Shown in pieces: positions 1 through 64,000 of a DNA stretch of 64,000 nucleotides (position 1 is its first letter; the number at the start of each line of letters is the position of its first letter). The translations under genes were made by a program, and so were the position numbers. Origin of the DNA: a virus (taxonomy: Duplodnaviria > Caudoviricetes); IMG/VR virus record IMGVR_UViG_3300043104_000334. One strand, given 5' to 3'. The notes beneath the pieces are model-generated. The model was not told where the DNA came from and ran no database searches. It saw only the letters and a list, made by a program, of their open reading frames with translations.

Positions 1-14
1 AGATATACTTTTTC

Positions 15-55
15 TATCATTTATATATGTGGAATGTAACTGACCACTTTCAGAA
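15..55 (-). promoter_or_regulatory. Bipartite promoter-like motif, copy A (TTCTGAAA-N18-CATATATAAATGATA)
   Basis: Same two boxes and exact 18-nt spacer as four other copies; points toward a gene beyond the left edge. Confidence 0.7.
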
Positions 56-127
56 ATTTGGATTGATGATATCAGATAATTCTGAATATCATCAATGAAG
101 AGGTTTGGCGACCTCTCCATGTTGTAA

Positions 128-1201
128 CTATTTGTTGTATTTATCGAGTAATGGGTCTGCACCACCACTGTTTACTAAATCAGACATAGAAGCCTTTAAA
201 ATACGTTCTGTCTCTTCTGCTTTTGCAGCTTCATGTTTTCTTTTAGTATTTATTATAACTAAGAATAAAACTAAACCAACAATAACTGCAATAGCAATAA
301 TAAGATATTTAAGCACATCAGTAAATGATGTTGTATGCTTCATAATCTTAGCTGACGTATAAGAAAATACTTTTTCAAACATCTCATCAGTCGATAAGTT
401 TGAATACCAATACTTATCAATGTAAGCCCAGAATATATCTATAGCTTCATCATCCATAATGGAGTCAACCATCTTACCATTCACATAACACATATAGCCC
501 ACATCGGAATCCTGATTCTGTTCAGCAAAATAAACATACAAGAATGTATTCTCACTAAGACCAAGTGAGTCAAACAATTCTGTGGCATACTCCTCTTTTG
601 CATCATTTGATGTAAGCGATGAATCATATGACTTAAGATAGATGTAAGGTTGAATACCAGTATCTGTATAGAAGTCTTTAAGCTTCTTACCGGCTGAGTT
701 CACATTGTCGAACCAGCTCAACTCATCAACAATACAATTACTATCAAATGCTGAAACGTCTGTAAGCTTCTCTCTATTATGTGTGCTTGATGGTATGGTA
801 ATGGTTACGGTTTTAACAGCTGTACAAATAATAACCAATAAGATAATTACAAGAACACATCGACCAAGCGTTCTAAGAAGTTTAGAACTTAATCTTGGGT
901 CTGCATTAAAAACTCTCGGTTCATTATAATATCTTGAATGGCTATAATTTGTCCTACGTGGCGGTCTAGGCCCCGGTTCTCGGATTGAGTCATAATCTCT
1001 TCTTGGTGGTGGAGAACTATGTCTACTCCCACCGCCAGAGAACGAATTAAAACTATGACTCATACCAGAACCAGCCCTATGACTTCCACTAAAGCTACTT
1101 CCAGCTCTACTACTTGATACAGAATGTCCACCACTACTTCTAGACGATGAGTGGCCTCCTGACGAATGCATGCCACCACCGTCACCACAGGCTCTTCCCA
1201 T
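128..1201 (-). CDS. Membrane protein: Gly/Ser-rich N-terminus, TM helix, TPM-like extracytoplasmic domain, second TM
   Basis: Two hydrophobic segments; FYTDTGIQPYIY resembles TPM-domain proteins; directly downstream of pspA. Confidence 0.6.
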   Translation of the reverse strand: MGRACGDGGGMHSSGGHSSSRSSGGHSVSSSRAGSSFSGSHRAGSGMSHSFNSFSGGGSRHSSPPPRRDYDSIREPGPRPPRRTNYSHSRYYNEPRVFNADPRLSSKLLRTLGRCVLVIILLVIICTAVKTVTITIPSSTHNREKLTDVSAFDSNCIVDELSWFDNVNSAGKKLKDFYTDTGIQPYIYLKSYDSSLTSNDAKEEYATELFDSLGLSENTFLYVYFAEQNQDSDVGYMCYVNGKMVDSIMDDEAIDIFWAYIDKYWYSNLSTDEMFEKVFSYTSAKIMKHTTSFTDVLKYLIIAIAVIVGLVLFLVIINTKRKHEAAKAEETERILKASMSDLVNSGGADPLLDKYNK

Positions 1202-1205
1202 AAGG

Positions 1206-1889
1206 CTACTGGATTCCCATCTCAGCCTTAATACGTGCCAGTTTTTCAGCCACCGATTGGTCTGTTACAGCAACGTATTTGTTAGCGAGCGATTCTACAG
1301 AATCACCCATGAGCTCAGTCCGCGAAAGTTCGGCACGAGCAGAAGACTCGTCAAGCATCTTCTGCGCTTTACTCTCCATACGGCTGAATGTCTCAGCTGA
1401 ATTTGTCTTACCAATCTTAGCAGTCACATCTGTGACTCTGTCCTGAGCCTTAGCCATAGACACCTGCGCCTTGATTGTCTCACGTCGTCCATTAAGAATT
1501 GTGACATCTGACGTAAGCTTGTTATACATCTGCTGCATCTTGTCAGAATTAGCCTTAGCAACAGCATATGTGCTGTCAGCCGTAACTTTCTGGTTTACAA
1601 GCTCCTGCTTACGAGCAAGCAGTTTCTCTGCATCGCCCATATTACCTGCCTGGATAGCCTTACGAGCCGAGGAATCATACTTACTGATTTCACTGTCAAG
1701 CTCATCAACCCGCCTTTTAGCAGATTTTTCCTCCGCCATCACAGTTGCTGTTTCATTCTTTACCTCAGCTAACTCTTCATTAAGCTTTCTAAGTGTCTGG
1801 TCGATCATCTTTGACGGGTCCTCACACTTGTCCAACATAGCATTGATGTTAGCTTCCATAATGTCAGCAAACCTTGCAATAATACCCAT
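1206..1889 (-). CDS. pspA: PspA/IM30 family protein
   Basis: MGIIARFADIMEANINAMLDKCEDPSKMIDQ N-terminus, coiled coil, FSRMESK motif. Confidence 0.92.
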   Translation of the reverse strand: MGIIARFADIMEANINAMLDKCEDPSKMIDQTLRKLNEELAEVKNETATVMAEEKSAKRRVDELDSEISKYDSSARKAIQAGNMGDAEKLLARKQELVNQKVTADSTYAVAKANSDKMQQMYNKLTSDVTILNGRRETIKAQVSMAKAQDRVTDVTAKIGKTNSAETFSRMESKAQKMLDESSARAELSRTELMGDSVESLANKYVAVTDQSVAEKLARIKAEMGIQ

Positions 1890-1947
1890 GTATTTATCCT
1901 CCTTTAGGATATATTTTTATTTATGTAAAAACGTTTTACATACACAG

Positions 1948-2406
1948 TCAATCTGAAAGTGAACCCTTAATTACAAAGCAGTCTCCTGCATACTGTGCAA
2001 AGTCAACATACTTGCCAATAGGATATTCACTCTCGTTATAAGAACCAGTAGATACAACATACGTTATCATATCTACTTGAACAACTAGTGCCAACGGTGG
2101 CATTCCATTAAAGATAACACCTGAATCATCCAGATAACCGGTTATCTCACCAGTCATCCGTTTACCATATTTAATGATTCTTGCATTCTTTCCTGTTACT
2201 CTTGTTCCCTCCATAAAAGTCCATATTGCAGCTATGACAAATATGGCTCCAAAACATATTCCAAACATGGCAATAAATAATTCACCTGCTTTAATGCCAG
2301 CAATCGTAAATGTTATTCCAAATAGTAAACCAACTGCTAAGAACATTGCTCCGCATATAAAATACATTCTTAACCTCCAAAGTGTCTTAATACTCACATA
2401 GTCCAA
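1948..2406 (-). CDS. Two-TM membrane protein
   Basis: Two hydrophobic helices followed by a small beta-rich domain; true start may be the internal ATG (MYFICG). Confidence 0.6.
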   Translation of the reverse strand: MDYVSIKTLWRLRMYFICGAMFLAVGLLFGITFTIAGIKAGELFIAMFGICFGAIFVIAAIWTFMEGTRVTGKNARIIKYGKRMTGEITGYLDDSGVIFNGMPPLALVVQVDMITYVVSTGSYNESEYPIGKYVDFAQYAGDCFVIKGSLSD

Positions 2407-2454
2407 AGAATAAGCCCTATACTACGAACATTACGTAATATAGGGCTTGAGTTG

Positions 2455-3405
2455 TTATTTTAAGTAATTCATCATAGAGATTATATTACACTTAGACTCC
2501 TCTCCATTACCAAGCATAACAATAGTTGTGTTTGCATTGTAGGACACGAGACCTAAATAGTAACCTCCAGATTTAGCATAGAACATTCCGCCAGAGGAGT
2601 ACTCTTCTTCAATCTCCATCCCGGAAGCAGCATAAAGTCGTTCTAAGTAAATCTTCTTTGTTGTTGTTAGTGGTTCAAATACACTTGAAATCCACAGTAC
2701 GCCATCAGCAAACATATACTTCTGCTGTTCAAGGTTTACTTCCTGAAAAGTTACTTGACCAACATAGTTACCGATGTAAGACAATTTCTCCAGCTCTACG
2801 TAATTATCAGCATATGGTACCTCATCTATAGTATAGGACGCAACTCCACTACTTAATGAATCTCTTATAATAGAGTACACGTCATCACCATAATAAATGT
2901 TAGCAATAACTGCGTAGCTACCAACTAAAGTAGCAACGATTCTTTGTCCTTTCTTCTTTTCGTTTGTACAGATTGTAATCTGGTTAAGGGCCAAACCATT
3001 ATCAATCCCCGCAAGTGAAGAAAGATTATTTAAGGATGCATCAGATATAACTCTTATCATGTAAGAGCCATCAACAGCCCAAATCGTTTTACCATAGTCA
3101 TAGATATAGTCTTTGTCCGGAATTGTTACATCATAGTATACATCATCTTCAAGATGCAATGTTACTGTTTGCTTAGGCTGGTCTTCCACATCAACGTAAT
3201 TGATGTGTTTCTTGTACTCGATAGGTTTCCAATCCCACTGTGCCTCCGTATAAGTTTGACCATCATCAGTTGTGTAAATATACACAGACTGAGAGTTAAG
3301 AACTTCTTTACCAATGACACCGGTGTAAATAAGAACACCTACAACAATAGCAATTGTAACTACAACTGCTAAGATACATCCAATAACTTTGAGTACTCTT
3401 TTCAT
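2455..3405 (-). CDS. Membrane-anchored or exported hypothetical protein
   Basis: Basic N-terminus plus hydrophobic anchor; AAAGGA RBS. Confidence 0.7.
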   Translation of the reverse strand: MKRVLKVIGCILAVVVTIAIVVGVLIYTGVIGKEVLNSQSVYIYTTDDGQTYTEAQWDWKPIEYKKHINYVDVEDQPKQTVTLHLEDDVYYDVTIPDKDYIYDYGKTIWAVDGSYMIRVISDASLNNLSSLAGIDNGLALNQITICTNEKKKGQRIVATLVGSYAVIANIYYGDDVYSIIRDSLSSGVASYTIDEVPYADNYVELEKLSYIGNYVGQVTFQEVNLEQQKYMFADGVLWISSVFEPLTTTKKIYLERLYAASGMEIEEEYSSGGMFYAKSGGYYLGLVSYNANTTIVMLGNGEESKCNIISMMNYLK

Positions 3406-3449
3406 AACCGTTCCTTTCTATGCTAGGATAGCACTCGATTGGTTATGTT

Positions 3450-4732
3450 AAATACACGAGTTTAAACTTGCATATTTAATCAGTGGACTGCTACCCGCAA
3501 CTTTCCATCTTTACATTTGGGACTTGCTATAAGTCTCCGGTTGTATTACAATTTTTAAGTACTATAGATAGTAGCCCACCTACATTTTCAATATACACAC
3601 TAAACAGTGAGTATTTTGGAGGAAGGCTAGTGAAGGCATACCTGCACTAGCCCAAGGGTAACGACCAATGGTGAGTCCATGAATGTTTACCAGCATAACA
3701 CTCATAAACGAGTCATTGGGAGACTGACTGCAGATGCAGTCACTCGAATGCAGTTGTTAAGACAACCACACTCACGGTTGGGTCATGTGACTAACCCAAC
3801 CACACAATCAAATAATAAATCCGGGGGTATGCCTCCCCAGTAGCAAGGAATGCAGTTGTTAAGACAACTACACTCACGGTCGGGCGAGTACTTTTGAGAC
3901 CCAACCGTTACGAGGTTTATGTCGATTACACTAGAGGTGCATTCGATTAAGATACACCATTAAAATGATGCACCTTGCCAGAAAAAATTGGCAGGTTCTT
4001 TCCAGCATTTGGGACAGGAGACCGCCCAAAAGAAAGGAATTGTGTTATGAAGTGACAATTTAATAACCGTCACTTCGGTAGACCAATGTTTGGGTTGGGG
4101 GTAGGTCTACCTTTCGCAAGAAAGTTGAACATGTATGCTCTAAAGCATACATATTTGTGGTAGATTTAAAAGACCTACCACGAGAGGAGTTACAGTACAC
4201 ACACTTAAAAGTATGCGTACTTGGGCGACCAACACTTGGGAGGTGTAATTGGTCGTCCATCTTTTAAGAGGATTTAGAGTAGCCTGTTTAAAAACAAACT
4301 AGTCTAGACCAGCTTAGTGTGGAGTGCTAAACCAGCCCAGTTAAAGGAGTCACCTTTAGATAAGGAAATAATGAAACAATAGGCATTGTTAAAACAACAC
4401 CCATCACTACACGCAGTTTCCCAGCTACGTGCAGTTTGCCTGATAAGATTGAGACCTACCACCCGGCATATTAAGATACGCCGGATGTGACTTGATGGGT
4501 GTAAGCTGCTAGCAAACCACCAAGTCATAAGAAAGGAAGATGATTCTAAGCCTAATAAGATAAAAGAGCTTGAGCGAAAATTCTTACTAAGCTTAGAGAC
4601 CCCATAAGCTTGATAAGAGAAAGAGGGAAATGGACAAACACTCACCAAGCTTTAATCATACGAACTAAAGTCAGCATGATTATTGGTGTCACATCACCGC
4701 GACACCAATCTGATTATACGTCACCATATTTC
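3450..4732 (-). ncRNA. Candidate long structured ncRNA: array of more than 20 adjacent hairpins, many with UNUUAA loops
   Basis: No credible CDS; dense inverted repeats; most stem mismatches are A-C on + and so G-U on -; sigmaA-like promoter upstream; ends approximate. Confidence 0.6.
3746..3906. repeat. Direct duplication of a two-hairpin module (3746-3801 and 3848-3906)
   Basis: gaatgcagttgttaagacaac[c/t]acactcacggt[t/c]ggg...acccaacc occurs twice. Confidence 0.9.
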
Positions 4733-4738
4733 AGGTCC

Positions 4739-4768
4739 ATAGTAACTATCACGATATTAAATTGTCAA
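4739..4768 (-). promoter_or_regulatory. SigmaA-like promoter TTGACA-N18-TACTAT facing the hairpin array
   Basis: Perfect -35 at 4763-4768, near-consensus -10 at 4739-4744. Confidence 0.55.
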
Positions 4769-4778
4769 TATTAAGTTA

Positions 4779-5150
4779 TCAAAGTTCTCCACAGTAGCAA
4801 CCATTATCTATAAGGTGTGCGAGGACTGTACGATGACATCCCGTACGCTCGTAGCACAATAGTACTACTGTATCCTTACCGTGTGTTTCAGCCAGCTCCT
4901 CAATCTCAGCCATTATAAGGTCTGGGTCAACTTCCCTAATGATTGATTCCCGATAAGCGGTACTGAACATATTATAGTCGATAAGACCATTCTTATATGC
5001 ATTTATATCCGACCATTTAGGAAATACACACTTGGATAAGGTTACCAATTCTTTATCAAACCACTTTGGTGCGGTATTGCTAACTCTAATAAGCAATGCG
5101 TCTAATGGGGCTTTACTCACTCTCGCATAATAGGAAGTGTACATTTTCAT
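4779..5150 (-). CDS. DUF488-like protein
   Basis: MYTSYY N-terminus; LLCYE..CHR motif. Confidence 0.7.
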   Translation of the reverse strand: MKMYTSYYARVSKAPLDALLIRVSNTAPKWFDKELVTLSKCVFPKWSDINAYKNGLIDYNMFSTAYRESIIREVDPDLIMAEIEELAETHGKDTVVLLCYERTGCHRTVLAHLIDNGCYCGEL

Positions 5151-5154
5151 TTGT

Positions 5155-6342
5155 TTAATCCTCTACAACATCGCTCTCTGCCATAAGCATTTCCAATGAC
5201 TTGGCTGCTACACCAGATTGATTATCATTAGCGTTTATCTCTCGTTCTTCCAGCATTTCGCTCATAAGACTTAAGTCCTCCAACTGGACTTTATCCGGAT
5301 AAGACCGCTCTGGTTTCGTAAAGATTTCATTTGATTTGCTACACCATTTCAGGAAGTATCCTGAAACAGTGTTTCTTGTTAATCTACCATGGGTAGTACA
5401 ATCAATCGCAAACCCAAGTAAATTGTTTATCCCGTTATTCGCTACTATCGCCCTCAGATGTAATACTGCATCCGGTGATAACAACGTACTCTGCCCATTC
5501 TCTGCGACTCGCAGGAGTTCTAACAGCGTACTTTGGAACGTAGAGGACATATCCATATCAGATATAAACTCAAGTCCGAGTAAGATATCTCCAGTATAAA
5601 GATATCCTACCAAAGTTAACAACTGCTTTCCCTCATAAACATTGAAGAACGTCTCCAGTTCGTCAACTGTTACCGTAGAGCCCTCCTCGAAGCTATCGAG
5701 TAGGTTTATCGCGCGTCTTGGCTCCCTCCCCGTATATCCACTTATAAGCGTGTATACCGTAGGAAGTGGTAATTCGAAACGTAATTTGTTCTCTTCAATT
5801 CTCCGTTTGAGAAAATTCCGCATCTCAGTATTAGACAGTGTCTTCAATCTTCTCAAGACGCATCGGGATAGGAACGCGTCTCTGAAAGACTCTAGCTCCG
5901 TAGAGCATACGATAATGTAAACCTGCAACTGCAAGCTTTCGAATGTGGTAAGTAATGAGTCTTGTGCTTCATCAGACATCCCGTGCGCTTCGTCCATAAT
6001 GACTACCTTGCGCCCAGTAGAACTAAATCCTACCGTCAAATCTGATTTCACTTCCGTCACAGCTTCCTGAGACTTAAGGTTGGACATATTATACAACCGA
6101 ACCGCGTCAGTGCTCTTTGATTCATCTATGACCCTCTGTTTGGCATCATCCAATTTTTCTGGATTGTTCATGTAAGCTATCTCACATGCAACAATCTTGG
6201 CAATAGATGTCTTACCTATTCCTGCCGGTCCCTGAAGCATAATTACCTGTGGCATCTTATCTCTTTCGATACAAGATGAAAACCACTTCACAATATTCTG
6301 TTGACCAATAACTTGGCTCAACTCCTTAAGCTTTTCAGCCAT
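5155..6342 (-). CDS. DnaX (Pol III gamma/tau)-like AAA+ clamp loader subunit
   Basis: Walker A GPAGIGKTS, Walker B VVIMDEAH, AQDSLL..FE, SRC motif, R.AINLLD sensor 2. Confidence 0.85.
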   Translation of the reverse strand: MAEKLKELSQVIGQQNIVKWFSSCIERDKMPQVIMLQGPAGIGKTSIAKIVACEIAYMNNPEKLDDAKQRVIDESKSTDAVRLYNMSNLKSQEAVTEVKSDLTVGFSSTGRKVVIMDEAHGMSDEAQDSLLTTFESLQLQVYIIVCSTELESFRDAFLSRCVLRRLKTLSNTEMRNFLKRRIEENKLRFELPLPTVYTLISGYTGREPRRAINLLDSFEEGSTVTVDELETFFNVYEGKQLLTLVGYLYTGDILLGLEFISDMDMSSTFQSTLLELLRVAENGQSTLLSPDAVLHLRAIVANNGINNLLGFAIDCTTHGRLTRNTVSGYFLKWCSKSNEIFTKPERSYPDKVQLEDLSLMSEMLEEREINANDNQSGVAAKSLEMLMAESDVVED

Positions 6343-6374
6343 ACGTAATCACCTAACACATTCGTAATAATTTG

Positions 6375-6760
6375 ATAGCACTCTTACTATCTCGATCATA
6401 AAGTGAGCACAGGTAAGGTGCACATATGCACCCTCTACCCACGCTCTTACATTATAGCGCAATACCGTGCGCAAAGCCCATGATAGCACACATTGCCCGG
6501 TTAACCCGGCGTCAACTCTATCATTTCACCATTAGGCTGGCACCTCTCGTCCAGTCTATAACGTAATGGGCTATTCAATACCGCTTTATGTATAAGCAGA
6601 GTCACGTTAAGCGATTAAGTTTACTCCGCAATAATAAGCGGCGGGCATCGCTCGTCCGCCTTACATTCATAATATATTCCGTGCACAGAATATTACTTTG
6701 CATAAATCCGCTGACGGACATTACTCATCCGCCAGCGAGATATTAGCCGGTTTGATCCGA
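6375..6760 (-). ncRNA. Structured intergenic region (candidate ncRNA or structured UTR)
   Basis: Several GC-rich hairpins and a nested AGCCCAT/ATGGGCT stem in a 420-bp ORF-free gap. Confidence 0.35.
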
Positions 6761-6763
6761 AAT

Positions 6764-8725
6764 TTACTCTAATTCATCAGCGCTCTGCGCGGCATCTGCC
6801 TCAGCCTGCTTGTTAGCAGCCTCCTGAAGAAGCTTGATGGTTGAAGAACCTTCAACGAACTCCTTGGACAGCTTAAGGTTGCCGTCATACACGTTTGCGA
6901 ATACTTCCAGAATCGGAGAGCTTGCGATATCAGCGATATTACCGAAGTTGCCCTTCTGCTTCTCAACAGACATAGCAACGCCCCAACGGGATGCGGTAAC
7001 AGCGATGGACTCATCCGCTTCCTTGTACTCAGCTGCAAATTCTCTCTTGATCTTCGTTACCGGAACAGAAACAGAGATGGATGCGATTCTCTTCTTGAAC
7101 TTCGGATTGCCGTCTTTGTCAACGGTATCGGTCACTTCTCTCTTGCCGTCCTTGATCTTGTAGGTAGCAACGGTAGCATTCATCAACTCGCCCTCAACAG
7201 TGATGGCAGCCTTAAATGCAGCCCTGCCCTCCTGCTCGGTATCTTCCTGCGTGAACAGGAACTGGATGTGGGAACCACCGGCGGTGAACTCTTTCTTGTT
7301 TACCGGACGTACGCACGGAACCTGCTTCTTCTGAACAGTCTGCTGTGTGGTCGGTGCATCTGCTTTCTTGGCTTCTGTCTTTGATGTGATACCAATCTTG
7401 AAGTAAGTCGGCTTGTCACCGATGTCGTTACCCTGCTCATCCATAGAGCCCTCAGCGTAAAGAACGCCGACGCCGTTGTCACATACCTGAATGATGAATT
7501 CATCGACTGTAAGCGGATTTCCATCAACCACATAACCGCGTGTCGGATAGCTTACCTTGTCGTCTCCCGGGATATAAGCCGGAACTTCGCCGAGCGGGTT
7601 CTGCTTGATCTGCTTGCAGAGCTCGTAGATTGCACGTGCCTTCTTGATGTTTACTTCATTGTCATCACAAACGTTTGCCCACTTGCCGCCGGGTTCATTG
7701 TTGTCCGGAAGCGCCTCGAAAGCATCCTGTGACAGGTTGTCCTGACCAGATACAAGAACGATAAAATGATTGATCTTCTCATTGATCTTTTCCAGTGCTT
7801 TGTCCGGATCATCAACACCCGGAACTACGGTACCCATGTTTGTCTTTGTACGCAGAGCCGCCGGCTTCTGAGTAGATACGAGTCCCGTTACAACATGCTG
7901 GCGAGTCCAAGCATTTCTTGTCTGCAGAGTTCCCTGCACAACACTTGCCGCCGCAGCCTTAGCCGCCTTGTCAGCCTTCTTTACTGAATCGGTATTTGAT
8001 TTCTTGTGCTGAACCTCACCCGGGTTCGCTTCTGTAACCTGAGTTCCTGCTGTCTCTGCAGCCTTAAGCAGTTCGGTAACAGTTTCTTCCATTTTAGTGT
8101 CCTCCTTAATAGACATTTTATTTTGTTTAAATAAAGGTTCCGCTTCTTTCTCCTGAACATTCCCTGATGGCATGTCACTACTCGTTTCGGTCTCAATCTC
8201 CTCGTGAGACTCCTGTGAAGAAACACTGTCGGTAAGCGTCTGTTCTCCCTGCTGAGTCTGCTCAGACTCACTCGGTGCTACATCGCTGACGTTCTTCTCA
8301 GTAGAAGCACTCGGACCATTCTGAAGTTCTTCTGATGCCTGAGAAACTTCGCCAGTGCCTTCATTCTTACCGAATACAACCTGTAGTTCTGCCTGCTCAA
8401 TTGATTTCTGCGCAGCCGTTATTTCATCATAAACTTTGAATACAATTTCCCATTTAAGGTAATCCTTGTATTCCGGAAAAACACTTCTTAAGTGTTTCGC
8501 CAGAGGTCCAACGTTTCCGTCGTAAGCCTCAATTAACTCCATGCGCCTGTCTTTTTCACGTTTGTTTTCACGTCCAAGTTCATCTGGATATTCAACAACC
8601 CGGATAGGAGCATCCTCCATCCATTGCTCAACGGCAGGTGCATTCGCGATTTCGTCGCTAACCTTGAAAAGGTTTTTGAATGCAGAACACATTACTTTAA
8701 GTTCTGCGTTAGAATACTTACTCAT
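6764..8725 (-). CDS. Large hypothetical protein with acidic linker and probable internal in-frame start at 8092
   Basis: GGAGGT RBS before ATG 8725; second AAGGAGG RBS 8 nt before in-frame ATG 8092; C-terminal part has GC-richer, biased codons. Confidence 0.8.
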   Translation of the reverse strand: MSKYSNAELKVMCSAFKNLFKVSDEIANAPAVEQWMEDAPIRVVEYPDELGRENKREKDRRMELIEAYDGNVGPLAKHLRSVFPEYKDYLKWEIVFKVYDEITAAQKSIEQAELQVVFGKNEGTGEVSQASEELQNGPSASTEKNVSDVAPSESEQTQQGEQTLTDSVSSQESHEEIETETSSDMPSGNVQEKEAEPLFKQNKMSIKEDTKMEETVTELLKAAETAGTQVTEANPGEVQHKKSNTDSVKKADKAAKAAAASVVQGTLQTRNAWTRQHVVTGLVSTQKPAALRTKTNMGTVVPGVDDPDKALEKINEKINHFIVLVSGQDNLSQDAFEALPDNNEPGGKWANVCDDNEVNIKKARAIYELCKQIKQNPLGEVPAYIPGDDKVSYPTRGYVVDGNPLTVDEFIIQVCDNGVGVLYAEGSMDEQGNDIGDKPTYFKIGITSKTEAKKADAPTTQQTVQKKQVPCVRPVNKKEFTAGGSHIQFLFTQEDTEQEGRAAFKAAITVEGELMNATVATYKIKDGKREVTDTVDKDGNPKFKKRIASISVSVPVTKIKREFAAEYKEADESIAVTASRWGVAMSVEKQKGNFGNIADIASSPILEVFANVYDGNLKLSKEFVEGSSTIKLLQEAANKQAEADAAQSADELE

Positions 8726-9315
8726 TAAGATAACCTCCAATCAATATTTATTTTTTCGGTAGCAACTTTGTTACTTGACCGTGACTGAAGATAAATACAT
8801 ATCTTGTAAATAAGTGTATTCCATTCTGAAAGATTGGATAAGTCAACGAGACCAAACTCTGTGTCTACGTCTCCGCTCATACCATAATAGAGTCTTGTAG
8901 CAGCTTTCAAACTATTGTGACAATGATTTACTTGTTCACTGCCCAATGCGATATACTCACTAACTACATCACCAATCGATGTAACTTTACCACTGTCGAA
9001 ATGAGGTAATATTAGCGTAGCGTCCTTACCTACATTTGAACTGCAAGCAAGCTCGCTATATAACGCCCAACTAGATTCGTACATGAAATATCTTATACAT
9101 ACATCTTCATTGTCAGACTTCAACATCTTCTCATAGTTAAGTGGGTTCCTATGTTGCAACAATGTTTTATGCTCTCGCACGAAACACAGCCACTCAGTAT
9201 AGGGTATGATTATGATTACATTATTCTGACCTCTCCATGGAAACTGAATATTCTTACCCATTAAGACACTGGCTAGGTTATTTCGACTTGCATTCACAAT
9301 CTCCATAACAACCAC
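8725..9315 (-). CDS. Hypothetical protein
   Basis: ORF in operon orientation, just downstream of promoter motif copy E. Confidence 0.65.
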   Translation of the reverse strand: MVVMEIVNASRNNLASVLMGKNIQFPWRGQNNVIIIIPYTEWLCFVREHKTLLQHRNPLNYEKMLKSDNEDVCIRYFMYESSWALYSELACSSNVGKDATLILPHFDSGKVTSIGDVVSEYIALGSEQVNHCHNSLKAATRLYYGMSGDVDTEFGLVDLSNLSEWNTLIYKICIYLQSRSSNKVATEKINIDWRLS

Positions 9316-9360
9316 CAGACAAACTGTTTTAAAATTTAACAGTTTCTTTCTTTTTCTTTC

Positions 9361-9401
9361 TTACACTTAAATATGCGATAAATTGTCAGTATCTTTCAGA
9401 C
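9361..9401 (-). promoter_or_regulatory. Bipartite promoter-like motif, copy E (GTCTGAAA-N18-CATATTTAAGTGTAA)
   Basis: Same 18-nt spacing; more diverged boxes. Confidence 0.55.
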
Positions 9402-9435
9402 ACATAAAAATTTTTTGTAAAGAACTTTTATGTTA

Positions 9436-9855
9436 TCAGTCATCACGGAGACTCTCCGGGTCGAGCGTGTTGTAAATCTCCTGATGTGCATCAAGGTAGA
9501 TTGCAACATCATTCAACATCACTTCGTACTCTGGAACAACATCATCCGGCGTATCAAGCGGTTGAACATAAGTATTGTATAACCTGTGAACCATTTTTCG
9601 TATTTCAGCCTGACGGAATCCCTTAGCACGAAGAATGTCAACAAGTTGGCCAACCGGATTGAGAGTAGTCTTAACGGTATTCTGAATTATAGCATCAACA
9701 GCCATAGAAGATTCAGGTAGCGATAGTGCAGATAGCTTAAACTGTTCTGACTCCATCAAATGCTTGATGCTACTCTGTGCACGCTCAATAGCCAAGCGTT
9801 CACGTTCAGTAGCAACAGCTTCTCTTTTCTTCTTGTACTTATCTGATAATGACAC
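9436..9855 (-). CDS. Hypothetical protein
   Basis: Strong AAGGAGGT RBS. Confidence 0.7.
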   Translation of the reverse strand: MSLSDKYKKKREAVATERERLAIERAQSSIKHLMESEQFKLSALSLPESSMAVDAIIQNTVKTTLNPVGQLVDILRAKGFRQAEIRKMVHRLYNTYVQPLDTPDDVVPEYEVMLNDVAIYLDAHQEIYNTLDPESLRDD

Positions 9856-9870
9856 CTATTACACCTCCTT

Positions 9871-10800
9871 TTAGATATAGTATGATTCGATGTACTCCAT
9901 GAGCATATCCTCAAGATGTCCTGTATCAAGCTGTTTATTCCAGTCCTGCACATAGTAAGCCCACTTGTTAGCATCGATGTCTGTCTCAATGTCATTGAGT
10001 TCTTCATAGTCAATAAGCAAAGGGCACAAAATATTAAATGTCCTAAGGATATTGTGTCCACCCGGAAACATCGGATTATTTGTTATAGCCTGCTTAATAT
10101 ACTGCCGACATAAATCTAAATCCCCCAACTTTCTGAAATCAGATGTAGGGACAACTGCATCAAACAAAGGCGCAAATTCTTTTCCGATACCGGGTATATT
10201 ATCTGAAACATCACCTGCATACAATTTATGCATCATGCACGTATTATACCAGATGTATTCCCCTTTCTTTATAACATTTGGATAGGAGATAATATCAATC
10301 TCCTTACCCTTATCCCCAACCATTGCAATACTAACATTTTCACTCACTAAGAACGATAAATCACTATCCTTAGTATGAATGTAAATGTGCTCATAGTCGT
10401 CTTTGAAATACTGTACCAATGAATAAATAACATCATCAGCCTCATATGTATCAACAGATTGGACAGCAAATCCTATATCACGTAAAATCTGTTCAGCATA
10501 TCTTTGCTGCCCAGTTATGTCAATCGTCTTTGGCGGACGGTTTGCTTTATAACCATCCCAACCGAAGACCTGCTGATACATATCTTTCTTTATCTCCGGT
10601 ATTCTATCAAATACCGGAATGACCTCGTCATTATCGCTTATCAATGAAGCAATCTGGCGTATAAGAAATCTTACTCCACCAATAGGTGCTTCATTCGCCT
10701 CGTATGTTCCATTACTTTCTCTTACACCACGTGCGATACTTTTGTTTGAAAACGCACCAGCATAAATGTAATTGCTACAATCTAAAATGTGTAGGTTCAT
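9871..10800 (-). CDS. Stand-alone 5'-3' exonuclease / flap endonuclease (PolI N-terminal-like)
   Basis: ILDCSN, YKANR, YEADDVI, DSDL, GDVSDNIPGIG motifs. Confidence 0.9.
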   Translation of the reverse strand: MNLHILDCSNYIYAGAFSNKSIARGVRESNGTYEANEAPIGGVRFLIRQIASLISDNDEVIPVFDRIPEIKKDMYQQVFGWDGYKANRPPKTIDITGQQRYAEQILRDIGFAVQSVDTYEADDVIYSLVQYFKDDYEHIYIHTKDSDLSFLVSENVSIAMVGDKGKEIDIISYPNVIKKGEYIWYNTCMMHKLYAGDVSDNIPGIGKEFAPLFDAVVPTSDFRKLGDLDLCRQYIKQAITNNPMFPGGHNILRTFNILCPLLIDYEELNDIETDIDANKWAYYVQDWNKQLDTGHLEDMLMEYIESYYI

Positions 10801-10803
10801 CTC

Positions 10804-11493
10804 TTACAGTCTCCTCCATGTGACAGGACTCTGTCCGGACTCTAATTTGGGAATTAAGAAATCCAGTCCTTTAAGGATATTCCGAAGTTTATCCTTTTTG
10901 TAAATAGCCTTTCTAAGAACAGTAGGCTTATTCACATTATAATTACCATTCTTGAACTTGTTCTTGTTCTTGTTGATTTTACTTATGAGACCTAAAACAA
11001 CAGGGTCACCATCTGCTTCCTGACTCATAAGCTTAACAACACGTTCAAGATTGTCATTGTCAAGCTTTGCTGTATAAGCAGTCTTTTTCTTTACACCTGA
11101 CGACTCAGATGAACTGCCGAAGTACTCTTTAACAAAGTCCTCATCATCAGACAAAAGTTCAATGATAAGTTTCCGATACATTTTGAGTGTATCTAAGTCA
11201 GTTGAAGCTGACACATCACTATATTGTAATGCAGCCAATGTATCAGCCAAACTTTTTGCTTCATCGCTCTCAAGATAGGCATTTACATCATTTGTCTCCT
11301 TATAGATTCTTTCGAGCTTAAGAGCTGCCTCCCTATCATTCTGCACCTGTGAATTTTTGTTTTTCTCTACGAACTCATTTATACTCTCAAGTATAATACC
11401 AGTGGAAATTTCCGTTAATAACTCGAGAATATTATCAGGAAGTGCAAGTACTTCATCAACTGTGAGTATCGTTGGTAAAACATATTTAGACAT
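10804..11493 (-). CDS. Hypothetical protein
   Basis: Start placed at MSKYV, overlapping the upstream stop. Confidence 0.65.
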   Translation of the reverse strand: MSKYVLPTILTVDEVLALPDNILELLTEISTGIILESINEFVEKNKNSQVQNDREAALKLERIYKETNDVNAYLESDEAKSLADTLAALQYSDVSASTDLDTLKMYRKLIIELLSDDEDFVKEYFGSSSESSGVKKKTAYTAKLDNDNLERVVKLMSQEADGDPVVLGLISKINKNKNKFKNGNYNVNKPTVLRKAIYKKDKLRNILKGLDFLIPKLESGQSPVTWRRL

Positions 11494-12103
11494 AATCCTC
11501 ACGCTCCACTTCTCTGTATGAACCATCAGCCAATGCAACCATAGGGTGATAGTCATGCAGTTCTAATACACCATCAGAGAGGAACTGTCCAAAAGACAAC
11601 TCATTTCGTCCCTCTCCAATGCCTGTACATATCTTAATTGATTTGATAGGTGCCGGTCCAGTTGACCCCTTTAACTCAACATATAAGTTATCCTTATCAG
11701 AATACATTATACGATTGAGTCTGAATAATCTGTTGCCATTACTAAACCGGATACTTTTGCGTATAGCAGAGATTTTATCCACATTATACGCCCTTGTATT
11801 TTCAATAAACACCACATTGGATGTGTCTCGTATAGGAGACATTTCTTCTGACTTAGGATTCCAAATATAAAACCCATCTGTATACACAACATATCCTAAG
11901 AACTTTGAATCGTTCTTTCTGCATACAAAGTCAAACTCAAAGAACTCTTTAGAATCCATTCCCCTTGCAATTGTCTTTGTTAACAATATTGGGGAGTTAG
12001 GCCTATTACACAATATGGTTTGTCTACTGTTAATACATACCGGAGCATCCTCAGCACAGAAGTATACCATCTTGTTCTTTAACGTCTGTCCTCTTAAAAT
12101 CAT
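11486..12103 (-). CDS. Hypothetical protein
   Basis: Overlapping start/stop coupling with neighbours. Confidence 0.65.
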   Translation of the reverse strand: MILRGQTLKNKMVYFCAEDAPVCINSRQTILCNRPNSPILLTKTIARGMDSKEFFEFDFVCRKNDSKFLGYVVYTDGFYIWNPKSEEMSPIRDTSNVVFIENTRAYNVDKISAIRKSIRFSNGNRLFRLNRIMYSDKDNLYVELKGSTGPAPIKSIKICTGIGEGRNELSFGQFLSDGVLELHDYHPMVALADGSYREVEREDYV

Positions 12104-12429
12104 AGAAATTCTCCAAATTCTGTTAAGTCAATATCTTCCGGATTTACGTTTATTAAGTAATCAAGTGGAACAGTTTCACTAGAGTCAAGGAAGATAGAGT
12201 AGAACTTATTTATATACTGAGAAAGATTATGTGCAACTACTACTGTCTTTTCAAGTCGATTGTGAGTCTCTGCCACTGAAACTAAATTCTCATCTAGTCT
12301 CACCTGATAAGATTTATTATCAAACTCGGTGGCATCTACCATTACCAAATCATTGATAACGTTCAACACAGACCCGTTAAGAATGCTATAGGCGTCCATT
12401 ATATTTACCATATGTCTCCACCTTCCCAT
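12100..12429 (-). CDS. Hypothetical protein
   Basis: In operon; start may be the internal MVNI. Confidence 0.55.
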   Translation of the reverse strand: MGRWRHMVNIMDAYSILNGSVLNVINDLVMVDATEFDNKSYQVRLDENLVSVAETHNRLEKTVVVAHNLSQYINKFYSIFLDSSETVPLDYLINVNPEDIDLTEFGEFL

Positions 12430-13775
12430 TGTCTCAGTTTCAATATTATTTCACCATAACTCTTTCCGTATAGCTGCGACTTCCTATCTTGTGACAAATA
12501 TAAGAATTTGTTCTTTGGTTTGACAGAATCAGTCTTATTATCCCTTACTAACTCCTGATACACAATCGAGTGCAATGTCTGAATAATTCTATCAGTTGAC
12601 AAATTCGTAATGTCCTGCAATCGACCAATGACATCAGCACATGAATTTGCGTGTAACGTAGATACAACACGTTTACCCGTATTTGTTACACGCATTATAG
12701 ATGTGGCCGTTGTATCACCAGTCTCAGTGATATACACAATATCTGGATTCTGTCGCAATAAGGAATTAATATTTAAATCATATTCTTCCTCATCATTACA
12801 GTTAATCTGTTCAACACCCTCAAGCTCCTGCTCAACAGGCATCTCGATTGATACAACTTTATACTTGTCTTCAATAGTCCACTCTCTCAGACATGCTAAT
12901 GCTGTAGTATTCTTTCCTGACATGGTTGACCCAACAATAAGCCGTAAGCCAAGTTCTCTGTTCATAAAGCAATCTCTAAAGAACTTTACAGTTTCCTTAG
13001 TAAGATTTAAATCCTCAAGACTCTTGTCAAATGCCGCGTTAGGTAACAACCGTATTGTTATTTCGTAGCCATGATATTTGTGATTGATACATACACGACC
13101 ACGATAATAATCATTTAAAGAAACACCAACATACTTAGGATGATTTGTTGAATCATCCATAGGTGACTCACAACACAGAAGCTTTATGATATCCTCAATA
13201 TTATCAGCTGACAGAATACGCTGTGAGTATACTTTGTTCTTCCGAACATTGTAATAAACATTAGCAGACTTTCCAACAGATGATATCGTAATATCAGATG
13301 CATCTAATGCAATACCCTCATTGATAATACTATCAATAAGCTGTCTTGCGGGCATGTCAAGTAAATCAGGATGTGGGCCATATTTCTTCACATACTCTTG
13401 AAAGTAGTTATAGATTGGCGTGTACACAACTTCTACTCGCCTGTTTTCCATTGGCTTATAATTAGAACCAAGCTCAGGCAGTGAGACGCATGTGACCACA
13501 CCACGCATAGGGCTGAATGATACAGGCACAACATTAGAACCGATAAAATGTCTTACGATGTCATCTGGTATATAAGACATTGCTGGAATGTATAAGTCTT
13601 CTTCCTCAGCCCTTTCACATAGTTCGTATATCTTTTCATTGCTCAATAAACGCTGTTCATACAATGCAAGAGCTTCAGCACACTTATATTTGGTCTTGTC
13701 GCGTAAACGCAAATCCGTGTATGATTCTATCTCATGGATAGTCTCCACAGGAACAATACCATTTAAATTAAGCAT
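12405..13775 (-). CDS. GspE/PilB/PilT-family secretion or pilus ATPase
   Basis: ITIRLL, Walker A GSTMSGKNT, SIEMPVE Asp box, LRQNPDIVYITE Walker B, STLHANS His box. Confidence 0.88.
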   Translation of the reverse strand: MLNLNGIVPVETIHEIESYTDLRLRDKTKYKCAEALALYEQRLLSNEKIYELCERAEEEDLYIPAMSYIPDDIVRHFIGSNVVPVSFSPMRGVVTCVSLPELGSNYKPMENRRVEVVYTPIYNYFQEYVKKYGPHPDLLDMPARQLIDSIINEGIALDASDITISSVGKSANVYYNVRKNKVYSQRILSADNIEDIIKLLCCESPMDDSTNHPKYVGVSLNDYYRGRVCINHKYHGYEITIRLLPNAAFDKSLEDLNLTKETVKFFRDCFMNRELGLRLIVGSTMSGKNTTALACLREWTIEDKYKVVSIEMPVEQELEGVEQINCNDEEEYDLNINSLLRQNPDIVYITETGDTTATSIMRVTNTGKRVVSTLHANSCADVIGRLQDITNLSTDRIIQTLHSIVYQELVRDNKTDSVKPKNKFLYLSQDRKSQLYGKSYGEIILKLRQWEGGDIW

Positions 13776-15777
13776 GTCTGATTACTTCCTCCATTGTTAA
13801 ATCAACCTTACTGATACCATATGGGTCATACCCATTGAGTCCTGCATCAATGATTGCAGGCACACTCGGGACTGTACAAACCTGATAATCCATCTGGTCA
13901 TCAAGCCCGAGCTTTTTGATGATGGTCCGGATAGGTGTATCACACCGATTGATAATCACACGCCGTGCAACATTCGGAACTGTACAGGAATCGATTGTAT
14001 TCCGCATTCTTTCAATACGTGGAACGCTCGTGTCGACAATGAAGTTAACAGAAAGGACATCCTGCGCAATTGTCTGGAATAACATCTGCTGTTCCGGGTC
14101 GATAACAACATTGATGTACCGGTAGTAATCTGCCGCTTTGTAAAGCGCAGTTACAATCTTCTGTGCAACCTCAACCGTATTGTCAACCTTTCCAGATACC
14201 AACATAAACTCACGCTGAGTGTTATCGATAAGAAATTGATCAACGTTTGTGTACAGAATCTTGTACTGTGTATACTTCGCCGTTCCGGTGAGGTCAAGCA
14301 GCAACACGTTTGCATTCTGGCGTGATTTGTACTTAGAGATAAGATACGGAATAATTGTTCTTCCGACTCCTTCCTCTCCAACGTAAACACGTACCGCTTT
14401 CTTGAGCAGGCTGTTCGCAGAGTCAACTGTCTCCTCAATATTATTTGACTTGAGGTATGCAATCATTTGCTGCTGTGCTGCGATAATCTCATTGTCGACT
14501 TCAAGCATCTTGCTGAGTGTCTGCATTGTACTTACAACAGTCAGCTTAAGCTTCTTGAACGTTTCTGGAGCCTTGGTTGTACCAAGTTCCATAGCACCAC
14601 GGATTGCGTCAATTGTACTCTCGGACAGAACCATCCCACCCTCAGCCTTAAGCTTCGCGTTAATGAAATCATTACCGGTAGGGTCATTCGACTCCTTTGC
14701 AATGTCCGTTGCGGTCGTAACGATAAGCTGATCGGTAGCCTTGTAAATCTCATTGATGTTTACTTCAAGCGTACCGAGCTCTGTGATGAGGTTTGCACGC
14801 TCCTCATTGATTCCGGATAACCGAGCACTGTTTACGTCAAAGTCCTTTTCGGTATAAGACCGACGGATTGCTGCATTGATTTCATCAAGACGTGACTGTA
14901 ACAGAGAAGAGGTCTGCTCACAGATTGTCTCAACAACTTCTTCAAGACGCTGCTCAATGAGAGTGTCTCCCTTTGCACGGAAGAATGCCTTGTCATGAAG
15001 AAGCGCACGAATCTTTGACAGCTTTACATCGAGAGACTTGATTTGACTGTCTCCCATGATAAGGAAGATAGACTCATTGAGAGACTTAAGCTTCTCTTCG
15101 ATGCCGGCATAGGTGCTGTTTGTTTCATACAGGTCTTTGATAATGCTCGTTGCTGTCATCTCACGCATGACAATACTGGCATCGCCAACCGAGTTTGTAT
15201 GTTCGATACGATCAACAAGACCTGACTTCTTCTCTTCAACGACAGGTTCTGGTTCCGGTTCCGGTTCGATACTTGGTACCGGAAGCTCCTCCGGCTCGCT
15301 GTTCTGCTCAGGCTGCTCTTCATACTGTTCTGGCTGTGGTTCACTGTAAGTCTCTGGTGGAACATAATCCGGAATGGTAAGCGGCTCCTGCACCTGTCTC
15401 TCAACGGCATCTGTAACTGTTGTCTGTGCGATTACTGCTGAAATTGTCTGAACGATATCCTGCGTCTTTGGCTTTTGCAAAATAGCATCAAGCCCCTGTA
15501 GACCGTTCTGGTAGATAGGCTTTGAACTCTTATTGATAAAGATAACCTTTGTCGCCGGATGCTTTGTGAGCAGTGCCTGCTCGAACTTGTCCTTAAGGTT
15601 CTTAGCCGAGATATCTTCATTTGTAACAATGTACGCCTGTCGTGGCGGATTCATTACCGTTGGATCCAGAGCAAACTGGTCCAACATTTTACCGATTGCA
15701 ATAACCACAGTCTTATCTTTACCAAGACTGCGCTTAAGCATCATATCTGACTTGCTTGTAGAAATGATCATGATCAA
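13768..15777 (-). CDS. Multidomain protein: receiver-like N-terminus, Pro/Glu linker, coiled coil, degenerate MinD/CpaE-like P-loop
   Basis: VIFIN...GLDAILQKP receiver-like; GEEGVGRT and NVLLLDL MinD-like; coupled to the ATPase gene. Confidence 0.55.
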   Translation of the reverse strand: MIMIISTSKSDMMLKRSLGKDKTVVIAIGKMLDQFALDPTVMNPPRQAYIVTNEDISAKNLKDKFEQALLTKHPATKVIFINKSSKPIYQNGLQGLDAILQKPKTQDIVQTISAVIAQTTVTDAVERQVQEPLTIPDYVPPETYSEPQPEQYEEQPEQNSEPEELPVPSIEPEPEPEPVVEEKKSGLVDRIEHTNSVGDASIVMREMTATSIIKDLYETNSTYAGIEEKLKSLNESIFLIMGDSQIKSLDVKLSKIRALLHDKAFFRAKGDTLIEQRLEEVVETICEQTSSLLQSRLDEINAAIRRSYTEKDFDVNSARLSGINEERANLITELGTLEVNINEIYKATDQLIVTTATDIAKESNDPTGNDFINAKLKAEGGMVLSESTIDAIRGAMELGTTKAPETFKKLKLTVVSTMQTLSKMLEVDNEIIAAQQQMIAYLKSNNIEETVDSANSLLKKAVRVYVGEEGVGRTIIPYLISKYKSRQNANVLLLDLTGTAKYTQYKILYTNVDQFLIDNTQREFMLVSGKVDNTVEVAQKIVTALYKAADYYRYINVVIDPEQQMLFQTIAQDVLSVNFIVDTSVPRIERMRNTIDSCTVPNVARRVIINRCDTPIRTIIKKLGLDDQMDYQVCTVPSVPAIIDAGLNGYDPYGISKVDLTMEEVIRHA

Positions 15778-15785
15778 ACTCTCCT

Positions 15786-16577
15786 TTAATAAACGTCAAT
15801 AATTTTGTATGTTAATAAGACACCAGTTGAATCATGCCGTATGCTAACTGAATCACCTTTCTGCTTACCCATGATTGCTCTAGCCACCCTAGCATTAGCC
15901 GCCATGACACCAATATCAATGAATGCTACTCCATCAGGATAAATACGGTATGTCATTGTTTTACCATTCATCTCCATCCTAACAGTAGAGTATGGAACAA
16001 CAATACCACATGTATTATATCTTGGCATAAGCACGACACTAAGGAATCCTGCTAACGACTGTAAGCAATCATCCTCATCGATATTATACTTAGCTTTAAT
16101 CCAAGACTGGTACGCTTTGCATACGGCGGCAACCTCTGTAATACTCATATTACGAAGCTTTTCTTTCAACGCTTCAGTTCCCGTGACTCCCGCAGCCTTA
16201 AACAGCTGTTCTTTATCTTCTTCCGGCATCTTAATGATAGCCGTCTCCAAATCTGTAAAATCGTACGTACCAATAAGGTACTCAACATCTTCCAACCTAT
16301 CCATAATCTGGAGTACCCTTGCATTACTCCCAATCTCACCAGTAACCATTTTTAAGTTCTGAATGGCCGCCTCTAATGGGGCGTTCTCTGATGCATCTCC
16401 GTCCGCATATGCAAGAACGTAGGCCTCCTCATATTTCTTTTTGTCTTCGAATAATTGCTTCTTAGATTTCTCTAAGTCATCCCTAGCTTTAATTAATGCA
16501 TTCGATATCATACTCGCCGCTTCTTGTAATGACACAGAGTTTAACGCTTTTTGATTATTCATATTACCTCCACTCAT
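15786..16577 (-). CDS. GreA/GreB-family transcription elongation factor with a large insertion
   Basis: GDASENA tip motif; C-terminal VARAIMGKQKGDSV. Confidence 0.75.
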   Translation of the reverse strand: MSGGNMNNQKALNSVSLQEAASMISNALIKARDDLEKSKKQLFEDKKKYEEAYVLAYADGDASENAPLEAAIQNLKMVTGEIGSNARVLQIMDRLEDVEYLIGTYDFTDLETAIIKMPEEDKEQLFKAAGVTGTEALKEKLRNMSITEVAAVCKAYQSWIKAKYNIDEDDCLQSLAGFLSVVLMPRYNTCGIVVPYSTVRMEMNGKTMTYRIYPDGVAFIDIGVMAANARVARAIMGKQKGDSVSIRHDSTGVLLTYKIIDVY

Positions 16578-16580
16578 AAG

Positions 16581-16982
16581 CTATGCATAAGCTACACTTG
16601 ACACCCAGTATTCATCTGGGCTAACTTTTATAACCCATACTTCTTCATAGTCATCTGAGATTTTCATCGTCCTTGATAATGTAAGCTTCACATCCTTGTA
16701 TATGCATTCCTTATGTAATATTATTTGTGTATCACTCTTCTCAGTAATGGTCCATGTAGTGTTCCTAAACCGTTCTTCACTGAAATATCTAGAGGAAGCT
16801 TCAAGTACAATCCATTGCGAAATTGCTAAGCAACAATCTCTTGTGAAATAATCTTTTAGCAAACCAATAGAACGCGTCTCAAAGGCACGTATGTATCTTC
16901 TGTCTGCTTCCTCTAGAAATTCGTACAAGTCGTCAGCGATATCAGTTTGTTTCTGTTTCTTCTTTCCAAACATAATATTCAC
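16581..16982 (-). CDS. Hypothetical protein, Tim44/NTF2-like
   Basis: LKDYFT...YEEVWVI..W pattern. Confidence 0.45.
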   Translation of the reverse strand: MNIMFGKKKQKQTDIADDLYEFLEEADRRYIRAFETRSIGLLKDYFTRDCCLAISQWIVLEASSRYFSEERFRNTTWTITEKSDTQIILHKECIYKDVKLTLSRTMKISDDYEEVWVIKVSPDEYWVSSVAYA

Positions 16983-17011
16983 CTCGTACTTACCGTAATT
17001 GATCGCTTAGG

Positions 17012-17251
17012 TCAATGAACCGGCGGCTGTGTATTCTGCTGGTTCTGAACCGGCGGTGGTGTCTGCACAGTTTGCTGTGTGTTTGACTGAGTTGGTGTTG
17101 TACGGTTCTGTGGCTGAGTATTACCACCATTACCACCGTTGCCACTGCCTCTAGGCGGAGTTGCCATTCCTTTGATAAGCAAAAGGACAGCTGCAACAAC
17201 AATGAGAATCTTCACGATTGTTGCACCATCAAGCGTACTAAGAATATGCAT
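17012..17251 (-). CDS. Small membrane protein with Gln/Pro/Gly-rich tail
   Basis: AAAGGAGG RBS; single TM. Confidence 0.65.
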   Translation of the reverse strand: MHILSTLDGATIVKILIVVAAVLLLIKGMATPPRGSGNGGNGGNTQPQNRTTPTQSNTQQTVQTPPPVQNQQNTQPPVH

Positions 17252-17269
17252 AGTGTAAACCTCCTTTCG

Positions 17270-17887
17270 TTAATTTCGCATTACCAATTTATTATCAAAA
17301 GTCCTATCCAGAAAAACTGGATGCTGACCTTGATAAACAACTGCATAAGCACCATTCTGCAACATATCCTTATACCCTGCATAAGAATAATCAATCCCTG
17401 ACAGGGAATCAATATCAAACTCAGGAATAAGAATACCATCAGTCGTTACAATAGTGCCGTTCGTCTTATCATAAGTAAGACGATAAATACCCGGACAAGA
17501 CCGGTACTGTTTTAACTTTGTTCTCCGATAACCAATGAATGTAAAGTTACCTGAAGAGGGCTTTATAATATCATGTCCTCTATCACTTGTATCCATTGGC
17601 GACCTTAAGAACCTGAAGTATCCATCAAACTGAAGTACATAATAACCAGACGTGTTGAATTCTATTGCCATCGCATAATCTTTGTTTGATAACAGAACAG
17701 CTTCACACATTGCACGCCAGTCTATAGTCTTCTCACGATAACGTGACGAATCATAAGGGTATAATCCTAACACAGAAGTGTCAAAGAATGAAGCCGGCAT
17801 AAACGCAGCTTTGTGTGTATCCTCACTGATGGTAGTGTGAATTACTTCACCATCAGGTATAAGTCTGTAACAGCATATAATATCCAT
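17270..17887 (-). CDS. Hypothetical protein
   Basis: AAGGAGG RBS. Confidence 0.7.
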   Translation of the reverse strand: MDIICCYRLIPDGEVIHTTISEDTHKAAFMPASFFDTSVLGLYPYDSSRYREKTIDWRAMCEAVLLSNKDYAMAIEFNTSGYYVLQFDGYFRFLRSPMDTSDRGHDIIKPSSGNFTFIGYRRTKLKQYRSCPGIYRLTYDKTNGTIVTTDGILIPEFDIDSLSGIDYSYAGYKDMLQNGAYAVVYQGQHPVFLDRTFDNKLVMRN

Positions 17888-17897
17888 AGCACCCTCC

Positions 17898-18482
17898 TTA
17901 CACTTCGATATATCCTGTAGTGTGAATAGGATTTCCGATTATTCTGTATTTACCATTTTCTTCGATGTACACATTAGGAGCCTCTTTCACTAAGCGTGGA
18001 GAGTATCTATTTCCTTTCGCAATATCATCAACGAATAATGGATTATCAACCGGATTGAACTCAATTGGTTCTGGGTCCATTGCACACTCAAGTATATATA
18101 CATTTGAATCAGGTACTGTATAAACTGTACAAGACATCTGGTCTTTAATCTTGGTATACTCATAGTTCACGACAAGTCCGACTGGCAGATGTTGTATCTT
18201 CGAATAGATATCATCTTTACTGAATTTTGTAAATCCAATAACATTCATATCTGCATCAAATCTTGTTACAGTACCATCAAACCGCATAATAGTTGTTCCG
18301 GTTTCGTTCTTAAGATAACACATAATATTACACATAGAATAATCTGTATTATCATATTCATAATCCTCTTTTAAGAACTTGAATCGTACCTTTACTTTGT
18401 TTGAGCCCATATGGATAATGAGTCCTCCATTCTTAACCTCTGTTGGAAAAACTGCTCCGTCTCTCCTGAACTTGAATGACAT
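17898..18482 (-). CDS. Hypothetical protein
   Basis: GGAGGT RBS. Confidence 0.7.
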   Translation of the reverse strand: MSFKFRRDGAVFPTEVKNGGLIIHMGSNKVKVRFKFLKEDYEYDNTDYSMCNIMCYLKNETGTTIMRFDGTVTRFDADMNVIGFTKFSKDDIYSKIQHLPVGLVVNYEYTKIKDQMSCTVYTVPDSNVYILECAMDPEPIEFNPVDNPLFVDDIAKGNRYSPRLVKEAPNVYIEENGKYRIIGNPIHTTGYIEV

Positions 18483-18485
18483 AGA

Positions 18486-18824
18486 TTACCTCCACGTAAG
18501 GATTGTCGCAACTGTCAATATCAGACTGATACATATAAGTACTCCGATACAGATAAATATCCGATTATAAGTCTTTTGTGACTTCACGAAACTATCATGC
18601 TCTTCTGTGTAATCACCACGTACTTCATCAGCGAATGACTGCTTTTGCTGAATCTCTTTAATGGGAACATCTTTTAAGAGTTTCCCATCTAGGTCTCTAC
18701 ACATCATGTGTAATGTACCTTTACCATCAAATTTTAAATCTCTGCTCGATGTATTGTCAGGTAGAGACCCATTTGTAATCTCTACCTGATTGAGCAGGTC
18801 TTCACCTAACTCTACATTAACCAT
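18486..18824 (-). CDS. C-terminally membrane-anchored hypothetical protein
   Basis: C-terminal hydrophobic helix. Confidence 0.65.
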   Translation of the reverse strand: MVNVELGEDLLNQVEITNGSLPDNTSSRDLKFDGKGTLHMMCRDLDGKLLKDVPIKEIQQKQSFADEVRGDYTEEHDSFVKSQKTYNRIFICIGVLICISLILTVATILTWR

Positions 18825-18826
18825 CT

Positions 18827-20839
18827 TTACTCTCCTAACTTAAACAGCTTGAAGAACTCCGCAGCATCGTCATAGTCATCAATACTGTTTTCATAGATTG
18901 CATCGTATTTGTGATATTCCTCATTCATAGGGTCTGTTATCAGTTTTGTAGGCTCAGCCCCAGAGTACGAGATAATTACATTATCCTTTGCACGTGTAAT
19001 TGCAACGTACAGCAGGTTACGCTCAGACCGGATATCAGTTGCAACATCTACGTCACAACAAGCCCTAAGCTTATTACTCATGACCTTTGCATTAGGGAAC
19101 ATTCCTTCATCACAGTCAAGGATATAAACATCATCAGCCTCAAGACCCTTTGCAGAATGCATTGTGTAACACCGGATACCCATACCCGCCTGTATACATT
19201 TAGCATTCCTATTCTCTTTATCAATCTCCTCATTATACATAAGAGGATACGGTTTGCTATTGCAGATAGGTGCGACGAGGTTGAAATAAAACTCCTCGGT
19301 ATTGTCAAGTTTCCACCATTCATTCTTGAAGATGTACTTCTTATACGCATTCATGACTTTCATATACACGATGCCAGCCATCTTGTTTGCTTCGATGTCT
19401 CTCCTTGCAGCCGCCATAGCACTCAGTATGACATAGGAGCTTTCTTCTTTATACCGGTAAGATACATCAAAGATATTCTTACTAGAGCTACGCATAGCTT
19501 GTACTGGCAAAGGTTCATTGCCATATCCTGTATCCTTGAATTCTGGAAACAGCTTCAACGCATCTGAAACAACCATAGGGTCATTCGGTTGCCATGCCGC
19601 GTTGCATAACTTGCTTAAGGAATCAAACATAGGTACATTCATGATTGTTGCAAATCTTGAACACCGATAAGGAATACCACGCTTGTACAATTCCTCAATC
19701 ACCGGAATAGCAGATGCATTGTTTCTGTATAAGAACATAACATCTCTCGTATTCATATTACCATGTGATTTCCGGTCAGCCTCAATCCCGTCAACAATCT
19801 TCTTCCAGTCAAGTTCTCTCCGTGGAACAAGTGTAACAGACGAGCCCTTGTTATGACCAACGAAGCATTTAATACTCGGGTCATTTGGCCTGATTATATT
19901 TGTTGCAAACTCCGCGATTTCTTGTCCACACCGGAACGAATGTGTAAGGTTACATGTTACTGCGTCCGGATGTAACTTGAAATATTCCCGAACAATTTGC
20001 CTACACGCACCATTGAATGCATAAATCTGCTGTTTCATATCACCGATAACAATAAGCGTTTCTGCAATATAGGAAAGGATTCTAAGGTGCAATAATGACA
20101 AGTCCTGAAACTCATCAACTACCATAATCTTATATTTACCTTTCCATTTATCAATGATATAAGGTTTCCGCATCAAAGCATAAAGGCAGTAAAGCGGAAT
20201 GTCACCCTGCACAATTTCATCGTTCGTTATTCCACGTAAGAACCATGATAAACGCAAATTCTGAAATACGTCGATGTCCATATCAAGTTCTACAAATGAG
20301 AACTTAGTCTGTACATTATCCGGATGAAACGTAAGGGAACTATTGAGGTCATTAACCGCTTTGATAACCTTACGAATGTAAGTCTTATCTGTTTCCTCAT
20401 TTACCGCAATACCTGTGTCTTTAAGGTAATGTGTCATATCCTCAACGTCCCGTTTAACATTACTGCGCTGAAGTATTTTCATTCCCGGATAAGCTTCTCT
20501 CATGATATGGTTACTCAAGGAATGAAATGTATTAAATACAACTGTTGCTGGAACCGTACATCTTTTACATAACTTTTCATATCTTCCTGCCATCTCTGAA
20601 ACAGCAGCCTTAGTAAAGGACATACAGTTAATTTTATTGCCGGGAACTTTGTGATGCGTCTGAGCAAGAATAAGTCCTGCAATCAACGTATGTGTTTTTC
20701 CTGTTCCCGGGTCAGAGAAAGAAATTGTATCTCTAGTGAAATCACTAGCGAACTCTTTCTGTTCATCTGTTAAGGGACTGCCCATGTAAGCTGACAATAT
20801 GTCAAGCTTCATACTCTCTTCGTTGGTCATCTCAATCAT
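18827..20839 (-). CDS. UvrD/Rep/PcrA-family SF1 helicase
   Basis: PGTGKT, SFTKAA, TFHSL, VDEFQD, GDMKQQIY, TMHSAKGLE, ERNLLYVAITRAK. Confidence 0.93.
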   Translation of the reverse strand: MIEMTNEESMKLDILSAYMGSPLTDEQKEFASDFTRDTISFSDPGTGKTHTLIAGLILAQTHHKVPGNKINCMSFTKAAVSEMAGRYEKLCKRCTVPATVVFNTFHSLSNHIMREAYPGMKILQRSNVKRDVEDMTHYLKDTGIAVNEETDKTYIRKVIKAVNDLNSSLTFHPDNVQTKFSFVELDMDIDVFQNLRLSWFLRGITNDEIVQGDIPLYCLYALMRKPYIIDKWKGKYKIMVVDEFQDLSLLHLRILSYIAETLIVIGDMKQQIYAFNGACRQIVREYFKLHPDAVTCNLTHSFRCGQEIAEFATNIIRPNDPSIKCFVGHNKGSSVTLVPRRELDWKKIVDGIEADRKSHGNMNTRDVMFLYRNNASAIPVIEELYKRGIPYRCSRFATIMNVPMFDSLSKLCNAAWQPNDPMVVSDALKLFPEFKDTGYGNEPLPVQAMRSSSKNIFDVSYRYKEESSYVILSAMAAARRDIEANKMAGIVYMKVMNAYKKYIFKNEWWKLDNTEEFYFNLVAPICNSKPYPLMYNEEIDKENRNAKCIQAGMGIRCYTMHSAKGLEADDVYILDCDEGMFPNAKVMSNKLRACCDVDVATDIRSERNLLYVAITRAKDNVIISYSGAEPTKLITDPMNEEYHKYDAIYENSIDDYDDAAEFFKLFKLGE

Positions 20840-21626
20840 CCTCTCTAAAAGTCAAAAAGTCTTTTACAGTTTTACCAGGTATTCTATTTTGTTTCTTTGA
20901 TGTCTTGAACATATTAAGGCACTTTTCAACAGTACCTCTCCATTCTTCACTAACCTGCTGATTTTTATCGAGAACGATAATCTGGGAATTACCGAACTCA
21001 ATAGGTAACACTTTTCTCTGACGAATAAACTTATACTCATCAGTAAAACCATAGCTCATATCACCATAAAGACCTTTCTCATTCACAGCTCGAGTGGTAA
21101 TATCCGGAGCAACAAGCTCGCTGTATTGCTCATGATGTTCTGAACTACTAATCCAAAATTCTCTAACAAAGTCAAAGATGTCAGCAGCACACTTACGGAT
21201 ATCAAACTCAATATCAGGACGTGCCATGATAAGCATGATGAGCGTTACCTTACTTCTGACATTTGTGAACGAAATCTTAGGCTCCAGTTTTGCATTCTGA
21301 GGAATAGTTTTCACTAAATCGAAAAAGGTGTCTAAGGAATTAACTTTCTCAAGATTGAGCACTTCATAGGAATCCAATATCTGTCTCGCAGCTTCACAAT
21401 TATTTTTAAGCATAGCATCCAGATATTCATCCTCTGTATTGCAAAAATCAAGAGTTGCATAGTAAGCACGCATTTTATTAGCACACTCCGGCCCAAGCCT
21501 GCATCCGCTCAAATCAACAGTGTCGCCATTTCTTTTGCATTGTTCAAGACAGTTTTCAAATCTCTGGGTCAAGGATTGAATCATATAGCGGGTGTTCATT
21601 AACTCCCTCAAAAGAACAACAGCCAT
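20832..21626 (-). CDS. Hypothetical protein
   Basis: AAGGAGG RBS; in operon. Confidence 0.7.
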   Translation of the reverse strand: MAVVLLRELMNTRYMIQSLTQRFENCLEQCKRNGDTVDLSGCRLGPECANKMRAYYATLDFCNTEDEYLDAMLKNNCEAARQILDSYEVLNLEKVNSLDTFFDLVKTIPQNAKLEPKISFTNVRSKVTLIMLIMARPDIEFDIRKCAADIFDFVREFWISSSEHHEQYSELVAPDITTRAVNEKGLYGDMSYGFTDEYKFIRQRKVLPIEFGNSQIIVLDKNQQVSEEWRGTVEKCLNMFKTSKKQNRIPGKTVKDFLTFREDD

Positions 21627-21638
21627 TCTAATCCTCCT

Positions 21639-22292
21639 TTATAAAGTTTTCGTTACTGTTGTATTTTTCATCAAATCTTTCTTGAATGTGTACTCAGCAT
21701 CTGTTATTCCGTCCATAGCGTTACGTCTCTGCTCAATACAGATAATTGTCATATCTTTCTTCATTGCTAAGAAAATATCTTTCATAGCACTCGTTGTTGT
21801 ATCACTAAGCGTGAAGAAATATTCATCAAACAATATAAGCTGTAAGGCATCAGGTTGTGCCTTTAAAGCAGCATACCTAAGTAATGCACCGAGTATTGCA
21901 CGGTATCCGCATCCCTCACGCAAATTAACGTTCTGTCCCTGTTCATTAACAACGGAGACACGATTGTTTTCCGTATGCTGTAAATGTATACCATTCACAT
22001 CTGCATCTGGCACAAGGTTACCCGCTTCTTCGATGGCGAGGTCTAAAATATCCCTTGCTTTTTCCTGATGCTTAATATTATAGCTTTTGATATTTTTGTA
22101 GATTGCCGTAAGGTGATTACCTGTCTCCCTGAGATCACCAATCTGCCGTTCCGTTTTCTCCATGAGTTCTTCATACATTTTACGTTTTCCCTCATTGGCT
22201 TTTCCACGGTCACGTCTATCCTGTGATACTGTAAGGGCACTTAATAAATCATGCCTGCAATCAACATATTCTTTTCGCCCGACTTCAGGCAT
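21639..22292 (-). CDS. SbcC/Rad50-like C-terminal half (coiled coil, signature region, Walker B)
   Basis: LREGCGY variant signature, LILFDE..FTLS Walker B/D-loop region; no Walker A. Confidence 0.7.
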   Translation of the reverse strand: MPEVGRKEYVDCRHDLLSALTVSQDRRDRGKANEGKRKMYEELMEKTERQIGDLRETGNHLTAIYKNIKSYNIKHQEKARDILDLAIEEAGNLVPDADVNGIHLQHTENNRVSVVNEQGQNVNLREGCGYRAILGALLRYAALKAQPDALQLILFDEYFFTLSDTTTSAMKDIFLAMKKDMTIICIEQRRNAMDGITDAEYTFKKDLMKNTTVTKTL

Positions 22293-23266
22293 ATGCAATT
22301 ACCTCCTCTCAAGCACTCCACTGAATCATCCTCTTTAAATAACTTCGCAATGACAGACACCTGCGCCGAAGTAAGATTCATTCCGAGAATAGAATCGCCG
22401 GTTCTCACTCCAACAGTACTTTGAACATTGTTACTAGAGATTGAAACGCTGAATGTTCCATTTCCAACCATAAACGTCATTTTCTGCTTAGGGAATGCAG
22501 TTGCCAAGATAAGCAACTTATCAGCAAACTCTTTAAAGCACAAGTCAGTTACCTTAACACACTCGCTCATCTTTTTGTCAATAGCATTGATAATACTTGT
22601 ACTGATATTGTAGTTTGTTGTTGGTATCCAGAACTCATAGTTGCCTGACTCAAAATACAATGTACTTACATTTTGCAGGTAAGCATATTTTGTATCGTCA
22701 TCGAGCTTATACGCAAAATCCCTGAGTGTCGACATAGGTATGCATACCTCTGGATACTGCATATGCTCAACAAAGAATGTCTGTCTAAAATCGACGTAGA
22801 ATCTGTCATTAGCAAAGACTGGGTCTGGGTCAGCAATGGACAATTCTTTTGCAAGACTTAAGCATGATACAGCTGAATGCGTAAGGTACTTAAGCCGCTT
22901 TGCAAATGCCGGTTTCTTCTCAACGTTAGAAACATCAGGAAGTTCTCTTCTCTCTTCATGTTCCTTTACAAACGTTGATGAAAAAGACTCCTGCTCCATA
23001 AATAGAACAGCATCTGAAAATGTCATTGCTATAGGCTTATCTGAATCCAGAATCGCAATAGCCTTTGTTACCCAGAAAGAAACATCAATCGGACTGAAAT
23101 CATTATCAAGTGACTTAACCGGTATTACAGTACAAGCTGTATAGTCACCAATCATTTGTGCCTGAATAGATTTACCGTCCGTTTTGAAATTGAACATTAC
23201 CTTGGTATTTCTGACAAAATCAGAAAATAAGCCAACAAGGTATTTTGCTTCCACTTCAACTTTCAT
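22241..23266 (-). CDS. Putative sliding-clamp (beta-clamp-like) protein
   Basis: 341 aa, repeating beta-alpha pattern, replication context with a DnaX-like loader; no diagnostic motif. Confidence 0.4.
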   Translation of the reverse strand: MKVEVEAKYLVGLFSDFVRNTKVMFNFKTDGKSIQAQMIGDYTACTVIPVKSLDNDFSPIDVSFWVTKAIAILDSDKPIAMTFSDAVLFMEQESFSSTFVKEHEERRELPDVSNVEKKPAFAKRLKYLTHSAVSCLSLAKELSIADPDPVFANDRFYVDFRQTFFVEHMQYPEVCIPMSTLRDFAYKLDDDTKYAYLQNVSTLYFESGNYEFWIPTTNYNISTSIINAIDKKMSECVKVTDLCFKEFADKLLILATAFPKQKMTFMVGNGTFSVSISSNNVQSTVGVRTGDSILGMNLTSAQVSVIAKLFKEDDSVECLRGGNCICLKSGEKNMLIAGMIY

Positions 23267-23269
23267 AGG

Positions 23270-23611
23270 CTACCTCGAATACAGTTCATTGTACTCATTC
23301 AGCAATTCCAGACCCTCACGGTTAATGGAATCAATGATTCCGTTGACTATGTTGATCTTCTCATTTGCTGCAGCTACCTGTTGTTCACAGACTGCCTTAT
23401 CCGGTATCTCAGCATACCACTCCGGAACAAGAGTCTGCATTGACATATCTTTGTAATCAAATGGAATCCGGCTTAATACTTTGTCCTCAGGACATTTAAG
23501 TAAAGCCGCGTACCACTTGTTAAACTTCTGCTCTTCAACCGCTCTCGTTGAGATGAATCTTTCTCTTGCCTGATTACGAATAGCAACCGGGTCTAAATAT
23601 TGTCCGGGCAT
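23270..23611 (-). CDS. Hypothetical protein
   Basis: AAGGAGG RBS. Confidence 0.65.
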   Translation of the reverse strand: MPGQYLDPVAIRNQARERFISTRAVEEQKFNKWYAALLKCPEDKVLSRIPFDYKDMSMQTLVPEWYAEIPDKAVCEQQVAAANEKINIVNGIIDSINREGLELLNEYNELYSR

Positions 23612-24681
23612 GTTGTATCCTCCTTATAGATGCTTACTAATTTGTCCACGTTATCAGGGTCATTGATAACACTGCGGATAAGGTTTTTATCTCCTGTCGT
23701 GTAACCTTGCTGTACCATGAATGAGTTTAATGAAATGAATCCACTTGACTCACCAATAAAACTAGCAGTCTCCAACTCGTTATATAAGGTCTCCTTATTA
23801 TTACCACGTAGGGACTTAAGCTTTTCTCTCGAATCATCAGACACAGTCTTCTTCATAAAGATAAGCTGGTCTGTATGCAAATCCATATTGCAGTAACTCA
23901 AAGACACCTTGCCATCGTCATCAATATCAATGATTGGGACAGCTATTTGTGAATGTCTGCTAATCTCACCTGCATCAGTATTTGTAAGTGAGCCAGGTAC
24001 AATCATCATAGTACTGGTCCCGTCCAACTTATTTACTGTGAACGAACCAATAGGTTTATGAATATGCCCAACAATAGCAATGTCAATATCCTCCAATGCT
24101 GTACTTATGGCAGCAGAAGCATTATTAACCTGAAGCATTCCCATGTTATGCAGATATTGTGACGGGATAATGTACTCCGTATGGTACAGTCCAATATGAT
24201 AATGGCAATCCTTGTTAATTAATGCCTTATACATTAAGGCACTCTCAGCATCTTTATTCCAATGCATAAAATGAAACTGGACACCATTAAGGATAAGGTC
24301 CTTTGGGGTTCTGATAATCTGGTGGTCCCTTGATACAGCGTGCCTGCTTTTGTAAACAGGGTGAGGCTGAATAAGGAACAGCTCCGGATTTGAATCCATT
24401 CTAATTCTTATATGGTTTCCAATGAGCCCATAGAAGTTGCCATTTAACAGTTCATACATTTCCCTGTCAATGTCTGTGTGTGATAATGCCGCCGCTACAT
24501 CTGAACCATAACCTGCATCAAACCAGTCACCTAAAGATATAAAGTGTGTAATACCTAGTTCTTTTATTGCGGTCATAACATCCAGTTGCATTTGTCTGCA
24601 TACTCCAACATAACCACGAATAGTAGTTATATCTTTCATACGCTTATGTAAGTCACCGGCAATCATAACTCTGTATTTCAT
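23593..24681 (-). CDS. SbcD/Mre11-like metallophosphoesterase nuclease
   Basis: GDLH, GDWFD, GNH, H, GHIH and PGS motifs. Confidence 0.85.
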   Translation of the reverse strand: MKYRVMIAGDLHKRMKDITTIRGYVGVCRQMQLDVMTAIKELGITHFISLGDWFDAGYGSDVAAALSHTDIDREMYELLNGNFYGLIGNHIRIRMDSNPELFLIQPHPVYKSRHAVSRDHQIIRTPKDLILNGVQFHFMHWNKDAESALMYKALINKDCHYHIGLYHTEYIIPSQYLHNMGMLQVNNASAAISTALEDIDIAIVGHIHKPIGSFTVNKLDGTSTMMIVPGSLTNTDAGEISRHSQIAVPIIDIDDDGKVSLSYCNMDLHTDQLIFMKKTVSDDSREKLKSLRGNNKETLYNELETASFIGESSGFISLNSFMVQQGYTTGDKNLIRSVINDPDNVDKLVSIYKEDTTCPDNI

Positions 24682-24694
24682 TTACAAGTCCTCT

Positions 24695-25252
24695 CTACTT
24701 ACATTTCTTTGCAAAGTCCTCAACGATTCGTGAAACTTCTTTTTCGTCAAGACCATAGAAGCCAGCAATATGTTCCGGCGCAACACCATCTGAACTAGCG
24801 AGCAGCACATCGTAAATCTGGTCACTCAACAGCTCAGTAGGCGTGTCCATATACTGGTCTATATAACGGTCAATGCTCTCGATTAGCCGAACCGGGTCAC
24901 CCTTGACAGCCGAATATGATGAGTGAGAAATCTTATCAAGATTCCCAACCATATAACCGTGCTTATCTCTTGTGAGGTAAAGCAACCGGAGATAATTCTT
25001 AACGGTCGTAGAAGATATCTTCATCATTCTGCCGGCATCCTTTAAGGTATTTCCATTTGCATAAACAAGCTCATAAGCTTTCCTCGTCATTGGTGGTGCC
25101 TGCTCAAGCATACGCCAGTACTCATTTACAGTTCTCCGATTATACCGCTTTGGTTCATTTCTTTCTCCCGGTCTGGTACCATACGTTAAAATTTCATAGA
25201 TTGCGTTATGCGGATATGTCCTCCCACTCCGCTCTGCCAAAGTTCGTTTCAT
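24695..25252 (-). CDS. Sigma-70 region 4-like HTH protein
   Basis: NGNTLKDAGRMMKISSTTVKNY; second HTH-like segment at the C-terminus. Confidence 0.6.
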   Translation of the reverse strand: MKRTLAERSGRTYPHNAIYEILTYGTRPGERNEPKRYNRRTVNEYWRMLEQAPPMTRKAYELVYANGNTLKDAGRMMKISSTTVKNYLRLLYLTRDKHGYMVGNLDKISHSSYSAVKGDPVRLIESIDRYIDQYMDTPTELLSDQIYDVLLASSDGVAPEHIAGFYGLDEKEVSRIVEDFAKKCK

Positions 25253-25291
25253 TACCTTTGTCCTCCCTTATCCTTATTATGCTACATAAAG

Positions 25292-26071
25292 TCACTTTAC
25301 TCTATGCTTCCAAGTTTTGACAGTCTGCTCCTTAATAAACTGAACGAAGCCATCCATTTTACTGGCTTTGTCAAAGACCTCAAGTGCCATATAGTAGGTT
25401 TCCTTGTCCTCATTAAAGATAACAGTTGGTGGGTAATCATTAAGCATGAGATAGTAATTCATGATAGCCCTGCCTACCCTGCCATTACCGTCAGCAAACG
25501 GATGAATATTCTCAAGAGACAGATGTAAGAAAGCAGCTCCAACCAGTACATCACACTCAGTGGTATTGATACTGTCAATAAGCTCATCAATTTCTCCATC
25601 GACTTCATCCGGGAACGAACCTACTTCAGTTACCCCGACACAGTAATCGTTCTGCTTGAACTTTCCCGGCCGTTCACCCTTCTTCCATCTCTTCTCATCA
25701 TAGCACCCATGAAGCATAATCTTGTGCAACTTCAATATAAACTCTTTATCAAGTTTTCTCTTATCAGCCAAGTTCTTAAGTAGGTACTCAGTAGCGAACT
25801 TCTGATTCTGTAACTCAAGAATATGACTAACGTCTCCAGTGAAATTTGTTACTTTTCCATCACTAAACAACTCTCTCGTCATATGGTATGACACTGGAAT
25901 GTTTTCAATGTTAGAAGAGTTGTATGCAAATAAAACATTGAAGTTATCAAGTACAGTACAATAGTCCTCGAATGTACTAGCATGATTGGACTTCCACCAT
26001 GCAAGAACATTATCATAAGTAACTACTTTTGTACTGATAACATTTGCTGCATTAAACAATTCACCACTCAT
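25292..26071 (-). CDS. Fic-family protein
   Basis: HPFADGNGRVGR motif; AYNSSNIE; start at MSGELFNAA after GGAGGT. Confidence 0.92.
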   Translation of the reverse strand: MSGELFNAANVISTKVVTYDNVLAWWKSNHASTFEDYCTVLDNFNVLFAYNSSNIENIPVSYHMTRELFSDGKVTNFTGDVSHILELQNQKFATEYLLKNLADKRKLDKEFILKLHKIMLHGCYDEKRWKKGERPGKFKQNDYCVGVTEVGSFPDEVDGEIDELIDSINTTECDVLVGAAFLHLSLENIHPFADGNGRVGRAIMNYYLMLNDYPPTVIFNEDKETYYMALEVFDKASKMDGFVQFIKEQTVKTWKHRVK

Positions 26072-26093
26072 TCTGTTACCTCCGGATATAATA

Positions 26094-26798
26094 TCACGAT
26101 TGGTTTGTATTGTTACTAATCCACTTTCTGCAAGCGGCACATACTCTCTCCTTTGCTTCCTCTCTTGATACTTTGTGCACGAATGCGTAGATGTTTACCA
26201 TTTCATCAAGCTTCTCAAGCAGCTCTTCTTCCCATCTGACTTCATCCGGCTTATCCTGCGGCATAGGTACACGCTTAATTTCTCTGCCGTAGTTGTCTAT
26301 ATCTGGAACGTTGATGTTGATTCCATCAACATTCTTGATTGCGTTGATAATCATTAGTTCCGTACCCGGCCCAATACTTCTTATCTTTGTTAAGCCGTTG
26401 TTCTTCTTATAAAACTCATAGATGTCCCGGACAGTTCGGATGTCAGCCCTAAGCAACATATTGCTGACACGATACTCATTCGGAAATAATTCCTTAACAT
26501 CTGTATCCAGTGTAATCACTGGCCGCGTCATCTCAACAAGTCGTTTATCGACAATATTGATAAACCGCTTTATAGTATCCTTTATTTCACGCTTGGTCTG
26601 CCTGTTCATCTCCGCAAGCTCATCATATGTGTTACCATACTTGAAGTACATACACCCGACCCAGGCACACTTCAATTCATTATTCTTGGAGATACACTCA
26701 TCAATGGCTTTCTTAACCATCTCAAAGTTTCTCCGTTCATCCTTCGCAATAAGCATTGCGTACCAATCCTTAGGCTCCATCATATTTTCCTTATTCAT
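26094..26798 (-). CDS. HTH plus RNA polymerase alpha-CTD-like domain protein
   Basis: YGNTYDELAEM HTH; VKEL...RVSNMLLRADIRTVRDI...LTKIRSIG alpha-CTD pattern. Confidence 0.65.
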   Translation of the reverse strand: MNKENMMEPKDWYAMLIAKDERRNFEMVKKAIDECISKNNELKCAWVGCMYFKYGNTYDELAEMNRQTKREIKDTIKRFINIVDKRLVEMTRPVITLDTDVKELFPNEYRVSNMLLRADIRTVRDIYEFYKKNNGLTKIRSIGPGTELMIINAIKNVDGININVPDIDNYGREIKRVPMPQDKPDEVRWEEELLEKLDEMVNIYAFVHKVSREEAKERVCAACRKWISNNTNQS

Positions 26799-26823
26799 CT
26801 TGTATTCTCCTTAAAATATAATA

Positions 26824-27231
26824 TTAAAGACTTTCCCAATCTAGGTCATCTTTATGTTCTTTAATCATGCAATCATAAGACTGCATTATAAGCAATGTTC
26901 TTTCAATATCAACCAAACCATTTGTACGATTCTTACCATACAATCTAACATACTTATATAGATACATTGATATAGACCTGTAATACCTAAGTAGCTGGGC
27001 TATGTATATTTCTGGTAAGTATCGTAAGGTTCCTATTTCAATAAAATTCTTTCCACGTTTAAGCCTGCACTCATCACACATGGGTATGATATTTTCAACA
27101 TCAGTAGATACAATACGAGTCCATTCTGGTATAAAACAAACACAAGTTAAATTCTTCTTATCTCCACATATAGCGCACTTGTGGTCTGTTTTCTTGTAAA
27201 CGCTAATGCATTTGTGCATACTTAATATCAT
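26824..27231 (-). CDS. Degenerate HNH-like zinc-binding protein
   Basis: CAICG...NIIPMCDEC scaffold; catalytic His and second Asn are absent. Confidence 0.55.
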   Translation of the reverse strand: MILSMHKCISVYKKTDHKCAICGDKKNLTCVCFIPEWTRIVSTDVENIIPMCDECRLKRGKNFIEIGTLRYLPEIYIAQLLRYYRSISMYLYKYVRLYGKNRTNGLVDIERTLLIMQSYDCMIKEHKDDLDWESL

Positions 27232-27240
27232 AGTAACCTC

Positions 27241-28134
27241 CTAATGTTCATGCACTATGAGTGGCTTTCCACACGTAGGACATACTCCATTCATAACATC
27301 AACATAAGCGGTTAATTCCTCGTTAATTTGCGCAATAGGTTGACATAAATCATAAAAACTTACGATAGGCAAATTCGAAATCTCATAGTGTTGTACAGGC
27401 AAGACAGCTAAATTAGGAATAGGGATATTTTCAAGTTCCATATACTCGTAATCCTTTATTGCCATCCAGACCTCATGCATACGCTCATAAAGACTATCAT
27501 AAGCACGCCAGTCATAAGCTTCCATTGTCTCAAGAACTGTCTTAGCATGGTCATGCTCTGCTTTCAATTTTGCAATCTTATCTTTAAAGACCGGAAACGT
27601 TATAGTCTGAAAAGTCTTTAAGAAGTTGTCAGCTACTTTGTCAATAGTGATATCCTGCACAATAGCATCATTGACGGCACCACTCGTCGTAATGAATGGT
27701 ATCGCACCCCATGTAGGATGCAACTGCAAACAGATATCACCACTAGCGTATGTTCGAAATCCGAACTGCTTAACAATAGCGTTGCATCCCTCTGTGTCGT
27801 TCAAGGCTCGTATAATAGGAGTTTTTGGTTCAGCAGTTATATCTGCATAATACAAAAGCAGAGAGTCCCGAGTCTTATCTTTAAGAATAAGGCCTAGCTG
27901 TTCTTTATCGTGTGTAAATATAACGACACCTTGGTCTGTACCATCCTTAATTAAAGACCGTCTAACATCTTCATGAGAAATATCTCCAGACGTTAACTCC
28001 TTGATAACCTTTGACACTACGGACTTTCCATTTGAGTTATCTCCGATAAACTCGACTATTGTATTATCTTCAATAATCATATGAGCTTCCCCAATAGCCT
28101 GAATGTTTTGCAAATCAATCTGAAACATACTCAT
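27241..28134 (-). CDS. SbcC/Rad50-like N-terminal half ending in the zinc hook
   Basis: LQNIQ, Walker A GDNSNGKS, coiled coil, terminal CPTCG. Confidence 0.8.
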   Translation of the reverse strand: MSMFQIDLQNIQAIGEAHMIIEDNTIVEFIGDNSNGKSVVSKVIKELTSGDISHEDVRRSLIKDGTDQGVVIFTHDKEQLGLILKDKTRDSLLLYYADITAEPKTPIIRALNDTEGCNAIVKQFGFRTYASGDICLQLHPTWGAIPFITTSGAVNDAIVQDITIDKVADNFLKTFQTITFPVFKDKIAKLKAEHDHAKTVLETMEAYDWRAYDSLYERMHEVWMAIKDYEYMELENIPIPNLAVLPVQHYEISNLPIVSFYDLCQPIAQINEELTAYVDVMNGVCPTCGKPLIVHEH

Positions 28135-28139
28135 GCTCC

Positions 28140-29003
28140 CTAATTATCTTTATTTATTATAAGTGCCGAATCTTGTATCCTATGCTTCTTAACAAGTATT
28201 ACGTGGATAGCCCACCACGCACATTGTTTGATTACTTGTAAATCACATTTGTATTCTTCAGTCTCAATTGCTGATAGACAGTTGCGCAATCTCGCAACAT
28301 CTTTTTGCACTAAGGACACAAGCTCTGGTAACAGTATTTTCTTACTTGGAATATTATATCTTAATGCGTCACACCCGTATGTGTGAGTTTCTTGGCTATC
28401 AAAGGTAATATCTACGATATTGTCATTATCCCAGATAAACTTACGCGAGCCCTCTTCCGCTTGTTGCATAGAAGCAAAACGACCAGTGTGTACAGATAAA
28501 ACCCTCAGTGTACGCAATACCATGTCAGTATACGTCTCCACATCAAGCTTCTTAGACATTACAATATCTGTACAAATCCAATCCTGTACTCTCGCGATAA
28601 ACTTATACAATCTAGTTATTCCAAACAGTATAGTTTTATCATATAAAATTAAATCATCCACGGATGCCGAACTAATATCTCTTTGTTCTCTTCCATCAAG
28701 ATATATTGTCAGGTTAAAGTCAATTGGATTTGTAACACGGAAAATAATTTCTCGCATTCCAAAACTTGCACTGACTGTTGTATCTTTTATGGTGATATAT
28801 CCTTCATCACCCTGCATATATGTGTATATCATGAAGCAACTCTCTTTAATATCACCGGGAATTACAATATCATTTTCCTGACAAACTGACAATAATGTGA
28901 TTACCTGCTCAATAAAGAACTTTGACCTTTTACACAATTCAATGTCCTTATTAATTGCTTCACGTAATTCTCGTTTTTCTTTGCTTACGAATCGTTTAAA
29001 CAT
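28140..29003 (-). CDS. Hypothetical protein
   Basis: Start placed at MFKRF, below the 29019-29045 hairpin. Confidence 0.65.
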   Translation of the reverse strand: MFKRFVSKEKRELREAINKDIELCKRSKFFIEQVITLLSVCQENDIVIPGDIKESCFMIYTYMQGDEGYITIKDTTVSASFGMREIIFRVTNPIDFNLTIYLDGREQRDISSASVDDLILYDKTILFGITRLYKFIARVQDWICTDIVMSKKLDVETYTDMVLRTLRVLSVHTGRFASMQQAEEGSRKFIWDNDNIVDITFDSQETHTYGCDALRYNIPSKKILLPELVSLVQKDVARLRNCLSAIETEEYKCDLQVIKQCAWWAIHVILVKKHRIQDSALIINKDN

Positions 29004-29062
29004 TGTTTCACCCAAAATCCCTTGGTGGATTAAATCCACCAAGGGCATATGATTGATGTAAA

Positions 29063-30361
29063 TTACAGGTCTCCCATATCGACCTCGTCATCACTTGACG
29101 TAAGGGTAACATCCGGGACAGCCTGTGCAAGCTGTGCAAGTGTCTGTCCCGCTGCACCGGCATCAATGATAGCCGCTGCCTGCTGAAGATTCTTCTGCTC
29201 TGTCTCCTCGAATGTAGGTTCTACCGGAGTATCTGCAGCTGGTGTTGATGTCTCAGCAGCTTCCTCTCCATTAGACTTACCCTCTTCTGCCTCTTTCTCA
29301 GCCAGCAATTCCTCAAACCGCTTCTTTACAACCGGAATCGTATCCAGTAAATGACTGTCGAGGAAGTCTTTGGACGCACGCTTTGTAGCATCATCTTCGT
29401 AGTTGATCGAACCGAAAATGGAATCATTTGTAGAGCACCACTTCTTAAACGCCGTTACAACCTCAGCCGGAGTGTGACTACTCTTGAGGTTACGGTTGCG
29501 GGACTTGATAAGCTCTGCAGTATCCTCAATTGTCTTTCCTACAACAAGACCATCTACGAGAGCCTTACCGGAGGATGCCCATCCCAGCGGGTCAGATTCC
29601 TCAAGTGAAAGCGAGTTTGCAATACCCTGAAAACTAGCACTCTGTCCTGCTGACTTCTTGTCCGTACCAATGTAATTGTAGCCGACCTCAAGGTAAGTCT
29701 TGTCATCATGGAAATAATCCGAGTTATCCTCGATAGCGATAAGCTCAACCATCTTAGCATTTGACAGCTCAAGCACTGCATACTGTGCGCTCTTCCAATC
29801 AGGTGTCTTATCATCCGGAAGCATCTTAACAACAAGCACCTGCGTTGTCATCTTCTGCTGTAAACCGGAAATTGCCGGAGACTTATCCGGATTGATCTTC
29901 TTTCCGTTTGCCGTCTTACCACCATTGTATTTAAGCTCGATACCCTCAAGAGCCTTTGCCAGTGCAACCTGATCGATAGACTTGCCAAGCTCAGCCGCCG
30001 TTCTCTGTGCTTCAGCTTCTTTGTTCTTCTTTTCACTCAAGCACTGTGCCTGATGGATAACACGTGCGATACGCGCCCAACTGTCAAGACCGGTCTTGTC
30101 CTTGAGTTCACCCGATTCGGATACATCATACATACCTTTACTGTAAGCGATGAAAGATGTGTTACACGCCTCGTAATCAAGAGAGCGTCCCGGCACTGTT
30201 GCTGCAGCAACGTCCCGCACTCCGGGCTCGATTTCGACTGTTCTGAAAAATAACCGATACTTTCCGTTAAGCTCCACAACCTTACTAAGTGGACGGTCAC
30301 TTCCCTGCTTATCTTTTGCTTTCTTTCCAGCTCTTAAAGAGCATGCTGTAATGTCTGCCAT
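29063..30361 (-). CDS. Probably abundant protein with acidic tail, possible ssDNA-binding protein
   Basis: First gene of the recombination operon; biased codons; tail SSDDEVDMGDL. Confidence 0.4.
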   Translation of the reverse strand: MADITACSLRAGKKAKDKQGSDRPLSKVVELNGKYRLFFRTVEIEPGVRDVAAATVPGRSLDYEACNTSFIAYSKGMYDVSESGELKDKTGLDSWARIARVIHQAQCLSEKKNKEAEAQRTAAELGKSIDQVALAKALEGIELKYNGGKTANGKKINPDKSPAISGLQQKMTTQVLVVKMLPDDKTPDWKSAQYAVLELSNAKMVELIAIEDNSDYFHDDKTYLEVGYNYIGTDKKSAGQSASFQGIANSLSLEESDPLGWASSGKALVDGLVVGKTIEDTAELIKSRNRNLKSSHTPAEVVTAFKKWCSTNDSIFGSINYEDDATKRASKDFLDSHLLDTIPVVKKRFEELLAEKEAEEGKSNGEEAAETSTPAADTPVEPTFEETEQKNLQQAAAIIDAGAAGQTLAQLAQAVPDVTLTSSDDEVDMGDL

Positions 30362-30548
30362 GATTCATAATCTCCTTTTGGTTAAATTTTGATTTTAAAA
30401 TGATTTTAAAAGATTGTCTCTAATAGCCGTGATATAACTATTATTGACGTTGGATAAAATTGGTTAAAGTATTAAATTGTTGACTCCCTTCATTCTTATT
30501 TATCACGTATCTATGAGAACAGGTATAACCTGCCACATATTCATTCTT

Positions 30549-30589
30549 TATCATTAGTATATGTTATTAACCTAGTCACTATTTCAGAA
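30549..30589 (-). promoter_or_regulatory. Bipartite promoter-like motif, copy B (TTCTGAAA-N18-CATATACTAATGATA)
   Basis: Both boxes identical to copies C and D. Confidence 0.75.
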
Positions 30590-31325
30590 TGGTTTCTAAA
30601 CGTTGTTCGTTAAACGAGTTTTTGTCAATATACATATACGGAATGTCATAGTGAATTGGTTTTAAGCCAACCATAATTTGATAAATGATATCCGTATCAT
30701 TTTTGTTCTCACCTAATTCACTGACAGAAACGCCATTCTTTTCACAGTAAGATCTCATCAACTTTTCAACCATAGGTATCAATACTGTAGACGGACTATG
30801 AACAATTATGTTTTTCATCCTTAGACAAGTAGCTGCCCTTGGTATAGTCAGTGCACATCCTAATTGCATGATCATGTTGTAAAGGAATATATACTCTGTG
30901 TCTGGTATATCTTCAATTGTAAGCTGTCTAGCCACAGTGTGCATCAACAATGTTGGAACATTCCAATTTATTTCTTTACTATAACTGATCTTATCAATTT
31001 TAGATATACCCTCAAACTCACTTCTAACGAGCTCTGTAAGAAATTCGTTACATTCTTTCTTTATCGCGAATAAGGGACCATCATAAGATTCGTCGTAGAC
31101 AATATAAAACTCGATATGTTGCAACTTTGAAGTTTTCATTTGAATTATGTTCATGGGTGCAACATAAATTTCAACAATAAAATCCAGATATGCATCGGCA
31201 AGACTAGAAACTATTTTTTCAAGCTTCACAACATCTGTGATAATATCTTCATCATTCTGCTTTATATCAGCAGCCATTCCACCCGTTGTTGCTGCGCTTA
31301 ATAATTGATTCATATTCATATTCAT
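30579..31325 (-). CDS. Hypothetical protein with N-terminal QLLSAA peptide
   Basis: AAGGAGGT RBS. Confidence 0.7.
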   Translation of the reverse strand: MNMNMNQLLSAATTGGMAADIKQNDEDIITDVVKLEKIVSSLADAYLDFIVEIYVAPMNIIQMKTSKLQHIEFYIVYDESYDGPLFAIKKECNEFLTELVRSEFEGISKIDKISYSKEINWNVPTLLMHTVARQLTIEDIPDTEYIFLYNMIMQLGCALTIPRAATCLRMKNIIVHSPSTVLIPMVEKLMRSYCEKNGVSVSELGENKNDTDIIYQIMVGLKPIHYDIPYMYIDKNSFNEQRLETILK

Positions 31326-31331
31326 ACCTCC

Positions 31332-31490
31332 TTAAGCAATTCCAATGAAACTAACGATTACATAAGCAATGCATATAAGTAGTATCCATTTCAATACTTT
31401 CATAGATATCTTGAATACCTTGCCGAGCAGTAATGCTAACACAAGAGTTATAATCGCAACAGATGGATTGTTAACTAACGTTTGTATCAC
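31332..31490 (-). CDS. 52-aa two-TM membrane protein (not in ORF track)
   Basis: GTG start; MIQTLVNNPSVAIITLVLALLLGKVFKISMKVLKWILLICIAYVIVSFIGIA fills the gap between neighbours. Confidence 0.55.
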   Translation of the reverse strand: MIQTLVNNPSVAIITLVLALLLGKVFKISMKVLKWILLICIAYVIVSFIGIA

Positions 31491-32526
31491 TATTATCACC
31501 CCCATAAGCATATATTAGGTCTCTACATTCAGAGTATACCTTTTGTCTTGCATACTTGACATTTTGAAAGTCCGTTAACCGGACAATATCTTTACCTACA
31601 CTAATGAGAGGATTTTCTCCGTCACCCTCATCAATCACAACTCCTTTAATTCCATTGAATTCAATTTCTTCACCGATCAAATACATAGGAATTACACTCA
31701 GGAATTTCCGTAACATTATTGGGTCAAACTTGCTACCTGCTTCTTTGACCATAAAGTCTCTTACCATTGTTCTAGGCAATGCATCTTTGTATGGACGTCT
31801 AGAACATAATGCCTCGTAACAGTCAGCAACGTGAACTAACCTAGCCAACTTACAAATGTGATAATCTCGTAAGCCTCTAGGGTATCCTGTTCCATCATGG
31901 TTCTCATGATGTTGTAACACAATCTGTTTAATTATAGTAGGCACGTTATCTGGTAAGTCTGATAATATCTCATAACTGTACAATGGATGGAGTTTCATTT
32001 CATTAAACTCCTGTACCGTAAGTTTACCTTTCTTATTCAAAATCTTAAAGTTAACTCTCATTTTACCAATATCATGTAATAAACTTCCGCAAGCTAAGGA
32101 ATGTAATTCATTGATATCAAACCCAGCCTTAATCGCATATGTTAATGCAAGATTGGCAACGTTTATTGAATGAGTATAAGTCCCTTCGTCGTAGTCATAT
32201 AACATGTTGAGGATAAGACTATTTTCATTCTCTCTAAGATTGTTTATCAAGATGTTTGCATAACGTGACACATCATTGATATTCAGTTTCTTTAAGCCAA
32301 TATAAGTGATATTACTCATATCTCTAAAAGCATAGTGATTAGTATCAAACTCATCACTAACAATAGGTTGCACTTTGATTTGTTGTATTCCATGTCTTGG
32401 TAACAACCTCTTCAAGGTAGCACTGACTGGGGTGCCCGGATTACATAATAGTGCCCCAGTCATGCCAAATATAGGTTCTGTTATAATCTGTCCAATGGCA
32501 GCATCCTTAATATTAACAGTATACAC
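31471..32526 (-). CDS. HD-GYP cyclic dinucleotide phosphodiesterase
   Basis: HSINVA, LHDIGK, HHENHDGTGYP, AD.YEAL..RPYK. Confidence 0.92.
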   Translation of the reverse strand: MYTVNIKDAAIGQIITEPIFGMTGALLCNPGTPVSATLKRLLPRHGIQQIKVQPIVSDEFDTNHYAFRDMSNITYIGLKKLNINDVSRYANILINNLRENENSLILNMLYDYDEGTYTHSINVANLALTYAIKAGFDINELHSLACGSLLHDIGKMRVNFKILNKKGKLTVQEFNEMKLHPLYSYEILSDLPDNVPTIIKQIVLQHHENHDGTGYPRGLRDYHICKLARLVHVADCYEALCSRRPYKDALPRTMVRDFMVKEAGSKFDPIMLRKFLSVIPMYLIGEEIEFNGIKGVVIDEGDGENPLISVGKDIVRLTDFQNVKYARQKVYSECRDLIYAYGGDNSDTNVS

Positions 32527-32530
32527 CGAT

Positions 32531-32734
32531 TCACGTCTGCTCCTTCTTGCCTACCGCATACTTGTCCATCAATTCCTGTATTCTGGCTCTCTTATCACCT
32601 GTGCCATGAACTGTGCACCTAAGCGAACCATTTGCCGTTTCACCCTTAGGATTATTTATCATTCTGGCACTCTGCCGTTTCGATAATCTGTGTTTTCTAT
32701 TCATCGTCAACCTCCACAAGTTCATCATTCTCAC
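32531..32734 (-). CDS. Small basic hypothetical protein
   Basis: Probable start at MNRKH after GGAGG. Confidence 0.45.
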   Translation of the reverse strand: MRMMNLWRLTMNRKHRLSKRQSARMINNPKGETANGSLRCTVHGTGDKRARIQELMDKYAVGKKEQT

Positions 32735-33056
32735 CTACAGTAAAGCGCTGATAACAACCCTTACACTGATAGCCGTCACCACGTTTGTTACGGATACTAT
32801 AGATGGTAGCACCACAACAAGAGCATTCCCCGATAGGCGTTCCCCATTCTTTTTCATGCTCCGGTAAAGGTATATTGAATACCTTTTCCTGACAATCGAA
32901 ACAGATACCGGTCTTAAAGACTTCTCTGTGAAACGCATCCAAATTAGGAAATGCTGACTGGAGTGGCATCCCTGCATTAAAAGAGAACACTCCCTCTTCA
33001 TCCACATCAATAGTTGTGCTATTTGCACAGAACGGGCATTTCTTTGTAACTTTCAT
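32697..33056 (-). CDS. Multi-CxxC zinc-ribbon protein
   Basis: CPFC, CFDC, CSCC, CKGC; GAGGAGG RBS. Confidence 0.7.
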   Translation of the reverse strand: MKVTKKCPFCANSTTIDVDEEGVFSFNAGMPLQSAFPNLDAFHREVFKTGICFDCQEKVFNIPLPEHEKEWGTPIGECSCCGATIYSIRNKRGDGYQCKGCYQRFTVGENDELVEVDDE

Positions 33057-33126
33057 AGTGAGTCCTCCTCATGACTTAATACATTCTATTTAGTATATTT
33101 ATACCAATAATTTTAACAGTTACACA

Positions 33127-34464
33127 TTAACCATGCCATTCATTATCACGCAAAACTGTATCATCACAAACGTCTACATCACCACAAACTGTAGTTTCCT
33201 TTTCTACTCTAGCGTCCTGATAAATTCTCGCATGACCATAAACCTCAACACTATCTTTAACTATAGCATTATCAAACACACTAGCCTCCTCAGAAACCTT
33301 AGCATTTCCAGAAACCTTGGCATTACCATACACTTGTGCACAAGCACCAATATAAGCACACTCATAAATTTCTGCATTCTCGAACACTCTTGCACCATCT
33401 ACCTTTGCATTGTCATATACACGTGCATTTCCATACACTTGTGCATTATCAATTATACATGCGTCGCCACTCACGTGAGCATTACCAAACACCAAAGCTT
33501 CGTCCGTTATCGTAACGTTACCATCAACGTAAGCTTCATCATAAATTTGAATCTCACCATTTATTGTAGCGTTACTACCAACCCTGGACTCTCCATAGAT
33601 ATAAGCCTCTTCAAACACTTTTGCATTACCGTACACGTAGGCATTACCTATTACTCTAGCGTCGCCATAAACTTTGGCATCATCAGCAACCCAGCAATTT
33701 CCTGTATGCGAGAGATTCTCTTCATACTGAATAAATCCACCTAAATCTCCAGCTTTGACTTTTCTACATTGACAATTAAAATCTTTTAAAGACACTATCC
33801 TGTGGAGTACATGACCATCCTCTTCAATTGTATCACCAGTGAATTCATATTTCTTTTCGTCAATCTGATTTGTATCATTACACACAAAGTGTATTGTATA
33901 ACATCCAGTATCAAGTATAGAATCACCACGAACCTTAGCAGAACCAGTTACAAAAGCATCCCTGCACACCTGTGCATAATCAGTAACCTTCCCACTCTCA
34001 TTCACTATAGCGTAACCATACACTCTAGCATTTCCACCAACAGTAGCATCATGATAAGCTTTAGTATCTCCATAAATCTTAGCATAGCCAGTTATATGTG
34101 CATGTCCAAATACTGCAGCTTCATCATAGACCATGGCATTCTCATCTACTAAAGCACTTCCATAAACCCTAGCATGGCCTTTTACACTAGCATGCCTTAA
34201 GACTTTAGCATCCTGATAAACCATAGCATCCTCGTACACCCAGCAATCACCATTATGCGATAAATTCTTTTCACTCTCAACATATCCACCCAATTCACCG
34301 GCTCTAACATAATTGCTTCCTGTGACATCTACTAATGCTCTTATCCTATGAAGTACGTGATTGTCTACCTCAATTGTTTCATCTGTGAGTTCATACTTCT
34401 TACCTGTTTTGTCCCCATCCGTATTAACCTTGCTAGCTGCACTTAATAGTTTATCTAATCCCAT
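33127..34464 (-). CDS. Hexapeptide-repeat (left-handed beta-helix) protein with two modules
   Basis: Two KKYE.T...LHRI...GG..E.E.NLSH.G.CWV caps, each followed by [VI]YGNA[KR]-type repeats. Confidence 0.85.
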   Translation of the reverse strand: MGLDKLLSAASKVNTDGDKTGKKYELTDETIEVDNHVLHRIRALVDVTGSNYVRAGELGGYVESEKNLSHNGDCWVYEDAMVYQDAKVLRHASVKGHARVYGSALVDENAMVYDEAAVFGHAHITGYAKIYGDTKAYHDATVGGNARVYGYAIVNESGKVTDYAQVCRDAFVTGSAKVRGDSILDTGCYTIHFVCNDTNQIDEKKYEFTGDTIEEDGHVLHRIVSLKDFNCQCRKVKAGDLGGFIQYEENLSHTGNCWVADDAKVYGDARVIGNAYVYGNAKVFEEAYIYGESRVGSNATINGEIQIYDEAYVDGNVTITDEALVFGNAHVSGDACIIDNAQVYGNARVYDNAKVDGARVFENAEIYECAYIGACAQVYGNAKVSGNAKVSEEASVFDNAIVKDSVEVYGHARIYQDARVEKETTVCGDVDVCDDTVLRDNEWHG

Positions 34465-34492
34465 TTGACTTCACCTACTTTACTATGAAACT

Positions 34493-35254
34493 CTATACTT
34501 CTACTTTACCATAAGTGATTATGACGTTGTCACATACTTTAGCATTTCCTTTAATCAAAGCATTACCAAGGACCTGTGCATTACCACATACTCTTGCATT
34601 ACCACAAACTTCAGCTTCTTCCCAAACTTGAGCGTTTTCATAAACTTCAGCTTTTCCACAGATATTAGCATTTCCATAAATGCTAGCATGACCATAAATC
34701 TTAGAGTGACCTGCTATCACAGCGTAATCATGAGCCTCAGCAAAAGCATGTATTTCTGCGAGTCCCTCCACATTAGCATGGCCATAGATCCGTGCATTGT
34801 CATAAACCTTAGCACACTGATAGATAGCACTGTTATCATAGACACGAGCGCAACCATATACATTAGCATCTCCATGAACCCATGCATGACCATATATACT
34901 AGCGCCATGGTTTACGTGCGCGTGTTCACAAACTCTTGCGGTATCATACACTTCAGCATTACCCATAATTTTAGCATTTTCTGAGACGCTTACATCTCCA
35001 TAAACCATAGCATTATCATACACCCAACAGCAGCCACCATGTGACAAATTCTCTTCCTTCTCAATAAAGCCGCCCAGACTACCATCCGTGACCCTTGATT
35101 CACTCCAACTCGGCCCAAAACTTTTTAATGCTTTTATTCTGTGAAGTATGTGACTATCGACAGTAATTATCTCATCAGTGAGAACATACTTCTTATCCTG
35201 CTCTCCATTGACATTAACTTTACCAGCTGCTTCCATTAAACTATCTAGACCCAT
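34493..35254 (-). CDS. Hexapeptide-repeat protein, paralogue of 33127-34464
   Basis: Same cap and repeats; start at MGLDSLMEAA after GAGGTG. Confidence 0.85.
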   Translation of the reverse strand: MGLDSLMEAAGKVNVNGEQDKKYVLTDEIITVDSHILHRIKALKSFGPSWSESRVTDGSLGGFIEKEENLSHGGCCWVYDNAMVYGDVSVSENAKIMGNAEVYDTARVCEHAHVNHGASIYGHAWVHGDANVYGCARVYDNSAIYQCAKVYDNARIYGHANVEGLAEIHAFAEAHDYAVIAGHSKIYGHASIYGNANICGKAEVYENAQVWEEAEVCGNARVCGNAQVLGNALIKGNAKVCDNVIITYGKVEV

Positions 35255-35267
35255 AACCAACACCTCA

Positions 35268-35777
35268 TCACAATAGTACTTCGTAGCTGTCTTCTGAACG
35301 CTTGATAATCTCAATAGGATAACCAAGTACAGGCTCACAGTCCGTGTACTTATTATCCGTGCAGTCATCAAGTAAGAAGCAGTTCCATACTTTTACAATG
35401 GCTGAGTATATACCGACTCCCTCCGGAGCTGCATCGTGCTGATGAATAAGTGCAAGGTTGAACTTCGCTTTTCTCCCGGTCGTAACATAATAACCCGTCC
35501 ATCTCAAGGCTTCCATAACCGTAATGAATTCATCATCACACACAACACCGTTCTTTACATACAGTGCAATCATATCAGCCTGCCGGATAAGCTCCGTTGC
35601 CTTTGTTCTCACATCAACCGGATCAACTCCGACAAACTTCTGGCACGTAAGCGCATATACCCTAGCAATCTTCGTGCAGAAGTGCGAAAGGTTAACTGAG
35701 CAATCTTTTTCTGTGTCTGTCTTAGCACCTCTTGGCCCACCCATAAGTGCCGCCTTTAATAATAACTCTTTTCCCAT
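35268..35777 (-). CDS. Hypothetical protein with N-terminal ELLLKAA peptide
   Basis: AGGAGG RBS. Confidence 0.7.
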   Translation of the reverse strand: MGKELLLKAALMGGPRGAKTDTEKDCSVNLSHFCTKIARVYALTCQKFVGVDPVDVRTKATELIRQADMIALYVKNGVVCDDEFITVMEALRWTGYYVTTGRKAKFNLALIHQHDAAPEGVGIYSAIVKVWNCFLLDDCTDNKYTDCEPVLGYPIEIIKRSEDSYEVLL

Positions 35778-35792
35778 GATATTTATGTCCTC

Positions 35793-36353
35793 CTATACTT
35801 TCATATATTTTGCCTGTCGTTGGCGTTCTTCATATTGAATCTCTTTTATTTCATCCTGTGTAAGGAATCTCTTTTCACTATAGTTCCATACACGTAAGGG
35901 TGTGCAGTAGTTGTATGCCTGATAAATAAGATTACGCGTCATGTAATCTTGACCATCCCAGAATAATACGGCCGCTTTATGACTTCTTCGACCTACATGT
36001 AGGAACATCTTTTCATTTCGTTCAAACCCAGCCTTGTTACCGCTAGACTCCCAATCAGCCTCGTACTTAAATACATTGTAATTATGACTGATTGCATAAT
36101 CCTCGGCAAGACTATCAGCTCCATTGTTATCACCGACTATAACAATAATCTCGTCATAGTTCTCTTTGGCATTAGTAAGGAGCTTATCCATAGATATAGT
36201 TAATAACTCCTGTGTAGGTATTGTCTTAACCATATCATCTATAACAGCTATGATATAATCATCACGCCGGAATCCTTTGTCACCAGATATCACGACATAG
36301 AACCGTCTTTTGTCAAGCTGCATTTCTTCATTAAGATTTTTCCAGTCAACCAT
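35793..36353 (-). CDS. YspA/SLOG-family protein
   Basis: ISGDKGF, GADSLAEDYA, ADW...AGFERNEKM, FWDG. Confidence 0.8.
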   Translation of the reverse strand: MVDWKNLNEEMQLDKRRFYVVISGDKGFRRDDYIIAVIDDMVKTIPTQELLTISMDKLLTNAKENYDEIIVIVGDNNGADSLAEDYAISHNYNVFKYEADWESSGNKAGFERNEKMFLHVGRRSHKAAVLFWDGQDYMTRNLIYQAYNYCTPLRVWNYSEKRFLTQDEIKEIQYEERQRQAKYMKV

Positions 36354-36364
36354 CTCAGCGCCTC

Positions 36365-37183
36365 CTAATCAGATATGTCATCATAGACATATTGTGGTAT
36401 GGAAACAGTGTCTGTGTCATTATAAGATACATTTGTCACAGCTATCATCATGTTATCAATAGTACACTGATAGTCCCCATACACAGCACTACCAATAGGA
36501 GTCACAGTTGCGGATAGTGTTAATATATCCAAAGAGCCGCTATCATACACAGCACGGAATGTGTAAGACGCATCTGATAATCCATACTGATTAAGTACAT
36601 ACTTCATATATGTATCAAAGTCAGAATCAGACAGAGAACTTACTTCTCCCTCAACGTAGAGTCTATCTCCATTCTGCTCAAACAGTGTAACCAACATATT
36701 ACTCGTTGACATACTATAAGAGTAATACTGCTCCTGAACATTATATTCCTTATGCTTCCATCCAAGATAATTACTGTTATAATACTCGAGATTATCATTG
36801 ATAGACACATAGGAGAATAACACGTCATTTGTAGTATTATCTCCAATTGAATCAGTACTCGTTATCGCCGAATAGGAATAGTTCTCATCAGTCTTGTGAA
36901 CAATAGTACTCTGTATATTGTGCTGAATGTTTCTATCATTCACAATAGCCGTTAAATCAATTACAGCCTGCAAATTAAGCTCTTGATACTTTGAAGCGAT
37001 ATCACCCTGTACCAACTGATAGCCATCAAACCCGAGAAGTTCTTCGAGCGTAGGTTCATAGACCTCAGTTGGTTCGGTTTCAGTCTCAGTCTCTTCAGCT
37101 AAGTTCCAAGGTAATTTAACAGAACATGCAGTTACTGATAATGAACTCATCAAACACAGTAAGCATGCCAATAACCTTTTCAT
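36365..37183 (-). CDS. Lipoprotein
   Basis: Signal peptide with VTAC lipobox, then Glu/Thr linker. Confidence 0.75.
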   Translation of the reverse strand: MKRLLACLLCLMSSLSVTACSVKLPWNLAEETETETEPTEVYEPTLEELLGFDGYQLVQGDIASKYQELNLQAVIDLTAIVNDRNIQHNIQSTIVHKTDENYSYSAITSTDSIGDNTTNDVLFSYVSINDNLEYYNSNYLGWKHKEYNVQEQYYSYSMSTSNMLVTLFEQNGDRLYVEGEVSSLSDSDFDTYMKYVLNQYGLSDASYTFRAVYDSGSLDILTLSATVTPIGSAVYGDYQCTIDNMMIAVTNVSYNDTDTVSIPQYVYDDISD

Positions 37184-37439
37184 TATCTTTAATCCTCCTA
37201 TACTTAATTAGGTTCTTATATCTATCTTTGTTTGTCTTGTATTGTGAGTCTTTTTAAACATTCCATAAGAATTATCTATAAGCTTCTTTATTACATTTTT
37301 GTTGACGCAGGAATCTTCATTGATGTTAGACTTATTACTTATATAATGCCTATAAGAACTTTCTACTTTCAACAAGAATCGATATAAGACCTTTTGTAAT
37401 TATCCTGCTTGGTCACAAACATCTTATGCTAAGCCTTTC

Positions 37440-38405
37440 TCAAAATGTTTTTGTTATAACCTCATATGCTTTAGCCGGTGGATAGTTAATGAAATGGGAA
37501 TCAAGTATTCCTTCGATCTCATCTTCCGATATGTATTCAATTCCGCGTAGATACTCAGCAGCCTTATCCCTGTATTCGTCTTCATCTGATTTCTCAGTTT
37601 TAACTTCGAAAGGAGTGCCGGCTGCAATTGCAGCCATTAGCAGTGTGCTCGCACGACAAGGATTACCACAGACAACAAACTTAGTTGGTACTTCAAAGGA
37701 TGCATCTAATCCATACTGCTTGTAAGAATCACGCCCAATTATGAGCGAATCTGCAACGCCGTTCAAGTCAAGCGTAAGGTCCCTGAAACATTTTTCAATG
37801 ATATCGATATTAGATACACTAACCGGTATGCTATGTCCCACTAAAGCTAATGATAAATCCTTTGCCGTTGTTTTAGGGAAACATTTTCCGCTGTCAAAGA
37901 ACTTTGATCCGCATCCATGCATTCTATCAATATAGAAAAACACAACAGACACAAACTCAATGATTGTTGTATTCATCTCGAATTCAGCAATAACATTTTC
38001 ACACAGATTCTTTAGGTAAGCCTTATCCCAGTCTATCTGTACTTCCGGGTCGTCAATGAAAGTATAGATATTGAATTTCGGAGTCTGTACCTTATAGTCG
38101 AAGAATTCTCTCCAGAACTCTTCAACAAACTTCTCTTTCCAAAACTTATCAACACCATCATCTGTGAATCCCGGCTTAGGATCGAACATCCCATTAAGAA
38201 TGTAATCACAATCCCGGTTCACTTCATAGACCGTATCTTCATCGTTCATGACTGCAAAACAAAATGCAGTTAACGTGGTAAGAAGTTCCCACGCACCGAA
38301 ACTGCCCTCCGGCTTCATTGTATCAATGAATTGAATAAGGTCCATAAGAATGAACCGCATATCATCTCTGAACTTTTTATAAAACTCACACTCTTCCCGT
38401 GTCAT
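37440..38405 (-). CDS. Hypothetical protein
   Basis: AAGGAG RBS; 321 aa. Confidence 0.7.
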   Translation of the reverse strand: MTREECEFYKKFRDDMRFILMDLIQFIDTMKPEGSFGAWELLTTLTAFCFAVMNDEDTVYEVNRDCDYILNGMFDPKPGFTDDGVDKFWKEKFVEEFWREFFDYKVQTPKFNIYTFIDDPEVQIDWDKAYLKNLCENVIAEFEMNTTIIEFVSVVFFYIDRMHGCGSKFFDSGKCFPKTTAKDLSLALVGHSIPVSVSNIDIIEKCFRDLTLDLNGVADSLIIGRDSYKQYGLDASFEVPTKFVVCGNPCRASTLLMAAIAAGTPFEVKTEKSDEDEYRDKAAEYLRGIEYISEDEIEGILDSHFINYPPAKAYEVITKTF

Positions 38406-38424
38406 TTACTTTTCTCCTTATACT

Positions 38425-38739
38425 TTAATCGTTTCCGAATCTTGATTCATCAAATGGAATACCCGCTCTTTTCAACAGTGACTTAAGATACTCATTGTCA
38501 ACTTTTAATCTAGAGTTGTCATCTTTCTCACTTGATAAGGCACTGTTGAGGCACTGCACATCATCTTTCATAAGCTGGATATCATTATTCATCCGACGTA
38601 ATGAACCCTTAAGTGCATCGGCAATAGTATCACATTGATCGTCCATACTCCTAAGAATAGGTATAATATCATTGGCGTCTTCAACAGTCCACCAATTACC
38701 GTTCACGAGTACCATGACTTTTCCCTCCTTATAAATCAC
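38425..38739 (-). CDS. Small coiled-coil protein
   Basis: Heptad pattern; internal AAGGAGG suggests a later start. Confidence 0.55.
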   Translation of the reverse strand: MIYKEGKVMVLVNGNWWTVEDANDIIPILRSMDDQCDTIADALKGSLRRMNNDIQLMKDDVQCLNSALSSEKDDNSRLKVDNEYLKSLLKRAGIPFDESRFGND

Positions 38740-39044
38740 TCATGAAAAATTTCAACACTGTGCACCTTTAATATATAACATTCTTTATTAGGTGCGCCAA
38801 GCTCCGGTTTACCCATACCAATACGAAGACTTGCTTCAACAATTATGCTACGGCATGACTCACTGTAGCCAGCCCGCAACATAACCTTTTTGATGTCCTT
38901 TCCAGTAGGCATACCGTTTTCATAGAAGTCAAATACTTTCTTGAATCGAATTGTCCAGTAAGGCTTAAACTCTCTATATTCCTCATCCTTTTCATGAGAA
39001 ACAATCTTGTTAAGCCAGTAAGTTTTGATAGGCAGTATTAACAT
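38736..39044 (-). CDS. ASCH/PUA-like domain protein
   Basis: LILPIK..WL.KI...EK.EEYRE.KPYW..R, LRAGY. Confidence 0.75.
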   Translation of the reverse strand: MLILPIKTYWLNKIVSHEKDEEYREFKPYWTIRFKKVFDFYENGMPTGKDIKKVMLRAGYSESCRSIIVEASLRIGMGKPELGAPNKECYILKVHSVEIFHE

Positions 39045-39063
39045 ACGTAACCCTCCTGTTATA

Positions 39064-39855
39064 TTATCTCCTAATGAGTAAATCCGTTCTCACGAACGGA
39101 TTAGACAGCGACTTAAGTTCTTTAAGCAGTTTCTCCTCATAAACATGTTCATCCAGTTTCCTGAGACCCTCGATGTCTTTACCTTTAGCACACTGAATAA
39201 TGAGTGCTTTTGGCAAACATCGTTTTATCTGTTTGATGTATGTGTCTCCAGTATCATCGTTATCTGGGACCATAATAAGCCTTGAACCAAACCTCTGCAG
39301 GATTGTTATCACGTAAGGTGTAAGGTGTGAACCTAACGACGCTAAAGCTTGGAACCCCTGTGACCTAAGGTATGCAGTACACATAAGACCCTCAGTCACA
39401 AATATAGGCTCCTTTGAAACATAATACTCAGGAAGTTTTTCCATCCCAAATAGCGTTGTTGCTTTAGCTTTATAACCATAGTTCTTCGAGTCAAGATACT
39501 TCGGTTCAGCAAATGGGTCCCATCCACAGAAACCCATTACTGAACCATGAACATCCTTTACAGGGAAAACACATCTACCCCACATAGGTACCCACTTGTT
39601 CTTGATAAACCCAAGTGATTCCTGTTGCATCCATTCTGGCATAGAGCCTATAGGCATATTTTCATCAACGCAGAATGCATCTAAATCTTTTGCAACCTGC
39701 AAGGGTAGTTCACGGGAGTCCTCAATAAACAGCTTCATTGCATGCTCGTGATAATCCTGCTGTTGGAAGAACTTTACAATATTGCCCAAGTCTTCACGGA
39801 CTTCCTCAATTGAGTATTCGTCAATATAAAGTTCATATTCATCAAACCCGTACAT
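39064..39855 (-). CDS. DnaG-type primase catalytic (TOPRIM) core without zinc-binding domain
   Basis: RCVFPV.D..G.VMGF.G, PKYLDS, VTEG, ASLGS, PDNDDTG. Confidence 0.85.
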   Translation of the reverse strand: MYGFDEYELYIDEYSIEEVREDLGNIVKFFQQQDYHEHAMKLFIEDSRELPLQVAKDLDAFCVDENMPIGSMPEWMQQESLGFIKNKWVPMWGRCVFPVKDVHGSVMGFCGWDPFAEPKYLDSKNYGYKAKATTLFGMEKLPEYYVSKEPIFVTEGLMCTAYLRSQGFQALASLGSHLTPYVITILQRFGSRLIMVPDNDDTGDTYIKQIKRCLPKALIIQCAKGKDIEGLRKLDEHVYEEKLLKELKSLSNPFVRTDLLIRR

Positions 39856-39894
39856 AGTGTTTTCTCCTATGGTGGTTAATGCTTAACTAACCAC

Positions 39895-40464
39895 CTACTC
39901 TGCATACCTGCTAATTTTGTCTACAATAAAGTCATACCGTGACATTGTCTCCGGACTAAATGTAGATATCGGAATGTTGAAATCGTTTCTACTAAGCGTG
40001 AACGAAACTTCATCGGTAGACTCGGCATCTCTTAGCTTGGCTCTTGCCTTCATAAGAGCAATACCAAGCCAATCCTTAGCTTCCGATTTCATACATCTAG
40101 AACAAGAGCATGCACCCCATATATTGTCATGCCATCCTGTCGTGTTCTCGACCAACCAAGCATTGCCGGTGCTGAGCAGCTTCCTTTTTAGCCTTTCATT
40201 CTGACTAAACTTAGCTAACACGATTTCACACATGATGTTAAATTTAACATCATCCCAGTCTGGTCTCATTGGGACTGCTCTCCCACGCTTCTTTGCCTGA
40301 CTACCCGTCATATCTACAAACTCACTCGCACGCTCAGGACATTTCTGTGCCTGAAAAGCGCCTTCACTGGTTTTGTATGTTAGCCCATTGTAAGTTACTG
40401 GACTGGCATAGAAATTGCTGAACTCATAATAAACACCACTTCTTCTTCCAAATTTGATTACCAT
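39895..40464 (-). CDS. NADAR-family protein
   Basis: FSNFY, SEGAFQAQK, AKFSQN, LLSTG..LVE, DNIWG, LGIALM. Confidence 0.9.
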   Translation of the reverse strand: MVIKFGRRSGVYYEFSNFYASPVTYNGLTYKTSEGAFQAQKCPERASEFVDMTGSQAKKRGRAVPMRPDWDDVKFNIMCEIVLAKFSQNERLKRKLLSTGNAWLVENTTGWHDNIWGACSCSRCMKSEAKDWLGIALMKARAKLRDAESTDEVSFTLSRNDFNIPISTFSPETMSRYDFIVDKISRYAE

Positions 40465-40504
40465 TTTTAATCATCCTTTCTGACAGGGTATTATTTATAT
40501 TCCT

Positions 40505-40545
40505 TATCATTAGTATATGACATTGATGGTCAAACCTTTTCAGAA
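40505..40545 (-). promoter_or_regulatory. Bipartite promoter-like motif, copy C
   Basis: TTCTGAAA-N18-CATATACTAATGATA, 40 bp upstream of the NADAR gene. Confidence 0.75.
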
Positions 40546-40578
40546 AATAGTAGTTACATGAGTATACCTCATATTCAG

Positions 40579-41325
40579 TCAGATATACCTATATTTACAA
40601 TGCTCCGTTTTGCAGATTTCACACTTAGGAATCTTGGAACAGATTTCACCATATCCGGTTGCTCCATAATGCCAGATAATCTCATTAATAAGAGTAATAG
40701 GCATTTCTAAATCGGTGCTAAGCTTTTCCATTACACTCATAATTTCCCATATAGACACATCTTCGTATCCTGTATAACCAAGCCTGTAAAGAATACGCCT
40801 GATATGCACATCAGGTTTACAAGTGTCTACACCAACATTCCTAAGGTACTGCAATGCAAGCGTCTGTGCAAATCCGTGAATCTTGTAATAACCATCAGAA
40901 AGTAGCTCAGACATTTTGTACGGTTTGACATTTGTAAGCTTATCGACATCTCCAAGTACTTCATCGATTCGCTGCAAAGTTTTTATATTGTCTGCTAACC
41001 CAGACATCTGCCTAACGATGGCTCTGTTGCCGCAGCCAATGCTCCGTATCTCATTTGCAAATTCAACAGGATTTTTACTCATTATATAATCAACATCATA
41101 CTGCTTGAAGATACGACTGATATTTGAGATATTATCCTCTATCTGTTTCCACGGTCTGTTTGCCGATAACAAAGAAAGCACCATAGCCTCAACATGGTCT
41201 TCAAACGTAAATTTGTATCCACCCTTTCTGAGGCTGTACATTTTATAAGAGTAACCCTCTTCCACATTAATACCTATGCTTCTGAGAGTATCCTCCATCA
41301 CTAGGATATCATTATTTTTTGTCAT
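40579..41325 (-). CDS. HhH-GPD / endonuclease III-like DNA glycosylase
   Basis: KPDVHIRRI; C-terminal CSKIPKCEICKTEHC Fe-S-like motif. Confidence 0.75.
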   Translation of the reverse strand: MTKNNDILVMEDTLRSIGINVEEGYSYKMYSLRKGGYKFTFEDHVEAMVLSLLSANRPWKQIEDNISNISRIFKQYDVDYIMSKNPVEFANEIRSIGCGNRAIVRQMSGLADNIKTLQRIDEVLGDVDKLTNVKPYKMSELLSDGYYKIHGFAQTLALQYLRNVGVDTCKPDVHIRRILYRLGYTGYEDVSIWEIMSVMEKLSTDLEMPITLINEIIWHYGATGYGEICSKIPKCEICKTEHCKYRYI

Positions 41326-41336
41326 ACAAATTTTCT

Positions 41337-41563
41337 TTACCGATGCGTATTAAGTTTATCCATATTTTCAAGGACAAAGTACCCAAATCGTTTTACAAGT
41401 GCATCGTAACCATTTAAGCACCAGCTTTTAAAATGTGGCGATAACATGATCTGTTGCATGAATTCATCATAGACCCATGCTCCTCAGCAAAAGCTTTCAT
41501 CTTAAATAAAAGCTCCTCTGTCATCTTATCATCAACTTCTTTAAAAGTCTCATAAGCACCCAT
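41337..41563 (-). pseudogene. Small gene apparently frameshifted by one base in a G run at 41474-41476
   Basis: Good RBS; adding one G joins MGAYETF...EEHG to VYDEFMQQ...NTHR* (75 aa), ending just before the next start. Confidence 0.45.
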
Positions 41564-41654
41564 AATGTACTCCTTTCGATTATTTGTACATTAACAGTAC
41601 TCCTCAAATAGGAATACTATTATAGCGGGTTACGAAATAGTAACCCGCTTTGAA

Positions 41655-41939
41655 TCACATTAAAACATTTGTTCCGTCATAGAATATTGTTGGAAGCCCA
41701 AGGTTCTGAATACTCACCGGAATTCTTCCCATAGGTGTATCATCAACATCAGGTATAACCTCGCGTTTGATACGCTTAATAGAATTACCAATAGTGAGCA
41801 ATTCTTTACGCCGCTTTGTCACAATCCGATTTACTATTGTTTCAGCCGCACCGGACGCTTTAAGCTCATTTGCCTTTCCAACAAGTTCAATAAGGTTTGT
41901 GCAGGAATTGAGCACACTTTCGATTTCTTCTCTCTTCAT
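41655..41939 (-). CDS. Hypothetical protein
   Basis: AGGAGG RBS. Confidence 0.65.
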   Translation of the reverse strand: MKREEIESVLNSCTNLIELVGKANELKASGAAETIVNRIVTKRRKELLTIGNSIKRIKREVIPDVDDTPMGRIPVSIQNLGLPTIFYDGTNVLM

Positions 41940-41951
41940 AAAGCAGCCCTC

Positions 41952-42656
41952 CTAAAATAACCCAGCGATGTTACCATCAGCCCAAACAACATAGGTCATG
42001 ACTGCATCATATAACGCACCATGTGCCCCTGTAACTCTGTCTTTGTTTAAGTTACCATAGATGACATCAACTGCATGTTGCCCATTAGGAATTACGTCAA
42101 TATATTCCTCAAGCTTTCCTTTCTTGTTCTTCATGAGCGAGTACCCATACTTCTCATAGAATAAATCATGATACCGGTCTTTGTAGAGGACCTGCATATC
42201 ATCCGCATAGTATGAGTTAACGTAATGAACCTTACCCCGTTCATAAGCACTCATATTGAGGTCGATAGAAAGGTCTTCGATATCAAACTTGTATCCGGCA
42301 TGTTTCTTGATGAATGCGTTAATAAACGGAATATCAAATGAATTTGAACTCTTGCCGATGATACACGTGCACTGAATCATTGAATTCAATGCGATAAGGT
42401 TCTTTTCAAAGTCCTGTTCATATTGCTTAAGGAACTCCCGCGTAAGTCCGTGGACACGCTGTGCATCTGACTCTATATTGAAATAGGGTTTATAAAAGTA
42501 CAGCGTTCCATATGTCAGGATTTCTCTTCTATCCATATCAATGTTTATATAACCTACCTCAAGTATCTCTGAGTTATCAGATAATTGAGATACACCATTG
42601 ATTGTATCAAACTTAAGAAACCCTGTTGTTTCTATGTCAATAACTGTTCCAATCAT
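41952..42656 (-). CDS. DEDDh 3'-5' exonuclease (DnaQ-like)
   Basis: IDIETTG, FDIPFI, HGALYDA. Confidence 0.88.
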   Translation of the reverse strand: MIGTVIDIETTGFLKFDTINGVSQLSDNSEILEVGYINIDMDRREILTYGTLYFYKPYFNIESDAQRVHGLTREFLKQYEQDFEKNLIALNSMIQCTCIIGKSSNSFDIPFINAFIKKHAGYKFDIEDLSIDLNMSAYERGKVHYVNSYYADDMQVLYKDRYHDLFYEKYGYSLMKNKKGKLEEYIDVIPNGQHAVDVIYGNLNKDRVTGAHGALYDAVMTYVVWADGNIAGLF

Positions 42657-42676
42657 ATAAATCTCCTTTGCTCAGC

Positions 42677-42787
42677 TTACCTTAAAATAGCCTGAATAAC
42701 ACAATAGGCAACCACCCCGATAAGCAACACTGCTAAAATCCCTCTAAGAATTTTCTCTCCTTTTGTCCATGGATATTGCGAATTCAT
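42677..42787 (-). CDS. 36-aa single-TM peptide (not in ORF track)
   Basis: AAAGGAG RBS; MNSQYPWTKGEKILRGILAVLLIGVVAYCVIQAILR. Confidence 0.5.
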   Translation of the reverse strand: MNSQYPWTKGEKILRGILAVLLIGVVAYCVIQAILR

Positions 42788-42811
42788 TTTGTACTCTCTC
42801 CTTTACGCCAC

Positions 42812-43420
42812 TTATTCCTCTGCACCTAATTCTTTTATTAGTTCACTTATACCATTCACTGACTTGTCACTGTAAATCGTGTAGAACTCATGGTGTTCCT
42901 TCTTCCAGTAAAGGTCATCAATGATGTCTGAAAGGTACTGGTTCTGGTTTAACGTGAAGAAAGATAACTGCTTATGCCTATTAATGAAATCGAGCCCAGT
43001 TCTTTCATCATATATCTCCCTGATGTGATTAAGCCATTTTCCAAAGTCTTTGATATGGGAGTTGTCTCTGAGGACAAACCTGCCAAACCACTGTTGTTTG
43101 ATAAGCTGCCTTTCCACTGTTCTTTCCTGCGTTTCACACTCATTCCAAACGATATTATCCGGCTCAACAATAACGTAAGGTATCCCCTGTCTGTCCATTT
43201 CATCAATAACGGATTCTGTCTGGCATATGAATACAAAATCATATTTTCCGGACTTTGCAGCCTCCATAAAATCCCTGATATACTCTTTTTCCCAGCCTTC
43301 CGTCTTTTCATACGTTGAGCTGTCGCTGTCACGCATTGTGTAATTGAATTTGTTCTGGTTGTCTGTCAACCACGTTTTCCCGCAACCTGCAAACACACTT
43401 ATAATTAAAGTTCTCTTCAT
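42812..43420 (-). CDS. P-loop NTPase / kinase-like protein
   Basis: ISVFAGCGKT followed by DSDSS. Confidence 0.65.
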   Translation of the reverse strand: MKRTLIISVFAGCGKTWLTDNQNKFNYTMRDSDSSTYEKTEGWEKEYIRDFMEAAKSGKYDFVFICQTESVIDEMDRQGIPYVIVEPDNIVWNECETQERTVERQLIKQQWFGRFVLRDNSHIKDFGKWLNHIREIYDERTGLDFINRHKQLSFFTLNQNQYLSDIIDDLYWKKEHHEFYTIYSDKSVNGISELIKELGAEE

Positions 43421-43477
43421 GTTTTCCCTTTCCTTATAGGTTCATTCTTATACCTATTAAAATCTCTTATAAATAAC

Positions 43478-44146
43478 TTATGCTGTTCTGTCTTTAATTC
43501 TTTTTTCGAGTACTGACAATCGGTACACTAAGTCTGCAATAGGTTCAACATATTTATTAAACCTACAACCGACTAATATTGTATCATCATCAGAATCAAC
43601 GACACGACATACCTTTGCAAGCACTCTGTAAAATACATCATATCTTGTCGATGTGAATGATACTGATAACGAATCACCAACTTTGATAGAGCGTTCTTCA
43701 AGTTTATCTTTCTTAATAGTCAATCCTAATCCTGTAACAGATACATCATGTGTGTAGCCATCTATAACAGATGTATGCCCATTTATTTGAATAACAGCAT
43801 TTTCACATAAGTATACTCTATAGGCTTCCCTCCTGTTTAGGGGTTCTGCGTTATCGTGAGCCATAATCATAAGATACCATTCTTTGTTGTATGTTACATA
43901 CTTTGTTGCAGATACCTTATATTTGAATGGACGCATAAGTTCTTCATCCATTAGCTCAGCCTCAACATAGCATCCACTTATATCAAGATACTTTCCAGAC
44001 TCAGCGCGAATAGGCTCGACCATGATCATGTGCTTGTCATGTAGACTGGCACCATACCGTATTGTTGTATTGTATTCTTTTGTCTCTCCCTTAACTGTAA
44101 CCTGCAACACTACAGATGTACCAGTCTTATGTTCGTCAATGTACAT
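43478..44146 (-). CDS. PilZ-domain c-di-GMP receptor (YcgR-like architecture)
   Basis: RREAYR (RxxxR) and DVSVTG (DxSxxG). Confidence 0.85.
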   Translation of the reverse strand: MYIDEHKTGTSVVLQVTVKGETKEYNTTIRYGASLHDKHMIMVEPIRAESGKYLDISGCYVEAELMDEELMRPFKYKVSATKYVTYNKEWYLMIMAHDNAEPLNRREAYRVYLCENAVIQINGHTSVIDGYTHDVSVTGLGLTIKKDKLEERSIKVGDSLSVSFTSTRYDVFYRVLAKVCRVVDSDDDTILVGCRFNKYVEPIADLVYRLSVLEKRIKDRTA

Positions 44147-44186
44147 TATTACTCCTAGCCAAAATTATTTACCCCTTATACATTAA

Positions 44187-44465
44187 CTATTCTACTTTAC
44201 CCTTTCGCTTATAGAATATAAGCACAGACCCATAGAGAATCAATGCAAGAACAAAATCTGCAAATGTCTCAATCATTACAAGTTCGGATGGTTTAGTCAA
44301 TATAATATAAATACACCAACTAATATTACCAATCATAGATATTGCAATCCCTAGCAATGAGTAATCATTACTACTCTTTGTTCTCCAAATCTTCACTACG
44401 TACGGCACTGTACTAATGTATGAGCACACATAGAATACTGTGCAAAATACATCTATCATACACAC
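44187..44465 (-). CDS. PQ-loop / SemiSWEET-like 3-TM protein
   Basis: PYVVKIWRTKSSNDYS, three TMs. Confidence 0.75.
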   Translation of the reverse strand: MCMIDVFCTVFYVCSYISTVPYVVKIWRTKSSNDYSLLGIAISMIGNISWCIYIILTKPSELVMIETFADFVLALILYGSVLIFYKRKGKVE

Positions 44466-44468
44466 TCC

Positions 44469-44885
44469 TTACTGCGCAGGCTGAATCTGTTTTGGCAACT
44501 GCACATTTGACTTTATAAGCTTCTTCAACCGGTTCGCAGCTAAAACGATTTCACTGAACTTTACACCGATTGTATTGTTGTTCGGAAATGGAATTGAATA
44601 TGTTGCACCAGTTGTCCGAATGGTGATTACCGGTGTATATGTATCCATATCCATTATGTACATACTACCTCGATTAAAATCGAGTAGAACACCAACGATG
44701 TAAGTCTTACCACTCTGAGAGCAGACCTGAGCAAGTATGAACTGTGATTCCTCGTTTGTCTCCTCGTCATGTTCACCTACAGCTTGATAGTATACAGTTA
44801 CTGTGCCATGTGCAATGGCATTGATGATTTCTTTCATAGTGTATCCTCCACATTGTAATTTATATAAGTTGATTGCTCTATGCAC
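44469..44885 (-). CDS. Hypothetical protein
   Basis: Probable start at MKEII after GGAGG. Confidence 0.6.
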   Translation of the reverse strand: MHRAINLYKLQCGGYTMKEIINAIAHGTVTVYYQAVGEHDEETNEESQFILAQVCSQSGKTYIVGVLLDFNRGSMYIMDMDTYTPVITIRTTGATYSIPFPNNNTIGVKFSEIVLAANRLKKLIKSNVQLPKQIQPAQ

Positions 44886-44958
44886 TCAGGATTAAACTTG
44901 AGTGCATAGATTTTATATCCAAACTAACTACTGTCGCACTACGTAGTGACCACGTTCC

Positions 44959-46107
44959 CTACTTTACATTGTAAACCTTTACAGTCTTACTTGCTGGCTT
45001 AGTGCCATTCACATGAGTTGCCCGTACATAGGAATAAGCACCTTGCTTGTTGCCGACAAAAATGTAAAAGCCATCAACCAGATTGTAATCACCTCTACCT
45101 CTACTTTTACGATAAAAGCCTTTACGATCATGCTCAATAGGCGATGAATGATGCCCACCTTTATAGGTATACTCTCCTGTAACATGATATGCGTTGAGGT
45201 TTACAAGCTTATCAGTTATTTCAGCCTTTTCATTATCCGTAGAACTTCTGACGACATGCACTGCATGCTCCTTATAAATTTTATGCTCTACAGACCCAGC
45301 CTTTTGTATTGTATCCCTATGATTGTAACAATGTACGCAATACATAATTGCATATATAATTTTGTAGGACATCCGCACAAAATAAGCGTTTACAGGCTTA
45401 TCTGAGTCAAGGTCAATAAGGTTGTATATGCCTAATGTAGAATTCTTTGACAGTTTTACCAGACTTGCGTCAAATTTGTAAGCTGGCCCTACACTAATAT
45501 GATATTCATCTTTAAGAATTGCGAGACCGAAGATAGGTGTGACGTCTTTATACTTACTATACATACAATTAGCGCTGAATTCCTTAGCATTATTGAGGTA
45601 TACAGAAGCAACTAAACCATTCTCAGCCCACGTATATTTATCCTTGTAGGTTAAGGGTATTCCATCCATGAATGGTTTAACATGTACAAACCAAATATCC
45701 CCGTCACCAGTTGGCATCTCAATAGTAAGTTCCGGCACATCTGTAATCTTCACATCGTTAATGTAGTCAAATATTGTCCAATCTATATTCAATGCACTAT
45801 AGTAAAAGTGTAAGATAGAGTCATAGTGCGCAGTAAGATCAATAGCATCGTGTGTAACCGCGAAATTCGTACGCCTGCCTGTGTAGCTTGCCATCTTATA
45901 CAACTTCTCATTGATAAGCTTCTTCTTGTCCTCAACAGAACTAAGAAGATGTGAGTAATCTTTTTTCTTCATTCCAAATACGGAATTAGGGATTACCTCG
46001 AGACTTCTGTTATAAAGCCAACGTCCATAATTATCAAAACCCATAATAGTTATCCTCCGTTTTATTTTCATGAATGGCTGATTAGCATAAGTATACCAAT
46101 CAGCCAT
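44959..46107 (-). CDS. Hypothetical phage-type protein
   Basis: C-terminal SSPIEHDRKGFYR resembles the SPxxHxRxGHxR motif of phage proteins. Confidence 0.65.
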   Translation of the reverse strand: MADWYTYANQPFMKIKRRITIMGFDNYGRWLYNRSLEVIPNSVFGMKKKDYSHLLSSVEDKKKLINEKLYKMASYTGRRTNFAVTHDAIDLTAHYDSILHFYYSALNIDWTIFDYINDVKITDVPELTIEMPTGDGDIWFVHVKPFMDGIPLTYKDKYTWAENGLVASVYLNNAKEFSANCMYSKYKDVTPIFGLAILKDEYHISVGPAYKFDASLVKLSKNSTLGIYNLIDLDSDKPVNAYFVRMSYKIIYAIMYCVHCYNHRDTIQKAGSVEHKIYKEHAVHVVRSSTDNEKAEITDKLVNLNAYHVTGEYTYKGGHHSSPIEHDRKGFYRKSRGRGDYNLVDGFYIFVGNKQGAYSYVRATHVNGTKPASKTVKVYNVK

Positions 46108-46130
46108 TCCAGATACAGCAAGAATACTTA

Positions 46131-47222
46131 CTAATCTGCGTTTAGCTGTCTGATATTATCATAGATAGCATTCAGATTCTTAGCCCTGATGGTGTTTGGG
46201 CTATTGATAGCCATAAGTGCATCACAAGGATTAACACTATAAGTAACCATAAAGTTGCATTTTACACCGACTGAATTAAGAATGAATACTACCAACTCAC
46301 AGTAGACACGAGGGTCATACTTGATTTTTTCAGAGGTAATTTTCGTAATCTCTTCTACAGAGTATCCCCAATAATCTGCAAGCTCTTCGACATCAACTCC
46401 CGCAAGTATATCAGCGAAGTTGTATTCTTCCCGCTGTATATTACCATTTCTGAGATACTCAACAACAAACCTTGGATAGTCCTGTGACAGGTCATAAAGT
46501 CTGCACACATCCATTGTCTCACTGTAAGGAATGTTGTACACATACTTAGCAGTAATACTAAGTGTATCATCCCTGTTTGAAGACTTGTAACCCATCAAGT
46601 CCTTATATGTCGTCTTATAATCTGCGAGAACCCCTTCAACCGATAGTCTCATAAACTCATCAACAAGTTCCGGTTTTGTCTTAAGTAACTTGTCGAACTC
46701 ATCAATTCCGAAGCATGCAGCAATACAGTTCATATAGTATAAAGAGTGTAACAGCTTACTGTTCTTCATATCCTCAAACAGTTTTAGTATTTCATTTATT
46801 CTGATTCCGGGCGTCGAGTATTCACCAATACCATCCGGAGTATATGACACCTGATAGTAATACCCTCTAAATAGATGTAAGTATCTATTATACTTAAGGG
46901 CAAGCGTAGGTGTGCCATTTGAGTTCTTTTTAATATACGGCTCAAACTTAAGGTAACCAAGTTTCGCAGCGCTTGCAAGGAATGCATCAAGAGTTTTTTC
47001 CTCTGTCTTGATTTTTCCATAACAAGAGTTAATACGCTCCCAGTTCTTTTCTGGTATGAACTTAATACACTCCTCTGGCTCTGTCTGATAAACCATGACA
47101 TCAGTATAGCCATCTGCCAGAAGCTTTGTGATGACCATGTCACGATTTTTGTGTGTCTCATTGTCTGCTGTCGCAACAGACACACTCACACGGTTTGCGG
47201 CTCTTAATAATTCATTGTTCAT
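46131..47222 (-). CDS. Hypothetical protein with N-terminal ELLRAA peptide
   Basis: First gene after promoter motif copy D. Confidence 0.7.
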   Translation of the reverse strand: MNNELLRAANRVSVSVATADNETHKNRDMVITKLLADGYTDVMVYQTEPEECIKFIPEKNWERINSCYGKIKTEEKTLDAFLASAAKLGYLKFEPYIKKNSNGTPTLALKYNRYLHLFRGYYYQVSYTPDGIGEYSTPGIRINEILKLFEDMKNSKLLHSLYYMNCIAACFGIDEFDKLLKTKPELVDEFMRLSVEGVLADYKTTYKDLMGYKSSNRDDTLSITAKYVYNIPYSETMDVCRLYDLSQDYPRFVVEYLRNGNIQREEYNFADILAGVDVEELADYWGYSVEEITKITSEKIKYDPRVYCELVVFILNSVGVKCNFMVTYSVNPCDALMAINSPNTIRAKNLNAIYDNIRQLNAD

Positions 47223-47340
47223 ACTGTACCTACTTTCTGCACTACTGTGCTATAAAATATTTATACAAAGACTACTGTCTTAGTACACAGGTTTGTAAGA
47301 ATACACTAACATAAGTGTCAATGTGCTGTATTTCGCTCTT

Positions 47341-47381
47341 TATCATTAGTATATGATAATAACGTGATTGTGTTTTCAGAA
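47341..47381 (-). promoter_or_regulatory. Bipartite promoter-like motif, copy D
   Basis: TTCTGAAA-N18-CATATACTAATGATA. Confidence 0.75.
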
Positions 47382-47634
47382 TTGTCATCTCACATCTTTG
47401 ATTACTTACTCATATTATAATTTTAAAGAAGTTGATTAAACATATCTGCTGTAAGACTATCTTATGCTCTTAAGTATTCACATATCTCTATTGATATACC
47501 AAATGTCTTTGTGTCATTTGACGTAAGTCTGATAGAGCGTAATCAAATGTATTTTCAAGACTATTTTTAACTCATAATAAACCTCAAGTTATAATAATAT
47601 TTTGTTGATTTTTTGACAGCTATAATACAACTGT

Positions 47635-48058
47635 TAGTGGACCTGACGGGAGTCGAACCCGTGTCCAAAGATAGTACTCATAGTAACATCTACATCTTAG
47701 GAAAACTTTCAGCGTTTTATATAAGAGTGTGACGGCTTAAGGGTTACCAACCTCTCCTATTACTAGAACTCCACACAATCACGATATCTCCTCTTCCTTG
47801 CTCATGACGGAATCTCACGCATGTTGATTTACGAGCAACATAAATTGACTGTTTACTTTATAGTACTAAACGTTGAGGCAGTATCCACCATCGTTCCAGT
47901 ACCCGGTACTAAACCGGAGGCTATTTACATAAATCCTAAAAATGATTAAGCAGCGATAGCCATTTTACGCGTGTTTGCGCTTATTTTAAATTTGGTTTAA
48001 GGTGACCAACCGATGCAGTTATTTACTTTCGTACCCCTGTCGAAACCATTACAGGCCC
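47635..48058 (-). ncRNA. ssrA: tmRNA; tag (A)ANTRKMAIAA
   Basis: 5' GGGCCTGTAATGGTTTCGAC; 3' GACACGGGTTCGACTCCCGTCAGGTCCA; G3-U wobble in acceptor stem; resume GCA at 47978, stop at 47946. Confidence 0.95.
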
Positions 48059-48260
48059 AGATACTTATTTAATATAAACGTGTTTATAAAATTACAAATG
48101 TGTAGGTATAAGCTTCATAATTATTATAAAGCCTACACCTACAATAATACATTGTCTATTCGTTAGTAGCTATTATCGTTCCTACCTTTGTATAAAGGAA
48201 GCTACCCAGACGATAAGACTAAACCGGACATGTCAGCATACACATTTTTTCTCAAATATT

Positions 48261-48815
48261 TTATGATCGTTCATAGCGATAATATTTCGGTTTATCACCA
48301 AATCTCATTACACCACCATTCTCGTTCCTTAAGTAAACACCGTCTTCTTCTACAGAAAATGTGTACCCCTTCATTCGTCCTGCAGCGAAAGTGCACCTCC
48401 CGGTCATAGGGCCATCAAAGTCATATGAATCGAGTTCCCACTTTTCGGGTTTGGCACATTGATACAGCATGTAAGCCATCCTGACGTTATCGTCTTCACA
48501 ACTGCGCAAAGCTACCCTAAGTGCTTCATTGTGTACGATTTTCTTCAACCATAATTCTGAAGTAAGGTCTGGATTTTTCCACAATCTGCATAATCTGTTT
48601 GTTACACCAAATATCACTCGTGCATTAAATGCTCTCATACCATCCAGCCCAATAGTTGAGTCATCCGTCCTAATCATATTGAGTGTCAGATACATCGTTT
48701 CTTCATCAGATTTTATCCCATTCGCAGACTGTTCAGATGAAACCTCATCTGAATCTTCCCCAATGTTCATCTCAGCTGCTTTAGCAGCGTCTAATAATTC
48801 ATCAAGCATTGACAT
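48261..48815 (-). CDS. Hypothetical protein with N-terminal ELLDAA peptide
   Basis: AAAGGAG RBS before MSMLDELLDAA. Confidence 0.7.
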   Translation of the reverse strand: MSMLDELLDAAKAAEMNIGEDSDEVSSEQSANGIKSDEETMYLTLNMIRTDDSTIGLDGMRAFNARVIFGVTNRLCRLWKNPDLTSELWLKKIVHNEALRVALRSCEDDNVRMAYMLYQCAKPEKWELDSYDFDGPMTGRCTFAAGRMKGYTFSVEEDGVYLRNENGGVMRFGDKPKYYRYERS

Positions 48816-48864
48816 AATAGTTTCTCCTTTAAACATTTATTACTGTTACCGAACCGAACATGTA

Positions 48865-49047
48865 TTAGTACATATACTTCCTATTGTACTCTCTTACACG
48901 TTCGTCATTGTGAGGACAGTCTCCACAGCCCATATGGCTGAAACCATCGTTGTGACAGCCATCACAACTATAACTCTCTACACCAGGACCACGGTCATGT
49001 TCACACCCACACCCAAACAAGATTGGTCCATCAAATTCATCTCCCAT
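48865..49047 (-). CDS. Small Cys/His-rich protein
   Basis: AAGGAGG RBS; CGCEH, CDGCH, CGDCPH. Confidence 0.55.
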   Translation of the reverse strand: MGDEFDGPILFGCGCEHDRGPGVESYSCDGCHNDGFSHMGCGDCPHNDERVREYNRKYMY

Positions 49048-49067
49048 TTTATTCCTCCTTTATTTTA

Positions 49068-50402
49068 TCAATCACCCGTATCTGAATAATGAGTAATAAC
49101 GATTGCCTTTGTGCTACTTAAATATATTCTTTTTGGGTGCTCTCGGAAACCACAAGATGGCGAAAAGTAACCATTTATACATTGTTCCACGAGTGCGGGA
49201 AGTAAGTTTGTAACATTCTCCTCAGTCAGATTATATTTGTCCAAAAGCTTTAAAACGTCTATTTCTATGACATCTCCACCCTCAGTGAATCTGCCATAAC
49301 ACTTTTGCCACGACTTATATAAAGTCCCATCTTCCGTCGTATACTCCGGCAATCTTTGTCCAGCAATCTTAAATAATTCCTCAAGATCAAAGTGATGCTG
49401 CTTAATCATCCTGTAACTTCCGCAATCGATTACAATTGCGTCTGTATAATCGTGTATATAAGCATCATAAAATGCTTCGCGCGTATCTACAACAGAACTT
49501 GGTAAGCTCCATTTGAAATTTTTAGGAAAACTGCCATGACCCTTACAGAACATATGTCGTATCGTTGTTAGCCCATACACCTTACTAAAATTCATTTTTT
49601 CCGGGGTGTCTACTTCTCTCCAGTGCAGCTCCCATCTGTCATATACTTTTTCAATTTTAAACACATCGATATCGAATATGATCTTACCCAAATCTTGTTC
49701 AGCAGGTGTACCCTCGGTAGTTCTACTATTTCCGCTGCCTTTAAACTCAATGACATCTGATGAAGTATCCCTATGATACACATCACCATTAAAATGAATA
49801 TAATACATGGGTATATTAGCATTTGTTAATAAGCACGCCCTTCCCTTAAGGTTACGTATAATACTATTTACTTTTTCTACGCCACCCCACACAGAAGAAT
49901 CGAACACACACACTGCTCCATGTTCAAGCTGATAAAGATATACATCTCCACGAACACTAGTACCATTAACATCCCATTGATCCTCATCGTAACATAGACC
50001 GATACGTTTAGGGTTCACCAATCTGAATTGGTTGTGCCCACAATAGTGATAAGCACCGGTGGCGAGTACTGAATACGTTGAGTTAATCATATTGAACTTA
50101 CTCAATACACCAGATTCTACTATCACATATGTTGGATACATCCCGACATAGTCCCCTGCATAGCACGGACAATCCATTTGACCATTCCTACACGTATCAA
50201 CAAAAATATAGTCATACCTGCCAATTATCTCTTTATACAATCCTTTAAAGCTACTGACATTTATAATATTGCTATTGTACTCTGTATTGTCACGTTCACA
50301 ATCCCATAGATCAATCATTCCATCGGCTGTATCTGCATATGATATCATATGTGTCCTAATGCAGTCACCCCATGGTACGACTTTATAGTATTTATCTTCC
50401 AT
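49068..50402 (-). CDS. Hypothetical protein
   Basis: AAAGGAG RBS; 444 aa. Confidence 0.7.
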   Translation of the reverse strand: MEDKYYKVVPWGDCIRTHMISYADTADGMIDLWDCERDNTEYNSNIINVSSFKGLYKEIIGRYDYIFVDTCRNGQMDCPCYAGDYVGMYPTYVIVESGVLSKFNMINSTYSVLATGAYHYCGHNQFRLVNPKRIGLCYDEDQWDVNGTSVRGDVYLYQLEHGAVCVFDSSVWGGVEKVNSIIRNLKGRACLLTNANIPMYYIHFNGDVYHRDTSSDVIEFKGSGNSRTTEGTPAEQDLGKIIFDIDVFKIEKVYDRWELHWREVDTPEKMNFSKVYGLTTIRHMFCKGHGSFPKNFKWSLPSSVVDTREAFYDAYIHDYTDAIVIDCGSYRMIKQHHFDLEELFKIAGQRLPEYTTEDGTLYKSWQKCYGRFTEGGDVIEIDVLKLLDKYNLTEENVTNLLPALVEQCINGYFSPSCGFREHPKRIYLSSTKAIVITHYSDTGD

Positions 50403-50450
50403 TTTGATAGTCTCCTTTATTACTATAGAATGAATTGAATGTTCTTATAA

Positions 50451-50738
50451 TTATATCATGAATCTACCTGTAAGCTCCTTAGTTACTAACCCGAGAAATA
50501 CAAACTTGCAAATGCCATAAAGCCCGAGTGCACATACAAGCAATACTGTTACTAAAGCCAGTACTGGACTTATGCCATAGAGGAACCCATTCATAACAGG
50601 AAGCATCAATGCCGACATGGCAATATACACCATAACAACATCACAGATTACTTTCTTTCTGTAAATCATAAGGCCGTCAGATTCTCTTAACTTGCCTACC
50701 ACTTTCTCAATTTTCTTGTTCATATTTATTTCCTCCAT
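50451..50738 (-). CDS. Two-TM membrane protein
   Basis: Two hydrophobic helices. Confidence 0.6.
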   Translation of the reverse strand: MEEINMNKKIEKVVGKLRESDGLMIYRKKVICDVVMVYIAMSALMLPVMNGFLYGISPVLALVTVLLVCALGLYGICKFVFLGLVTKELTGRFMI

Positions 50739-50747
50739 ATTCTCGCT

Positions 50748-51149
50748 TTATTTTATCTCATAGACTTTCTTCATAGCTTTGATCATATGCTGTATATCTT
50801 TTCTTGAAAACCCAGACTCATCAAGCACTGTATTATTTTCATCAGTTACTACTACACGATAACTTTCACCTGATGGTGGTGTATTTTCTAGCATACTATT
50901 GAGCACATTATTTAGGTATAGTTCACCTCTAATATTGCAGTCAGATTGCGATCTTCTAAACCAGATGTGTGCATCACCCTTGTAGTACAATGCTCGTTCG
51001 AGGTCTTCTACCATTTCGGAAGCTTTCTTCTTATCGAAACTAAACGTTGCATCATGATTCTTTCCATACACAATTAGCTCGTACGAGCCTACAATGGTTT
51101 GTTTTGCTATTATTCCTTTACTCTCGTTGCTATTCTCAATTTTACCCAT
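50748..51149 (-). CDS. Hypothetical protein
   Basis: Start at MGKIEN after AAGGAG. Confidence 0.6.
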   Translation of the reverse strand: MGKIENSNESKGIIAKQTIVGSYELIVYGKNHDATFSFDKKKASEMVEDLERALYYKGDAHIWFRRSQSDCNIRGELYLNNVLNSMLENTPPSGESYRVVVTDENNTVLDESGFSRKDIQHMIKAMKKVYEIK

Positions 51150-51150
51150 T

Positions 51151-51561
51151 TTAATCTCCTTTATAAGGATAAGCAACCGGTTCAATAGCAATATCAAAAT
51201 TGCTATAATCAATGTTCGTAATATGCACATTGTAATAGCAATCATATCTCTCGTAATAGATGTCACCAGTATCAGCATTTGCTGTTGGTGCAGCTGCTCC
51301 GGGCTTATGCAATGATTTATTCCATTTCTCCACGCTATCAACAGACCGAGTAGAATGAAATTCGGTATACCCTTCCTCTTCTAAAGAACACATAAAAGTA
51401 TCATCTACACAACACCTGAATTGCACACTGTGAAACTTCAATCTATTGAAAGCTTCCTTAAGTGGCAAATCCTTAAACTTAGTATTACATTGCTGTGAGG
51501 ATTCTGTATTTACATTTGCAGATATAGACATAGCACTTTTAAGCAATTCATTCATAAGCAT
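51151..51561 (-). CDS. Hypothetical protein with N-terminal ELLKSA peptide
   Basis: In operon orientation. Confidence 0.65.
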   Translation of the reverse strand: MLMNELLKSAMSISANVNTESSQQCNTKFKDLPLKEAFNRLKFHSVQFRCCVDDTFMCSLEEEGYTEFHSTRSVDSVEKWNKSLHKPGAAAPTANADTGDIYYERYDCYYNVHITNIDYSNFDIAIEPVAYPYKGD

Positions 51562-51569
51562 TCCCCAAT

Positions 51570-51773
51570 CTAATGATTTGTACCATACTTATCAAGAGAT
51601 GCTAATTCACGATTAAACATCTCATCAAATATGGCACCATTGGCACCTTTCTTTACTACTCTGACTTCCCTGTCATTACCTTTTTCTGTCATATTGAAAC
51701 TTGTAGAACTTTTTATTATCGGTTCGATCATTATCATATGTACCCCTCCAATACATACAAATAACAAACTCAT
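51570..51773 (-). CDS. Small hypothetical protein
   Basis: Probable start at MIMIEP after GGAGG. Confidence 0.45.
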   Translation of the reverse strand: MSLLFVCIGGVHMIMIEPIIKSSTSFNMTEKGNDREVRVVKKGANGAIFDEMFNRELASLDKYGTNH

Positions 51774-51784
51774 CCTTTGTAAAT

Positions 51785-52321
51785 CTATTTAAGCGAGTCA
51801 TACCATGAGTTCATTATAAACTTTATGATATCCACTACTTTCATTTTGCTTTTGTCAATGTACAACCCAGGCCAGTCACCAATACTGTTAATTCCATTTA
51901 TGTATTTGATTGCAGTTCCACCTGCACTAGCCCAGGATACAAGATTCCTTTTATAGTCATCTACCAAGATATCTTGTTTCGTGAGATTCATTCCCTTTAT
52001 TTTTGATATAGCATTACGTTTGTCTGAACCACACGCAATAAAATTACATAGCGATATGACCGGGTAGTTTTCAGATACCCACAGCATCTTATCAAATATC
52101 TGCTCATTCCTTACACCCGTATCTCCATCATATACAGATGTAAGAATGTACATTTCTGAACTCATGTAACTAGAGAGTCCACGGACAACAAGCTGCATGA
52201 TTGAGTCCGGATAGACATTCCTAAACGCATGAGCTCCAACTTCATTCCAAGCTGGATTTGTTCTTTTATACATTGCTTCATCATACTCAGCAAGAACACC
52301 ATCTAAGTCAAGATAAATCAT
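51785..52321 (-). CDS. HAD-family 5'(3')-deoxyribonucleotidase-like protein
   Basis: YLDLDGVL, K..W, ILVDD..RN. Confidence 0.8.
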   Translation of the reverse strand: MIYLDLDGVLAEYDEAMYKRTNPAWNEVGAHAFRNVYPDSIMQLVVRGLSSYMSSEMYILTSVYDGDTGVRNEQIFDKMLWVSENYPVISLCNFIACGSDKRNAISKIKGMNLTKQDILVDDYKRNLVSWASAGGTAIKYINGINSIGDWPGLYIDKSKMKVVDIIKFIMNSWYDSLK

Positions 52322-52354
52322 ATAAGTGACTCCTCCTTGTTTCGTGCGTAATAA

Positions 52355-52897
52355 TTAAAACAATCCAAACTTCTTAACATATATTCTTCTAGGCCAGCCA
52401 TTCTCCGTCGTATAATCACTCACATATTTAAGGCCAGCCTTTTCGATGTTTCGTACGGAGTAAATATTATCAGGATGCACCCGACACCAGCAGCCTTTGA
52501 ATCCTTTGGATTTTGCATAAGCAATTAACTCCATCATAAGTTTATACTGTAATCCGTTTCCTCTATAAGGAAAGTCTACACAAGCCGAACACAAATATAG
52601 ATACTTTCCACCAGGCATATGTGCTCCACCAGCTTTAGCCTGCATATAATGTTCTTCGTCGTAACCAGATGCAGCCATACCTGCAACTCTGTAATCGACA
52701 AGTGCAAGTATAATAACTCCATTCTGCTTTTCAATGTGCTCATAAAAATCTTCTTTGTTGCTGGTTATATACCAAGAATCTTCCGGTAAAGTTTCATCAC
52801 AGCATTTCTGTAACCGCAAGATGTCGTCAATATAATTATCCAATTCAGAAGCATCATTAATTGTAATAAAATCAAATTCCATTGTATTACCCTCCAA
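52355..52897 (-). CDS. GNAT acetyltransferase
   Basis: V.FPYRGNGLQ, HPDN.YS.RN.EK.G. Confidence 0.85.
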   Translation of the reverse strand: MEGNTMEFDFITINDASELDNYIDDILRLQKCCDETLPEDSWYITSNKEDFYEHIEKQNGVIILALVDYRVAGMAASGYDEEHYMQAKAGGAHMPGGKYLYLCSACVDFPYRGNGLQYKLMMELIAYAKSKGFKGCWCRVHPDNIYSVRNIEKAGLKYVSDYTTENGWPRRIYVKKFGLF

Positions 52898-52908
52898 TAT
52901 AATTATAG

Positions 52909-53166
52909 TTATTCAACTATGTACCTCTTAAATCTTTCCTGAAATTCCTTTGTACGCGATGACTCTGCGTGAATAACCATATCCATAGGCTTTGACAGAT
53001 TAAGACTGTAAACACCAAGTATAGACTTAGCGTCTACCATGTATCTATCAGAAGATAAATCAATGTCTTCGTCAACCTGATTTGCATCAGACACAAAATC
53101 AGATACCTTGTCAAATGAATTCAACAGAATCTTAATACACACTGAATCTTTGCTATTACCTTTCAT
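52909..53166 (-). CDS. HPr-like protein lacking the phosphocarrier His
   Basis: RYMVDAKSILGVYSL motif. Confidence 0.8.
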   Translation of the reverse strand: MKGNSKDSVCIKILLNSFDKVSDFVSDANQVDEDIDLSSDRYMVDAKSILGVYSLNLSKPMDMVIHAESSRTKEFQERFKRYIVE

Positions 53167-53183
53167 TTCTATTTATTCTCCAT

Positions 53184-53636
53184 TTATTTCTTGACTAAAT
53201 CATCAATAACTGACACATCAATGTAGTCCATTCCTTTATATGTCCTTTCATCATATAAGAAACTGAGCCACTTTGATGATGAACCTTTTACGTAATCATC
53301 ATACTTCTCATTCCATGTTGCTACACGTTTAACGAGCTCAGTAAGCGATAAGGTCATATCGTCACCAGACTCTAGACTCTTCATATTATCTGTCAGGACT
53401 GTATATTCAGTTATATGTCTATTATACAACTTTTTAGCTTCCACTTTTGTCAATATAGATGATGGTATAACTAATGCACTAATGCTGAATCCTAGCACAA
53501 GCCCAATCGTAGATATCCATATTGATATATCTCTCACTACAGACTGTTTGCAATTCACAGATAGTCGCAGTACAACTGCACTTATAATCATAAGTACAAT
53601 TAAATAGATTGATAATCGCATAACTTTATTCTCCAA
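53184..53636 (-). CDS. Two-TM membrane protein
   Basis: Two N-terminal TMs. Confidence 0.65.
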   Translation of the reverse strand: MENKVMRLSIYLIVLMIISAVVLRLSVNCKQSVVRDISIWISTIGLVLGFSISALVIPSSILTKVEAKKLYNRHITEYTVLTDNMKSLESGDDMTLSLTELVKRVATWNEKYDDYVKGSSSKWLSFLYDERTYKGMDYIDVSVIDDLVKK

Positions 53637-54188
53637 TCACTTATACAAATAAGCCAATATATCTCCCGATATAGTACCAATATTTCTGTACTCTTTTGAT
53701 GGAATTAACTCCCACCAAAATTGCAGTTCCTGCTTACTCATTTCATTTGTGCTAATAAGTGTGCCATCACATGCAGACCAGATATAGTACAACATATCAG
53801 TCGGTATATTGTTTCCATTACTACCGTAGAGGTATCTATAAGCTGCTTCCTGCTTTAGCTTATCAATTCTATCTTCGGCTGGTAACCCGTCAGTTTGTAA
53901 TCTTGAAATAAAAGCAAGTAGGATACTGTTATCCTCAGGTACTCCGACATAAAGAGCACCAAGATAAGCATTAACAGAATCCTTAATGGTGTCATAATGG
54001 TTTATAGCAGCTAAGTAGTCTTGACCGAGAATAGCATACTTATACATATACCTAAGGTCACTTGCAGACATCTCTGGAGTAAGACCAATATGATATATAT
54101 CAAGTTCTTTCAACTCTGCAATTACTGCAAGCTGTTCCTCAGTAAACTCCCTAATCTGGGTTACTTCTCTTTTTTGCATAGTGTACAT
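53637..54188 (-). CDS. Hypothetical protein
   Basis: In operon. Confidence 0.6.
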   Translation of the reverse strand: MYTMQKREVTQIREFTEEQLAVIAELKELDIYHIGLTPEMSASDLRYMYKYAILGQDYLAAINHYDTIKDSVNAYLGALYVGVPEDNSILLAFISRLQTDGLPAEDRIDKLKQEAAYRYLYGSNGNNIPTDMLYYIWSACDGTLISTNEMSKQELQFWWELIPSKEYRNIGTISGDILAYLYK

Positions 54189-54789
54189 ATTCGTAATAAT
54201 ACCTCATGAGTATAACAATTCCAGTTGAGAACAGAATTGCAATTATCCATATTAAAATTCCGATTATTCTATTTACATTGCAATAAATAAACTTGTATAC
54301 ATTCCTATACAAATATACTTCGTGTAACCTTAAGTCAGATAACATATTATATTGAATCTCATAATAGTTATCTGACTTAGTGTTCACGAATGCCTGAATG
54401 TCATAGATAGCATTTGTATAAATGTATGGTCTGATATAAGAGTTACATAGAGTTAGGTCTGCCGGTAGCAGTGCTTCGTAAAGTTCATCAGCGTCATCAG
54501 CTATTTCAATATACTGACTCTGCTCCTCAAACTCTATACTTTTCCGAAACTCTTTGTACTCAGTTAGTAACCCTGATACAGAATCCGATGAATCACACAT
54601 TTGCACTAATTCATCTTTATCAGGGTAACATAATGTATATTCGTTTATAATGAACTGTTTTAGTGTATCAAGATTTGAACTATCATGATCAAACCTATAA
54701 AGAAGTGCTATTAAGGAAATAACCATGACCTGCAGAACAATCAAGATAATTGTTCTGTTCGTAATGTGTTTATATTGTTCTGTAAGCAT
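54151..54789 (-). CDS. Membrane protein with N- and C-terminal TMs
   Basis: Hydrophobic ends. Confidence 0.65.
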   Translation of the reverse strand: MLTEQYKHITNRTIILIVLQVMVISLIALLYRFDHDSSNLDTLKQFIINEYTLCYPDKDELVQMCDSSDSVSGLLTEYKEFRKSIEFEEQSQYIEIADDADELYEALLPADLTLCNSYIRPYIYTNAIYDIQAFVNTKSDNYYEIQYNMLSDLRLHEVYLYRNVYKFIYCNVNRIIGILIWIIAILFSTGIVILMRYYYEYVHYAKKRSNPD

Positions 54790-54806
54790 AGCTTCTCTCC
54801 ATTAAG

Positions 54807-55466
54807 CTAAAATCTTGGCGGCAGATACTTCTCCTGTTTAATAAGAGCTTCTCTGAGTATATTATCCATCAGCTGTAAATTTAATTTATAATCCAATGGA
54901 GTATTGTACCTTCTGATAGTATCTTCAAGGTTGTTAAGTACACATAACTTAATGTACTCTTTCTGCCAATCAGACCTTTCATCAACGATGGTGCACTTGT
55001 CAACCATACATACAATAGGGACTATGTAATCCGTACATCCATCCGGTAAAGCCCTAAAGATATGCGGATAAAGATGTCTGCAATGCATCTCGTTCTGATG
55101 TACAGGCGACTTATCTGTTTTGTAACATCCGTAAATCCCTGCATCATCTAAGGTTATTTTCTTAGCCTTGTAAGCTTTAACCTCAATAGGAAAAACCCTG
55201 AATTTAGATACATAGAGAACATCAATTTCGGTAAGGTCACCAAGATTCTCAACATAAAGCTGTCCATTCTCACCTTTCTTTATATTACCAGCCTGTTCCT
55301 TATCAACCTTATACGAGTAAGAATGAATAAGGATACCGCCTTCTTTAAGATAGAACTGCTCACATATCTTGAAAACTGCCTGTTCACCGAAAGTACCTTT
55401 TCCCGTTTGGGAGGATGACCTCATCCTCCCAAGCAGATTATTAACTGAGTTGTCTAAACTAGACAT
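54807..55466 (-). CDS. NERD-domain (PD-(D/E)xK) nuclease
   Basis: G.FGE, TEIDVL, IEVK, SPVHQN..H. Confidence 0.85.
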   Translation of the reverse strand: MSSLDNSVNNLLGRMRSSSQTGKGTFGEQAVFKICEQFYLKEGGILIHSYSYKVDKEQAGNIKKGENGQLYVENLGDLTEIDVLYVSKFRVFPIEVKAYKAKKITLDDAGIYGCYKTDKSPVHQNEMHCRHLYPHIFRALPDGCTDYIVPIVCMVDKCTIVDERSDWQKEYIKLCVLNNLEDTIRRYNTPLDYKLNLQLMDNILREALIKQEKYLPPRF

Positions 55467-55468
55467 AT

Positions 55469-56284
55469 TTACTTCACATCCTCGTTTCTGACGCTGTAAT
55501 AGCCAACAAACTTTCTAAGCCACGTGTCAGGATAGAATGGCACATAAAGTCTGTTAGGATAGGACTTGTTTACTTTGACCCACACAACTCCGGATTGTGC
55601 ACTATCCATGGCCGCTGCATTATTCCCGATAAACAGATTTGATGTCTCCTCATCAATAGGAGTCACGATACGAATAGGGAATTTGAGTATTGTCTCTCCG
55701 GAAAGAGCATCTCTGTTACTCTGTGACAGTAACAGTAAATGTACGCCAACATCATCGGCATGGTCAAGTATTTTACTTATTGAGTCGTTGAACCATTTCA
55801 TTTTAGCCGGCGTATCACAGAATCTCTGATACTCATTGATAATAAAGATAACATCTTTCACGCCACTCTTCTTGTCATACACATCATCGTAGCAGTCTAC
55901 GTGAGCACGCACGCATTCTCTGGCCCTGTTGTAGACAAGAGATTTTAAAGCCATCAAGCTGTTCTCGAACTCACTATACAATTCCTTGATTGATGTTCCA
56001 TCACCGGCAACGTACTGATGAATTTCCTTAAACTGTGGAATATTTTTCCCGTCAGGAATACTATTCACCCAGATGGCTGCGTCACCAAATGCAAAGTCAT
56101 GCCAGCAGATATCAAGTTCTCTAGGGTTTGTTTCCTGAATTACCCTGACAAGAAGTGAGTTAAGAAATGTGCTTTTACCGGCACCACATCTTCCTGCCAC
56201 AACCGCACTCTGCATACACGTTGCTACATAGTCGTACTTCTCATTTCTGCCGAAATAGTAGTACAAGTCTCTTGTTCGTTTCAT
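55469..56284 (-). CDS. Stand-alone FtsK/SpoIIIE-type ATPase domain
   Basis: VAGRCGAGKS, FIINEY (Walker B variant), GVHLLLLSQ, FPIRI. Confidence 0.75.
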   Translation of the reverse strand: MKRTRDLYYYFGRNEKYDYVATCMQSAVVAGRCGAGKSTFLNSLLVRVIQETNPRELDICWHDFAFGDAAIWVNSIPDGKNIPQFKEIHQYVAGDGTSIKELYSEFENSLMALKSLVYNRARECVRAHVDCYDDVYDKKSGVKDVIFIINEYQRFCDTPAKMKWFNDSISKILDHADDVGVHLLLLSQSNRDALSGETILKFPIRIVTPIDEETSNLFIGNNAAAMDSAQSGVVWVKVNKSYPNRLYVPFYPDTWLRKFVGYYSVRNEDVK

Positions 56285-56336
56285 AGTTACATTCTCCTTT
56301 TAATTAGATTATTTTTTTTTTGATGTGCGCACATCA

Positions 56337-56486
56337 AGAACTCGGGTGAGGATTCGAACCTCACATTTATCTTAAGGCACTATGGATACTACATCCATAC
56401 TCCACCTTAAGTATTCTTAGATGTCCCAGGCTTTTGTATGTAATCATGACTGTACTCATGAATAGGCATACTCAACATCCCCAAGT
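56337..56486 (-). ncRNA. tRNA-like RNA with acceptor stem, canonical T-arm and two enlarged arms
   Basis: ACTTGGG/CCCGAGT 7-bp stem; TGAGG-TTCGAAT-CCTCA; internal stems GATGTT/GACATC and CTTAAGGT/GCCTTAAG. Confidence 0.6.
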
Positions 56487-56524
56487 ATATCACACTGGTA
56501 GCTACAGTAGCTACCAGTTATGTT

Positions 56525-57001
56525 TTAATGACGAATAAAATCTATTGTCTCCAGTGAATAAAGTCCACCCCCAGATATCTCATTGTGTTCTGCACCGGCA
56601 TACCCTGCAACAAGAATTTGTGCGGTTCTAATGTCGAACCGTGTAATATCTTCCCTTGTTACTAGACTCCAGTCATCCGTATCAACGAAATCCTGAAACT
56701 CGCTGAATGACTCAACCTCGTCACCAAGGTTTCTCACACCGAGCTGAATAGCACAGGAATAGAGTGTGTATAGAATGGTGAATGAATTTGCATTGGTACA
56801 GTAGTCCTTCATAAATGGAAAGATATTCCGGTACATAAGGACAACACGCGCCGATAACCATTCATTGTCAATAGACACTACGCTCCTGTTAATTTCTGAC
56901 AATAAATTTCTGACCCAAATAAAAGCCTTCTCACTGAGCATAGGCTTTGTGAATTTGAGTAAATCCTCTCTGTATTTAGAAGTTATAGAGATAACGTCCA
57001 T
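56525..57001 (-). CDS. Hypothetical protein
   Basis: In operon. Confidence 0.65.
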   Translation of the reverse strand: MDVISITSKYREDLLKFTKPMLSEKAFIWVRNLLSEINRSVVSIDNEWLSARVVLMYRNIFPFMKDYCTNANSFTILYTLYSCAIQLGVRNLGDEVESFSEFQDFVDTDDWSLVTREDITRFDIRTAQILVAGYAGAEHNEISGGGLYSLETIDFIRH

Positions 57002-57014
57002 ATTTGTTTAATCC

Positions 57015-57572
57015 TCACTTCATCGTATAAAATGTATTGCCGAGCCTTGACGCAATAGCTCCCTGTAGGTTACGAATACTGAAATTGGTACCTTTGTACT
57101 TTGTACAAGCTAGATAGATACTCATATCAGGAAGTACCAATTCAATATTTATATATTTGTCAAATAGCGACAATATGTTTGTAATAGCTGTACAATGATG
57201 CGCTATAAGCGTATCATCCAGAATCACATTACATATTTTTAATTTCAGTAAATCATAAGTAGAGTCCTGTTTGACATTACTGGGTAAGTTACTAAGCTTG
57301 ATAAATCCGAAATGCTTAGTATCTACATTACAGTAGATGTTCTTACCATCAATGAAATACTGGATTGAAATATACCCAATATCAGATTCTCTACCGTATT
57401 TGTTTAATCCTGACTTCATAAAGTCACGATTACATTGCATGAAGAACTTTTTTGCTTCAGCAACTGTCTCGACTTTCTTAAACTGTGGATAAGTATACAC
57501 ACTGTTGAAAAAGTCAAGTTGCCTTTGGGAATATACAATTGCTCTATATTCATTAGATACAAATGCATACAT
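57015..57572 (-). CDS. RNase H1 hybrid-binding (viroplasmin-like) domain plus possible degenerate RNase H fold
   Basis: YAFV....AIVYS...YPQFKKVETVAEAKKF; adjacent to RNase H gene. Confidence 0.5.
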   Translation of the reverse strand: MYAFVSNEYRAIVYSQRQLDFFNSVYTYPQFKKVETVAEAKKFFMQCNRDFMKSGLNKYGRESDIGYISIQYFIDGKNIYCNVDTKHFGFIKLSNLPSNVKQDSTYDLLKLKICNVILDDTLIAHHCTAITNILSLFDKYINIELVLPDMSIYLACTKYKGTNFSIRNLQGAIASRLGNTFYTMK

Positions 57573-57578
57573 ACGTAA

Positions 57579-58016
57579 TTACCTCCGTATTGCCAGTTTA
57601 GCAAGCCTGTCAACATAGGTATTAGGGTTGATGACATTCTTATGCCCTCTAACCTTTTGAAATCTAACCTTACACTTGTTTCGTAATGTTCTCACAACAC
57701 GGACTGAGTTAAATATAGCAGGAACATTAGTTCTTACCGTGTCCTCATTGTCAAGGTAAGTATTGTAAAAGTCAATAGTTGATGCGCAGTCAATATTGAA
57801 CTCGATTATATCATCAGGGCTCAACTCCTCGTTATCTATAAAGTAAGCAGCAGCCAACCCTACGCTTATGGTTTCTGCATGCGTAGGGTTTGACATACCA
57901 TTTAATTTTATACTGCCAGAATTGATATAGTTATCATCCGTAAGGATAATGTAAGAACACCCGATGACGTTTCTGTCATTAGACCCGGCACCGTCTGTAT
58001 AGACCATATATCTCAT
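57579..58016 (-). CDS. Ribonuclease HI
   Basis: YTDGA, AE, ID, KVRGH...N.YVDRLA. Confidence 0.88.
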   Translation of the reverse strand: MRYMVYTDGAGSNDRNVIGCSYIILTDDNYINSGSIKLNGMSNPTHAETISVGLAAAYFIDNEELSPDDIIEFNIDCASTIDFYNTYLDNEDTVRTNVPAIFNSVRVVRTLRNKCKVRFQKVRGHKNVINPNTYVDRLAKLAIRR

Positions 58017-58034
58017 CTTACATGCTGTCCTTTC

Positions 58035-59351
58035 TTAATATAAATCTTCGATAAGTTTTAGCTTAGCATCCTTACGACCAAACTCTGGCTCTGCACTGAT
58101 AGGTAACCATCCATCAACATCATATGATACAATATCAGATAACTCTTTGGCAACTGCATCATACTCATCCTCGTAAATACCGAACATACCAGCATCATGA
58201 ACATAATTGATGATATAAGACTTCTTAGCCTTATTCATTAAGATACGATTAGCCTCGTAAACCGATACACGCATAAGGTCAGCAGCTGTACCCTGAATAG
58301 GATTGTTGATTGCGAGTCTCAACATTTCTTCATCGATACTACCAGCTCTAAGGTTGCCACCAACAAGTTTACTCGAATAGGCAGTATTTATTGGAGTACC
58401 GAATGCAGTCTTGAATACTGTATTACCATGACTGATTTGATCCTTCAATTCATTTGTCCATTCAATTCTTGCTGGATGATTTCCAATGCGTTTTATCATA
58501 GCTGCTTTGATGGGGTCTCCGGTTGGGTTCGACGTTGAACCATACATTACTGCATTACTGTACCTTTTGATAATGTTACGATTCTCTTTCATAGCATCCG
58601 TAATTTCCATCTTGTCAAATACTGTTTTTCCGCTGACGATATCCGACTCAGGCATTGTGATGTAATGTAACAAGCCGAAATAAGCATCATCATACAAGCG
58701 AATAAGCGCCTGTATCTGCGGGTCTTTGATAAATGCAGAATAAACGATACGTGGTTCAATCTGGCCGGAGTCTGTGTGTAATAGTACATACCCCTTTGGC
58801 ACAGTTATAATTTCCTGTATCTCACGAGCAAAATTCTGAATGGCTGGTTTCTTCATAGCAATACGACCAGTATTCTGCTCTGCCCATTCCGGCTTCAAAA
58901 TGAGCATCCTGTGCCCATCACAAGACGGAGAATTGGAAATAGGATTCTGCAGCAATGACACAAGCGTACCTCTCGTCTTTGTGAAATTAGCATACTTCTG
59001 ATACACTCGCAGTAACATCACTGTGTCCTCATTAAGCATACCTGTTTCAACAGCAGAATCGATGGACTTCTTCTCCAGAGATATTCCGGTTTTTGTTTGG
59101 TCAAACACAGATATATCTGCATTGTTAGTAAGCCAGTACCTCATGTTTGCACTGGCATCAATGCCGTTAGGTTTACCAATAACATCGAACAATGGTCCGG
59201 CAACTTTTTCAATCTGCATCTGGAGATAACAGATATTCATCATTACCTTGTCAAAGTCTGCAAACTGTGGCATCATGTTATTGTGCATTCTTAAAGTCCC
59301 CAGGGTTTCCTCAACCCCAGGGATTCTTGTATTATTTGTTATACGAATCAT
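58035..59351 (-). CDS. Family A DNA polymerase, polymerase domain only
   Basis: TGRI...PAIQN, DSGQIEPR (A), R..IK......YG (B), NNPIQGTAAD, VHD (C). Confidence 0.88.
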   Translation of the reverse strand: MIRITNNTRIPGVEETLGTLRMHNNMMPQFADFDKVMMNICYLQMQIEKVAGPLFDVIGKPNGIDASANMRYWLTNNADISVFDQTKTGISLEKKSIDSAVETGMLNEDTVMLLRVYQKYANFTKTRGTLVSLLQNPISNSPSCDGHRMLILKPEWAEQNTGRIAMKKPAIQNFAREIQEIITVPKGYVLLHTDSGQIEPRIVYSAFIKDPQIQALIRLYDDAYFGLLHYITMPESDIVSGKTVFDKMEITDAMKENRNIIKRYSNAVMYGSTSNPTGDPIKAAMIKRIGNHPARIEWTNELKDQISHGNTVFKTAFGTPINTAYSSKLVGGNLRAGSIDEEMLRLAINNPIQGTAADLMRVSVYEANRILMNKAKKSYIINYVHDAGMFGIYEDEYDAVAKELSDIVSYDVDGWLPISAEPEFGRKDAKLKLIEDLY

Positions 59352-59354
59352 GTT

Positions 59355-62300
59355 CTAGACCTCCAGAATAAAGTCTCCATTGATTGCCCGGATGAAGTAC
59401 TTCTTCTCTCCAATCTTTGTAAGGATACCATTGTTTGCAAACTCCATAATCTGCTGTAAGGTAAGCCGTGACACAGCAATCCTGAATAGCGTGTCTCCCT
59501 TAACATTGATATAGTTTCCAGTTACAATGATTGGGATATTGTTTGGCTGAACCTCTCGTATAATATCACGCAACTTCTGAAACTCCTCAAGAGTAATGTT
59601 CGATGTACTAACCTCCTTGAGTGACACCTGCTTTGTCTCGATTGCAAGATTAGAGTTGAGGAAGTTCTTCCACGATACATTCGCAACATCTATAGCATTC
59701 TGACATTTCCTGTCGTCAACTGTAGTATCATTGCTATATACAGGTTCCGTTATTGGAGCTTCTTCGCAGTAAGAGTATGCGAGCGGAGAATAAACAATAT
59801 CCTGCTTGAGCGGGATTGAAATAAGCTTCTTTCCCATTGCATTGGCTTTCTTTCTTTCGAGCGCCCACCGGCGAACATAGGCAAAGATATACTCATGTTC
59901 TGACCTATCCAAATAAGGATACAAATCCTCTACATCTGAATATCCACGCACAAGTTCCTCATACATAAGAATTTCATCAATGTCAGAGCTCGGCAGGAAG
60001 TTATCCCGATAAGATAACTTAAGTGGGTTTACACAGATTGCATGAGAATCATACGCGTTCTGATAGAAACCGGCACCATTCGCCTTATCCAGAGCATTCT
60101 GTTCATAATAGTTCGGGAGCAATGGGTAGGTCTTTACAGAATAACCTTTCTTTGGCTTTACGTGCCACGGGTCAACATTTACATTCACCGCACAAATTAT
60201 AAATGTTCCGGTCACTGTATTTGGATTGTACTCATATTTACAGTAATCATAAACTGTCATATATTTCTTATGAGTATCCTTATTGAATGACCGGACAAAA
60301 TTGTACACATCCACCGGAACCTTAATAATAAGGTTCCTTGAATCATACATGTTGACAGTAACCTGATAATTCCCATCAATTGGTTCTGTCCGAACACCGC
60401 CCGCATAGATGAAGAAGAACAGCTGAGCAGCAACATAGTCAATAGACGCTTCTGCACATCTCTTTTCAGACCAGTTGCTAATCTCACCAAAGTTTGACAA
60501 TGGCTTCGCACTGAACTCAGCAGCCGCAACGGCGTCCTTGACAACCGCATGCATTAAGCGACGAATCTTCATATCATTTTTGCCATTATCAACAACAACC
60601 AGCTCCATTAGGTAAGGACGCTGTTTTTCAATAGGCGCATTAGAGATTTCCCTGAACACCTTTGTGCAATATGCCCATGCCCACGTATTAGCGCTAGCCC
60701 GGTTTTCACGATACTTGGCAAAATCGACAAGATAACCGTTATAAGCATTATCCCGTGTCGTAATGATCGACTTGATATCAATCAGGTCGGATGACTCAAT
60801 ATTGGCAATAAGTTCCTCAGCCTGTGATAGCGTAACATTACTGCCATATTCAGCATAGACCGTAGAGATGATACACTCAACAATAGGGATATAAGACACC
60901 CTAAGGTCATCCATAATTCCATCACCAAATGCATCAATAGAGATGTTCCCGTATAAGCAGTCATGTACGAACAGTAGCTTCGTGTAGTAATCAGCGGCAT
61001 CATACTTCTTATTGGTACGCCCCATAAGCTGGCTTACCTGACTGAGCATTGCTTGGTCTTTAGAATACTTAGCGAAGTAGTCTGTGAATGTGGAGTCAAA
61101 CCCAGGCTGTCCCGGTTCAATCTCTTTTCTCATCATCTGCTCACGCCGGTCTCTAAGGTCATCAATATCAGCAAGTTCAAGGAACGACTCAATACCGTTA
61201 TCTAAATCCTCAATACTGAGATCAAATGCATTAAGGATATACTCCGGGATGTCCTGCAGATACAACTCAAATGCATCACACAAATCGTCTGCCTTGTTGT
61301 CAAGCGCATAACGCTTATTAACCGAGTAACTTGCATTCCGTGTGATAGAGTTTGAAATCATGTCAATGATCGCAACCGGATTCAAGCCGTCATTTCGTAA
61401 GTACTCTGCCGTTGATTCCACCGGAGCTTTCTCTGACTTTGAAGCGATAAGCTGAATTGCCTTGAGTACCGCGAAGTTCCAAATGTAATAGTCATCTGCA
61501 CTCGCTATGATATCGACAGGAAATGCAATACCCGGGAATATAGATGCAAAGGCAAAGTTGGAAGCCGAGTAATAAACTGCACCATTTGTATTACTGTGAG
61601 TAAGACCAAGGTTGACTTTATTATGTGCAACCTTATAGGTGTAAGTATACCCACTCTCAGAAACGAGAGTGATATACAGTCTGTCTGAAACATCACTGTA
61701 AAGAGCGTTTGTTACCGGAGAATATTTCTTACCTGTATCTCTCCGACGGCGAATCTGCAAAAGTTCATCATTCGTAGGGATGAGAATACGCGACCGCTTG
61801 AACTCGACAACATCTGTAATGTCTGTGAAGTTCTCATGAGTCTTCAGATAATGCAGATTGTTCTGAGCATCGACGATAACCATTTTCTTGTCCCGGTTGT
61901 CAAATACATAAGACATAGAGCTTGCACTGCCGAGTGGGTCTCTAGAGAACTTGAACATTCCATCAACATTGAGCTTTGTCTCAACCTTTGTACATTTGTC
62001 TTTGAATCCCTCCGGACCCCAAGCATAGTACGCCGCCAAGAACTCAGCCGTTGTAGGTGTCTTTGTATTAAGTACACCTTTGCTGACGAGCCAGTCTACA
62101 AGCTGCACATAGGAGCCGTAGTTTCTCAGCCGATGTCTCTTAATCATAATATCGAAATACTTTTTGTAATCCGGATTTGCAGCAAGTTCGTCAATAGTAA
62201 ACAATGCTTCCGGATTTACGAAGAAGTTGATAGGACGATTGTCTGCGACGTAGTTCACGTCATAGAACGTCCGCTCCATTGTTTCCAGATAAGCAACAAA

Positions 62301-62672
62301 CTCTTCACGGGTGTTAATCTGGTACACCGGCTCTACCTTGAACTGATATGCTGACTCTTCTCTGAATGTGTAGTACTTTGATGCTTCAACATCGCTAAGC
62401 GCTGATGTAGACGCAATATCGATAGATGCGCCCCACTCAAGCTCGTCAACATCGTCACGACTCATAGATTCGTGTTCACTGATTGGCGTTCCGGTAGGGT
62501 CCTCAATCTGATCTGCTTCATAGCTATAATACTTATAGCCCGCCTGAATCAGCGGGCTCATATACATCTCCAGATAGAGAGCTTTCTTACACATAGGTAA
62601 TTCAAAATTTCCATCTTCGAGCATGTAGCCAACAATTGTACCGTTGTCCACAATTTTCTTTTTTATCTGCAT
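59355..62672 (-). CDS. Large hypothetical protein (1105 aa)
   Basis: Long ORF with AAGGAG RBS, coupled to the polymerase gene; no motif recognised. Confidence 0.8.
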   Translation of the reverse strand: MQIKKKIVDNGTIVGYMLEDGNFELPMCKKALYLEMYMSPLIQAGYKYYSYEADQIEDPTGTPISEHESMSRDDVDELEWGASIDIASTSALSDVEASKYYTFREESAYQFKVEPVYQINTREEFVAYLETMERTFYDVNYVADNRPINFFVNPEALFTIDELAANPDYKKYFDIMIKRHRLRNYGSYVQLVDWLVSKGVLNTKTPTTAEFLAAYYAWGPEGFKDKCTKVETKLNVDGMFKFSRDPLGSASSMSYVFDNRDKKMVIVDAQNNLHYLKTHENFTDITDVVEFKRSRILIPTNDELLQIRRRRDTGKKYSPVTNALYSDVSDRLYITLVSESGYTYTYKVAHNKVNLGLTHSNTNGAVYYSASNFAFASIFPGIAFPVDIIASADDYYIWNFAVLKAIQLIASKSEKAPVESTAEYLRNDGLNPVAIIDMISNSITRNASYSVNKRYALDNKADDLCDAFELYLQDIPEYILNAFDLSIEDLDNGIESFLELADIDDLRDRREQMMRKEIEPGQPGFDSTFTDYFAKYSKDQAMLSQVSQLMGRTNKKYDAADYYTKLLFVHDCLYGNISIDAFGDGIMDDLRVSYIPIVECIISTVYAEYGSNVTLSQAEELIANIESSDLIDIKSIITTRDNAYNGYLVDFAKYRENRASANTWAWAYCTKVFREISNAPIEKQRPYLMELVVVDNGKNDMKIRRLMHAVVKDAVAAAEFSAKPLSNFGEISNWSEKRCAEASIDYVAAQLFFFIYAGGVRTEPIDGNYQVTVNMYDSRNLIIKVPVDVYNFVRSFNKDTHKKYMTVYDYCKYEYNPNTVTGTFIICAVNVNVDPWHVKPKKGYSVKTYPLLPNYYEQNALDKANGAGFYQNAYDSHAICVNPLKLSYRDNFLPSSDIDEILMYEELVRGYSDVEDLYPYLDRSEHEYIFAYVRRWALERKKANAMGKKLISIPLKQDIVYSPLAYSYCEEAPITEPVYSNDTTVDDRKCQNAIDVANVSWKNFLNSNLAIETKQVSLKEVSTSNITLEEFQKLRDIIREVQPNNIPIIVTGNYINVKGDTLFRIAVSRLTLQQIMEFANNGILTKIGEKKYFIRAINGDFILEV

Positions 62673-62804
62673 CTCTTAAATTCTCCTTTATTATCTATGC
62701 ACTTTATGATATACACGGTTAATACAGCATATATCTACTCCCTCAGGGAATAGGGAGCATGGCTTTATTTAGTTACGATAGGGTGTACGTAAGCTAACTA
62801 AATC

Positions 62805-63182
62805 CTAGTTAGCGCCAGAGCCGTCGATCTCGTCTGCTTTCTTAGCAGCTGCAGCGGTCTGAGCACCTGCCTCTTCGGTCGCAGCCTTATTAGCAGCGGT
62901 AGAGGACTCAAGCACCGCAGATACCTGATCGATGTTACTCTTCGCCTTGTCAAGGCGCTCTTTGATTTTTCCGAAAGTCTTTTCGAAGCCGTCAACAACC
63001 TCAAGAAGAGCAGTCTTTGTCTCGGACTCACCGATAACGTCTTCTCCCTTGAGCTGCTGGATAATCGGCATGATCTCTTCATACTTCTCGTCCATAGCGT
63101 TTACTGCGGCAGTGGTCTCATCAATGAGAGCCTGAAGTTGCGCCGCATCATATGCATTTCCTGCACCAGCTTTAAATGCCAT
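62805..63182 (-). CDS. WXG100-like helical-hairpin protein
   Basis: Two long amphipathic helices with a central Gly turn (VIG); no Trp. Confidence 0.45.
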   Translation of the reverse strand: MAFKAGAGNAYDAAQLQALIDETTAAVNAMDEKYEEIMPIIQQLKGEDVIGESETKTALLEVVDGFEKTFGKIKERLDKAKSNIDQVSAVLESSTAANKAATEEAGAQTAAAAKKADEIDGSGAN

Positions 63183-63550
63183 AATAGTTTACCTCCATAA
63201 GATTATTTTTGTTTTACATGTAGTCAGTCTATGACAGAACTGCGCCCGTTGCAGAAGCCTCAGCAAACTGCTCGGAACTTGCAACGATTGCCGCCAGCTG
63301 AGAGCCAGCGTTCTGAACCGGGTCGGTCGTATCCGCAAGAAGATCAGCAGCTTCAAGCAGGTAATTACCGATGGTAACGTTCATGTCAACGCATCCGGTC
63401 ATGTTTCCGATTGATTCAGCCTTACTCTTCATCTCGGTAGAAATGTTTCCGATTTCCTCTCCGAGGTTTTCAAGTCTTGTAGCGAGCGCTGATGCAGCGT
63501 CTCTGTCTACCACGTTCCATTTTACCATAATAGTTTACCTCCATAAGATT
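63179..63550. repeat. Identical 26-bp translation-initiation region at 63179-63204 and 63525-63550
   Basis: ccataatagtttacctccataagatt occurs twice, spanning each RBS and start codon. Confidence 0.9.
63229..63528 (-). CDS. WXG100-like helical-hairpin protein (99 aa)
   Basis: VDRDAASALA start, central MTG turn, about 100 aa. Confidence 0.45.
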   Translation of the reverse strand: MVKWNVVDRDAASALATRLENLGEEIGNISTEMKSKAESIGNMTGCVDMNVTIGNYLLEAADLLADTTDPVQNAGSQLAAIVASSEQFAEASATGAVLS

Positions 63551-63720
63551 TTTGTGTATTAAATGTGTAGTAGCCCTATCCTCTACCACAATTTATATAA
63601 AGTCATAATAGTGACCTCATACCATAAACTTTAATGTACTTATACTTAATAAATTATGTTTAATTCAACCTTTCCTTTCTTTCACGTGTATATGTGAAAG
63701 AAAGGTAGGCATCTTCAGTT

Positions 63721-64000
63721 TTACTTCTTATCATTATCTACTATGAAGTTGTATAACGATAATGGGGACCATCCATCATTACTATAACTCTCAATAAGGA
63801 CGGTTGTTTCACTTGTTGCATAGCCAATTATATCCTTTGTTGAGCCACCGGTAACAGATGCATTAGTTGTTGAACCGATTATAGTATGATGACTATCTTT
63901 ATGGTTCTCCCACGATGTTGTTACATCACTTGTACCGTTAGACGTCACCTGTGATGTTCCTACAGGCCCAGCACAAAACCAATTAGCAACATTGCTAAAA
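63721..64000 (-). CDS. C-terminal end of a Thr/Gly-rich protein continuing beyond the window
   Basis: Reading frame open to the window edge. Confidence 0.5.
   Translation of the reverse strand, partial: FSNVANWFCAGPVGTSQVTSNGTSDVTTSWENHKDSHHTIIGSTTNASVTGGSTKDIIGYATSETTVLIESYSNDGWSPLSLYNFIVDNDKK

What the first reader, a model, noticed from the sequence alone, without database searches (positions are those of the whole stretch)
8057..51561. Shared N-terminal 'ELLxAA' leader on about nine mostly unrelated proteins: candidate targeting or packaging signal
Seen in sequence, with starts set by RBS position: MEETVTELLKAAETAG (internal start 8092), MSGELFNAANVIS (Fic, 26071), MNMNQLLSAATTGG (31325), MGLDKLLSAASKVN (34464), MGLDSLMEAAGKVN (35254), MGKELLLKAALMGG (35777), MNNELLRAANRVS (47222), MSMLDELLDAAKAAE (48815), MLMNELLKSAMSIS (51561). 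Each has [EDQ]-(x)-L-[LMF]-x-[AS]-A within about 12 residues of the start. Most then have a polar linker before a body of a different kind (Fic, two paralogous beta-helix proteins, orphans). The replication enzymes here lack the motif. Established analogy: T4 internal proteins share a short N-terminal capsid-targeting sequence. Inference: a portable amphipathic helix marks cargo for virion packaging and injection, for export by the element's ATPases, or for docking on a hub protein. It could define an undescribed effector-delivery system.
Basis: partly seen in the sequence, partly recalled or inferred. Interest (0 to 1): 0.88.

Follow-up and report, generated by a model that had tools for sequence, protein, structure and literature searches.

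The report
Shared N-terminal address tag on cargo
About one protein in ten in this stretch of a giant plasmid-like element from gut bacteria starts with the same short helix (…E-L-L-x-A-A…) joined by a floppy linker to unrelated enzymes, so it acts like a portable address label, but I could not identify the machine that reads it.

Summary
The motif [EDQ]x?L[LMF]x[AS]A sits right after nine ribosome-binding-site-backed start codons. It occurs at only one internal site in about 18,400 coding positions (0.03 N-terminal hits expected).

The tag behaves as a portable add-on:
- None of the 120 best outside homologues of the beta-solenoid protein has it, and the nearest plasmid Fic lacks it.
- The two beta-solenoid genes are missing from a 55-60% identical relative, so a recent insertion carries the tag.
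- Orthologues of six tagged families in relatives keep the motif positions. In the 48815 pair the linker changes length.
- All 25 orthologues checked of one conserved 650-aa protein keep an internal Met followed by the tag. The three whose DNA I read also keep a Shine-Dalgarno site there, so the tag would lie at a free N-terminus.
- A distant 216-kb Lachnospiraceae relative uses a dialect (F-x-x-A-I-x-x-M-S-G).

Cargo includes Fic, a weakly HipA-like kinase and a P-loop kinase. Searches found no capsid, microcompartment-shell or C39-exporter genes. The replication enzymes lack the tag.

Best reading: a delivery or docking tag read by an element-encoded partner, perhaps the FtsK-like translocation ATPase. 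The scan had already noted this tag elsewhere in the same genome (e1-5762460).

The parts
6764..8092 (-). Tagged 442-aa short isoform (MEETVTELLKAAETAG...), made from an internal start in the 653-aa gene 8725-6764
   Evidence: AGGAGG lies 9 nt before the ATG. The internal Met plus tag is kept in all 25 orthologues checked. The Shine-Dalgarno site is seen in the DNA of the window, L017 and the 216-kb relative. AF2 shows a lone helix at 213-225 inside the disordered stretch 120-250.
6764..8725 (-). Full-length 653-aa conserved protein of unknown fold: helical N-domain, acidic disordered linker, tag, C-domain, and a tag-like C-terminal helix (KLLQEAANKQAE)
   Evidence: No Pfam, PDB or fold match.
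25292..26071 (-). Tagged Fic-domain protein (MSGELFNAANVIS...)
   Evidence: Pfam Fic 1.2e-18 at residues 107-208. The pig-gut orthologue keeps the tag, MNKELMHAANKAV. A Lactococcus plasmid Fic (45% identical) aligns from residue 19 and has no tag.
30579..31325 (-). Tagged orphan (MNMNMNQLLSAATTGG...). The real start is probably 31319 or 31313.
   Evidence: The orthologue in L021 starts MNELLRAASAGS. No Pfam or PHROG hit.
33127..34464 (-). Tagged YdcK-type beta-solenoid protein (MGLDKLLSAASKVN...) built of two tandem modules
   Evidence: Pfam B_solenoid_ydck, phrog_5070 and phrog_7964; profile matches start at residue 22. None of 120 outside homologues carries the tag. The second module, at about residue 197, has no tag. 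The gene is absent from the pig-gut relative.
34493..35254 (-). Tagged beta-solenoid paralogue (MGLDSLMEAAGKVN...)
   Evidence: 44% identical to the first module of 34464, tag included. Absent from the pig-gut relative.
35268..35777 (-). Tagged orphan (MGKELLLKAALMGG...)
   Evidence: The orthologue in L021 starts MGLEQLLGAAAKGA.
46131..47222 (-). Tagged orphan (MNNELLRAANRVS...) of a family conserved across these elements
   Evidence: In alignment A1 only the 100% and 71% relatives carry the tag. More distant orthologues have another N-terminal domain of about 150 aa, or none.
48261..48815 (-). Tagged orphan (MSMLDELLDAAKAAE...)
   Evidence: The orthologue in L001 keeps the tag (MASSELLRAAGKAN), while the tag-plus-linker region before the homologous body shrinks from 77 to 44 residues.
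51151..51561 (-). Tagged orphan (MLMNELLKSAMSIS...)
   Evidence: No family hit. No orthologue examined.

Best explanation
The tag is a modular address or docking peptide. It forms a roughly 12-residue amphipathic helix at the free N-terminus, with the pattern phi-[DN]-x-[LM]-[LM]-x-A-A-x-x-[AV]-[SNG], and a polar flexible linker joins it to unrelated, mostly accessory or effector-like proteins.

Shown:
- It is strongly enriched at N-termini.
- It is selected at the protein level.
- It is absent from outside homologues.
- It is carried by recently inserted genes.
- Orthologues keep the motif positions. In the 48815 pair the linker changes length.
- In one core gene a conserved internal start exposes it.
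- A distant relative uses a different dialect of it.

Inferred: one element-encoded partner reads the tag. My preferred mechanism is that the tag hands cargo to the element's own membrane translocation machinery. I saw an FtsK/SpoIIIE-like ATPase in the relative and a T2SSE/VirB11-like ATPase in the window; earlier scan notes also report a VirB4-like ATPase. The cargo would then leave the cell or travel with the DNA into a new host. I put about 0.85 on 'portable docking or targeting tag' and about 0.35 on the translocation reading.
For: - Enrichment and statistics.
- Synonymous codon variation.
- Helix plus linker: AF2 predicts a lone helix at 213-225 inside a disordered stretch. Hydrophobic moment is 0.35-0.77, against 0.37 for untagged proteins, and the linker is polar.
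- Add-on nature: none of 120 beta-solenoid homologues is tagged, and they begin where residue 22 aligns. The plasmid Fic starts 3 residues before the position that aligns with residue 19. The internal duplicate module is untagged.
- Gain by new genes: the beta-solenoid pair is missing from relative L021.
- Retention: orthologues of Fic, 35777, 31325, 47222, 48815 and 8092 keep L, [LMF], A and A.
- Need for a free N-terminus: the internal Met plus tag is kept in all 25 orthologues checked, and the Shine-Dalgarno site is kept in all three DNAs read.
- Dialect in the 216-kb Lachnospiraceae relative: MTRIFDDAINAMSG, MDFMKAINAMSG and others.
- Effector-like cargo: Fic, a HipA-like kinase (weak) and a P-loop kinase.
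- Machinery: FtsK_SpoIIIE 3.7e-13 on a 1197-aa protein of the relative and T2SSE 1.8e-34 at window 13775.
- Precedent: a short N-terminal helix can act as a T4SS signal (PMC10100965).
Against: - No reader has been identified.
- Known T4SS and T7SS signals are mostly C-terminal or are whole domains.
- I could confirm VirB4 only weakly in the relative (P-loop_TraG 8e-4, below cut-off; no AAA_10 hit on the contig).
- Pfam finds no WXG100 on the element.
- Tagged proteins are acidic and contain 0.9-4.1% Cys, which is not typical of secreted Gram-positive proteins. It would still fit cell-to-cell delivery.
- A nucleotide kinase is an odd effector.
- The relative tags only about 3% of its proteins, against about 10% in this window.
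Confidence: 0.35

Rival explanations
1. The tag is an intracellular docking or scaffolding peptide. It would recruit accessory enzymes to a soluble element-encoded hub, such as the element's own beta sliding clamp, the lidless Hsp70 homologue, RNA polymerase or the conserved 8725-family protein. Alternatively, the tags bind one another to form a condensate or factory, as microcompartment encapsulation peptides do.
For: - The architecture (short terminal helix plus disordered linker) is that of BMC encapsulation peptides and of clamp/PCNA-binding motifs (PMC4594438 and PMC12339742).
- The element has its own very divergent beta clamp at 23266-22241 (AF2 pLDDT 96.4, Foldseek TM 0.73 to DnaN).
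- The relative encodes an Hsp70-family protein without a lid (Pfam 1.1e-68).
- The only tagged protein conserved across the whole family lies in the replication cluster and also ends in a tag-like helix, VKLLQAAANKQAE.
- The Cys-containing, acidic, enzyme-type cargo fits a cytoplasmic destination.
Against: - The expected clamp partners lack the tag: both PolA proteins, FEN, RNase H, the ligase and the clamp loader.
- The motif does not resemble QL[SD]LF.
- No J-domain gene was found on the relative.
- No BMC shell gene was found in the MAG.
- A hub-binding motif would not need a free N-terminus, yet the tag always starts within residues 2-8, and an internal start is conserved to expose it.
Confidence: 0.3
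2. The tag is a particle-packaging signal like the T4 capsid targeting sequence. It would load cargo into a capsid or other shell and might then be cleaved off.
For: - The arrangement matches T4 IPI-III/Alt (my own knowledge).
- Nested in-frame isoforms, as in 8725/8092, are common in phage head-assembly genes.
- Beta-solenoid homologues occur in phage families phrog_5070 and phrog_7964.
- The element is phage-like in having its own replication and transcription genes.
Against: - No Phage_capsid hit on the complete 216-kb relative.
- PHROG hits on ten large unknown proteins were only replication functions.
- Three IMG/VR scans (two window proteins and one family alignment) found no relatives.
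- There is no conserved cleavage-type motif after the tag.
- Earlier scan notes on the rest of this genome report no virion genes (e1-5762423; I did not check this myself).
- Very divergent structural genes cannot be excluded.
Confidence: 0.1
3. The tag is an N-terminal degron or regulatory peptide. It would mark a set of accessory proteins for timed proteolysis or for inhibition, not for relocation.
For: - The tag sits at the extreme N-terminus.
- The cargo includes potentially toxic enzymes (Fic, HipA-like) whose amount might need tight control.
Against: - It does not resemble known ClpX, ClpS or Lon N-terminal signals (my own knowledge).
- I found no element-encoded protease.
- The dialect changes between relatives, which argues for an element-encoded reader that co-evolves with the tag, not a conserved host protease.
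Confidence: 0.1
4. There is no function: the pattern comes from chance, composition or codon bias near start codons.
For: AT-rich N-terminal codons are common in low-GC genomes. The motif was defined post hoc.
Against: - 9 hits observed against 0.03 expected, with leave-one-out support.
- GC-rich Ala codons lie inside the motif, and codons vary synonymously.
- Orthologues keep the motif, and it lies on an N-terminal extension that outside homologues lack.
Confidence: 0.02

Closest known systems
Capsid targeting sequence (CTS) of phage T4 internal proteins IPI, IPII, IPIII and Alt (own knowledge)
   Same: A short shared N-terminal peptide on otherwise unrelated, partly host-modifying proteins of one mobile genome. 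It is portable to new cargo.
   Different: The CTS is read by the prohead scaffold core and cut off by the prohead protease. Here I found no capsid, protease or cleavage motif, and the sequence is unrelated.
Encapsulation peptides of bacterial microcompartments (PMC4594438, PMC12339742) and cargo-loading peptides of encapsulins
   Same: A terminal amphipathic helix of about 10-18 residues with a phi-x-x-phi-phi-x-x-phi pattern, joined by a poorly conserved disordered linker to unrelated enzymes.
   Different: No BMC shell gene (PF00936) was found in the related MAG. The cargo here is not a metabolic pathway, and the tag belongs to a mobile element.
N-terminal alpha-helical T4SS translocation signal found in NanoLuc with Legionella Dot/Icm (PMC10100965)
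   Same: A short helix close to the N-terminus is enough for recognition by a type IV coupling complex and carries fused proteins along.
   Different: That signal is a Gram-negative, chaperone (IcmSW)-dependent, serendipitous case. It is not a family of natural tagged substrates, and no such signal is known for Gram-positive conjugation systems.
Bartonella VbhT/Bep Fic proteins with a BID translocation domain (own knowledge)
   Same: A Fic enzyme gains a portable delivery module and becomes a substrate of a conjugation-type T4SS.
   Different: BID is a C-terminal domain of about 100 residues plus a charged tail, not a 12-residue N-terminal helix.
Double-glycine leader peptides exported by C39-peptidase ABC transporters (own knowledge)
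   Same: An N-terminal amphipathic helix of similar length. Three of the nine tags end in GG or AG.
   Different: Six of nine lack GG, the hydrophobic register at -4/-7/-12 does not fit, the cargo is large enzymes, and no C39 domain was found on the relative element.

Membership tests
T4-type capsid targeting sequence | Short shared N-terminal peptide on unrelated proteins of one genome | tested here: met
   Nine proteins in eight families.
T4-type capsid targeting sequence | A capsid, scaffold core and prohead protease encoded by the same genome | tested here: inconclusive
   No PF05065 hit on the 216-kb relative. PHROG hits on ten large unknown proteins were replication functions only. No IMG/VR relatives. 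Divergent folds are not excluded.
T4-type capsid targeting sequence | Cleavage of the tag at a conserved protease site | not testable with these tools
   No conserved cleavage-like motif was seen after the tag. This needs N-terminal proteomics.
BMC encapsulation peptide | Terminal amphipathic helix plus disordered linker | tested here: met
   AF2 predicts a lone helix at 213-225 inside a disordered region. Hydrophobic moment and linker polarity support it.
BMC encapsulation peptide | BMC shell proteins (PF00936) present | tested here: not met
   No hit in the relative's whole MAG, element contig included. The MAG may be incomplete.
Double-glycine leader / C39 ABC exporter | GG at -2/-1 with hydrophobic residues at -4, -7 and -12 | tested here: not met
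   Only 31325, 35777 and 8092 end in GG or AG, and the register does not fit.
Double-glycine leader / C39 ABC exporter | C39 peptidase-ABC transporter encoded nearby | tested here: not met
   PF03412 hits only a host contig (C63), not the element contig C5.
Beta-clamp binding motif | A beta clamp is present | tested here: met
   Window 23266-22241 has the DnaN fold.
Beta-clamp binding motif | QL[SD]LF-like motif carried by polymerases, ligase and other replication and repair proteins | tested here: not met
   The tag differs from the consensus, and PolA, FEN, RNase H, the clamp loader and the ligase lack it. Binding itself is untested.
Type VII secretion substrate (WXG100/LXG) | WXG100 or LXG helical domain | tested here: not met
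   Tagged bodies are Fic, beta-solenoid or orphan proteins. The small paired proteins at 62805-63528 give no WXG100 hit, and no WXG100 hit lies on the relative element contig.
Type IV secretion / conjugative protein substrate | A coupling ATPase and T4SS channel encoded by the element | tested here: inconclusive
   FtsK_SpoIIIE 3.7e-13 on a 1197-aa membrane protein of the relative. The VirB4-like candidate is only weak (P-loop_TraG 8e-4), and there is no AAA_10 hit.
Type IV secretion / conjugative protein substrate | Tag-dependent translocation | not testable with these tools

The most novel reading that the evidence does not exclude
Giant plasmid-like elements of about 180-215 kb in gut Lachnospiraceae run an undescribed protein-delivery system. 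A 12-residue N-terminal helix would be the translocation signal that sends Fic, HipA-like kinases, beta-solenoid proteins and many orphans through the element's FtsK/VirB11-type machinery into recipient or rival cells. Newly captured genes would become substrates simply by gaining the tag.
Probability: 0.25. Interest if true: 0.85.

Novelty: new variant of a known kind. Interest (0 to 1): 0.66.

Why it matters
If one partner reads the tag, it defines the cargo list of an unknown sorting or delivery system in a family of giant gut mobile elements that have barely been described. About 10% of the genes in this window would belong to that list. The tag could then be used to find effectors by sequence alone.

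It would also be a ready-made, very short tag for directing proteins in Lachnospiraceae. The conserved internal start that exposes the tag, and the tagging of freshly acquired genes, show how new cargo is recruited.

Tried and rejected
- **Short tag profile.** A search of the relative genome with the tag profile was too insensitive. I scanned the contig in Python instead.
- **IMG/VR.** Three scans found no relatives. 400 other Lachnospiraceae genomes lacked the 8725 family.
- **8725 protein.** The PDB profile search, Foldseek, VIA-align and the Atlas gave no meaningful match.
- **GreA-like protein 16562.** Its N-terminus (SLQEAASMIS) and internal EQLFKAAG looked like weak tags. They are not conserved as tags in orthologues, so I treat them as chance.
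- **C-terminal '...GLF'.** It occurs on two proteins and looked like a possible clamp motif, but it is not conserved in orthologues.
- **Double-glycine leader, BMC peptide and WXG100 readings.** I rejected these on the motif register and the lack of partner genes.
- **Hsp70-like reader.** There is no J-domain partner on the element and no test was possible.
- **Literature.** Searches found no description of these elements or of this tag.

Full report
**Setting.** All genes in the window lie on the minus strand, and GC is about 39%. The window matches no catalogued phage, and no whole genome is held for it.

Pfam and PHROG identify these genes:
- family-A DNA polymerase at 59351
- UvrD helicase at 20830
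- clamp loader at 6342
- T2SSE/VirB11-type ATPase at 13775
- GreA/GreB-like factor at 16562
- HD-GYP-type, PilZ and GNAT proteins

Earlier scan notes describe the genome as a roughly 193-kb circular plasmid-like element of uncultured Bacillota with its own RNA polymerase. I did not re-test that. I did recover relatives:
- Contigs of 175-207 kb carry orthologues of the 8725 protein.
- Pig-gut and other ENA contigs of about 181.8 kb are 55-60% identical at the protein level (L017, L019, L021).
- A 215,949-bp contig from a Lachnospiraceae MAG has every gene on one strand and a syntenic core. I fetched it whole. Below I call it the 216-kb relative.

All nine N-termini read as claimed and have ribosome-binding sites.
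- A six-frame scan finds the motif at these nine starts. Besides these it finds one internal site in a real gene, one non-coding-frame hit and one + strand hit.
- Counts are 9 of 87 N-termini against one internal site in 18,361 positions (Fisher p about 4e-10). Shuffling predicts 0.03 N-terminal hits.
- In leave-one-out scoring, 8 of 9 tags rank within the top 8 of 18,514 background positions.
- Codons for the conserved Leu and Ala differ among copies, so selection acts on the peptide.
- 34464 and 35254 are paralogues, which leaves eight independent families.

**The tag is an add-on.**
- The 120 best outside homologues of beta-solenoid protein 34464 all start at 'KKYELTDET', which aligns with residue 22 of 34464. 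None has the motif. The second, internal copy of the module in 34464 also lacks it.
- The nearest plasmid Fic protein (Lactococcus, 45% identical) aligns from residue 19 and has only three residues before that point.
- In the 47222 family only the 100% and 71% relatives are tagged. More distant orthologues carry a different N-terminal domain of about 150 residues, or none.
- In the pig-gut relative both beta-solenoid genes are missing from an otherwise syntenic block. A recent insertion therefore carries a tag that none of the 120 best outside homologues of 34464 has.

**The tag is kept where the gene is kept.** Orthologues of Fic (MNKELMHAANKAV), 35777 (MGLEQLLGAAAKGA), 31325 (MNELLRAASAGS), 47222, 48815 and 8092 keep the L, [LMF], A and A positions, while the other positions drift. 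In the 48815 pair the region before the homologous body shrinks from 77 to 44 residues.

**The strongest case is the 653-aa gene 8725-6764.**
- It is a single gene in all relatives.
- AF2 predicts a helical N-domain, a disordered acidic stretch at 120-250 that contains one lone helix at 213-225 (the tag), and a C-domain of unknown fold.
- All 25 orthologues checked (36-100% identical) keep, inside this variable stretch, an internal Met followed by the tag. Examples are MSE-IDEMLKAAEKAA, MEN-DAMKAMMEAAQKAG and MAS-VDDLLKAADAAKG.
- The Met is preceded by EE, or in one case GG. In the three DNAs I could read, these codons spell AAGGAGG or GGAGG 8-9 nt before the ATG.
- I infer a conserved internal start that places the tag at a free N-terminus. 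This fits the tag beginning within residues 2-8 in every other case.

**Dialects.** The 216-kb relative does not use LLxAA. At least seven of its proteins begin with F/I-x-x-A-I-x-x-M-S-G, among them MTRIFDDAINAMSG, MDFMKAINAMSG, MDWIDAINKMSG, MTIFSEAISAMAG and MSDITNDVEKAILAMSG. Both versions fit one amphipathic helix with hydrophobic or small residues at positions -3, 0, 1, 3, 4 and 7 and a Gly/Ser/Asn cap. A tag that changes between elements argues for an element-encoded reader that co-evolves with it.

**Cargo.** Identified bodies are:
- Fic
- two YdcK-type beta-solenoids
- in relatives, a cytidylate-kinase-like P-loop kinase whose domain starts at residue 19-20, a weakly HipA-like kinase and a DUF1232 protein

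The rest are orphans. Tagged proteins are acidic and contain 0.9-4.1% Cys. The replication proteins are untagged.

- Clamp. Window 23266-22241 is a very divergent beta sliding clamp (pLDDT 96.4; Foldseek TM 0.73, E 1e-13 to DnaN). Its expected partners lack the tag, and the motif is unlike QL[SD]LF.
- Hsp70. The relative encodes a lidless Hsp70 homologue but no J-domain protein.
- Missing partners. The relative contig gives no hit for BMC shell, HK97 capsid, C39 peptidase, WXG100 or AAA_10.
- ATPases. The relative has an FtsK/SpoIIIE-like 1197-aa membrane ATPase. The window has a T2SSE ATPase conserved within the core.

I favour a delivery signal for the element's own translocation machinery, for four reasons: the strict need for a free N-terminus, the toxin-like enzymes among the cargo, these ATPases, and a published case of a short N-terminal helix acting as a T4SS signal (PMC10100965). 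I put this at about 0.35. Cytoplasmic hub docking or self-association in the manner of BMC encapsulation peptides (PMC12339742) comes close behind at 0.3. One untested lead is that the 8725 family ends in a conserved tag-like helix, VKLLQAAANKQAE. That protein could itself be the hub, or could pair with the tags.

**Novelty.** Shared terminal targeting peptides are a known kind of feature (T4 CTS, BMC and encapsulin peptides). This sequence, its host elements and its reader are not described in the papers I could search. The scan had already noted the same tag in another window of this genome (e1-5762460). My work adds:
- statistics for this window
- the outside-homologue tests
- tagging of a recent insertion
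- the conserved internal start
- the dialect in a distant relative
- exclusion of several candidate readers

Noticed in passing
window 22241-23266 (-): A 341-aa protein with no Pfam hit is a very divergent beta sliding clamp (AF2 pLDDT 96.4; Foldseek TM 0.73 and 9-13% identity to DnaN structures). It has about 80 homologues of the same length. The element therefore carries its own clamp as well as a clamp loader.
   Followed up: yes
window 6764-8725 (-): The gene appears to make two in-frame isoforms from a conserved internal Shine-Dalgarno site plus ATG. The family also ends in a conserved tag-like helix (VKLLQAAANKQAE). Its fold is unknown.
   Followed up: partly
window 15786-16562 (-): A GreA/GreB-like transcript-cleavage factor (C-terminal domain 3e-07) lies directly upstream of a 669-aa unknown protein and a T2SSE/VirB11-type ATPase (13775-12405). 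The block is conserved in all relatives and sits inside the replication cluster, an odd place for a secretion-type ATPase.
   Followed up: partly
L007:12729-14039 (-), 216-kb Lachnospiraceae relative: The element encodes an Hsp70-family protein of 436 aa (Pfam 1.1e-68) that covers the nucleotide-binding domain and the beta substrate-binding domain but has no lid. No J-domain gene lies on the contig.
   Followed up: partly
window 33127-35254 (-): The two beta-solenoid genes are absent from the syntenic block of the pig-gut relative (L021), so they are a lineage-specific insertion. 34464 is itself a tandem duplication of the module.
   Followed up: yes
L015:3854-3919 (-), 216-kb relative: A 21-codon ORF consists of a tag only (MSMLQDIDSSLMHAINSMNGD, then a stop), 82 nt upstream of an ATPase gene. 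It may be a decayed tagged gene or a free tag peptide.
   Followed up: no
alignment A1 (47222 family): Many untagged orthologues start with M-x-Y, and about half carry a shared N-terminal domain of about 150 residues where this window has the tag. This is an example of N-terminal module swapping.
   Followed up: no
window 24695-25252 (-): A 185-aa protein with a sigma-70 region 4-like helix-turn-helix (4.8e-06) lies directly downstream of the tagged Fic gene. It could be a regulator or a sigma-like factor for the element's own polymerase.
   Followed up: no
window 48865-49047 (-): A 60-aa protein with 10% Cys (CxC and CxxC patterns) and a strong ribosome-binding site lies just upstream of tagged gene 48815.
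   Followed up: no
window 62805-63528 (-): Two small helical proteins (99 and 125 aa) have identical 20-nt upstream leaders. They were noted earlier as WXG100-like, but they give no Pfam WXG100 hit, and BLAST finds no counterpart in the 216-kb relative. That relative has a similar pair in the same position.
   Followed up: partly
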